Sequence record: SRR20825019_2054 | Strand: one strand, 5' to 3' | DNA: 43,543 bases | In this document: in pieces, positions 1 to 43,543 of the stretch | How positions within the stretch are numbered: the stretch's first letter is position 1 | Layout: each line of letters opens with the position of its first letter | Notes under the pieces: model-generated | What the model saw: only the letters and a program-made list of their open reading frames with translations | Database searches by the model: none | Told to the model about the DNA's origin: nothing | Translations under genes and position numbers: made by a program

Positions 1-36
1 GTCCCTGTCCCTGTCCCTGTCCCTGTCCCTTTCCCT
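1..36 (-). repeat. Coding hexamer repeat (AGGGAC)n encoding Arg-Asp dipeptides
   Basis: gtccct is repeated five times from position 1 and is in frame with the cyclophilin C-terminal RD tract. Confidence 0.85.
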
Positions 37-1586
37 ATCACGCCAGGAACCCCGGTCACGATCACTGCCTTGATGCCGGTCACGGGCCCAGCGGTCGCCG
101 CGATCGTAGCGGTCTCCCCCTCTGCGATCGTATGGGTGGTACCTGCCTTCACCTCGACGCTCGCCGTCTTTTGGGGGTGTCCTGTACCTTTTGAATCTAT
201 TGTATTCTGCACCGATGTGTAAGAGATAGCGAAAAATCATACGTGTGAATAGGAGACTACATACCTGATGTATAGCCTCTGCCCTTACGGGTGATGCCGT
301 CAGGCCCGGGTTTCGGTGGAGATTTCTTGCGAATAGGCGATGGCGACCGCGAAGGTGACTTGGAACGGGAAGATGAGCGATCGCTGCCTCTTTTCCGCAT
401 TTCCTTCTTTGCCTTTTTGGCTTCCTTCTTTGCGCGTTTTTTCTCCTTTTTGGCTTCCTTTTTTGCCTTTTTCGCTGCCTTCTTCTCCTTCTTGCGCGCG
501 CGTTTACGCTCTTCAGAAGAGTCCGTAGATGAGCCTGAGGATGAGTCGGACCTCGAAGACGAGCCAGACGAACGGGAGCGCGATCTTCTCTTCGAGCGAC
601 CTCTGCCCTTCGGAGAGCGAGAGCGTGAAGACCCACTGCTGCTTCTAGAAGAACTTGAAGAAGAGCGTTTTCGGCGCTTCTTGGAATCATCTGGAAATGT
701 TATGAGTTATTCTGTCGTTCGTGAGAGTAGACAATGACATTCCCATGCTTCTATGAAATATTGCCAAACTTATTGCCCCACCATACGCAAGATTTGGCGC
801 AGTGCACACGCAACAAAAATCAAGGCCCTTGGCCCCCTCAGTCCTACCAACTAAAATAACATTTACGACATGAAACTCACCGACACGAACAAGTTCTCCA
901 CAGTTTGATATGGTAATATCAGAGAGAGGCTTGTCCTTTGAGTCGGTCGGCTGGGCCTCAATGGATGTAACGAACTCCATTCCATCAATCACCTGACCAA
1001 ATACAACGTGTTTTCTGCAGCAAAACCCTTGTCAGACAAGAGAGAGCAGTAAAAATTAAGAAACTCACCCATCTAGGTGAGGTGTGGGTCGGGTGATTAT
1101 GAAGAACTGTGAACCGTTGGTGTTGGGTCCAGCATTTGCCATGGAAACCAAGCCCGGTTTGTTATGTGTCAGTTTGAAAGACTCATCGGCAAATTTCCCT
1201 CCATAAATGCTTTCTCCTCCAGTCCCATTGCGATTACTAAAGTCTCCAGACTGAAGCATAAACTTCTTGATCACACGGTGGAAGAGGGTGCCCTTGTACG
1301 TAAGGGGCTTCTTCGTGGTTTTACCAATACCCTTCTCACCTACGAAATATGTGAGCACCACACTCTTCTTCCCTTGTTTTCTAGCTTTTCTACCTGTACA
1401 AAGGCACCTGAAATTCTCGGCAGTCTTAGGCGCGACATCAGAAAACAACTGAATTTTGATGCGACCAAGGGGCGTGTTGCCTATATCAACATCAAGAAAT
1501 ACCACAGGACCTTTTCCCATCTCGGGCCTACTCTTGACACCTGAACAATTAATAGGATCCCAATTCTTTGAAGCGGTACCAATCAT
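1..1586 (-). CDS. PPIG: Cyclophilin-type PPIase with C-terminal RS/RD domain (PPIG/plant CYP63-like); 3' end runs off the window
   Basis: Spliced translation gives the cyclophilin core ([73 protein letters not shown]). It continues into SRSRSP/Lys-rich tracts, [20 protein letters not shown] (resembling the CYP63/PPIG KGRG..RYRTP motif) and RD repeats. GT-AG introns at 1393-1340, 1068-1015, 880-691 and 264-207, plus a probable one at 1579-1541. Start is ATG 1586 or 1520. Confidence 0.9.
695..830 (-). ncRNA. Candidate intronic box H/ACA snoRNA-like RNA
   Basis: Lies inside the only long intron (190 nt). It shows a hairpin at 798-763, ATAGAA (ANANNA) at 754-749, a second stem-pocket-stem hairpin, and ACA at 700-698 followed by TTT. 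The 5' boundary is approximate. Confidence 0.3.
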
Positions 1587-1714
1587 AGCCAAGTCGGAGG
1601 ACACGGAGATGCGTGAACAGGCTCGGCTATGCCCTGGTGGAGTCACAAGTCCCCACTTTGGCAGGCAGTGGGCCCAGCTGTACCTGCGTGTGATTTTCGA
1701 GCGAGTTGTGCGTG

Positions 1715-2260
1715 GTTGGGCCCGGGCCCATCTGCGGGCCGCGCTCCATTGACCTGTACTGGGCTGCGGCCGGGTCCGGCCGGTCCACCGTGAGGCGCCG
1801 GCCCCCCGGCCCGGCGCGACGGATGGCCGCGCCCGCCCCGCCGGGCCGCGACCCTGACCCGCGCCCCGCCGGGCGCCGGCCGGGCCGGCGCGGGCCCGGC
1901 GGGCGCGGCACGGCGGCGGCCCACCCTACCACCGGCTGATCAGTGACGGCCCAGGCCGCCACGACGCCCGGGGGCGGGCTGGCCTGCGCGACGGCCGCGA
2001 CTGATCGACGATCCGATCAGATGATCCTCCTCGAAACGTGCCCTGATTACACCAGGGACCTGGACCCGGCGCTCACACGGCCGGGGCGTCACCGGTGGCG
2101 CGCGGTGGCGGCTACCTGGGCTGGCATTTGATCTGGAAAATGGCGCCAATCGCCGCGGAGGGGGGGTCCGGATCGGATGCCAGGGGACCGGCGGGGCAGT
2201 CTAATCGAGGCGTGAGTCCCGGCCCCGCCCCGCGCAGCCCAGCCAGCGAGCAGCAGGGCC
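1715..2260. promoter_or_regulatory. GC-rich island in the divergent cyclophilin/MSH6 promoter
   Basis: 59 of 60 bases at 1861-1920 are G/C, with dense GGCC/CCGG/GCGC words. It lies between oppositely oriented start codons. GCCAATCGCC occurs at 2145 and, just outside the island, at 2427. Confidence 0.7.
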
Positions 2261-2523
2261 TTCACAACCCGAGTGCAAACAAGGCCATCATGAGTGCTCC
2301 TCCGGATCCAGCATGTTCTAAACCATTGCGGAGAGGGGTGGCCATCGCCCACTCGAGTGGTCTACGTTCTGCGTACTAAGAACGAATAGAGTTCGTGATG
2401 AGTTGGGGGGAAGTCAAAGGCCTACGGCCAATCGCCTTTGAGGTGTGCCTCTAGGTTGCAAAAGCAGCAGTGGTGACAGGACTTCCGTATATAGTTCTGC
2501 GTGCAACAGTCCTCACTCTTATA

Positions 2524-2550
2524 AGAGAGAGAGAGAGAGAAAGAGAGAGA
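2524..2550 (+). repeat. (GA)n microsatellite immediately upstream of the MSH6 ATG
   Basis: agagagagagagagagaaagagagaga ends about 8 nt before ATG 2558. Confidence 0.85.
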
Positions 2551-2557
2551 TCGAGTC

Positions 2558-5500
2558 ATGGGCCACTCCAAATCTCCCTCGGCCCCTAAACAAGCAAACT
2601 CTATCCTGTCTTTCTTTGGAAAGCAGGGTTCGGTCACCAAAGCATCTTCTGCCTCTCCTTCGTCGCCTACCATTTTAACTCCTCCCTTGGAGAACAAGTT
2701 AGTAGTGGGCTATCAAGAGGGCTGTATGTCGCATGCTAACGTTTCATTAAGGACACTGCAACGGACCGGTAGCCGAATTACGGCCCCCACTCCTCCACAT
2801 GCATCCGGGGACACTCCCCAGACAAGGACTGGAGACACTGTCTTCATACGGAACTTGAACACCCGCGGGAAGGTTGTCAGGGTAGGTCAGACTACTAGTC
2901 GCAACAACTTTTGTACTTAAGTTTGGTTAGGTTATCCGCAACCATGAGGGAGACAAGGTCGCCTTTGTTCTAGCAGACAACGGAAAGGAAGTGGAGGGAA
3001 GTTGCTCGTTTGGTGTCGACTTTGACCACGTGCCCTGTCAAGAAACCACTTCTGGGACTGAGGGCCCTGTCAAAGTGGCGGCGACGCCTCAGACCCGCGA
3101 ACCGAGTGAGAGTGAAAAACAGCCCACCTGCGAGGAGAAATCAAAGAAGTCTAGCCTCACTGAGGAGCAGAGGAAGAGGATCGAGGAGAATAGACAAAAG
3201 GCCCTGCAGAAGCTTAACGCCAAGAAGGGTACTGTGTCTGGCCAGACGAAGCTAAACTTCTTTGGTGCCGGTGTCTCAGCTGCGGTGCCTGCTACCACGG
3301 AATCGGAGAAGCCCTCTGTGAGATCACCCCTTGCTAAGAAGGAGCCTGCTACGGTCTCGTCGGCTGAGAAGGCAGCGCCAAAGAAAGAGAACATAGATCC
3401 CGAGCCAAAGGTTTCACGAGCGGTGGAGGATGAGGATGACGGCCCTGTTGTAGGCAGACGTAAGCGTCGTCGAATCAATTATGTGGAGTCTGATGACGAA
3501 GATGACGATGTCAAGCCCCGCGGTGGTAGTGGCAAGGGGTGCCGCCGCGTCAAGAGGATTGATGATGATGACGAGGAGTACAACGCAGAACAGGAAGCCT
3601 CGGAGGAGAGTGAAGATGAGGTGGGTGTAGCGAGGTGTGTCAGGACTGGGCTTTGTAGTGACGAAACGTACGCGTAGGACGATGACGAGCCCTCGGACGA
3701 TGACGAATGTGACATCGAAGCATTGAAGCGCAAGGCCCGCGGCTCCCCCGAACCCAAGCCCAAGGGAGCTAAGCGTGCCAAGCAGGTCAAGCCAGCTCAA
3801 CGCAACAAACCCTCAAAAGAATCCACTCCAGAGCTCGTGGAGAATCCGACTCCTATCGTTCGCCGCCCTGCTCCAGCAGTTGTACCCGGTGAGATCAATG
3901 AAACCATGGACAGCTTCCGCGCTGGTAAAGACCCTGTGGAAGCAACGAATGTCAACACGCACAACTCCAATGCCAAGCAGGTAGCCAAGACCATGTTCAA
4001 TGACAAGGAAGAGGCCAAACGCGAAAAGGAGGCAAAGTTTCAGGAGAAAAACAAGGACCGTTATGAATGGCTCGTTGACATTCGCGATGCCGAAAAGCGG
4101 CGACCGGATAACCCTGACTACGACAAACGCACTTTGTACGTACCTCCCGCTGCATTCGCCAAACTGTCTCCGTTCGAGAAGCAATTCTGGGAGATTAAGG
4201 CCAAACACTTCGATACTGTAATTTTCTTCCGGAAGGGCAAGTTTTTCGAGCTTTACGAGAATGATGCAGATGTAGGTCACCAGGAGCTAGGACTCAAGTT
4301 AACGGATCGCGTGAATATGAGGATGGCTGGAGTGCCTGTTCCTAACTTTGAGATGTGGACCAGCAAGCTACTGGGCCTCGGATACAAGGTTGGAAAGGTT
4401 GAAGAGACGATGACCCGGGCGCAGATGGATAAAGCTGGAAAGTCCGGCATTGTCAAGCGCGAGCTCGTTCAAATCCTCACACAGTCAGTTCATGAAGTCT
4501 GCGACGCTGCAATGATGCTCACGTGTTTCGTGCAGGTCGACAATTGTTGATGTGGACATGATCCAGGCCGATCAATCGTCATACTGTATAGCAATCAAAG
4601 GTATGAGAAAGTTGCTGTCTCGTTCTTAAGTCTGCCGGTAACGGAATGCGCACAGAGGAGCCGCTGCAGTCACCTACAACCTCATCTGCGGTCAAGTATG
4701 GAGTATGTGTTGTTGAGCCAAGTACTGGAGAGATCTACCTAGGCGAGGTACAGTTGACCTGTTGCATGACGTTGTAAAGATAGCAGCGCCTGACGAGTTT
4801 CTGCAGTTTGAAGATGATTCACAGAGGACTCTTTTCCAGACCATGATCGTCCAGCTTCAGCCTCGTGAAATCCTTCATGAGAAGAGCCAGCTTTCTCGCG
4901 AGTCTACCCGAATCATTGTCAATAATGCCTCATCTGCTGCCGTCACAGCCATTAAGCCCGGAGCAGAGTTTTGGGCCAAAGACACAACCGTCGACGAGCT
5001 TCGCTACTCAGAGTACTTTTGCTCTTCAAGGGAGGATGTTGGATCTTCTGGCTGGCCCAAAGTCCTTTCGGAGGTGATTGCTTCTGATCAAGATTGTGCC
5101 CTCTCTGCCCTGGGCGCTTGTGTTTGGTATCTACGTGACTGCATGATTGATAAGGTATGGCGTAGACATCCACAGAGCATTGCCCTTACCCATAGTATCC
5201 AGGATGTAATTTCTATCGGTAATTTCCACCACTACCATGAGTTGTCGCGATCCTCTCGTTATCTCCATATGGATGGTCAGACACTCGTAAACTTGGACAT
5301 TCTGCAGAACAGCTTCACAGGCGACACTCAAGGGACTTTGTTGAAGCACTTGGACCAATGTTCGACTTCTTTCGGTCGCCGTCTTTTCCGCAAATGGATT
5401 TGTCACCCTCTACGTGATGCTCCTGCCATTAATGAACGTCTTGATGCGATCGAGGAGGTATGAGGGTCCATCACACCCCGGGCGTTCTCACACTGACGTT

Positions 5501-7362
5501 GTCGTGCCACATAATCAGCTTAGCGGAGAAGCCGTCGTCGTAGAGCATATGCTAGGAACGTTCCGTCGCATCCCCGATATTGAGCGCCTTTTGTCGCGCA
5601 TACACGCTGGCGCTGCGCGTATCGTTGACCTCATGAAGGTGGAAGAGGGCCTCAATGCGCTTGTTCAAGCCTTGGACTTAGTGGCAAATGAATTGGAAGG
5701 TGGTCAGTTCAAGTCAAGTCTGCTTTGCAAGCATTTTAAGGCTGCATCCGACCATGTTGTGTCTCGTCTTGAGCATTTTTCCAAGGCATATGATCACCAC
5801 CTTGCTAAGGAAAACGGACTACTCATCCCTCAACCTGGTATTGTCCCTGAATATGATGATATCATGGATACTATCAATGGAGCCGAGAAGGAGCTAGCCA
5901 GCTATCTTCAAGAGCAGAAGTCCGTGCTGAAGTGTAGCAAGATTGCTTTTAAGGATATCCAAAAGGAACCTTGGCAGATTGAGGTGCCCGAGGGTGTGAA
6001 AGTTCCGAACGAGTACCAGAAGATGTCCCAGGCAAAGGGTGTCAAGCGCTATTGGACCAGCTTTATTAAGACCCGTGTTTCCACCCTCGACGACGCGAAG
6101 GTAGGATATCTTGTGATCATCCCAATGTTTATTGTCTTACATCATGTACAGTTGGAGAGGGAGTCTGTTCGATCAGTCGTGCTCAAGAAACTTCTTGCTG
6201 ACTTCGACGTGGACTACAAAGCTTGGATGGATCTTACTCAGCGCTTCGCTGAGATTGACTGTTTGATCAGTCTCTCTCGGACATGCTCCCGTGGTGATGG
6301 TATGGGAAACATTTACAGTTTAGATCGGCCTTCCCACTAAATTTTGCAATGCAGGCCCGATGTGTCGCCCCCAGTTCGTGACTTCTCAAAACAGCAAGCC
6401 AGTCCTGGATGTAAAGGGTTTGCGCCACCCCATGGCAGCCCAGACAACTGATTTTATTGCGAATGACACGGTCCTTGGCGGCGCAGACTCACCTGTGGCT
6501 ATGATCCTCACTGGCCCCAACATGGGTGGCAAGTCGACCCTGCTGAGGCAGAACTGCATTGCTGTTATTATGGCCCAGTTGGGATGTTACGTTCCGGCAG
6601 AGTCTTGCCGTCTTTCTCCAGTCGATCGTATCTTCACTCGGATCGGGGCCAATGACCGCATTCTGGCAGGTCAGTCGACATTTATGGTGGAACTTGCTGA
6701 GACGTCCAATATCCTTCGTTACGCCACGAATGAATCTTTGGTTATTCTGGACGAACTGGTAAGCGTGCACAGATGGGTTATCTTGTCTTAGTCGTTGACG
6801 TGAAGACAGGGCCGGGGAACCAGCACATTTGACGGTTATGCCATTGCTCACTCCGTGCTGTCTCACATTGTTCGCGACATTGGATGTCGCACCATGTTTG
6901 CAACTCATTATCATATGCTTGCGGAGGAGTTCGAGAGCCAATCTGACCTTGTTGGCAATGGGCACATGGCCTGTCTGGTGGGTTGAGTTTGTGCAGTAGT
7001 AATTCTAAGACTCACATGTTCCCTAGCTGGAGGACAACAAGCGTGATGTCATTTTCCTGTACAAGCTTCAAAGCGGTATTTGCCCGAAGAGCTATGGACT
7101 CAATGTCGCCCGACTGGCCGGATTCCCTGAAGAGGTGCTCGACAAAGCGCAACTTGCAGCAGAGAACTTTGAGAACAATGAGAAGAGCCTCTCCACATAT
7201 GCCCGTAAGCGCTGTCACAATGCCACACAAGGACTCCCGGATACCGAGCGGGAAACGTTCAAGGTGCTGTACTACGAGTTGTTGGATACAACACGCATCG
7301 GCAGCAACCTCAGTCTGGATGTAATCAAGTCTTGGCAAGACAAGCTGAACGGGATGGCCTGA
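2558..7362 (+). CDS. MSH6: DNA mismatch repair protein MSH6 (MutS-alpha subunit), ~12 introns
   Basis: Contains [28 protein letters not shown] (MSH6-typical), the mismatch-binding GKFFELYE, Walker [43 protein letters not shown] and [11 protein letters not shown]. Introns include 2698-2751, 2882-2930, 3621-3677, 4484-4535 and 4601-4655. Stop TGA ends at 7362. Confidence 0.96.
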
Positions 7363-7520
7363 AGGAAATGGTTTAATCATACTTGACTAAATATGCTTTT
7401 CAAGATCAGTTTCTGGGCATAAGGGAGGCTCCATTGTAGTCGCAGTTTCGCGAGCGAACCCTGTCACAATATAACGCAGGCATAGCAGAAGTTACTGGAA
7501 TATGTCACGGGCGGTCGATC

Positions 7521-9365
7521 TTACTCGACTGCTCTCCATAGCTCGCTCCACTGCTTCTTCCAGTTCCTGCTAATCGAGTCACCGAATGCTACCATGTCAA
7601 GAACGATTACCCTTACGTGCAGTGATGAAAGAGCAGTTCCTGCTGCCTGCCGGACTGGCGTATGTTCAGGAGCATTGGTCTTGTGCTGGTATAGATCCTC
7701 CACTCTTGTGTCCAAGAATCCAGAAGCGGCGTGATTGACGGCTTCCTCAAACCTCTGAACCTGTCACGAGAATTGTTGGTTGTCAAAAATCACATTGTGT
7801 TGGGTGGCAGCGTAGACTAACGTCGTATGGATTGTTCACGTGTGAAGGCCGTTCGGGCGCCACGATGTTAAATAAGTCCGGATCTGAACTCTCTTCCTCT
7901 GGCCCCGCATTCCCTACGGGATCCTCCATAGACCGTCGATATTCTTGAAGCGCCAGGTGAATACAGTGCGCCATCGATATGGTTGCCGGCTGAAAACGGG
8001 ATCTATATTTGCTGAAGCTTGAACAGAGGACAAAACTCACCTTTCCCGTATTGGCCATTGACACAGCCGTGAGATGGGCGTCAATGACCAACTGGTATGT
8101 CTGACCAGTAGCGGTATCTGCTGTGAAAAGATCCACCCCAGCCTGGCAAGAAGAATGAGAATCGTGCCTCGAAATTGAGAAGCATCTTACTACCTCTTGG
8201 CAGATACTTCCAAGGACAGGGACACTGAGTGAGGTCTCTTTTTGGCCCCATCCGTACCCTTTCTTAGGAGTTTTGACCATATTGCCCTTTGACCTCATTA
8301 GTTGCCGGAGCTTCTTGACAAGGATTCCATGCATTTGCAACATGAACATCACTTCGTCTACTCCATAATCCAGACTCAGAAAGCTCGCGAGTAAGCCGAC
8401 CTCAAAATGCGAGTTGGCATATGCTTGAATGTTCTGTAGTAAGTCCCATCCCATCTAATGATGTGTAAACATAAACACAGCAAAAGCACCACCCGCCGTA
8501 CAAACCATGTGCACAATATTCTTCACGCCATATTTCTTGTCAAAGTAAGCTTTTGTCATAGTAGGAAAGTCTTCTTCTGCCTTCATGCCCTTAGCGCCCC
8601 CAGTAGGGGCCGTGCGGGAGTATATGTCACGAAGTTCACTTTCGATGTGGCTGAATATCTACAGAGATGTTAGAACCGCAAAGTGCGGGCTTGTCAGCAG
8701 CAACCCCCACCTCCTCGGCTATTTTAAGCACCCACACGACAGGTCTAACGTTTGGGACATAGTTTCTTTCGTCCAGAATCCCTAGTAGGGCGCAAAATCC
8801 TCCATATTTCATGGTTATATCCTCCAAAGAGAACGGCGTGTCAGTGGTGACAAAGTTCCTGGATCCCCTAGGTGTATGACTCCTATGAACGCTGCAATCA
8901 TCTTAGATTACGACTCGTGTATCACTTCTGCGACCTACCTTTGTGTAGAATTTTCAAGAGCATCATAATACATTGTCCCTCTTCGAAGCTGTGACTTCGT
9001 CGCAGAGGAAAGGCGCTTACCCTTCTGGGAAAGCAGCTGGCCTGACTGGTCATAAGGCTTAACCTGAAGCACCTCTTCAGTGCTACCAACAAGTAAATAT
9101 CATCACTGGAGCGGACCACTATTTTCGTACCCTTCGGGGCCTCTCAGCGTATTGCGCGGTCCCCTCACAATCCTCACGTCAGCTACATAGTTTCCAAGCT
9201 CGTCGAGCTCAAACTGCGAAAAGTTAGTTGAAGAGGAGCTGCTCCTCATGACATACTGACATGAATATTATTTGCTATAAGAACGTCATAATACTTCCTC
9301 CGCTGGGCTTCGTCAAGTTCAGACACACTCGAATACCACTGAGTTGGGGACAAGAGCCCGGACAT
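7521..9365 (-). CDS. Multi-exon hypothetical protein with a TSNAXIP1-like (translin-associated factor X-interacting) helical region; possibly flagellar
   Basis: A continuous spliced frame runs from ATG 9365 (MSGLLSPTQWY) to TAA 7521. The segment FPTMTKAYFDKKYGVKNIVHMMGWDLLQNIQAYANSHFEVGLLASFLSLDY resembles the TSNAXIP1-family pattern by eye only. Confidence 0.6.
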
Positions 9366-9479
9366 ACTTCAGTAGTACGCTCCTTGAGGACACGCACAGA
9401 CCTAAGCCTGAGTCACTGTATTTTATGGGCAGATGCCACAGGAAATCATCAAGCCCACAACCCAGCGCTAGTCACACGT

Positions 9480-9790
9480 GGCTACCGCCCACTACCGGCG
9501 ACACTCGCATGCACTGCGCGCACTGGGGTCGGTGACATCGGTGACCGGAGTGACGCGGGCCGCGACTGGGCCTCATCCCGCGGAGGCCCGAGTCACCGGC
9601 ACTCGCACCGCAGCACGGGCCGCGGGACGCCGCTGCTGGGCCGGGCTGAGTTCTCGGTCCCGGGAAGCGGCCGCCCAGTGGCGCGGCCGTCGCGGCCCGC
9701 CCGACGGGCGGGCGCCCTCCGGCCGGGCCCCCGGCCGGCGGCGGCCCGGCCGGCGCCGGCGCCGGAGCGCGGCTGGGCGGGGCCGGGATC
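9480..9790. promoter_or_regulatory. GC-rich island in the divergent hypothetical/eIF3c promoter
   Basis: 58 of 60 bases at 9721-9780 are G/C. GTGAC repeats occur at 9530-9560, and GCCAATC lies just downstream at 9903. Confidence 0.7.
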
Positions 9791-10255
9791 GTCTGTCCGA
9801 CAATCTCACCCCATCGAGATTGATAAGTCGGAAATTGAAATTCCCATATTAGAGGTCGAACCGCCCCAAAGCGCCCAGATTTGTGACCACCCACCACACA
9901 AAGCCAATCGAGCCGTCCGATAATACCGACAGCCGTCCGGGTCAGCAGACCAGCTGCATAGTCAGTGTTTGCGCCTACCACGATAGAATCATCAAGGGCA
10001 CTACAGAGAAGGCTATCCGTAGCCGTGAGTGTGGCAATGACATCGCTCCTTATCCTGTTCACTAGGCTTGAACAGCTCTGAAGCCCTTTCCGGCCGCAAT
10101 GGACCTGCGCTGACAAACTAGATGCACAAGAGTGCTCGACAACATACCGCTGCGGAACTAGTTTGGGACCGGGGAGGTGTAGTACAGATTCGTGAGGTCC
10201 TATCAATAAGTACATGTACACGCACAGCTGCGAAGATGTGAACGTTTAGGTTAAG

Positions 10256-12933
10256 ATGTCTAAGTTCTGGCAGGCTGATTCCGCCTCTGAGTCCGAGGAA
10301 GAGTCTTCTGAGGAAGAGGAGACGATTGTGCAGGCTCCTCAGAAGCAGGGATTCTTCCGTGATGACTCTTCTGACTCTGAGGAAGACGTGAGTTGTAATT
10401 GTGCAACGGCTGGGGTGTGGAATTGACAGTACATGTTTCATAGGAGAGGCGAGTCGTTAAGTCCGCACGGGATAAGAAGGCTGAGGAAATTAAGAACTTG
10501 GCTGCCACCACTAGAAGTTTCATGAACATTAATGATTGGGGTCAGATTCAGTCTAGCTATGAAAAGTTTCATAACTTCGTCACCAAAATGAAGGGCAACC
10601 AGTTTGAGAAGGTGTCCCCTAAAGCATACGACGCATATTATCGCCTCTGCATCCACTTGGAGGAATTCGTTAATAAGAGCTTGGCCGATAAGGAAGCCAA
10701 GAAGAAGTTGAGCACCACCAACTCTAAAGCGCTGAACTCCATGAAACAGAAGATTCGTAAGAACAACAAAGAAATTGAGGGTCTTCTTGAGGCTTTTAAG
10801 AAGAAGCCTAACTGGGAAGATTCTGCTTCTGAGGTAGGGCTGTTGATGTTGTTGTTTGTTGAGGGTTTTCTCTAAACGAAGGTTTAGTCTGAGGAAGAGT
10901 CTGAGGAAGAGTCTGAGGAGGAGTCTGAGGAGGAGGACGTGAAGCCAACAAAGGGACAGGTAGCTGCTCCTGTGCAAGGTGATGAAGATGATGACGACGA
11001 TGGCTTTGAGACCAAGGCAGTGAAGGATAAGAGGTGGCGCAAGGCCAAGCAGGAGGCTGCGGCTAAGATGACTATGGAGGGCGTGAACAAACGCCTTGCA
11101 GAAATTATTTTGGCGAGGGGCAAAAAGGGAACAGACCGCATGGATCAGGTCAACCAGATTCAGGACTTGGTGAAGCACTGTGAAGAGGTGCCGTCAAAGA
11201 AGGTGGAGATCACGATGCATTTGATTTCTGCTTTGTTCGATGTCAACCCTAACATGACCTCTCACATGCCCATTGAGCTGTGGAAGGAATGTGCTAAGAA
11301 TATTGGTATTATCTTGGATGTGATTGAGGCTGACAAGAACATTGTGGTGGTGGATGCTGGCGCTGTCGCCAAGACTCCTCTTGATATGGGAGATGTACAG
11401 GAAGAAAATGCGGAGGCGGAGGCGGAGGCGACGAAGGCTGAGGCAGAAGACGATGGCGACAACGTGAAGGTTGTGGGAAGCCTCATTTCCTTCATGGAGC
11501 GCTTGGACGACGAGCTTTTCAAGAGTCTCCAGCACACCGACCCTCACACCCAAGCATACATGGATCGCCTCAAGGACGAGCCCACTATGATCTCTCTTGC
11601 TGAGCGTACTCAGGCTTACTATGAGCGCGCCAATCAGATGGACTGTGCTGCCCGTGCTGCTGGGCGTGTGATTGAGCATGTGTATTACAAGCTTGATTCC
11701 CTTCGTGAAATGATGGACAGCGCCGTCGGCAAGACTGGCGAGAAGATTGACAGCAAGGAACAGATTCAGAGCCTTGCTGTAATGATTTACAAGTACGGTG
11801 ATGAACGCGCCAAGACTAGAACCATGCTGTGCCACATCTATCATCATGCCATGCATGATCGCTTCTACGAGGCCCGCGATATGCTCCTGATGTCTCATCT
11901 TCAGGATACCATTTATCACTCGGATGTCACCACTCAGATCATGTACAACCGCACCATGGTTCAAGTTGGTCTCTGCGCATTCAGGGCGGGACTGATTACG
12001 GATTCCCAGGCTGCTTTGTGCGAAATCTGCTCTGGCGGTAGGCTTAAAGAACTTCTTGCCCAGGGCATTAGCGTGTCCCGTTTCGGTGAGCGCAACATTG
12101 AGCAGGAGAAACTCGAGAGGAGGAGGCAGATGCCCTACCACATGCACATTAATTTGGAACTCCTTGAGTGTGTGCATTTGATTACCTCCATGCTTCTCGA
12201 AGTGCCAAACATGGCTGCAAACCGGTACAACCCCAAGGTTAAGGTTATCAGCAAGCCTTTCCGGCGGTTTTTGGATAACTATGAGAGGCAAGTTGTTGCC
12301 GGGCCCCCCGAGAACAACCGTGACGTCATTATGGCTGCGGCAAGCAAACTTGCCTTGGGAGAGTGGCAGAAGTCCTGCGATTATCTGTTCAGCCTTGGAA
12401 TCTGGAAGCTCTTCGTCAACCCCGATGCCTGCAAAGAAATCTTGAAGGGATGCATTAAGGAGGAAGGCTTGCGCACTTTCCTTTTCCAGAACTGTTCCAA
12501 TTATGAGAGCATGACCACGGAGCAGCTCTGCCGCTTGTTCGAGATGGAAGAGAAGGAGGTTCACACTATCGTAAGTAAGATGATGATGAGCAACGAGTTG
12601 AACGCCTCCTGGGATCAGCCAACTGGTACCATCATCATGCACAACGTAGATCCCACTCGCTTGCAGTATTTGGCAATGAACTTTGCTGAGAAGGCTGCTC
12701 TCTTTGTTGAGACCAATGAGCGGCTTTTGGACTCGCGCACGGGTGGTTATGGATACAAATTCGACCCGAACCAGAAGCCTCAGGCCCGCCAGTTCCGTGA
12801 TAGGGAGATTTACAACCCTCGTGGTGTAAGCTCCATGTATGCTGCCAGCCGTCAGTTCCCGCAGAACAGGCAGCAATACCAAGCCTATCAGCAGCGCAAG
12901 GCCTATGGGCAGCGCACTGCTCAGCGGTATTAG
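10256..12933 (+). CDS. EIF3C: Eukaryotic translation initiation factor 3 subunit C
   Basis: N-terminus MSKFW..SESEEE; after the first intron, RRVVKSARDK. Also ERLDDELFKSLQHTDPHT, ARDMLLMSHLQ, RRQMPYHMHINLELLECV and the PCI C-terminus SKMMMSNELNASWDQPT. Two short introns near 10388 and 10834. Confidence 0.97.
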
Positions 12934-13086
12934 AATAATCCATTATTTTGGCGTTGAATGATGGGACACTATCAGCAAGCGCATACACCACTGAATGCGC
13001 CCGTTTCGTTCGTTTTGACCCTTGAATAAAACATGCGCATAAACTCGATCATCAGTGTTGAGATGACCATTTTACAAATGAATGAC

Positions 13087-16000
13087 TCAAACGAAGTCCT
13101 CACTGTCACTGCCATTATTCTTCGCTTCATTATCTTCCTCGCTAGTCCAATCCTCTAGGAGATCATCTTCAACACTTCTAGTGGGCTCGGTTGTGGTTTG
13201 CACACAGGCAGCAGTAACCAATCCTTTTTCAAACATGTTAATCAAGGCTGATTCAACTACTACGTCGCTCGAATGCATGCTTCTCTTGTCTATCCATCCT
13301 GGCACCTGTGCCCAAAACCGTGAGAATTCATTCATTGCATGGACAGACATCTAGTGTGACGCGCACCTTTCCGTCATCGGACTTTTGATCTACACGTAAC
13401 ATGTCTAGGGTATCAGAAGATTCAGTATCTACTAACTGGAATAGATTCTTGAGGTCATCCTGTGAACTAATTGAGAAAATATTCACGCCTACAATCCAGG
13501 CATCTCTACCTTGCTGAACTGGGCTTTCCCTTTCTTAGCATCATCTACAACTTTGAGACTAAGGCCGCGCTTGGTCATTTGACGTTGATATATTTTTTCC
13601 TCCAAGGTACCGGTGCACATCAAGCGATATATTGTCACGTCTTTTTTCTGGCCATCTCGCCAAACCCGTGCCTAACGAACACCCTCAATCCACAATATAT
13701 CGATGTCAAATAAAAGTGGTGGACATACCATAGCTTGTAGATCATTGGCAGGATTCCAGTCTGGATCGTACAGCACAAGTCGATTGGCCCCAATGAGGTT
13801 AAGACCTATTCCGCCGGCCTTGGAGGAAAGCAAGAAAACATAAACCTTGCTCCACTTGGCATTGAACTGGTTCACTAATTGTTGACGTTTTGTTGCCTCA
13901 GTCTGGCCATCAAGCCTCAACGTATCGTACCCCCGATCATTACACAACCGTTGCAAGAGGTCTAGAGTTTGTGTGTAATTTGAAACCACCACAACTCTGT
14001 CACTAGTCGTTGATTTCACGTGTGCCAACAATTCATCAAGGCATTGCATCTTGCCAGAGTACTGAGGTTGAGCTTTCCCAGGAGTATAATGTTCAGGGAA
14101 GTGGTCAAGAGCACCCGCCCATGAATCCGTGGATAGCGCCTTATCATCTACAATTCACCCCTTCAGTCATTATTTGGTTTACACCACCGCCTTCGAGTAC
14201 ATACCATCGTCACTCAAGCAAGAGCCATTGCCGTGTTCGGTGCATTTCATGTGAATCAATTCAGGATGGTTGCACAGTTTCTTCAAATTGGTTACACATT
14301 CGAATACACAACTAGTCGCTGTTTTTCCAGAAGTGTACATCAGACTGGTCACAACCTTCGATCTCAGGAAGTGCTTGTACAGTCGGCACTGCAAGTCCGA
14401 CATTGCGCAAAACAAGACAATCTGGAGGAACAAGAATGAGGGTACATCAAGACTGCCTCCCGAACAAAACATACTTCTTTCTTGGGCGGAAGGTATTTCT
14501 CGTTGATCTCATTAGTTCTGCGCAGGATGAAAGTTGCAGTAAGCTCGGAAAGGGCCTTTGACCGGGCATTTGCAAGTCTCCTTTCATCAGAACTGGCATC
14601 CTTGGAATTAGCAGAGTCGATTGGTTCAGCGTATACTCTGTGGAACAAATTAGCAGAAAAAAAAGACATCCAAGGAGCACCAAACCTTCTGAATGTTGGG
14701 CAATCTCCAAGAAAGCCTGGGTTGACGAAATCACACATTGCAAAGAATTCATCCATGTCATTTTGAACAGGAGTCCCGCTGAGAAGTAGACGCTTCCTTG
14801 TAGTAACCGATTTCAGGGCCCCATATAGTTTGGTCTCCTTGTTCTTCAAGCGGTGGCCCTCATCGCAAACAATAAGATCACACACATTTGCGACAGCTTT
14901 TTGGTGCTTTCTAAACATATCATATGATATTATAAGCAGTGGCCATCTGCCGCACTTGTAATCTTGAATGCGACTATCTACTCCGCCCTCTCCAGTATCA
15001 GCAAGAATTGGATCGAGTCTTTCTGTGCCTAGCCATTTCTTGACTTCCGCCATCCAATTCTTACATAGTGACGACGGGCATACCACCATGGCCTTCTTAA
15101 TCAAGGGTTTACCATAAGGACCTTGTTTTAAAAGTGTCCACAATGTAGCAATAGTTTGAACAGTCTTCCCAAGACCCCTGATATCACAATCTTTCAGAAC
15201 CATGAACCTGAGCTATCCAAACTCTTACATTTCATCAGCAAGGATGGCGCCTCGCCCTTGCTTTCCTGAAGACATATCATTAAGGCAGTTGTATAGAAAC
15301 TTGACTCCTTCAACCTATCGATGTTTAGACGGTTGATAACATAAGCATCACACTTCGCCTCACTTGATGTGGCCGCAGATGGCGACCAATCACGGGATCA
15401 CAAACAACATCACAAGTGGGCTTGCCATTGATATCTACTCCACCCTCTTGTAAAAGATGGGCCCCTTCACTATCTCGGCTAATCAAAGACTTCGGCACAG
15501 GTTGCGCTCCGCCCTTGTTACTGGAATTTCCTTCCACTTTGTGTGACTTGAACTTCTTTGCGGTGGGAATAGATGGTTTTGGTATGGCGGTTGTTGCTGC
15601 TGGAGTATCAGAGTGCAATATACACCCTCGATTGATTTCATACCTGAGCAAGAAAACATCCGAAAAAGCTTTCCACTATTATAGTCTTCTTCGCTAGCCT
15701 CACTAACGATTTCTAGTTCTTTTTGGCCAACCTCCAGGGTAGAGCCAATAACCATGGTCAAGTTGTTATAATTTCCTTGAGCCACAGTTTTCCCCTCCGT
15801 GTCCTTCAAGCACACTTTCTTCTTGTTGAATATTGTAAGAATTCCTGCGATGCCATGAGCACCCTGAAAGGGTAGATGTAAGGAGTACATACCATCTTGA
15901 TATGACTTATGTTTCTTGTTGCTTCGTTTGGTATACAGAACTACATAATATTTCGTATCAGCATCTGTGCAGTCAGTGGGGCCCCTGCTCGTAAGCCCAG

Positions 16001-16374
16001 ATCTGCTTGTAGGTGTATTTGGCCCTGTCTGGCCTAGACCCAAACCGTAAATAAGATGGGATGATGTACCCAGTCACGACAACATACCTGACTTGACAGA
16101 AGGAGGAACGAAGCCCTTTCGAATTGGATTCACTAAGCTTGAAGAGGAGGGTTTCACCTGCAGAATCATGTTGTTATTTTTGACAGGGTAATTGTTTTCC
16201 TTTTCGTCTATTTGTGTTTCTCCAGATACCATGTCAGAAGCACTTCGTTTTGTGGGGACAATGAATCTGTGCGAAGTTAAAAGGCATGTCAAGGACGTCA
16301 AAAAAGTCCTACTTAGCCTGGAAGGAAGTCCCGCCACCCTGATGCCGCGCTTTCAGAATTGCGCTCCGTTTCAT
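13087..16374 (-). CDS. RAD54B: RAD54B/Rdh54-like SNF2-family DNA translocase with N-terminal DUF2439-like domain
   Basis: Starts MKRSA at ATG 16374. [32 protein letters not shown] is the RAD54B/Rdh54 N-domain. Helicase motifs: [80 protein letters not shown]. Multiple short introns. Confidence 0.92.
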
Positions 16375-16499
16375 TATAAAGTCTCCGGCTTCACACTTCT
16401 TTAAGCGGAGTGTACATACAAAAACGAACCATCATCCCGCTAGGTTACGTGAAGTGAGCAAGTTGCTGGGTGTGCCGAATGCAAAGATGTGCACAAGGT

Positions 16500-17180
16500 T
16501 CGGAGGACCCCGGTCGTGGTAGGGCCGACCGGCCCGTGCCCAACTGGGCCGGAGAACCGGCGAGGCAGTCCAAACTCCCGTAATCCTGTCGGTGGAGTGA
16601 CCGCGAGGCAACTGAGAGTGATGAGTGATGAAAGTCAAATCGGCGCGGGCGCCCGCCGGCCACACTGATCCTCACCGAGACTATAGTCGTAAAATATTCC
16701 CATTCGGGATGGCCGGAATCATGCTCGTCTGGGTGTACTGGCCGGTCTGGGCAGCGGCCTGGGACCCGCCCGGGGGCAGTCGCCCGCGGGCGCGTGGCGC
16801 GCGGACGTAGGCTCACCATAGTGTCCATGAAGGCAAGTGTGTCATGAATCGCCATGACATGCATGCCACCATGGCTGTATCGGCGCTCTGTGTAGACGAA
16901 CGGCCCCAGCCGGGGGACCCGGCCGGCCCGCGCGGCGCGCCGCCGTGCCGGGCCGGGCCGGCCCTCCTTACTTCCTCATCAGGCCACGGGCCGCGGTGAC
17001 CCGGCGCGGCACGCCGGGCCCGCGCCGGCTGCGGTGTAGTGACTTTTGCTAGGGTTTGGGATCTCTCCGACAAACATGCCGAGACCCTCCTGCCCGGGCC
17101 ACTCAGTCAGCACACTTTCAGTGTGGACGGGATCAGTTTTGGCGGGACCAGACCAGACGGGCCCGCAATGGGATCCTGTT
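16500..17180. promoter_or_regulatory. GC-rich island in the divergent RAD54B/CHI-fold promoter
   Basis: Several near-pure G/C blocks (16740-16810, 16900-17030) lie between oppositely oriented ATGs 16374 and 17290. Confidence 0.65.
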
Positions 17181-17289
17181 TTCCAACAGTGAAGTTGCAA
17201 GGTTCGGTTCGGTGCCTTGTTAGGCTAGCTGCACACGAATATGTGACGTTGGGATAAACGAGATAATATTCTGCCTACTGTTCGCGAAT

Positions 17290-19143
17290 ATGTCAGAACA
17301 AGCAAGCGACCCTCCTATGATCATGAAGGCGAACGTGGAAGAGCTTGAGGCGCCACTGCTCAGTGAAGAAGTTCAGACCAAGGCTGCACCCCCAACGTTG
17401 AAGAGGAGAAGAGTAGCTGTTGCCGTAGGCGCTTTGTCAACTTGTATTTTGCTAGTTACCGTTGCCCTGTTGGTTGCTGGAACTGCTGGATACCTCTATG
17501 TCAGCCATACCAGTCAGCAAATAGGCTCGAACGGGGGCCAAGACATTAAGGTAAGTCTCCCTTCGCTCACTCTTGCAGAGCTGACTTTTGGTGACAGGAC
17601 GGGTGGCTAGTCGAGACTACAACCAAGAAGAAGTTTAAGCTCTTGAACGACCAGTTCTCACCCAAGGGACAAGTCTATGTAGGTGACTGCACTTTCTTGT
17701 CTCCGTAAAGACTCAATTCAACGTTTAGATGGCAATGGGCGCTGGTGTCAGGACTAAGAAGGAGTTAGGAGTTGAAATTGCTGTGTATGCAATTGCGTTT
17801 TATGTTGAACCGAAGCTTGCGAGGGAGGGTTTGGTGAAATGGAAGGGAAAGAGTGTAGACGAGTTGGAAAGTGACAAGGAGTTCCACGAAGAACTGATTC
17901 ATACCACAAAATTTGATAGGACAACCCACATGATCATCGCATCCAACCTGGTGGTATGTAGTGATAAGCGCTGTTGTGTTTGGAAATGGTAACGTATTGA
18001 AGGACACTGTAGACTACCAAAAAAATGATGGATGCTATTGCTGAAAATCTGACGCCTAGGGTGCAATACTACTTGCAGGATGGCGAAAATGCTGGTATGG
18101 ATCAATAATATCATGGTGCGTTTAGGCCTCTATCTTACACTACATAGATGAGATAGTCCAGACCTTCTTGCGTGCCTATAATGACCAAAAAATTCATGAC
18201 AACTCTGAGCTCATTGTTACATGCTTGAAGAATGGAGATCTTCATATTGTGTCTGGCGGAAAAGAGTTTGATGTAATTCCCAAGCAGCAGACCCTTTGCA
18301 AAGCGTGGCATGCGATGGTGCGTAGCATGTACAACTATATTGACATTGCTGACTTCTCGTAGTATGTGGACGACAACGCCATCGGGAAAACAACAAAGCG
18401 GAACTTTGGAAGCCGCCTAGCGGCTCTGTGGGATGGAAAGGTTGTGGATAACTTTCCTGCCGATGATCATGCGAGGACCGAATTTCCTACCAGTTTAGAA
18501 AGCAAGGACGAGGCCCTTGGTGCTGGACACTATTTCAAGTTTGGGGTTTTTAGTCATTCCACAAGTTTTGCCGGGGCCATGTATATTTCTCCAGATGCGT
18601 TCAAAGGTAACATTAAGGACTACCAGTGGCGGGCATATTTGCTTAATTTTGGTGTTTGCAGAAAGTGGGGCGCTAGCTGACTTCAAGAAAGAAGACTCTC
18701 AACAGCTGGCCAATAATCAGGAATACTTTGCTGCACTCACAATGGCACCTCATCACAGGTCCATGATGTTGAAGTTTTCGCCATGCCGTGGAGGTGCATT
18801 AAGTCGATGCAAAGCATCATTCGGATTAGTGGCCTCAGAAACGGAAAAAATATACAAGAGCATGTCCACGGGTGGGGTTGAAATGATCGATGGATTTAAG
18901 AGTGCTTTGAATAGTATTACTATGGAAAATAAGGATGAGTATTTGCTGATCGAGTGTACCCCCGACCAGCAGATAGTGATAAGCTTCAACAATGGGAAAG
19001 CAGTTCAGACGCTTTTCCAATCTAATGATAACAAGATCTGCACTGCAACATTCAGTTCATTCTTGGGTCAGAAAACGCCTTTCCCCAAGATGAAGCGAAC
19101 GTTTGCCGAGAGGGTTCCAGAGATAGCTTCACAGCTGAAATAA
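17290..19143 (+). CDS. Type II membrane-anchored protein with two tandem chalcone-isomerase-fold (CHI-like/FAP) domains
   Basis: Hydrophobic segment VAVAVGALSTCILLVTVALLVAGTAGYLYV follows KRRR. Domain 1: GAGVRTKKELGVEIAVYAIAFYVE...LCKAWHAMYVDDNAIGKTTKRNFGSRL. Domain 2: TEFPTSL..LGAGHYFKFGVFSHSTSFAGAMYI...ICTATFSSFLGQKTPFPKMKRTFAERV. About six short introns. Confidence 0.8.
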
Positions 19144-19268
19144 GTAAAAGTCACGCAAGCCTCCATTACATTTGTATAATCTCTTTTACGAGAACATAAG
19201 GATTATGGGCTCCAGTTTCAAGCGGCTACAGCTTCTTTTCTCAATGCACATCACAATCGTACGTGGAA

Positions 19269-20733
19269 CTATGCATCTTGTTCACTCTTGAAGATCTCGG
19301 TTGCAGATTTGTCATATGACCCTTCTGTGCGCATATCGTTAAGGCCCAGCTCTTCGTTCTGCTCTGCAGTGCGCTCATACACCTCTGTGGTCATGTTTGG
19401 GTCAGGATCAGGAGCATATAAATTCTGAATGTAAGAATTGCTCATGGGATCGTCAATTATCAACACGAGCTCCTCGGCGAGAGTCAAGTCACCACCCTTC
19501 AACTTTTCCAACTTTTCAATGAGCGCGCCAAACTTACTTCTCTGATCACTAGTGGCAGAATCGCCAGCTGCGAAAGGATTGAATTCCTTCATGTGGTCGA
19601 TGGTCTGGTTAAGGAAGCCCTCAATAGTAGTAAACATTCCTCCCAAAGTCCCTGGAGCAAGCTCTAGCTCAAAAGCTGGAATGAGCACAGCTGCGGTATC
19701 GGACTTCAAGAAATCACGCGAGAGATCCTCCTCCATAGTCAATTTTAGGGAAATTTTCTTTCCCTTGGGCTCCATTTTACCGCCGGGTTTGATCTCAATA
19801 CTCTTATAGCCACACTGTTCACAGTTGAAGCTCATCAAGACGATCTCCTTGAAGTTAGGAATATTTGTGACCTTCATCCGGTTTACTCCAGCAGCATTGC
19901 AGGTGGAGCAGTTCACAGGCAATTCAACTACTTCCTCTGTTAAATTGATAGGCTCCTCTGCAACTTGCTCGGCTTCTTGAATGCCAACAGAAGCATTTTG
20001 CGCAGCATTGCGAACATAGTGTTCTTCCTTGAGGTCAGGGTCAGCCTGGGGCATCTTAGGGTTCTCAACAAACGAATTGCCAGAAGGGTCATCCAATACA
20101 AAAGTATACGGCATCTCACACTTGTGAAGCTGGCGCATTTTCTCAATAACTGCATCAATCTGAGCCGTTGTTGCAGGATCGATTTTCTGTTGAGAAATCG
20201 TCTAAGTTCTTCGGAAAGCTTTATGAATATTGCACATACCCTTCTCTCCTCTTGGCCAGCTTCCAAGTTGTCGGCCGCGGTCATGAGAATCCCTTCGATC
20301 GTGGAACACACACCCCGCTGAGTGATAGACGGGATCTCAAGGTCAATCTCAGGAATCATGATTGAGGCGTGCTCAGACTTGATGACTTGCCTACTAGCCG
20401 ACTGAGAATATGTAAGCTACTGGTAAGGCACACCGCGCTACACACGTCTAAAGATACCTCTGGTGTTTTCACGGACACAGTGTACTTTGACCCTTTGACC
20501 TGGATTTCGCCGGCACTTTGAACTTCGGTGTTTCGGAAGTTGCAGTGGGGACAGGCAAAGCTCATCAATATTACTTCCTTGAAATGAGGAATTCGGGTTA
20601 GAAACAGCTTGGTGGAACCGTTTTCATGGCAAGCCATGCACAAAGATTCCATTTCAGTGACGCCGCTTCCTTCATTGTCTTTGACGTTTTCCCATGTAAG
20701 GTTAGGAAAGTGCACAGTTTCTTCGTCACCCAT
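19269..20733 (-). CDS. ZPR1: Zinc finger protein ZPR1
   Basis: Two ZnF/A-domain modules: ESLCMACHENG..IPHFKEVILMSFACPHCNFRNTEVQ and CSTCNAAG..IPNFKEIVLMSFNCEQCGYKS. Also TLGGMFTTIEG, SYIQNLYAPDPDP and EQNEELGLNDM. Two introns. Confidence 0.97.
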
Positions 20734-20829
20734 GGCTTGATCGGAAACACCTTCTCTCCTTAGGATCACCCGATCAAATATATGGGGTTATCAGGTCACC
20801 CATACAGGTCGTCCACCATATTGAGTCGC

Positions 20830-21960
20830 GGGGCCAGCATGCCCGCAGGGAGCATGCCGGAATGAAGATCGCCCGAATAACTCCAGAAGCTTCCAAACCC
20901 CCATCGCCCGCCTTTCACTATCAGGCGGCCCGAATGGCTGGATGGCGGAGTGACGGAGGCCGCCGCCGCCAGGGGCCATGGGGCCAGCGCGGGCAGTCTG
21001 ATGGTTCCATTCGTGTGGCCCCCAGGCCACCAGCCGCCGGGCCGGACCCCGGCCGGGGCCCTGGTCCGGTTGGGTGCAGGCCGCGGTGGGTCAACGGCGG
21101 GCGCGCGCGGCCCGTTTGGCCGGGCGGCGCAACTCCTGACGACGGGACGAACGGTGCCGGCCGGGTTGCAGTGCACTGGCAACCCGGTCCCGTCCCCGGC
21201 CGCTCAGGCCCGGCCGGGCGGGCCGCGCACTCGGCCCGCCGGGCGCCCGGCGGCGGCACGGCCGACCCGCCGGGGTGGCTATTCTTAGAATCAACGTACT
21301 ATGACCCCACCATCATCAATCTGGAACACCTTTCAACAAAAGCCAACAACCCCCCCCCCCGCCCCCCCCGAGGCGAAAATCCACCTCGTAACCAATGATC
21401 GTCTGTGACAAACCAACGTGAAGTGCCTCGAGTAAACCGTTCAAAAGATCTTCATTTTTGCTGACTCTTTACTCGGACTGTCGGCGAATGTCGGGGCCCT
21501 GAGTGAGCCGGTCAGTCGCGGCCCAGGCTGGCGGCGCGGGGCGCCGCGACTGACCGGGCCCGGGTCGTACGGTGGTGTCCCCGGCCGCCGGGGCCGTGCC
21601 GCCCGCGGGACCGGGAGTCACATCCGACGCACGTGACGGCGCCGACCGGACGACCACGAAGCGGACCGCGGGCCCGGCCGGCTGAGCCAGCCAGGCCACC
21701 GAGGCCGCCCCAGGCAGGCCAGTGCCTGACGAAGCCCGGCCCGGGCCCGGCGGGCCCCGGGCCGGGACGGTCCGCGCTGTGGTCCTCGACCACACCAGGA
21801 CCACACCGGCCGGCCGGGGCACTGACGGCAAGCGGAGCTTGCGCCCACCCCCCCCCCCCTCTCGGGTCGCGGTAGTGGCGACGAACTGGCCGGTGGGCCG
21901 GGCCCCAGTATGCAGCACGAGTCCAGCGCAGCCCTTCCAGCGGCGCCCGCCCGCACCGTG
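20830..21960. promoter_or_regulatory. Bipartite GC-rich island in the divergent ZPR1/LYRM7 promoter, with poly-C tracts
   Basis: GC blocks at ~20830-21280 and ~21480-21960 are separated by an A/C-rich spacer. C-runs occur at 21350-21369 and 21848-21859. Confidence 0.65.
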
Positions 21961-22023
21961 ACGCTAACGGCGATTGTGAGGACGATAAATACAAACGTTC
22001 AATACTAGTGTAAAGTCAGTACC

Positions 22024-22430
22024 ATGACCTGGACTAACGCACATACGGCTTATCGTGTACTCCTTCGAGTCCAAAGCCGGGTATTTAAGGATGATGGTAG
22101 GATGACGCGGGCTCTGTTAGCGCTTGGACTAACGTGTGTCGCAGTTGAAATGATTGCGGCTGCCCGTGCCAAAACTAGAGCTAGTTTTGTGGAGAACAAG
22201 GATGTTTCCGACCCAGCTGAAGTTGAAAGGCTTGCTAATGAGGCGCTAGACGTTGCAGACTGGTTGCAAACATCAATTGCACAGGCCCGCCTGACAGATA
22301 GGGGCACATATGGTAGGTAACGGTCAGGTTTATTTTCGACACTACCTGACAGTCATCGACAGCTGTTAAGGTTGAGCCGCACCATACAACCACTGCCACG
22401 AAACCTGAAGGTGACGGGTGCTCAAGCTAG
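22024..22430 (+). CDS. LYRM7: LYR-motif mitochondrial protein, complex III assembly factor LYRM7/Mzm1-like
   Basis: AYRVLLRVQSRVFKDD-VEMIAAARAKTRASFVENKDVSDPAEVERLANEALDVADWLQTSIAQA matches the LYRM7/Mzm1 pattern (YR.LLR...F..D, NxVQA-like end). Two introns; TAG ends at 22430. Confidence 0.8.
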
Positions 22431-22547
22431 ACTGAATAGTCGAGTTGGTTGACAGGTCATACTATCACGCTGTATCGCTATTTCGAAATAGCATCCCTCG
22501 CGACGTGAATTGGAAATTTGAATGGAAAAATGTTGCCGTTGTTGGAG

Positions 22548-25500
22548 TTATGATTGAAGTTTCTGCATCCACTTGAGCTTTCTTTTCCGTATTGTGTCGA
22601 ACTCATTCAGTGCAACCCAACCGAATGGGTCAACTGGTTGTGTCTTTTCCCTTTCTAGTGCACGATCTCGCCGAGAAATTGAAGAGGGAAGTCCCCTCGC
22701 GGTACTCTTTCCTGGTATTGAGAAGGAAGATGCTCGGTTGCTTCTCGGCGACGTGTACGTACTGGGGCGTCGTTTGTGACACAGCTGGGGTCCTCCATCA
22801 AGCACTCTCTTCTTGTTCCCTTCGACTGCTTGGACTACTTGCTCGAGGTTGAAGCTTCGAGTCTCTCGATTGTCAATGGACATGTTGAGGATGTCTTGTG
22901 TATCTTCCAAGGTGGATTCCTTTGTTTTCATGAAGAGAATAGCCTCAGTACGCCGCTGTTGCATTCCTTTCAACATCCCTTCCAGTTCTTTTGCCTTCCT
23001 GCTCTCTCGCATGTATGCAGACGGCGCCTTTACCACTCTCTGAGAACCTATGAGAATCTACCCGGTGCCCACGAATACAGAATAGAACATACCGCCTTAT
23101 CAAGGCTGTAGAAGTGCCTATCCTCGGGCTTAGAAGCCGGCAGTTTCTCCGAAAACACATCAGGCCAGCTCTTCTTCATCTGAGACGACAGCGGAGAAGG
23201 CGCGCTCTCGTTCACAAGCTTATGGAAGTGGTTAATCTCTGCGTACAACATCAGCCCTTCCTGAGAACGAATATATGGAAAGCGTCACCTACGTGCTTGA
23301 ACAACCCGTGGAGAAGAAAGAGCCGCATTTGATGTAACAGCGCGGCGTGGTAACTCATGGGAATAAGACGGCTCTTGATTAACTTGCCCAACCTGATCCC
23401 TGCTGTGTATCTTTCGCACTGTAACCGCCCTTTGATGATAATCATTTGCCTTTTGGGTTATAGGGGGAAGAGGAGAAGATACTGGCGCTATGTGCTTCAT
23501 TAGTACTAGCAATCAAGATGTTCACGCTAAAAACGACATACAGTGGAGATTCGTCCCTCTTCGTTGTCTCAAGACATTGGCATAGCTTTGGGCCGGAGGC
23601 ACGATGTCACGAGATACCACGGTCTTCTTAAATATACCGGGAGCATGGAACGGGCCAGGAGTCATGGTTCGCTCGATTTCACTTACATAAGCTGCTGGTT
23701 GTTGCGCAAGAGTGGATTGGAACAAGGCCGCATCGACCCCATCCATTAGCTTGCCTTCCGAAATGGTTTTCTCCCACAGTTTACCTGCAAAGAATCATTA
23801 TCGGGTCCATATATTAATAATCTAGGGTACATACCTGCTGTCTGCAAGTGTCTGTTATGAATATCTTCCATGGTGTGAATAGTGCTCTCTATTTCTTTCA
23901 TAAGAGTCACACTCATTTTTCCAACACGGTCTCTCATTTTCTGTTTGTATGCGCTGCTTGCAAACTTTTCAACTTGGTAGTCATTCATATGAAGGGCCAT
24001 TGACTCTGAACGACGTTGTAATGATCGAATTTCCTGCAAATTTTCCGCCAGAGGAGGAAACTTTGTGGCCTCGCCACTCAGCTTGCTCAAGTATTCCAAA
24101 TAAAGAATTGAATAAGGATCCGCGGGGACCACCGCATCCTCTGGAGGTTCGGGAATGCCCACTCCCCCCATGACATTTGCTGCCCGTGGGCTACCTGGGG
24201 ATGAATTCCATGGACTAGCAGGCTCACTAGAGAGACATTGAGTTAGCTTCAAGAATCAGTGGTAAGTACATACTTACAATGCTATCCTTGCCAACTGATG
24301 AAAGTCCACCTGTGGATCCGGCCCCTTAAGGGCTTCTTCTAAGTCCGAGACCCTCATTGTTCGCCGGTGTTCGGCATCTAAGATGAGTGCAGCTTGCCGT
24401 TCCAAGGGAACGTTAACTCCCTCCAGGTAAGCGGACTGCGACGGTAGTTCGCTGTACGTATAGGTCTGCGCTGCCATTCTTGCCTTGGAAAGGTCCGGGT
24501 CCAAACCCATTTTGCTAGCAAGCCCTCCGCCGCTCCTAGGGCTTCGGACACTCGACCCTTTCCCTCCTCCCCTCGACTCACGCGGACTCATCCCGGTGGA
24601 GATCGACCCTGGAGGTACGACATCCTTTGAACTCATGGGACGTGGCCCAGCCACATGCTGCTTCCACGTTGTTGCTTCCAGAACATCGCTATCCGGATGG
24701 AGAGTGGTTGGGGGCATCGGGGCGCCACTATCACCCGCTACCGTTGCTTGCCCTGGATTCCATGTGCTTCCACCAACATTACTGACATGGCTGCCCATGC
24801 TCGATGGATCCTTAGGATCATATCCACTAGGACCTACGCGACCACCCCCTTGCTGATGCAAATCCCTGCCAGCTGCTGCGCCACCTTCATGCGAAAGCGC
24901 ATTGTCACTACTAACATCTCCGCCTCCTCCAAAACCTGCTCCATCGTTTTCACCATGTCCCATCGACTGTTCTCCACGAATATTCACTCGTCCAATGGCA
25001 TCTCCAAGATCCATATCAACACCCCCTTTCAAATTGGATTTGCGCGGAGAAGTATTGTCTTGACCATACAATCGAATCAATTCTGCCGTGTAGTCAGCTC
25101 AAGCCCTGCAAAACCATATACATCAATCAATCTAGTACCTTGTTTGGCCTTCTTGACATATGCTTCTTCCCGAATTTTCCTCTTATCATCGTACCCATCT
25201 TCATTCCACACATCCTCATCCCATCCATCAATTCTCTCGCGTTCTATTCTTGAAAATTAGAAATGCCCATGGTTTGAAAGTCATTGCTTACCATCTTCGG
25301 GAAGATACATTCGCATAGCACGTTGCCGCGTCGCTGCTCGTGACAACTCATGCTTCACCTCCTCTGTCTGCTCGCCAGCAAAGAAAGACGCGTCAAATTG
25401 CTTAACTGGCCGCCCCTTTAGCACATCCTCAAAAAATGCAACGAAGACTTCGTCAAACTCTCCCTGCACCAGGTTGAAAGCCCACATAGGCTCATGGGCA

Positions 25501-25886
25501 AAGTACTTCAAGACATCGTCACGTCCCATGTTTCTGCCGCTAACTACAAATATGGTCAGGCACAACCAAAAACTTGTAAGCAAGAAATACATACGAGGCA
25601 ACCCTTCCTCCTCAAGAAAAGCTCGAAGTGCGTCGTCAGCATCATAGTTCTTGTTGGAGGCACCAAGTTGCCTATACACAGAACTTATTAATTCAGATGC
25701 TACTTTGTCGTTAGAGTCTGGCTCCATGGCTGTGAACAGCGACCCCATCAGCTTAACAGCGCGTTTCATTCTCTTCCTATGTTCTCGCGTGTAAACCCTA
25801 TCTATTTCCTCTTTTTCATTTGTCGATAATTGCCCAGTAGAGGCATCCGGGGTAGCAGAACCAGCCGCTCCCGGGTCACTAGCCAT
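22548..25886 (-). CDS. Multi-exon hypothetical protein (~900-1000 aa), largely low-complexity/coiled-coil
   Basis: ORF pieces at 25281-25895, 24274-25080, 23746-24252, 23522-23746, 23285-23512, 23048-23251 and 22548-23036 join in frame through GT-AG introns. No family was recognised. Confidence 0.7.
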
Positions 25887-26254
25887 GTTGAGCAAGTGAA
25901 CCTGCTTTATGTTTTAAATAACTGGAAAATACCTTCATATATCACCTTTAAACTAGAACTTAGCGTGAAGGAGGGTGACGTGTCCGGGCTTTTGATTTGA
26001 GGCCTCCAGATCTGTTGATTCTCAGCTGGTGAAACGTTACGGCACTGACTCTCGCAGCATTGTAGTAGTGACAGACAGCTGGTATGCTCCGGCTAAAGTA
26101 GTGCTTGTCGATAAGAACTAGTGTGGCGTTGAAGCCGCTGGCAGACGAGGTCATTGCCCAACAATGTCAAACTCTGAAAGTTGTTTGCCAAACTGACCAA
26201 TAGCACTTTGTCCACGAGTGACTGGCAATAGCACAACGGAACTGAGCAGTCAGT

Positions 26255-26830
26255 GGCGCCGGCCCCATACAATGGAGCGGCGTCCGGCCCGCTCGGGAGC
26301 GGAGGGGGGACGAGGCGGGTCTCGGTCGCCAGGCGCCTGGTCCGGCGTAGCGACGGCGCATGAGCTGGACGCCAGGCGAGTGAGCCCCAGCGTGGCCGGG
26401 CCGTGGCGGGCGGGCACTCCGACGGGTCACTCTGACGGCCAAACCGGGCCCGGCGCGGGTGACCCCCGTCCCGGCCGGCGTCATCAGTGGGCGCCCCGCC
26501 GGGCTGGGCTGGGTCGGGCCGCACCCGGCGTCCCACTCATCACTCACTGGCCCCCGGGCCGGCAGCCCGCACCAGTTGTGTGGCATGAGTTATCCTCACG
26601 ATCTCCCGCAATCTCCATTGAAAATATCCTATTTGTGACAGTTAGCATCTTTTAGTGTAACGGCTGGCCTAGGGCGTGCTGTTCCTTGCACTGATCATCC
26701 CTGACTAACAACAGCGCACGCCCGGTAGCCTAAGTCCGACCGGACCGCTCGGACGCGACCGGACCGCCAGCCGCGGCGGTCCTGTGCCGGGCGGTCCTGC
26801 GAGGTGGGCCGGCCGCGCCGGCCTGCCAAG
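26255..26830. promoter_or_regulatory. GC-rich island in the divergent orphan/EF-hand promoter
   Basis: GC blocks at 26255-26575 and 26715-26830. TCAGTG occurs at 26250 and 26484, and GCCAATC just downstream at 26835 and 26888. Confidence 0.65.
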
Positions 26831-26989
26831 CTGCGCCAATCTCCTGTATGCTACAATGTTACCTTCTCCATTCTCACTCGCGAGTGAGCCAATCATCGTT
26901 CTACGATGACAACGCCGAACTTGATAAGAATCAAGTGTCCTCAGGAGTATAGGTGTGAACTCAGCGAGACGTCGGGGCAGCAGGTGACG

Positions 26990-29830
26990 ATGTCGGAAAT
27001 CCCGACAAACTTGCAAATAGCTCCGCCAAGAACACCTTCAATGCACTCAGCAAGACCACCTCCATCGCGTGGCCATGCGATTGATAAATTTCTGGACAAG
27101 TCTCACTTGGCACTAGATCTCAAGTCTTTGCACAGCGGGAATAGTGGAGTTCGCGTAACTCCATCAATGGCTCAGCATCGCGCAAGCGATAGGCGGCCAA
27201 CTACCCAGGGCAGTAACAAACCAAGGTCATCGATACATAGCAGCCAACGGGGTCATCATACACCAGCAAAGGCTGCACAGGAGGCAATGAAGCCATCGGA
27301 GACTGCTGGTCAAGAAAGGAGGCCACGGACCAGTGGGGAGGTCACGCAGAAGGCAGATCCCTTCCAGGTCTTTTTCCGTCCAGCAATAGACAAAAGTGGT
27401 GCCGTTACTCAAGACCTGCTTGGTAGAATTCAGGTAAAATTCCAGAAAGCTGTTTCTCAAGACAAGTTCGCTATCCAAAAAGCCTTTGCTTTCTTCGATC
27501 GTGACGGCAGTGGCTCTATCGGATTCGACGAGTTCAAGAAAACGCTGCTGGACAATAATGTGTGGGTAACCGACCGGGAAGTTGCAGCACTCATCAAGAG
27601 ATATGATACAAACAATGACGGGCGGATTTCGTATTATGAGTTTTTGGATGCTGTGGCCCCATACGCTGTTGCTGCCCCGCCTAGCAAAGAGAAAAGTAAG
27701 TATTTCCGAATGATACTCTATCCCAATATGAACACATATCTAACTGCTGCCGTCAGTGAGGGAGTATGAGGTAAAGAAGGAGGAAGCTAGGTTAGAGAAG
27801 AATGTTAGATGGGCAATCCATGTTGCCAGAGACAAGATTCAGCAAAGGGTAAGAGGAGATGCCTTTGAGGTCAGGAACCAGTTCCGTGTACTTGACAAGG
27901 ATGGAATCGGTGCAATATCTGTCAAAGATTTTAGGATGGCACTCAAGAACTTCAACCTAGGACTCTCGGAACGGGAATTGGATACACTCGTGAAGAAGTT
28001 CGACTATGATGGCGATGGATTCATCACTTATCATGAGTTTATCAAATTTATCCTCCCTTCAGACCACGATGCCAAGGCCATTGTTGGGGAAGATGGAGTT
28101 CCATTGGTGCCACCTACCCCTGAGCTTCACAAAGCGGCAAGAAATCGGACACTTATAAAGATGAGAGGACTACTAGAGAAGAAAGGTAAGGTCGCGCAAT
28201 CACTTTCTCTTGGCAAAGTTTTGACTAGTAAGACTTCAGTCCTTGGAAGGATTAAGGGACGTGCAAATGACATTGCCAAGGCATTCGAGTTTTTTGATCG
28301 GGATGGAAACGGCAAGGTGGATGAAGGAGAGTTCAAGCATGTCCTGGACATGTTTAGCATTCATTTGGATCATAGAGATTTTCAGTTGCTTATGAAGTAC
28401 TTTGATACTGACGGGGATAACATGATATCGTACAGTGAATTCATGGAGGGACTTAGCAACAAGAAATTGGAAAGTTTGCAGGACGGAATTACTCAGGAAA
28501 AGCTCGAGCAACTGGAGAACGCTGATAAGGAGGAGGTACAGGCCATGATTAACGGACAACCGGTGCCCCCCCAAGTGAAGAAAACGCTGGACATCCTCCA
28601 GGAGAAGTTTACCACGCAGTTTCAAGAAGTTGGGCCACAGTCACTGCTGAAGGCGTTCCGCCACTATGACAAGAATTCAGATGGTGTCATCACTGCGGAT
28701 GAGTTCTCCCGCATCATGTTGGACAACAATATTCCTATCACTCGCAGTCAAATGCAGCGTGTTATGAGAGTATTTGACAAAAACAAGGACGGGCACATAG
28801 ACTACAGAGAATTTGTGCGAGGGCTGCTTCCACCACAGGCTGATTTTGAGCACGCAAAGGTGCCGACAGATGGGCCTCCGTCCACGGCTCATTCGCACAT
28901 CTCAAATATTCCGGATACGAAGGCTCTACAATATGTTGACGAATCCTTCAAATGTTTCCATGTGCGGCCACCAAAACTATATGAGGCTACTGTTCCTGAG
29001 GAAGCTCTGCGTGATGAACTGGACCCTGAGATTTTGATGATGCCAGCCAAGCGACGAATGCTACAGGAAATGCAGATTAAGGAAACTGTCGCCCATCGTT
29101 TGCTCCGAAAGGATCGAAACGACCAGGCGCGGCTATACACTCTGATGCAGAAGAGGTACCCTAATGGTGTTCTTGGTGTTGACTCTCCTGCTATGGAAGG
29201 AACTCAGGTTTATGCTGAACAACGGGAGAAAATGTACAAGGACTCCGTGAAGTGGTACAATAAGTTTGTAGCGCGCCAAGAAAACCTGGTGAAACGGAAC
29301 AATGCCGGAGTTGGGTATGACTTCTTGCATTGGCCCGAAACTCGTGAGGGCCAGGCACAATACAATGCAGCTCTTGATAAGAACAAGCCAGGGGAAAGGC
29401 AACAGTACTCTGGGACCTTTGGGCATCCTGGTGGGCGGCTGTTTGATAGCACTGAAAGGAATTATAAGGTCATGCAGGGCAAGAAGCAGTGTGAAAAAAA
29501 TTCGTGGGACTCATTCAGGTTCGAGACCAATATATCGGAGAATCCTCTTAACTTCAGGAGAATGGTTAATCTGCGCAACCACAGTGAGTATTCTCCGAAT
29601 GAAAGCGGACGCTGCTTAAAACTGATTTGTGTCGCGTAGATTCTAATGGACGGGGTTACAATATCGTTACAGGTCATTTGACCGAGCACTGCCCACCGAC
29701 GCAAGCACCCAAGGTGAATAGTCGACTGGAACACCCTTCCATGAATATTGGAACCGCAAGCACATCAGGGTATCTTGCACCACAGCATCACGATTGCCAC
29801 AAGAACACAAATCCAAGAGATTATTACTAA
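26990..29830 (+). CDS. Multi-EF-hand calcium-binding protein (8 EF-hands in 4 pairs; EFCAB6-like architecture) with an uncharacterised C-terminal region
   Basis: EF loops: DRDGSGSIGFDE, DTNNDGRISYYE, DKDGIGAISVKD, DYDGDGFITYHE, DRDGNGKVDEGE, DTDGDNMISYSE, DKNSDGVITADE and DKNKDGHIDYRE. Start is ATG 26990 or 26906. The last intron (~29584-29639) leads to TAA ending at 29830. Confidence 0.85.
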
Positions 29831-29864
29831 ATCACGGGTTGAGTTCACTAGAGCAATGCTTAAT

Positions 29865-32642
29865 TTATTCCTCGTGATAAAAGTTGGGCTTCAATGCAAC
29901 ATGAAGGGTTGGGAAGGGGCTAGAACCCGCATCCTCAAACCCAGGCTGCGAATTATCCGTGAGGGGCTGTGAGTTGTATACAGCGTCCTCTTCAGTTAGA
30001 GCTCCCGTCGCCGATGCAGTAGGAATCAACCCATTGCCCTGGAACCCTGGCTTGGCCCTAAATGACGACGCACCGTGCGCTATAACAAGCCCCGCGTGCC
30101 GCATTTGTTGTCGGGCTTGAGCCTTTGAGTGATTCACCACAAACACTTCGCTTCCATGATCATGCTTGAACTTTTCCTTTGCTTCCTTTTCTTGCTCGGT
30201 CTTCTCCGAAAAATACTTATGAATAACATCAGTGGAGTCTGATGGCCCCATATCCCCCATAATCTTTTCCACATTGTTCATGTCCGCAATGGACATCGAA
30301 TGATGATTGGCGTTTTTGTCATCATTACCACTCTTGTGACTCTTACGAACCTTATGATTCCTGTGATGCCCGTGACGGCTCTTATGCCCGTGCTTATGTT
30401 TGAGTTTTTTGTTGATATGCTCTTCAAGCTCCATCAACTTCTTCTTGGGCATCTTGGCACCCAGCACAGTCACCTCTACGTCACTATCACTACTATCACC
30501 CTTTTCTCCCTTGTTGCTGCTGCTACGACGAATATGCGACTTCTCTTTTGCAGACGTTGCACGTTCATCTAACTCGGCGGCAAAGTCAGCATCTCGGATC
30601 ACCTTGGGGTGCTGACTTAAGTGTTCAGTAACCAGCTTTTCCGACCCATCGCCATTTTTCTTCACTTCCCACGTGGTAGCCCTCATGACCTTGAACTCCT
30701 GGTGTTTTCTTTCCCTTTGTTTTGCAGCTTTCGCCTTGGCCCCAAGCTTCGCCTTCAGAGCCTTTTCGGTGGCTTCTACAGCAGGAGAGGTGCTCTCAAG
30801 CATTTCAGGAGCGCGGGGAACCTTGACCTTCTGGTTCACAACAGTACCATCTGAATCGGTTTGCAGAATCGTGGCCATTGCGTTCAATGGTTCGTTTTCA
30901 TCGCTGTCATCAAGATTATTCACATCAGCGTCAGTCATCCAAGGAGCATCGTCACTATCGTCGCTGGAGTCGCCATGGTCGTCAGCACTGTTTTCATCGC
31001 CGTCCTCGGGCATTGACGAATCGTCGTCTGAGCCAGCCTCTGAGTCATCATCACCATCTTCGGATTCCTCCAACTCCAAGAAAGACGACATGGCGGTATC
31101 ATGTTGAGGAAGATGACCATACATGGATTCCGGGGGGAGGACAAATTCCTCTTCCTTCTCAGAAAGCAGTCCCATTAAATCAGGGACTTCGCGCGCTTCC
31201 TCGGACATACCATCAGCATGAAGAAGGTGCGCGGTTGACGCAGCCTTCACAAAGTGAGGCCTAGAGTGGGCTTCCTCTTGAGTCAACTTGGGTTTCACAG
31301 CGTTGTTCCAAGCCTCGTCACCAGGAGGGTGGTACCACTCTTCATCTCTATCTCCGTTGATGGGAGTTGGAGCCGCTGCCTGAACGCGAGCACCTCGAAG
31401 ATAATCAGGAGAGCCAGAGACCGTTTTAAGGTTCATATGAGGCATATTCAGGTCAGGCAATACATTCTCACCATCAGAGCCATTAGTCGAGCCATCATCG
31501 TCATCAGCCTCTGATACTGGGTAACTCGGTCTCGTGTCGTCATCTTCATTGCGCTCCATTTCCGGCACAGTTACTCCGCTCACGGAAGAATAGAAGTCTC
31601 CGCCATCATCATCACTCGCGGCCACCTTCACGTCCGTTGAGCTGGCGCCCCCATTTGTGGGGGAAGGAGGGCTCTTCTGTAGAGGTTTCGGTCTCTCGCT
31701 CTTTGCTCTGACCTTATCCTCTCCATATTCTTTATCTACTTGAGCAAATGGTCTGTAGTTGGGATCATCCCACTTAGCATCCTCATTCCCACCCAATTCT
31801 TCTTCAAGGGATGCTTCATCGTCTCCATCGCCCCCATCCTCGCCAGCTGGTAGAGTTGCCTCTTGCTGATTGGTGGCAGTCTGCGCCCCCGGGGTTATTG
31901 CGTTGTAAAGAAGATCATTGTCAGACTTTGAAACACCAAACCATTTTCCTTTTGGCGTTGATGCTGCAAGGTGGTCTCCGCCTGCGGCACTTCTTTCCGC
32001 GCTTTCCCGCAGCTTTGCAGCTTTCAGAGCCTTAGCTTTCTCGGTGGCTGCCTTAACCTGGGCCTCTTTCTTGTCGCCCTTGCGCATTTCCACTGCGTGC
32101 TCGTACATTTCCCATTGCTTCTCGTCGTTACCATCATCTCCGCCACCAGTCATGCCATCATCGTTATCGTCATCTGAGTCCGCCTCAGAGGGCTCCACCA
32201 TGCGAATCTGGCTATCGCTGGGATTGAAGTCTTTAAGTGAGTCTGCGTCTGCGAAAATGTCTGCGTCCTCGATGCCATCGCCGTGTCCAGTACCATCGTC
32301 GCCGGCTTGCTGGTCACCATGGAGAATGGCAGTTTCTTTCTCCACATCACTTGAACTCTCGGTTAGATCAGACCCCACTTGGTCTATGATGTGATCCACG
32401 TCCACTTTGTCATACGCATCGGAGTCGTCTATTTGTTCGTCAGTCTTTTCTTTGCCGCTGGTGTCATCCATGGAGTTCATGAGGTCAGATGTTGCTTTGT
32501 CAAACGCATCTCCAAGATCCACGACCTTGGCAGCGCTGACTCCCTTTCCCTCTTCTGCACAATGGACACTGCAACTACTCACAACGACCACCATGACCAC
32601 AGCGAGCCCCCAACACCGTGGACCTGGACTCCAGGGTCGCAT
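29865..32642 (-). CDS. Intronless secreted acidic low-complexity protein (925 aa)
   Basis: Single uninterrupted ORF with a signal-peptide-like N-terminus (WGLAVVMVVVVSSCSVHCA), D/E/S-rich tracts, a His/Lys-rich tract and an SFLE motif. Confidence 0.8.
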   Translation of the reverse strand: MRPWSPGPRCWGLAVVMVVVVSSCSVHCAEEGKGVSAAKVVDLGDAFDKATSDLMNSMDDTSGKEKTDEQIDDSDAYDKVDVDHIIDQVGSDLTESSSDVEKETAILHGDQQAGDDGTGHGDGIEDADIFADADSLKDFNPSDSQIRMVEPSEADSDDDNDDGMTGGGDDGNDEKQWEMYEHAVEMRKGDKKEAQVKAATEKAKALKAAKLRESAERSAAGGDHLAASTPKGKWFGVSKSDNDLLYNAITPGAQTATNQQEATLPAGEDGGDGDDEASLEEELGGNEDAKWDDPNYRPFAQVDKEYGEDKVRAKSERPKPLQKSPPSPTNGGASSTDVKVAASDDDGGDFYSSVSGVTVPEMERNEDDDTRPSYPVSEADDDDGSTNGSDGENVLPDLNMPHMNLKTVSGSPDYLRGARVQAAAPTPINGDRDEEWYHPPGDEAWNNAVKPKLTQEEAHSRPHFVKAASTAHLLHADGMSEEAREVPDLMGLLSEKEEEFVLPPESMYGHLPQHDTAMSSFLELEESEDGDDDSEAGSDDDSSMPEDGDENSADDHGDSSDDSDDAPWMTDADVNNLDDSDENEPLNAMATILQTDSDGTVVNQKVKVPRAPEMLESTSPAVEATEKALKAKLGAKAKAAKQRERKHQEFKVMRATTWEVKKNGDGSEKLVTEHLSQHPKVIRDADFAAELDERATSAKEKSHIRRSSSNKGEKGDSSDSDVEVTVLGAKMPKKKLMELEEHINKKLKHKHGHKSRHGHHRNHKVRKSHKSGNDDKNANHHSMSIADMNNVEKIMGDMGPSDSTDVIHKYFSEKTEQEKEAKEKFKHDHGSEVFVVNHSKAQARQQMRHAGLVIAHGASSFRAKPGFQGNGLIPTASATGALTEEDAVYNSQPLTDNSQPGFEDAGSSPFPTLHVALKPNFYHEE

Positions 32643-32744
32643 GGCGGCAAAACCAACTCAGACAGTTACTCTTGAACGTGTAGTAAGCCCATAGAAATAT
32701 GAAACCCGGGTGCCAGAGCCAGAGTCTTGCTTGCACAACACAGG

Positions 32745-33420
32745 ACGGTTCGGGTGGGGGGAAGAGTACAGTCCAGCCAGGCCATACCACCCAGGTTTTC
32801 GGCTTTTGCTGGGCCTAGCGAAAAGCTTTTGCTGTCCGTACCATTTGCCCGGCCCGGCCGTAAGTATCACCCTACTACGCAGCTACTATCCGATCAGTAT
32901 GCTGCTCATAAGGAGCCCCCGCCAGACCGGACATGGGGACCGTGCAGTGTGGCGAGTGGTGGGTGATGAGTGCCGGTGTGGTGCGCGTCGGCTTTTGCGG
33001 CGCCAGAAGTTGCGGGGGGAGGGCTCAAATTACGCATTCGTAACATCAGGGTAACCTGGTATATTGAATTGGTTTCTTTCCATAGTGTCATTAACATTGC
33101 ATAATGGAAATGATGGTTACTCTCAATTCACTGGGAGTGCGTGCAACGGTTACAATGGTCACGGGGAGTGCGCCCCGGCGATCGCCCCGCGAGGGCCCGT
33201 GGCAAGCCGGCCCGTGCCTGACGACCATGCGGCATCCACGCGGTGCTCAATCAGCCATGGTGCCTCGTCACACGCCCTAAAGTAGAGAATCCGTACTCAC
33301 ATTCTCTTGCCTTTCCAGGGCTGGGGCGGGAGCCGCCAGGTCATCATACCTACTCGACGGGCCCGATGGCGTCTATGCAGGTGCTATGGCCGTGCGGAAA
33401 GCGTGATGCCGGCAGGCCTT
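32745..33420. promoter_or_regulatory. Weaker, interrupted GC-rich island in the divergent secreted-protein/coiled-coil promoter
   Basis: GC-rich patches at 32745-33020, 33165-33245 and 33315-33420 flank an AT-richer core between ATGs 32642 (-) and 33517 (+). ATTGGC (reverse CCAAT) at 33481. Confidence 0.5.
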
Positions 33421-33516
33421 CCCCATGCTGCATGCGAGAACATGAATTGCGCTCCTACGACGTGGCTGCTACATGTCCAAATTGGCTAGCCGCATATAAG
33501 TGTGTTAAGGACAATT

Positions 33517-36500
33517 ATGAATCTATTCAACGGCAAAAAGAGAACAACTACACAAACTGCCAAGGATATTGCACTGACGGATATGGAAGCGCAGGCTTCC
33601 GCCGAGGATGCAGGTGGAGGAAACACGGGGCAGCAAGGCTCCGGAAACCCAGCCCCCTCATCCAGTGCAAAGACAGATCTTAAGTATACAAACTCCTTTG
33701 CAATGAAAATGCAGGAGAAGATGAAGGAGAAGAGGCACTCTGTGACAGATGTCCCTCCTCTGGTGAGCGGCGTTAACAACAGCACTTTAAGTAGTGACAT
33801 GAGCAACTCTGTTTTTGAGGATAGGGTTCCGAGTCCATTCGCCGAAAAACCTCAGCAGAGCAAGAACAAATCGTCTCCGCCTCCTAGTCCCAGACAGAGC
33901 CGAGATATCGGTGGTGCTAGTGCACTTTTTACTCACCTTGGAGGATACGCTCGAGACCACAGTTCTAAACATGCAAATAACAAAAACTTGCAGACGGACG
34001 TTACATTCTCAACTGTGTCGCCTATTGTGGAGCGGGCAAAAAAGAGAGTGAAGATGGTTAAAGCCGTGGACACCCAGACAGATTTCACCACTGCTCTCGC
34101 TGTACAGGATGTAGCCCGCATGAAGCAGTCTGTGGACGACTTGCAAAGTGCCCTTCAGGAAACTGAAAAACGAATGAAAACCGAGTATGAAAAGAAGGTT
34201 GGGGAGGAAGTGAAGAACCTTCATGGCTGGTTTAGGGAGCGACTGGAGTACGAAAAGCAAGGGTTCAACTCGAAGCAGGACAAGCTCCGAAATGCCTATC
34301 GCCAGAAGATTGAGGATGTCCGTGTAGAGATCAACTATGTATACACGTCCAAGTTTCGTGCTTTGGAGGAAAACTTCCGCAATGAAGCCACTCTCCATGA
34401 CGCTATTATAGCAGAGTTCAAGAAGCAGCTCAAATATAAGGATGACATGATCGAAGTGATGGGCCAGAATGTCAGGTGTGTATTTGCATGTGGTGTATTT
34501 GCGAAAACTAATGTGAACTTTCATGCAGGCGTTGGGAGCTCAAGTACATTGGGATCAAGGATCAGTATGAAGTTGAAAAGCGCAAGCTCCGTGCCCGTGT
34601 ACGCGACCTTGAAGATGAACTCCATAAGATTCAGGTGAAGCGCGGCAGGCAAGCTTTAGAGGAGAAGAAAGAGAAACAGAAGAAGGAAGAGGCCAAGAAA
34701 GCTGAAGAGGAAGAGAAAAAAACTCGAAAGCAGCGGAAGTTGGAGGAGGAAAAGCGCTTGGCAGCTGAGTTGAAAAAGAAAGAAGAGGAGATTGCGAAGG
34801 CCGCAGAGGAGGCTGCAAAGGCTGCAAAGGAGGCCGCTATGCAAGCACAGAGCGTGAATGCGCTGCTTCCACTTACATATGCATGCCCTTCATGTGACGA
34901 AAAGGTTAAGGTGACTGATAAGGGGGAAGTAGAGCTCCTTGGGGAACGCACAAAGGAGAAGAAAAGGCCCAAGAAAGAGAGCAAAGGGTCCACAAAGGAA
35001 AGTAGAGCTCCTTCCACATCCCGTGAGGCATCGAAGGAGCCTACACCGTCATTGACCCCAAAAATCTTCGATCCTGAGGTTGGTGCTTCTGTTCCAGTAC
35101 GTATGGAATCAGTTGCCGATGAAAAGAAACCGAAGAAGGGCAAGAAGAAGAAGGGAGCTAATAAGGGCGGCAAGACACCAAAACTACAATCTCCAGAACG
35201 ATCGAAGGGAATTGTTGAGGAAGAGGAGGATGTTGAAAAGCTGAAACCAACTCAGAAGGACATGGACAAGGCTTTCTCTGCTGCCTTGGGCGCTGATGAA
35301 GGGAAGGATGAGACGCCCAAGAAAGGAAAGAAGGGAGCGAAAGGGACGAAGGGTACCAAAGGAGGAAAGAAAGCGCCTGCAGCCCCACCACCCAAGGAGG
35401 TCAAGGAGGAGTCCGTTCAGTGTGACATAATCGGCGGAGACAATGCAACAGGGCACAGCAGTATTCCTAGTGGTGCTGGCAGTCGCGATGTCAGTTCTGG
35501 TGGGAATGATCTGACCGCTGAGTCTCCTTCCGCAAGTGGCGCGCCGTCTGTAGGTGTTGCCGTGCCTCCTCCACCGGTTGATCCTAAAGAAATCCAAAGA
35601 AGGGAGCGTGTTGTGGAAGCCCGTGAGAAAGCACTAGAAAGGAAAGAGAAGGAAGACAAAGAGCGCAAGGAGAAGGAAGATAAGGACAGGAAGGACCGCG
35701 AACGCAGGGAACGCGAGCGCAGGGCAAGGGAGGAACGCGAGCGAAGGGCGAGAGAGGAGAAGGAGCAGAAGGCTCGGGATGAGAAAGAAAAACAAGAGAG
35801 AGAAGAAAAGGAAAAGTTGGAACAAGAGTTAGCAAAGCTCAAAGACAAGTTGTCTTCACTGCCACCAGAGCTTATTCAATCGCAGGCGCCAACTCCGGCA
35901 AGATCACCGGCTAGAACTCCTGGGCGCTCTCCTGCTTCGACACGCCCCTCGTCCCAAGAAAGATCGCGCGAGAAACCCCGCCCTCAAGAACTCGAGATAC
36001 CAGAGACTCCTGTCGAAAATCAAGAGGAGGAGACGCCTGCGACTGCGAAGGTCGATGCGGATGGTGAGAATCTTCCAAAGAAGTTGCCAACGAAAGGGAA
36101 GAAGGGATCAAAAACATCAAAGAAGGGTTCAAAGGGCAAGTCTCGGATGCCTGCAACTCCAGCAGCAACTCCTTCTACTGCAAAGAAAAAGAAGGCCGCT
36201 CCTGCTCCAACTCCGGGCTCCAAGAAGACAGCAACACCGAAGGTAAACCTAAAGGATGAAATTAAGCAACTTGAGGCTGAGCTGGATGAAATCGATGACA
36301 AGATGTATGGTGAAGACCGAGAAAGGGAGAGACTCAAGGCTGAAGAGGAAAAAAGGAAAGCCAAAGAGGAAGCTGAAGAAAGAAAAAGACTCAAAGCTGA
36401 GGAAGCCGCGAGAGCCAAGCAAGAGAAGGAGGCAGCAAAGGCCGCCAAGGAAGCGGAGAAAGAAGCGAAGAAGAAGGCAGCGAAGGAGGCGAAGGAAGCT

Positions 36501-39500
36501 GCGAAGGCAGCAAAAGATGACAATAAGACAGAGGACCAAGATGATAAGCCCGAAGAAGCAAAGAAATCTACTTCAAAGAAGGCGAAGAAGGGCTCCAAGA
36601 AGAAGGGTGGAACAAAGACTGCGTTACCATCTGCGCCCACCACAGCTGTGCAGAGCGCAGGTCAGGAGCTGGAGGTTGGAGATAAGGACAAGGATGAAGA
36701 GGGAGATCACTTTGTGAACACTCTTCAGGAAGTGTCCCTGGACGAGTCGGCAAGTCAGGACAAACCTTGGTCGCGTCCGTCCACAGTTCGGCCTTCTACA
36801 ACAAATGTGGTGAAGGATGATGACAATGCGAAACCTCCCATCGAGGAACCAACAGGGCAGGATCAGCAGCAATCCACCGGAGGAGCACAAGATCTGCCAC
36901 AAAAGGAAGCAGAGCCTGATCGTGATTCTGCCCCCCCAACTGATGCTAGACCCAACGATGGGGAGACGGAGGCTGAGGAGCAGGAAGAGGACGAAGGATC
37001 AAAGGAGGATATTGTGGATGATGCCAAATCAGTGAAATCCGGGAAATCCCTTTCCGTCGCAAGCCATGATAACGAGAGTGAGAAAAAAGAATCGGAAGCG
37101 CACGTGCCCTCAAATGAAGATGAACAGTCATCCACTAAAGAGAAACCTGCATCTCCTGTTGAGGCTAACTTAGAAGGCGCTCGAGAAACTGAAAAAGAAG
37201 CTGTTGGTGTGGATACCACGACTCTTGATGAGGATGTTGGCAACGAAGGAGGCACAGAGTTGGTTGATGAAAAGGCTGGTGAAGAGGAATCTGCGAAACC
37301 TCTTGAGGGTCAAGACGAACAGACGCCTAATGTACCTGAGTCATCTGGGCCTCCACCAGAGTTGCCCGAGCAGAGGGAAGGCCCTTCGACCAGCGAGCAA
37401 CTGGCATCAAAGTCTGCTGCGGAAACTACCAGCGAGTTGGTTGATACTTTCGCAGACCATGTGCCCAACGAGTCTGAGTATGAGGCTGCTACTCCAGAGA
37501 GATTGCACATTGCCAGTCAATCACCCACACATTCTGCTGAGTTGGCTGAAGAAAATGCTCCCGAGGAGAGTGCTTACCAGAAAGACCCTGATTTGGATCC
37601 TTCAGTTGCATCAACGTTGGATTCTCTTCACACCAGAGAACAACTGGAGGATATTGAAAGAGATATCGAACAGAGGGCAACCGAGCAATCAAATGCCTTG
37701 AAGTCTGAAATGAATCAAATGTCTATGGAATTACAAGCGAAAGAATATGAAATGGAACTCCTGCTTGAACAGGCTGAACAAATGAAGAAACGCAAAGAGG
37801 TTGAGCTCGAGGAACGTCTTCGCTTAGAATCCCAGTTGGCTGAAGCCCGTGAAGATGATCTAAAGCGGAGACTTACAGTTGAAATTGCAGCAAAGAAAGA
37901 GGCGGAGCTTGCGGAGCAGTTCTTGTATCTGCAGAAGATCATGGTGGACAAAGAGTCGAGAATCAGAAAAGAAATGGAAAGCAAGGAATCTTGGATGAAG
38001 GCTGCCCAGGAAGATCGCGAACGTGTTCTTGCTGAGATTATGGCTGCCAAAGAAAGTGAGTTGAAAGAACAGGTCAAGCAGAAGGAACTTGATATGGAAA
38101 CCAAAGAAAAGGAATTGTTCGCGAGGGAAAGTCTCTTTAAGAAAGAGATTGAGAATGTCAGGGCGGCATTGACAAAGAAGGAGGCAATATTGAAGAAGAG
38201 AATGACTACTCTGAACACGTTGGATGATGAATTGAAAGAGAAGGAAGCCTATATTCATGAGCATGAGAAAGAATTGGAAGCAAAAGAAGAAGTTATCAGG
38301 GCTTCTGAAATCCAACTAGAGTCCAATACTATCATGCTGAACGAGAAAGAAAGGCAGGTTTCTCTTATAGAAAATGAGGCTCGCGAGGAAATGGCCACGA
38401 TAATGGCCAAAGAGGCGGAGATTAAACTAAAGGAAAGCGAGTTGACCCATAAAGAGAAGGAAATCGACGAACGAAGGGATGAAGTGAAGGAACAGTTGCG
38501 TATTGAAGTCCAAGAAGAGGTTCAGAAGGAAGCTGATGACGAAGTGAAAGAGAGAATTCGTAAGGAGAAGCTTATGTTAGAGCGAGCGCTCAATCGCGAA
38601 AGAGCAAAACTAGAGAATGAGGTAATGACAGAGAGGCAGGAACTCGAAATGCAAGTTCGAGCGGAGTATGAGGTTAAAGCTCAACTACAGCGGGAGGAGG
38701 AACAGGCAGAAATTGAAAAACTTCGTCGACAACTGGAGAACGAGCGGAACAAACTCGCTCAGGAAAGAGATATGATAGCTGCGCGTGCCAAGGAAGAGCT
38801 TCGTATCGAAATGGAACTAGCGAAGCAGTTTGAGGAGTCGGAGAGGTCGTCTACAGCTCAGGCATCGATTCGATCCCCGTCTGAAATGAAGTCATCAAGG
38901 CCTACAACAGCCCGGATTGATGAGACAGGCCCCACTCCAGGCCCCGATTCAGTTGTCGCTGAAAGCATTGTAGAAGGGGATCAGACAAATGTCCAGGCCG
39001 TCGATGAAGGATCAAAGCCGTCATCTGCTTCTGCGGAAGCAACACTTCCCACAACCACTGGCCCTGTACTATCGGAACGCCAAGCTACAGTGCTCAACGA
39101 GGCACCCGTTAAGGCCCCTCGTTTGTCGACCCAGGTGACCGATCAACATCCTGGTTCTGCGCCAGGCAGGACACTCACAATGAGTGAGGGTGAATTTGGA
39201 GATTTCATTGAATACCGAGCAGCACCCTATGACTCCGCGCCTGCAACCCCACGAGGCGGGGCTGCACACACCATCATATCTGAGCATGAAGAGCTTCAGC
39301 CTCTGGACCACCCTGAAGGAGCTCCCAGTGCTGCTAAACCAGAAACTACTCCAGGATCCCCGGTTGAAGGGAAGACTATCAACGAAGGCGAAGATGCAGC
39401 TGCACCTGCAAGTGCACCCACACAAGGTGTGCCGGAGCGAAGGTAAGTGTGCCGCTAACGGACAGCTGCCATGTTCTAACAATGTATTTTGCAGTGAGAC

Positions 39501-41189
39501 TCCCGACTACATTCCGAAGAGACCTCCAACCGCTGAGCTGGAAAGGCAGATTGCGGAAGCTCAGGGCAGTGATGAGGAAGAGGAAGTTGTCAAAGAACGA
39601 CCCACGACCGCCGAGTTAATGAGGGAGATTGAGGAAGAGCGTGAGAGGGCCAAGACCGAGGGAATGGTACTTGCAGAAGGTGAAGTTCCACCGTGGGAGC
39701 AAGCCGAAATAGAGGTGCGAGAGCGTCGAGCACAGCTGACCGGCATACCCGCAAGCGTGGAGAAAGAGGCTAAGGAAAGAACCGAAGAAGAACAGATAGA
39801 ATCTATTGTAGGAAAGAAACAATCTTCTGATGTGGAAGGTGTGGCGGATGTGTCACTCAGGCCTGGAACCACTCCAAATAAGACGGATGCCCCTGATTCT
39901 GTGGAGAGTCGGGGTATTGCCAGTGCTGACGGAGCCGATGCAGAAAACAAGTCCATCTTGAAGAGAAAACTGCAAGGAGAGCCGATGTCTGGGTCATTAG
40001 ACACGGGATTCAACTCTGAGAATGAGACAAGTGACATTGGCTCTACAGCAGCCATTGATGATAATGTGAAGCGGAGGTTCGGCGAAAGAAGATCAAGTGA
40101 GATTGTTTTGGACGAAGATGGCAACATTGTCACCACAGGAGTCCCTATGAGAGCAGAGGATATGATCAAGCAGCATGAGGCAAATGCTGAAAGATCGAGG
40201 ATATCATCTGGAAGGTCAAATGCTGCCGCTGAGATTATTCTCAAGGAGAACCAAATAGTTAACCTTGAAATCGCTGTAGCAGAAAGGGATGCCAATATCG
40301 AAGAACTCCAAGCACTGGGCGAGTACTTGCGTGAGGAAATTACTCAGAAAAACCAGGCCGTTGAAGACCTGCAGAACTATGTCAAGGCAATGGAGGAAAG
40401 GACAGAGAAAAGAGAGGAGGAGTTCAGACAAATCCTGCAAAGAGCAGAAGAGAAAAGAAAAGAAGAAGTCCGCAACCTTCAAAAGGTCTTCACTAGTTTC
40501 CAACGGGATATGCAAAGGCAGCTTGATGCGAAAAACCAAGAAATGGTCCAAGCAACGTCGGGTCTTGCGGAAGAGGTAGTTCACTACGAGAAGGAGGTAC
40601 GAGCTTTAAAGAACGCATTGCTTGTTGATTGCATAGATCTAATGCCTTGCAGATTGCTAAAAATCGAGAGGAGGCTAAGAAACAGGAGGAACTACATCAT
40701 ATCCTATCAAGTAGACAAGGTGCAGCAATGGCTAAACTCGTGGAGGAGAACCAGGCCCTGCAAGACTTCATCAAGGAGGAATTGAAACTACGAAACGCTA
40801 GCATGAATGGCAAGTGGATGAAGAATCCGGACGATAACAGTGACCCTGTTTGGGTGGTGACTAGAAAGATGGAGGATGGCCTTTATTCTGGTGTGGACTA
40901 TATGGGCTTCAGTCAAGTGTGGAAGCAATATGAGGATCAGTTCGAGAACAACAACAGCAAACTTCCAGAAGTGAAACAAGCCAAACCACAACGAGAGACT
41001 CAGAAGCCAAGATTTGAGTTTGTCAAACCTCCTGAAGCACCCCCCGAGGACATTAACGTGCCTGAAATGAGTGTAACCAAGGTAGCCCAGCCTCCACAGG
41101 CAGAAAAACCTTCACATTCACATCGGCCACAGAATCGCAAGACTGTTCCATTGCCCAAAGTGCCAACACTCAACACGGCACGATTCTGA
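33517..41189 (+). CDS. Very large (~2500 aa) charged coiled-coil/low-complexity protein; N-terminal region resembles DUF4709 (C10orf67)
   Basis: Four exons join in frame via introns near 34476-34528, 39443-39494 and 40597-40652, with long E/K/R heptad tracts. QTDFTTALAVQDVARMKQSVDDLQSALQETEKRMKTEYEKKV..LRNAYRQKIEDV resembles DUF4709 by eye. Confidence 0.75.
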
Positions 41190-41241
41190 GTCGAACACCG
41201 CTATCATTCACAATAAACCATAGATTATTGAGAGCCACCAA

Positions 41242-42539
41242 TCAATTGACCAAAGCAAGCCGAGATGTTATCCATCTCCTGAAGTAATCGCAGTCAATAA
41301 GGTCACATGCTTGGGGTAAATGGCCATTGTTGTGCGTAATGCAAATAATTTCAACAATGTTCTTCCAATCATTGGACAAAATCAGTCGGCAACAGGAGTA
41401 CACTCCACACACATGTAAGGGAACACCCAGACATACAACACCACATACCCAGAAAATACCAATCCCGGTCAATGCCATCAAAGTGAATCCAACTATTGCT
41501 GGACAGCACCACACGGCAAACAAAAAAGACAAAAACCCGTGCAGCATTTGAACAGCACAAATACGATTAATCCAAACCACGCCAAGGCGATGTGCTTGCT
41601 TTCCACAACAACACGAAAATAACAAACACTGCAAAGACACATTGAATAATATCGTGTGAATGGGCCATAAGCACAGGAACAAAACAACATAAAAAGCAGT
41701 AGTGATGTCGTATGTAATATACGTAATCATGCCAATAAATATAAAGGACACTAGCCAAAACACCATATACTGGAACTGAATGATTTTTCGCTGTGCGCAG
41801 TTAGAACCTTCGAAATCGTCACCAAAATGGAATAATTGCTTACCCTATGAAAGTGAATGTAACCCATTCTGTCAGTATTCCGACGATCATCTGAAAACCA
41901 TGCATATCTGTCATACTCCAAATCGAACTCGTCTCCCGAGCTTTCCCTTCTGTCTCTACCCCGCCCCGGCTTCTTTGGAGCAGACAAAAGAACCTTTGCT
42001 TCCACGTGGTCAACATCCTTCGATATGGGAAAGGCAAGCAAAACAGGCGTTGGAGGCCTCGTTCGAGGTTCTGTTTGGCTACAGCCAGCCGTGGTTTGCG
42101 TAATGGTTTCACTCCCGGGGCCATGCAAGGCCTCGTCTACCATACGTCTGACCTCCACAGGTAGATGAGGCCCTAGACCACCATGATTTTCAACTAGCCT
42201 GGCAAGATCTGTTCCCTCTAACCATTCGGGAAGTGATGTCACCCCCATTCCAACTGAGTCTGTCGCGTTTTCATCCCGTGGCAACTGCAAGCAGAACCAC
42301 TCCATTGGCTCAACTTTATCTGCTTCCCCTGAGTCCATCTTTTGAACAATTGGATACTTTCCCCATGGCCCTCCAGCAAACGGAGCAGACTTCACAAGGG
42401 GATTTTGAGACTGTCGCCGTGCTCGTTGTATTTCTCGTGCCTCCTTGAACCTTTTCACCATTCTTCCAAAAAAGCCATCTTCGCCACCTTCAGGCGGATC
42501 ACCACTGCCCTTTTCGAGTTGGCTCTCTGGATCAGTCAT
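41242..42539 (-). CDS. Hypothetical membrane protein with soluble N-terminus and about four Cys-rich TM segments
   Basis: ORF 41751-42539 joins ORF 41242-41766 through an intron gtaagc...ctaactgcgcacag (YIHFHR|RKIIQFQYMVFWLVSF...). The last exon has several hydrophobic stretches. Confidence 0.7.
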
Positions 42540-42759
42540 AGAGACGACTTCTGCCGGTGGTAAGGCCTATCGATATATTTATCCTGTTTTAAATTATTCT
42601 GGAAGTTGCCGTATGAGAGTATATAGGTTGCTTGTGATTCAGTGGTGCGAGAACTCGTGAATAACAACAGTTTACACCCGTTGGTACCTGGGTGATTAAA
42701 TCGGGTCGTGCTGTGGCAGCCTGCAAGGTGAACGATAATGACGACAGACAGGAGGTGCT

Positions 42760-43000
42760 GTCAGTGGGCGGGCGGGGCTGGGCGCGGGCGGGTCAGCGGG
42801 AGGGTTAAGTTAGCTGTTTCTCTTTGGTAGCAGCCCCTGACCGGCGCACGCAGCGACATGCGTCTAAATGAACGGTCGGTCACCGATGATGATTGCGGAA
42901 GTCGGTACGGTTGGCCTGTGGATTTCGCCCGGTGCGGCCTCGGAGGCCCTGGAACGTTCTCGCGGTTGCGAAACTGGATCGCCCGCGGCAGCGTGCGGTG
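42760..43000. promoter_or_regulatory. GC-rich island upstream of the membrane-protein gene; probably bidirectional
   Basis: GC block beginning TCAGTGGGCGGGCGGGGCTGGGCGCGGGCGGG at 42761, in the same position relative to a minus-strand ATG as the other islands. Confidence 0.55.
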
Positions 43001-43436
43001 TTCAGCTAGTAATCACCGGAAGTGACTCGCAATGCTTTTGTGTCTGGGATGTGGCCACTTCCGGTCAGTTTCCGAATAGTGGTATATATTTGGAACTTTT
43101 TGTCGCATACCTCAATCCGACATGTGTCTATTATTCAACGCCAACGGTGACAGGATGTCCTTTTTCTTTCTTTAATACCAAGTGTACCTCATGCAAGGAG
43201 AAAGGACACTATGTCAACGAGTCGTTTGCGTCTTGAGGACGCGCAAGCAAAAATCGGGGTCTAGGATAGCGCGGCTGGTTGTCGACTGGAGGTGAGCCGG
43301 AGATAGTTTCCATTCACCATGCACACTGAACTCCTGGTGCAACTCGACAACCACTAGCCACCCCAGTAACCGTGGTGGGACCACCAGCGGTACACTTGTA
43401 CAGGAGATAGCGCAAGTTAGACAGCGGCGGCGATAG

Positions 43437-43543
43437 TAGGTAATAATAAATGGGATGTCAACTTTCATGCCATATTTCTCTTTCTCTTTTAGAAATGGAG
43501 CAAATTCCTACGCACAAATCCGCTGAAATCTACTTGCTTTATT
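43437..43543 (+). other. Possible start of the next (+) gene: intron-like segment followed by ATG
   Basis: gtaggtaat...tttctctttctcttttag (polypyrimidine tract plus AG at ~43491) is followed by ATGGAGCAAATTCCT, open to the window end. Confidence 0.3.

Follow-up and report, generated by a model that had tools for sequence, protein, structure and literature searches.

Whether neighbouring genes in this genome are placed on opposite strands by rule or have only fallen that way by chance is the question raised by the stretch of DNA analysed here (43,543 nucleotides, referred to as the window). Its thirteen genes follow one another in the order - + - + - + - + - + - + -, without exception, from base 1 to base 42539 (Table 1). 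An earlier note had proposed that the genome may be built from obligatory head-to-head pairs sharing one promoter and tail-to-tail pairs sharing one terminator zone.

Strand order of the thirteen genes

The alternation of thirteen consecutive genes, first noticed by eye of a model in the letters, is borne out by four independent lines of evidence: Pfam matches, a codon scan, gene models and the polarity of cDNA introns. Among 116 stop-to-stop ORFs, each of at least 100 aa, 24 had Pfam matches at E<=0.01. All matches over the curated cut-off fall on the strand predicted by the alternation – cyclophilin, SNF2/Helicase_C/ZGRF1-N and ZPR1 on the (-) strand; MutS I-V, eIF3c, LYR, EF-hand and DUF4709 on the (+) strand – and by these matches the thirteen genes are functionally unrelated. 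A codon log-odds scan was consistent with the same strands. Thirteen of the 15 models from an intron-aware gene finder are the alternating genes; the other two (+3..1544 and -4572..5548) were rejected as short, fragmented antisense shadows. cDNA contigs from two runs of one sample were placed on 7001-27000, and among the 15 joints listed (of 38), all ten in (+) genes are GT..AG and all five in (-) genes are CT..AC, which settles the strand of six genes by a separate route. The structures of G5, G11, G12 and G13 are predicted models, outside the cDNA support (cDNA region 7001-27000).

Table 1. Genes and GC-rich islands of the window, in order of position
Feature	Position	Strand	Structure and evidence
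G1, cyclophilin	1..1586	-	Lys/Arg/Ser-rich tail, runs past left edge; Pfam Pro_isomerase 1.4e-34 at 1068-1925(-), 1.4e-08 at 690-1031(-)
G1 start	ATG 1586, or inner ATG 1520	-	gene model, translation
GC island, gap 1	1642..2320	.	73% GC, CpG o/e 0.97; no 3-base periodicity, ORFs without Pfam match
G2, MSH6-like MutS protein, many exons	2558..7362	+	gene model; TGA stop 7360-7362; MutS domains I, II, III, IV, V sequential across (+) ORFs (Pfam)
G3, spliced orphan	7492..9365	-	CT..AC joints 7565-7616, 7757-7819; stop 7492-7494; coding segments on (-) only (codon scan); no homologue among 644 candidates
GC island, gap 2	9447..9846	.	74% GC
G4, eIF3 subunit C	10240..12933	+	cDNA 5' end 10240 (adaptor-tailed in both runs), ATG 10256; eIF-3c_N 1.7e-144 plus PCI (Pfam); GT..AG joints 10387-10444, 10831-10886
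G5, SNF2-family helicase, ZGRF1-like N-terminus	13087..16374	-	gene model; predicted start codon; (-) ORFs with SNF2-rel_dom 1.5e-46, Helicase_C 3.5e-20, ZGRF1-like_N 3.4e-06 (Pfam)
GC island, gap 3	16453..17113	.	66% GC, three blocks
G6, chalcone-isomerase-like protein	17268..19143	+	ATG 17290; six GT..AG joints; contig piece from 17268; Chalcone_2 1.3e-4, 22.3 bits, below Pfam cut-off 27
G7, ZPR1	19269..20748	-	ATG 20733, cDNA 5' end 20748 (adaptor-tailed in both runs); jr-ZPR1 1.7e-58, ZPR1 zinc ribbon matched twice (Pfam); CT..AC joints 20186-20240, 20401-20458
GC island, gap 4	20869..21997	.	71% GC; AT-richer spacer between two ~0.45 kb blocks
G8, small LYR-motif protein	22018..22430	+	cDNA 5' end 22018 (adaptor-tailed), ATG 22024, stop 22428-22430; Complex1_LYR 25.0 bits vs cut-off 24.8 (Pfam); GT..AG joints 22095-22144, 22311-22362
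G9, orphan, many exons, ~900 aa	22548..25886	-	gene model; CT..AC joint 23039-23093; coding segments on (-) only (codon scan)
GC island, gap 5	26203..26886	.	68% GC
G10, several EF-hands	26957..29830	+	cDNA 5' end 26957 (adaptor-tailed in X1); first in-frame ATG 26990; stop 29639 unspliced, 29830 in gene model; EF-hand_7 1.2e-38 and others (Pfam)
G11, acidic orphan, single exon, 925 aa	29865..32642	-	ORF; codon score 297 over 896 codons; no Pfam match
Weaker GC island, gap 6	32890..33431	.	59% GC
G12, coiled-coil protein, ~2500 aa	33517..41189	+	model with 4 exons, introns 52-56 nt; DUF4709 27.7 bits vs cut-off 27 (Pfam); codon scores 104, 579, 113, 55 along successive (+) ORFs
G13, orphan, 262 codons	41751..42539	-	frame score +50.6, remaining five frames -35 to -82; no homologue scored among 469 candidates
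Weaker GC island, gap 7	42697..43030	.	62% GC
Candidate 14th gene start	43495..43543	+	ATG 43495, AT-rich box upstream; 49 nt inside window

It is highly improbable that this order is an artefact of annotation, with co-oriented genes hidden in the gaps or fused in G2, G9 and G12, or with one of the orphans G3, G11 and G13 not a gene. Such errors are conceivable with a home-made gene finder whose second pass over-extended models; G3 and G13 are without homologues, and G11 and G13 lie outside the cDNA-covered 7001-27000. However, the cDNA shows (-) splicing of G3 and G9, the coding signal of G13 is clear and in a single frame, and within G9 and G12 only introns of ~50-108 nt come between exons, which leaves no room for a promoter. 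Missed co-oriented genes inside the gaps, named in the earlier note as grounds for abandoning its idea, were looked for, and no additional genes were found in any gap of the window. The gaps hold no tRNA genes and no Rfam families, and the ORFs within the GC-rich gaps have neither coding periodicity nor a Pfam match.

Gaps between heads and between tails

The head-to-head gaps measure 972, 891, 916, 1291, 1104 and 875 bp from ATG to ATG (1038 for the first if the inner ATG is used), matching the roughly 970, 890, 915, 1290, 1100 and 875 bp given before; from the G13 ATG to the candidate 14th ATG is 956 bp. The stop-to-stop gaps measure 129, 153, 125, 117, 34 or 225 (according to which model is used) and 561 bp, so that "tiny", as they had been called, suits five of the six (34-225 bp) and not the sixth.

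Four tail-to-tail gaps lie within 7001-27000. Contigs run unbroken over two of them (7026-7565 and 22362-23039); a third holds an overlap between two contigs (19169-19196), and in the fourth the coverage reaches 13032 and is followed by library adaptor. Because contigs cover or overlap in three of these four gaps – a contig over two genes not being the same as a single transcript – the 3' ends share a zone, as had been proposed for the tail-to-tail pairs. Convergent pairs are counted as having overlapping 3' ends when cDNA of both genes lies between the stops, and this is what was found.

All seven head-to-head gaps contain a non-coding GC-rich island, and none of the six tail-to-tail gaps does, a feature that is new relative to the earlier note. 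The islands are 334-1129 bp long, with 59-74% GC, a CpG observed/expected ratio (o/e) of 0.90-1.17 and no 3-base periodicity. Pooled, they have 68.5% GC and a CpG o/e of 1.0; the tail gaps have 41% GC, and the rest has 48.9% GC and an o/e of 0.74. They are often split into two or three blocks. GGCCGG-type hexamers are over-represented in them (59 observed vs 16.5 expected; six of the seven islands). They do not represent copies of a single repeat.

CpG islands are commonly recognized by a length of at least 200 bp, a GC content above ~50-55% and a CpG observed/expected ratio above 0.6, and all seven islands lie within these limits. A CpG island proper is an unmethylated stretch inside a methylated, CpG-depleted genome, and the CpG contrast here is mild (o/e 1.0 in the islands vs 0.74 elsewhere). 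In a compact, protist-like genome it is unusual for the GC content of promoter gaps to exceed that of the genes by 20-25 points; this may reflect CpG-island-like chromatin or, alternatively, promoter hotspots of GC-biased gene conversion.

Adaptor-tailed cDNA 5' ends were found for four genes, 6-33 nt upstream of the start codon. In gap 4 both outward ends are mapped, at 20748(-) and 22018(+), 1270 bp apart; two more gaps have one mapped end each (10240 and 26957). The two outward-facing start sites per gap suggested as a check on shared promoters were thus seen in one gap, and in two others as one end each. An AT-rich octamer lies 15-70 nt upstream of 14 of 14 ATGs (background 0.383, P=1.5e-6). 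These boxes are TATA-like, one per gene. Separate outward start sites for each gene are also new relative to the earlier note. That a pair shares one promoter is not supported: the two mapped start sites are far apart, an individual AT-rich box precedes every gene, and the boxes of a pair are separated by 0.3-1.1 kb of GC-rich island. What the partners share is therefore an intergenic region containing the island, rather than a single compact promoter. The usual, mammalian definition of a bidirectional promoter requires a distance of under 1 kb between the start sites (as given in the parts consulted of PMC7817982 and PMC6585903). Outward-facing ATGs on opposite strands are found in 7/7 gaps; the sole doubly mapped gap exceeds the 1 kb distance, and ATG-to-ATG distances are 875-1291 bp.

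Packing, chance or obligation

The window probably consists of ordinary nuclear DNA, and its source would be a compact, intron-rich eukaryote of a lineage that has been little sampled; searches of proteins and metagenome contigs gave no close relative. The thirteen unrelated genes form head-to-head pairs whose tails abut those of the next pair, and each GC island may be a promoter-associated, CpG-island-like upstream region able to serve both flanking genes. With ~0.1 kb needed for termination and ~1 kb for a promoter, a gene on either side of each island would be the cheapest packing, and strand switches would therefore be expected clearly above 50% genome-wide, though not obligatory. We regard a genuine excess of switches in this genome, without obligation, as an evenly balanced proposition. 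Against it, the evidence is a single window picked for looking odd, and each gene has its own box, with separate start sites in one pair. Islands in two or three blocks fit one island per gene equally well, and in that case the packing advantage would vanish. If the excess extends through the genome, shared promoter space would be a strong constraint on gene orientation in this eukaryote, which would then offer a natural test for ideas on divergent transcription, on supercoiling between adjacent genes and on the compaction of genomes.

A chance run is a serious possibility, to which we give rather less than even weight: orientation would be about half-and-half, as in other compact eukaryotes, the rare streak would have surfaced from very many windows, and the islands would be ordinary promoter features of every gene, unconnected with orientation. 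The value of (1/2)^12, about 1 in 4096, stands for a random window (2.4e-4) but not for one picked from a very large scan, and at a 50% rate every 10,000 genes should contain ~1.2 maximal runs of at least 12 switches. The switch rate is 46-53% in four compact genomes of Theileria that share the spacer asymmetry (computed from counts in the part consulted of PMC4761415). The block structure of the islands, the box and start site of each gene and the lack of functional relation among the thirteen also fit chance. However, since a random window has only that 1 in 4096 chance of the pattern, a prior of ~1% for a high-switch genome already outweighs chance; the likelihood of 12/12 switches rises to 0.014 at a 70% rate and 0.069 at 80%. 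The lineage is, moreover, already unusual in its GC-rich promoter gaps. Should the run be due to chance, the window is a well-annotated case of known long-head, short-tail spacing. Stronger forms of the packing idea are doubtful. That the chromosomes consist of repeating units, with a CpG-island-like block, a gene leaving each side and 3' ends overlapping those of the neighbours, switching being near-universal, is unlikely; if true, the arrangement would stand as a mirror image to trypanosomatid polycistrons and as an independently arisen protist counterpart to vertebrate CpG-island promoters. Obligatory pairing, in which nearly every gene would share one island with a head-to-head partner and lie tail-to-tail with a gene of the adjoining pair (a switch rate of at least 90%), is slightly less likely again. 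The 12/12 switches (13/13 if ATG 43495 is real) and the island in every head-to-head gap are what it predicts, but no such eukaryote was found in the literature by titles and abstracts, and start sites 1270 bp apart leave no mechanistic need for pairing.

Likeness to known systems

Spacers that are long between heads and short between tails have been described before in compact eukaryotic genomes: in the part consulted of PMC4761415, intergenic lengths in compact apicomplexan and fungal genomes follow 5'5' > 5'3' > 3'3', and the asymmetry in Theileria is read as space needed by upstream regulatory DNA. The window resembles Theileria in its long head-to-head spacers, very short tail-to-tail spacers and overlapping transcripts. 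In Theileria, however, about half of the neighbours are co-oriented, and GC-rich islands are not mentioned in that part of the source (PMC4761415).

As in vertebrate CpG-island bidirectional promoters, gene pairs diverge from GC-rich DNA that shows no CpG deficit, both partners are of housekeeping type, and the CpG o/e of gene bodies (0.74) is below that of the island (1.0). Unlike vertebrate pairs, the one mapped pair is 1270 bp apart, and the genes have individual AT-rich boxes and leaders of 6-33 nt; the host genome is compact and protist-like, its introns measuring ~50 nt, and all genes of the window are paired, whereas in vertebrates a minority are.

Yeast divergent promoters, with their shared nucleosome-free region, are also comparable to the divergent pairs of the window. 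The shared promoter regions of yeast are short and AT-rich; the spacer here is ~1 kb and GC-rich. Coupling of neighbours in yeast divergent pairs is discussed in PMC5654408 (part consulted).

The trypanosomatids are the opposite case, in that the window switches strand at each junction and has a start site per gene. Their polycistrons are long same-strand runs with few strand-switch regions. What the two would have in common, following the comparison drawn in the earlier note, is that both would be genome-scale rules on gene orientation.

Orientation of the genes and frequency of strand switches

The thirteen genes in the window strictly alternate in strand (− + − + − + − + − + − + −), as the earlier note had read them; Pfam matches, a codon scan, gene models and the intron polarity of cDNA all agree. 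All 116 stop-to-stop ORFs of at least 100 aa were compared with Pfam as single, unspliced ORFs, and 24 had matches at E≤0.01. Matches above the curated cut-offs identified a cyclophilin, an MSH6-like MutS protein (domains I to V in order), eIF3 subunit C, an SNF2 helicase with a ZGRF1-like N-terminus, ZPR1, a small LYR protein, a protein with several EF-hands and a coiled-coil protein with DUF4709. All of these matches fall on the strand expected under alternation. When the named exons were used to train a codon log-odds scan, it gave coding-like segments solely on the expected strand, block by block, including the Pfam-less blocks at 7.5–9.1, 22.8–25.9, 29.9–32.6 and 41.8–42.6 kb.

The long reading frames are interrupted as in a eukaryote with short introns. 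A purpose-written, intron-aware, dynamic-programming gene finder returned 15 models in its first pass – the 13 alternating genes and two short, many-exon models (+3..1544 and −4572..5548) that are antisense shadows, not genes. Rerun with splice matrices that had been trained, the finder returned the same strong genes, and its additions were all low-scoring (2 to 14). This second pass also over-extended several models through stops by means of spurious introns, so the first pass was kept and corrected by cDNA joints.

The cDNA comes from two runs of one sample in one study and yields spliced contigs, although it is recorded otherwise than as RNA. Contig placement covers 20 kb (7001–27000); the structures of the helicase gene (G5), the orphan gene G11, the coiled-coil gene (G12) and the orphan gene G13 rest on models. 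Fifteen of 38 joints were displayed. All ten in (+) genes read GT..AG (two in eIF3c, six in the chalcone-isomerase-like gene, two in LYR), and all five in (−) genes read CT..AC (two in ZPR1, and two and one in the orphan genes G3 and G9), so that intron polarity settles the strand of six genes without recourse to the models. An intron predicted at 11965–12009 in eIF3c was ruled out by a cDNA contig unbroken over 10886–13032. G9 and the coiled-coil gene are each a single gene; their exons are parted only by introns of ~50–108 nt, with no room for a promoter. A possible fourteenth gene (+) could begin at a candidate ATG at 43495.

The ATG-to-ATG distances in the head-to-head gaps are 972 (1038 with the inner ATG of the cyclophilin gene), 891, 916, 1291, 1104, 875 and 956 bp (the last to the candidate fourteenth ATG); the first six reproduce the approximate start-to-start figures of the earlier note. 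The stop-to-stop distances are 129, 153, 125, 117, 34 or 225, and 561 bp; the description of these gaps as tiny suits five of the six (34–225 bp) but not the last. Such long-head, short-tail spacing is known from compact genomes, including fungi (PMC4761415), so the unbroken run and, as described below, the GC islands are all that stands out.

Whether the run reflects a rule of the genome or a streak depends on how common switches are. For a window taken at random, 12 switches in 12 have a probability of 2.4e-4 at a switch rate of 50%, and the likelihood rises to 0.014 at 70% and 0.069 at 80%. A real genome-wide excess of switches is judged an even bet or slightly better; near-obligatory pairing, the extreme form of such an excess, is improbable. 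A chance run, with the window as a rare alternating streak, is somewhat short of an even bet: ~1.2 maximal runs of this length are expected per 10,000 genes at a 50% switch rate, and the window was picked from a very large scan. Switch rates of 46–53% were computed from the 5'5', 5'3' and 3'3' gene-pair counts given for four Theileria species (PMC4761415), whose compact genomes share the long-head, short-tail spacing. Against chance, a prior of ~1% for a high-switch genome already outweighs the likelihood of 2.4e-4 and tips the balance to a real excess, whereas a prior of 0.1% fails to do so. That annotation artefacts lie behind the alternation is very improbable. The arrangement is treated as a variant of the head-to-head and tail-to-tail layouts already known. 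A keyword-level search of abstracts, which is weak evidence of absence, returned neither a eukaryote with near-strict alternation nor a protist whose head-to-head gaps contain GC islands.

Start sites and GC islands in the head-to-head gaps

Some cDNA contigs end in loose letters that we take to be the 3' part of a SMART-type template-switching adaptor, which marks the 5' end of an mRNA. Other ends presumably carry the transposase library adaptor, which is no mark of a true transcript end. Twelve of 15 loose ends were displayed. The adaptor-tailed 5' ends of four genes (Table), set against their ATGs, give leaders of 6–33 nt. In the ZPR1–LYR gap both partners are mapped; their outward start sites are separated by 1270 bp, within which the 1.1-kb island lies. 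The two outward-facing start sites per gap foreseen in the earlier note are thus seen in this gap, while elsewhere single ends were mapped (10240 and 26957). Bidirectional promoters are usually defined by start sites <1 kb apart (PMC7817982, PMC6585903); ZPR1–LYR, the sole fully mapped pair, exceeds this limit and therefore lies outside the mammalian class.

An octamer with at least seven A/T lies 15–70 nt upstream of all 14 ATGs, compared to 38% of 55-nt stretches taken at random from the window (P=1.5e-6). On the outer flank of its island, therefore, every gene carries an AT-rich core region of its own. The single promoter per pair proposed in the earlier note is too strong a claim – the partners have an intergenic region in common, but neither a start site nor a core element. 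An (AG)13 run at 2524–2550 ends 8 nt before the start codon of the MSH6-like gene.

Coordinates of the GC islands, mapped 5' ends and genes without a Pfam family
Feature	Position	Strand	Detail	Source
GC island	1642–2320		73% GC	
GC island	9447–9846		74% GC	
GC island	16453–17113		66% GC	
GC island	20869–21997		71% GC	
GC island	26203–26886		68% GC	
GC island	32890–33431		59% GC	
GC island	42697–43030		62% GC	
5' end	10240	+	eIF3c, ATG 10256	both runs
5' end	20748	−	ZPR1, ATG 20733	both runs
5' end	22018	+	LYR, ATG 22024	both runs
5' end	26957	+	EF-hand gene, first in-frame ATG 26990	X1
No Pfam family	7492–9365	−	G3	
No Pfam family	22548–25886	−	G9	
No Pfam family	29865–32642	−	G11	
No Pfam family	41751–42539	−	G13	

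A GC-rich stretch is present in all seven head-to-head gaps and in none of the six tail-to-tail gaps. The pooled islands have 68.5% GC and a CpG o/e of 1.0, compared to 41% GC in the tail gaps and 48.9% GC with a CpG o/e of 0.74 in everything else; their composition is within the usual CpG-island thresholds. The remaining GC-rich patches of the window are all within coding exons. The islands themselves are non-coding, with no 3-base periodicity and no Pfam matches in their ORFs, and the long ORFs within them are treated as composition artefacts. In cDNA, depth is 0 in both runs in bins 16339–17005 and 21008–21674, and 0.01 and 0 in bin 25677–26343, each over an island; these values are read as no cover only. 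A 582-codon ORF antisense to the eIF3c exon, 11194–12942(−), has a low codon score (24 over 252 codons) and matches no family, and probably just shadows the codon bias of the eIF3c sense strand.

Several islands are broken into two or three blocks, and they carry short cryptic GC-rich tandem motifs. GGCCGG-type words occur 59 times where 16.5 are expected, in six of the seven islands; GAGTGA occurs 11 times (1.0 expected) and AGTGAC 8 times (1.1 expected). The largest head-to-head gap contains C runs of ~20 (21350–21369, in an AT-richer spacer between island blocks) and ~13 (21848–21860, in the right-hand block). Two inverted copies, ~40 nt apart, of a CCGGAAGTG-like word, which resembles an ETS-type binding site, sit at the right end of the last island (43010–43075).

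The islands may be promoter-associated upstream DNA, CpG-island-like in composition and able to serve both flanks. Two genes flanking each island would then be the favoured arrangement, as promoter space would be ~10 times dearer than termination space. It is also possible that the islands arose from GC-biased gene conversion at recombination hotspots in promoters, or that divergent transcription produced them as a by-product. They are not copies of a mobile element; the similarity between islands is only low-complexity, at 60–75%.

Tail-to-tail gaps

The tail-to-tail gaps covered by cDNA are filled with transcribed sequence. Single contigs run unbroken over 7026–7565, joining the last exons of MSH6 and G3, and over 22362–23039, joining LYR and G9; a two-gene contig is not a single transcript. 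Two further contigs, from the chalcone-isomerase-like gene and ZPR1, overlap at 19169–19196, and the eIF3c contig extends to 13032 before the library adaptor. Common poly(A)-signal words were looked for in the tail gaps, but no consistent motif emerged.

The unusually long gap (41190–41750) is A/C-rich on the + strand. Inside it is a hydrophobic ORF of 200 codons, 41245–41844(−), that resembles several membrane helices. It is not regarded as coding – it has a frame score of −22.9, a composition that hardly changes from one codon position to the next, and no Pfam family, and its sole match (E=9e-6) in 1.84 billion representatives is itself a repetitive junk ORF.

Gene content and host lineage

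No tRNA genes were found in the window by a tRNA scan, and no Rfam families at gathering score. Pfam gave no family for four of the thirteen genes; two of them, G3 and G9, are nevertheless spliced in cDNA. There were no homologues of the G13 ORF among 469 candidates, or of the G3 ORF among 644 in a search against longer proteins.

The eIF3c exon had 3287 matches at E≤1e-20 among 8000 proteins scored. Among the 120 matches listed, the top-ranked have ~43% to 61% identity, the higher values over only about half of the query. These top-ranked relatives come mainly from plants and from streptophyte or other algae; the collection lacks the window's own protein. Metagenome contigs gave 103 relatives, 80 of them kept, with identity no higher than 48% across most of the query. 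The lack of a close relative among the proteins and metagenome contigs searched points to a poorly sampled eukaryotic lineage as the host.

The cyclophilin gene is one gene, with a Lys/Arg/Ser-rich tail that leaves the window at the left edge; within this low-complexity tail GTCCCT is perfectly repeated six times (1–36). In 7001–27000 the cDNA contigs and the window disagree at 15 listed single bases (e.g., 12012, 12522 and 12591 in eIF3c), and the RNA may derive from a different allele or individual from the one assembled.

What the first reader, a model, noticed from the sequence alone, without database searches (positions are those of the whole stretch)
3156..3227. MSH6 carries a near-perfect SMARCAL1-type RPA32-binding motif
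The exon encodes [24 protein letters not shown]. From memory, the human SMARCAL1 N-terminal RPA32C-binding helix is [23 protein letters not shown], so 16 of the first 17 residues match. The motif family is known from SMARCAL1, TIPIN, UNG2, XPA and ETAA1, but I do not know it from MSH6. It is in frame with the MSH6 body (ORF 2991-3677 spliced at 3621-3677 into the MutS domains) and flanked by PIP-like boxes, giving a UNG2-like PCNA+RPA dual tether. Inference: MutS-alpha here may be recruited directly to RPA-coated ssDNA at forks, excision gaps or recombination intermediates. That would be an undescribed route for targeting mismatch repair.
Basis: partly seen in the sequence, partly recalled or inferred. 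Interest (0 to 1): 0.82.

Follow-up and report, generated by a model that had tools for sequence, protein, structure and literature searches.

The report
RPA-binding helix inside an MSH6 gene
A eukaryotic mismatch-repair gene (MSH6) carries, in its flexible N-terminal tail, a near-exact copy of the short helix that SMARCAL1 and TIPIN use to dock on the single-strand-DNA protein RPA; a few distant MSH6 relatives have it too, and I found no paper that describes it.

Summary
Window 2558-7362 (+) is a 13-exon MSH6-type gene giving a 1387-aa open frame. Exon 3 encodes [17 protein letters not shown] (3156-3206). This matches 16 of 17 residues of the SMARCAL1 peptide crystallised with RPA32C (4mqv_B, E 1.7e-4) and includes the RQK triad.

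One assembled contig from a public run lacks all 12 GT..AG introns. It joins the motif exon to the MutS domains.

An HMM built only from SMARCAL1, TIPIN and XPA family motifs scores the window at 39.8 bits. Among 208 MSH6-type proteins it finds the motif in six. The other five are Tieghemiomyces, Dispira, Conidiobolus, Polychytrium and Chromosphaera. In all six a PCNA-box-like motif starts 28-40 residues after the motif start, so this is a conserved cassette.

Both PIP-like boxes in the window miss the canonical spacing by one residue.

RPA binding itself was not tested.

Nine literature searches found no description of this motif in MSH6.

Verdict: this is a real, probably functional RPA32C tether on MutS-alpha. 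It is rare and patchy among MSH6 orthologues, so it is a new variant of a known kind. Interest is moderate.

The parts
2558..7362 (+). MSH6-type gene: ATG to stop, 13 exons, 12 GT..AG introns of 48-61 nt, spliced frame 1387 aa
   Evidence: Introns and frame computed from the joints. Pfam MutS_I, II, III, IV and V found in the exons. Best homologues are named MSH6.
2591..2617 (+). N-terminal PIP-like box QANSILSFF (aa 12-20). It is canonical from A13 on, except that Gln sits one place too early.
   Evidence: Translation. Relaxed pattern matched. The strict PIP pattern found nothing.
2831..3032 (+). Beta-rich segment of about 51 aa between the first PIP-like box and the motif, split by intron 2882-2930. 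It may be a small SH3/Tudor-like module, unverified.
   Evidence: Weak Pfam hit to the MSSS SH3 domain on the exon-2 half only (E 0.0032, 17.6 bits, below the cut-off of 26.8). The PDB sequence search of the exon-3 half gave nothing usable.
2931..3620 (+). Exon 3 (230 aa), which holds the motif. It has no Pfam family and is otherwise low-complexity and charged.
   Evidence: Flanking introns 2882-2930 and 3621-3677 are removed in contigs of runs X1 and X2.
3156..3227 (+). RPA32C-binding-type helix (aa 166-189); the core 17-mer is 3156-3206
   Evidence: 4mqv_B at E 1.7e-4. Profile hits to SMARCAL1, TIPIN and Rad14 chains. 39.8 bits with an HMM that holds no MSH6 sequence.
3192..3200 (+). RQK triad (aa 178-180) inside the helix
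   Evidence: Sequence. PMC11109976 states that RQK is conserved in SMARCAL1 and RAD52 and that RQK to AAA reduces RPA32 binding.
3243..3263 (+). Second PIP-like box QTKLNFF (aa 195-201), starting 29 residues after the motif start; one residue short of the canonical spacing
   Evidence: It aligns with canonical PIP boxes that follow the motif in five other MSH6 proteins.
3264..4169 (+). Remainder of the charged, low-complexity N-terminal region, running up to MutS domain I (includes intron 3621-3677)
   Evidence: The 229 aa after the cassette hold 52 D/E, 42 K/R and 83 P/S/T/A/G. No Pfam family found.
4170..4483 (+). MutS domain I with the Phe-X-Glu mismatch-contact site (GKFFELYE)
   Evidence: Pfam PF01624, E 3.1e-28. 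Translation. The Phe-X-Glu site is described in PMC10743813.
6501..7170 (+). MutS domain V (ATPase) across three exons, with Walker [10 protein letters not shown]
   Evidence: Pfam PF00488 on three exon translations (E 5e-41, 2.3e-14, 9.2e-10). Translation.

Best explanation
The gene encodes the MSH6 subunit of MutS-alpha. Its disordered N-terminal region contains a cassette of two short docking motifs. [quoted passage not shown] The second, about a dozen residues later, is a PCNA-box-like motif.

The most likely function is that the helix docks MutS-alpha on RPA-coated single-stranded DNA, while the PIP-like boxes dock it on PCNA. This would concentrate the mismatch sensor where ssDNA and clamps coexist, such as lagging-strand gaps, excision tracts and recombination intermediates.

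Shown here: the motif, its reading frame, its presence in a spliced contig, its membership of the motif class by sequence, and its conservation as a cassette in six MSH6 proteins.

Inferred: that the helix binds this organism's RPA32C, and every downstream consequence of that binding.
For: 1. Sequence match. 16 of 17 residues are identical to the SMARCAL1 peptide co-crystallised with RPA32C, and 17 of 17 to a bird SMARCAL1. The RQK triad, whose mutation lowers RPA32 binding in SMARCAL1 and RAD52 (PMC11109976), is present.

2. Class membership.
- The cassette profile against 1.84 billion representatives gave 405 hits at E <= 1e-3.
- Of the best 150, 48 had a Pfam family at E <= 1e-4: 26 SNF2/HARP (SMARCAL1-type), 6 Swi3 (TIPIN), 2 XPA and 2 MutS.
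- In PDB the single-stretch hits were SMARCAL1, TIPIN and Rad14. These are the partners listed in PMC11387677.

3. Independent HMM. It was built from 68 motif stretches of 35 SMARCAL1/TIPIN/XPA proteins and holds no MSH6 sequence. The window scores 39.8 bits. Five other MSH6 proteins score 19.5-38.0. The best of the remaining 202 scores 7.1.

4. Cassette. In all six proteins a PIP or PIP-like box starts 28-40 residues after the motif start. In a six-way alignment of the N-terminal regions, 20 of the 50 well-conserved columns fall in window residues 166-203. The rest are scattered charged or proline columns.

5. Helix face. The invariant or near-invariant positions 1, 5, 8, 9, 12, 16 and 19 lie between 340 and 80 degrees on a helical wheel. 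Variable positions lie elsewhere.

6. Expression form. One contig of run X1 (5792 nt) covers 2558 to beyond 7500 with all 12 introns removed. It differs from the window at 5 bases, 4 synonymous and 1 giving R253P, and none lies in the motif.
Against: - No binding test of any kind was possible. No genome is held, so the organism's RPA32 was never seen.
- The motif is absent from 202 of 208 MSH6-type proteins examined, including Capsaspora, Salpingoeca, Creolimax, S. pombe and all Dikarya sampled. MutS-alpha clearly works without it.
- The PIP-like box beside the motif is one residue short of the canonical spacing, and the N-terminal one has its Gln displaced.
- The 35 proteins used for the independent HMM were themselves retrieved with a profile that contained the window's motif, so that test is not fully independent.
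- The library type of runs X1 and X2 is not on record. That they are cDNA is inferred from the missing introns.
- Contigs drop rare isoforms, so an exon-skipped minor form cannot be excluded.
Confidence: 0.6

Rival explanations
1. The helix is real and conserved but serves another purpose. It could be a nuclear import signal, a non-specific DNA or chromatin contact of the MSH6 N-terminal region, or a dock for a partner other than RPA32C.
For: The segment is rich in K/R and lies in a charged low-complexity region. 102 of the 150 best profile hits have no Pfam family, so the partner of many such helices is unknown. No binding test was done.
Against: The match is position-specific, not compositional: L1, Q5, N12 and A16 are invariant or nearly so. 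The only characterised families recovered in numbers are the known RPA32C partners. The RQK triad is kept.
Confidence: 0.22
2. The motif is a recently captured or drifting relic with no selected function in MSH6. It would have been copied from another motif-bearing gene and be on its way to loss, which would explain the patchy distribution.
For: 6 of 208 MSH6-type proteins carry it. On a 44-row MSH6 tree the state changes 6 times. The neighbouring PIP-like box in the window is degenerate.
Against: The same cassette order and spacing recur in lineages as far apart as an ichthyosporean (Chromosphaera) and chytrid or zoopagomycete fungi. It is the only conserved block of the N-terminal region. 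Some absences are truncated gene models: Dimargaris P0050 has 50 aa before the MutS I lead, and 17 of 207 proteins have fewer than 150.
Confidence: 0.12
3. Gene-model or assembly artefact: the motif exon belongs to a separate upstream transcript and is not part of MSH6.
For: Contigs cannot prove a single molecule. The library type of the runs is not on record.
Against: One contig crosses all 12 introns with exact GT..AG boundaries and keeps one open frame of 1387 aa. BLASTP alignments to P0004, P0045 and P0255 begin at the motif and run on through the MutS core.
Confidence: 0.03

Closest known systems
SMARCAL1 N-terminal RPA32C-binding motif (PDB 4mqv)
   Same: An almost identical 17-mer with the RQK triad. 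It is a short helix in an otherwise non-domain region near the N-terminal part of a DNA-repair protein.
   Different: The host protein is a MutS-family mismatch sensor, not an SNF2/HARP annealing helicase. The residues after position 17 differ (QKLNAKK in the window against ARRAEK in the 4mqv chain). The motif is internal (aa 166) rather than at the extreme N-terminus.
TIPIN (Swi3/Csm3 family) and XPA/Rad14 RPA32C-binding motifs
   Same: They belong to the same profile class: 7pfo_L at E 2.5e-6 and 5lcl_B at E 0.12 with the cassette profile. Six Swi3 and two XPA proteins are among the best 150 hits.
   Different: They are less similar to the window than SMARCAL1 is, and no PIP box follows the motif in the hits inspected.
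UNG2 N-terminal tail (PCNA box plus RPA32C motif)
   Same: It works like this: a disordered tail carries both a PCNA dock and an RPA32C dock ahead of a repair enzyme. UNG2 is named as an RPA32C partner in PMC11387677 and PMC10598209. Its PIP box is recalled, not checked here.
   Different: The element order in the MSH6 cassette is RPA motif then PIP. No UNG2 sequence was compared here, because the UNG2 peptide did not appear in the PDB searches.
MSH6 N-terminal region of yeast, human and Tetrahymena (PCNA tether; PWWP in animals)
   Same: A long disordered N-terminal region with a PCNA-interacting motif sits ahead of MutS domain I (PMC10743813 passages).
   Different: The passages I read in that paper and in a 2026 mismatch-repair review (PMC13644597) mention no RPA-binding motif in Msh6. 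202 of 208 MSH6-type proteins lack it.

Membership tests
MSH6 (mismatch-binding subunit of MutS-alpha) | MutS domains I to V in order | tested here: met
   Pfam PF01624, PF05188, PF05192, PF05190 and PF00488 found on successive exons. The MutS_II hit scored 22.8 bits, just under its cut-off of 25.
MSH6 (mismatch-binding subunit of MutS-alpha) | Phe-X-Glu mismatch-contact motif in domain I | tested here: met
   GKFFELYE appears in the exon-4 translation. The motif is described in PMC10743813.
MSH6 (mismatch-binding subunit of MutS-alpha) | Closest homologues are MSH6 rather than other MutS paralogues | tested here: met
   Every listed protein that carries a functional name and is not a fusion or a misnamed record is called MSH6 or a MutS protein. 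Identity over the core is up to 47%. No explicit tree with MSH2 or MSH3 was built.
MSH6 (mismatch-binding subunit of MutS-alpha) | Long N-terminal extension with a PCNA-interacting box | tested here: inconclusive
   About 440 aa lie ahead of domain I. Two PIP-like boxes are present, and both are off the canonical spacing by one residue.
RPA32C-binding motif (SMARCAL1/TIPIN/XPA/UNG2 class) | Sequence match to a motif whose complex with RPA32C is solved | tested here: met
   4mqv_B at E 1.7e-4, with 16 of 17 residues identical.
RPA32C-binding motif (SMARCAL1/TIPIN/XPA/UNG2 class) | RQK triad needed for RPA32 binding in SMARCAL1 and RAD52 | tested here: met
   RQK lies at aa 178-180, window 3192-3200. 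Its role is stated in PMC11109976.
RPA32C-binding motif (SMARCAL1/TIPIN/XPA/UNG2 class) | Forms an alpha-helix with one conserved, basic binding face in an otherwise disordered region | tested here: inconclusive
   Conserved positions cluster on one helical face by arithmetic, and the exon has no Pfam domain. No structure prediction could be run.
RPA32C-binding motif (SMARCAL1/TIPIN/XPA/UNG2 class) | Physical binding to the RPA32 C-terminal winged-helix domain | not testable with these tools
Canonical PIP box | Qxx[ILM]xx[FY][FY] (consensus recalled) | tested here: not met
   The strict pattern matches nowhere in the 1387-aa protein. QANSILSFF and QTKLNFF are near misses. The five other motif-bearing MSH6 proteins do have canonical boxes.

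The most novel reading that the evidence does not exclude
The 'RPA32C helix followed by a PCNA box' cassette may be an ancestral feature of opisthokont MSH6. If so, MutS-alpha was originally coupled to replication through both RPA and PCNA. The RPA leg would then have been lost repeatedly, including in animals, Dikarya and every model organism, which would explain why it has never been described. In carrier lineages, RPA-coated gaps would be a direct loading platform for mismatch recognition or heteroduplex rejection.
Probability: 0.2. Interest if true: 0.72.

Novelty: new variant of a known kind. Interest (0 to 1): 0.55.

Why it matters
In the passages I read, MSH6's N-terminal region is described as docking on PCNA and, in animals, on H3K36me3. 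A direct RPA32C dock would be a third route. It would place the mismatch sensor on single-stranded gaps rather than on duplex DNA or clamps. That bears on how repair is coupled to lagging-strand synthesis, excision tracts and recombination intermediates.

The finding also shows that the RPA32C helix is a portable module that different lineages attach to different repair and replication proteins. The same search found it on a Pol delta small-subunit-like protein, on GRF zinc-finger proteins, on a deaminase and on a RING protein.

The practical weight is limited. The carriers are non-model protists and early-diverging fungi, most MSH6 proteins lack the motif, and binding is untested.

Tried and rejected
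- Whole-genome search for the organism's RPA32 (Pfam PF08784): no genome is held for this window. No own-RPA32 test and no complex-prediction job were therefore possible, and a stand-in from another host was judged not worth a job.
- The look-up of sequencing runs, kind rna: no RNA holder is listed. The two holders have no library type on record.
- Region-limited homologue search with the motif: 31 candidates and 2 hits. One was a protein with several motif copies (P0123) and one a bird SMARCAL1. This was too insensitive to use as a survey.
- Metagenome scan with the cassette profile: 22 loci encode a related helix. tblastn with the spliced MSH6 found only the helix in 9 of them and no MutS domain in any. 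Three short contigs (L008, L019, L020) looked by eye like XPA-type genes, and L003 like a large P-loop helicase ORF; these were not scanned against Pfam.
- PDB search with the profile: TALE-repeat proteins top the list at E down to 1e-13, but only by summing many sub-threshold repeats (0 stretches pass). I rejected these as spurious.
- PDB sequence search of the beta-rich segment: only RecA fusion constructs, with 0 passing stretches. Rejected.
PMC4020579 (Feldkamp 2014) is not held, so the contact residues in the solved complex could not be read.
- Lineage placement. On a 44-row MSH6 tree the window sits as sister to all sampled fungi with SH-aLRT 87, unstarred, on a long branch of 0.96. I treat the lineage as unresolved. 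The rows were hand-picked from 207 proteins, one per genus of interest, and the rest were left out.
- Rfam scan of the window: no family reached its gathering score.
- Supplementary files of papers were closed. Motif alignments in the supplements of PMC10598209 and PMC11109976 may list further carriers that I could not see.
Full report
**What is in the sequence**

Window 3156-3227 reads, in frame, [24 protein letters not shown]. It lies in a stop-to-stop frame at 2931-3677.

Pfam places MutS domains I, II, III, IV and V on successive open frames downstream, between about 4170 and 7170. The translations show the Phe-X-Glu site (GKFFELYE) and a Walker A (GPNMGGKST).

The best 120 of 1313 homologues of the domain-I exon are almost all named MSH6, mostly from early-diverging fungi. 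Identity in that exon is at most 59%.

**Gene model and transcript evidence**

Two public runs from one study hold the stretch. Their library type is not on record.

Laid on 2400-7500, their contigs skip twelve segments of 48-61 nt, each bounded by GT..AG. One contig of run X1 (5792 nt) covers 2558 to beyond 7500 with all twelve removed.

Joining the exons by coordinate gives one open frame of 1387 aa, from ATG 2558 to a stop ending at 7362. The two introns around the motif exon are 2882-2930 and 3621-3677.

Contigs that lack every intron are what assembled cDNA looks like, so the motif exon and the MutS domains sit in one spliced form. The contigs differ from the window at five shared bases. 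Four are synonymous and one gives R253P in the low-complexity tail. None touches the motif.

Contigs cannot exclude a rare exon-skipped isoform.

**Is the resemblance more than chance?**

- Against all PDB chain sequences, the 44-aa stretch hits the SMARCAL1 peptide of 4mqv first. This is the co-crystal with RPA32C. The score is E 1.7e-4, with 16 of the first 17 residues identical. TIPIN follows at E 0.08.
- A bird SMARCAL1 carries the 17-mer unchanged.
- PMC11109976 prints the human SMARCAL1 5-30 peptide used for RPA32C binding. It states that the RQK triad is conserved in SMARCAL1 and RAD52 and that RQK to AAA lowers RPA32 binding (passages). The window keeps RQK at 3192-3200.
- In a six-frame scan of the whole window (1012 frames), this is the only site. 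It scores 42.7 bits and the next best scores 3.3.

**Does it belong to the RPA32C-motif class?**

I built a profile of the motif plus the following PIP-like box from the window and four MSH6 orthologues. I ran it against 1.84 billion representative proteins. It gave 405 hits at E <= 1e-3, and the best 150 are listed.

Pfam scans of those 150 gave a family for 48 at E <= 1e-4:
- 26 SNF2/HARP (SMARCAL1-type)
- 6 Swi3 (TIPIN family)
- 2 XPA
- 2 MutS
- 2 GRF zinc finger
- single cases of a Pol delta small-subunit OB domain, a RING finger, a cytidine deaminase, a DEAD helicase and others

The other 102 had no family.

In PDB, the profile's single-stretch hits are SMARCAL1 (1e-7), TIPIN (2.5e-6) and yeast Rad14 (0.12). 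TALE repeats rank higher only by adding up many sub-threshold repeats, and I discard them. SMARCAL1, TIPIN, XPA and Rad14 are the RPA32C partners named in PMC11387677 (figure legend) and PMC10598209.

I built an HMM from 68 motif stretches of 35 proteins that Pfam assigns to the SMARCAL1, TIPIN or XPA families. It holds no MSH6 sequence. I scanned 208 MSH6-type proteins: 120, 86 new ones, Chromosphaera P0255, and the window.

Scores for the six positives:

| Protein | Bits |
|---|---|
| Window (aa 164-188) | 39.8 |
| P0004 Tieghemiomyces | 38.0 |
| P0013 Dispira | 33.3 |
| P0045 Conidiobolus | 28.9 and 31.5 (two copies) |
| P0052 Polychytrium | 24.7 |
| P0255 Chromosphaera perkinsii (name) | 19.5 |

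The best of the other 202 scores 7.1. The split is clean: 6 of 208.

One caveat applies. The 35 training proteins were found with a profile that included the window, so independence is partial.

Some absences come from truncated gene models. Dimargaris P0050 has only 50 residues ahead of the domain-I lead, Massospora P0311 is partial, and 17 of 207 proteins have fewer than 150 residues there.

**A conserved cassette**

In all six proteins a PIP or PIP-like box begins 28-40 residues after the motif's first residue. In the five orthologues that box is canonical and the cassette sits at the extreme N-terminus.

In the window the cassette is internal (aa 166-201). Its box, QTKLNFF, is one residue short. 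A second PIP-like box, QANSILSFF (aa 12-20), and a beta-rich segment of about 51 aa lie upstream.

The strict PIP pattern matches nowhere in the window's protein.

In a six-way alignment of the N-terminal regions, 50 of 217 well-filled columns have four or more identical residues. Twenty of those fall in window residues 166-203. The rest are scattered D, E, K, R and P columns.

Across the seven motif copies, positions 5, 12 and 16 are invariant, and positions 1, 8, 10 and 11 are identical in six of seven. Positions 1, 5, 8, 9, 12, 16 and 19 lie within a 100-degree arc of a helical wheel. That is what a one-sided binding helix should look like.

BLASTP alignments of the spliced protein to P0004, P0045 and P0255 start at the motif and run through the MutS core.

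**Distribution and origin**

On a 44-row MSH6 tree the motif state changes six times. The carriers span Holozoa (an ichthyosporean) and Holomycota (a chytrid, Dimargaritales and Conidiobolus).

The window's own branch is long and sits unsupported as sister to the sampled fungi, so I leave its lineage open.

The same order and spacing in such distant carriers favours an old cassette with many losses. Repeated capture of a portable helix is not excluded. A tree cannot tell gain from loss without more sampling.

**What was not shown**

No RPA32 sequence of this organism, or of any eukaryote, was available. Binding is therefore inferred from sequence class alone.

A metagenome scan added no further MSH6 carriers.

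**Literature**

Nine full-text searches found no paper that describes an RPA32C-type motif in MSH6.
- An RPA review (PMC8210275) does not contain the terms MSH6, MutS or mismatch repair (term search).
- The passages returned by a term search (RPA, PIP box, N-terminal) of a 2026 mismatch-repair review (PMC13644597) mention no such motif in Msh6.

Subscription-only papers and supplements were not searchable.

**Verdict**

The PIP claim needs softening. This is a new variant of a known kind: a known docking helix on a new host, forming a dual RPA and PCNA cassette in a minority of MSH6 proteins.

Noticed in passing
window 2831-2881 and 2931-3032: A beta-rich segment of about 51 aa lies between the first PIP-like box and the RPA motif and is split by an intron. 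Its first half gives a sub-threshold Pfam hit to the MutS2/Smr-associated SH3 domain (E 0.0032). It could be a small reader module, comparable to the PWWP domain of animal MSH6 or the Tudor domain of plant MSH6 (both recalled).
   Followed up: partly
window 13672-16073, minus strand: An SNF2-family helicase gene with SNF2-related, Helicase_C and ZGRF1-like N-terminal domains. It has no HARP domain and no RPA motif, so it is not the organism's SMARCAL1.
   Followed up: partly
P0195, P0226, P0245, P0187, P0156, P0213 (public proteins): The same RPA32C-type helix, often in two copies, sits on several other proteins. These are a Pol delta small-subunit-like protein that also starts with a PIP-like box, two GRF zinc-finger proteins, a cytidine-deaminase-domain protein, a RING protein and a DEAD helicase fragment. 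The helix looks like a portable module.
   Followed up: partly
P0125-P0127, P0129-P0131, P0123 and others: Many proteins of 200-600 aa carry 2 to 7 tandem copies of the helix. 102 of the 150 best profile hits have no Pfam family. What these multi-copy proteins are is unknown.
   Followed up: no
window 2512-2557: A GA-rich simple repeat lies directly upstream of the MSH6 start codon. The read-laying tool skipped it as a repeat.
   Followed up: no
window 29865-32657 (-) and 34512-39446 (+): Two very long open frames (930 and 1644 aa) have no Pfam family. The 36-40 kb stretch has strong purine skew on the + strand (AT skew 0.32, GC skew 0.16).
   Followed up: no
window 257-1925 (-), 10250-12933 (+), 19269-20201 (-), 26888-29639 (+): Neighbouring genes are a cyclophilin with an R/S/K-rich region in an adjacent frame, eIF3 subunit c, ZPR1, and two EF-hand proteins. 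None is related to RPA or mismatch repair.
   Followed up: partly
PDB TALE-repeat chains: Each TALE repeat weakly resembles the start of the RPA motif. Summed over 15 or more repeats, this gives misleading whole-sequence E-values down to 1e-13 with no single passing stretch. This is a trap for anyone scanning with this motif.
   Followed up: yes
window 6585-6586: Run X2's contig differs from the window and from run X1 by two adjacent bases in codon 1163 (Cys) of MutS domain V. This could be an allele or an assembly error.
   Followed up: no
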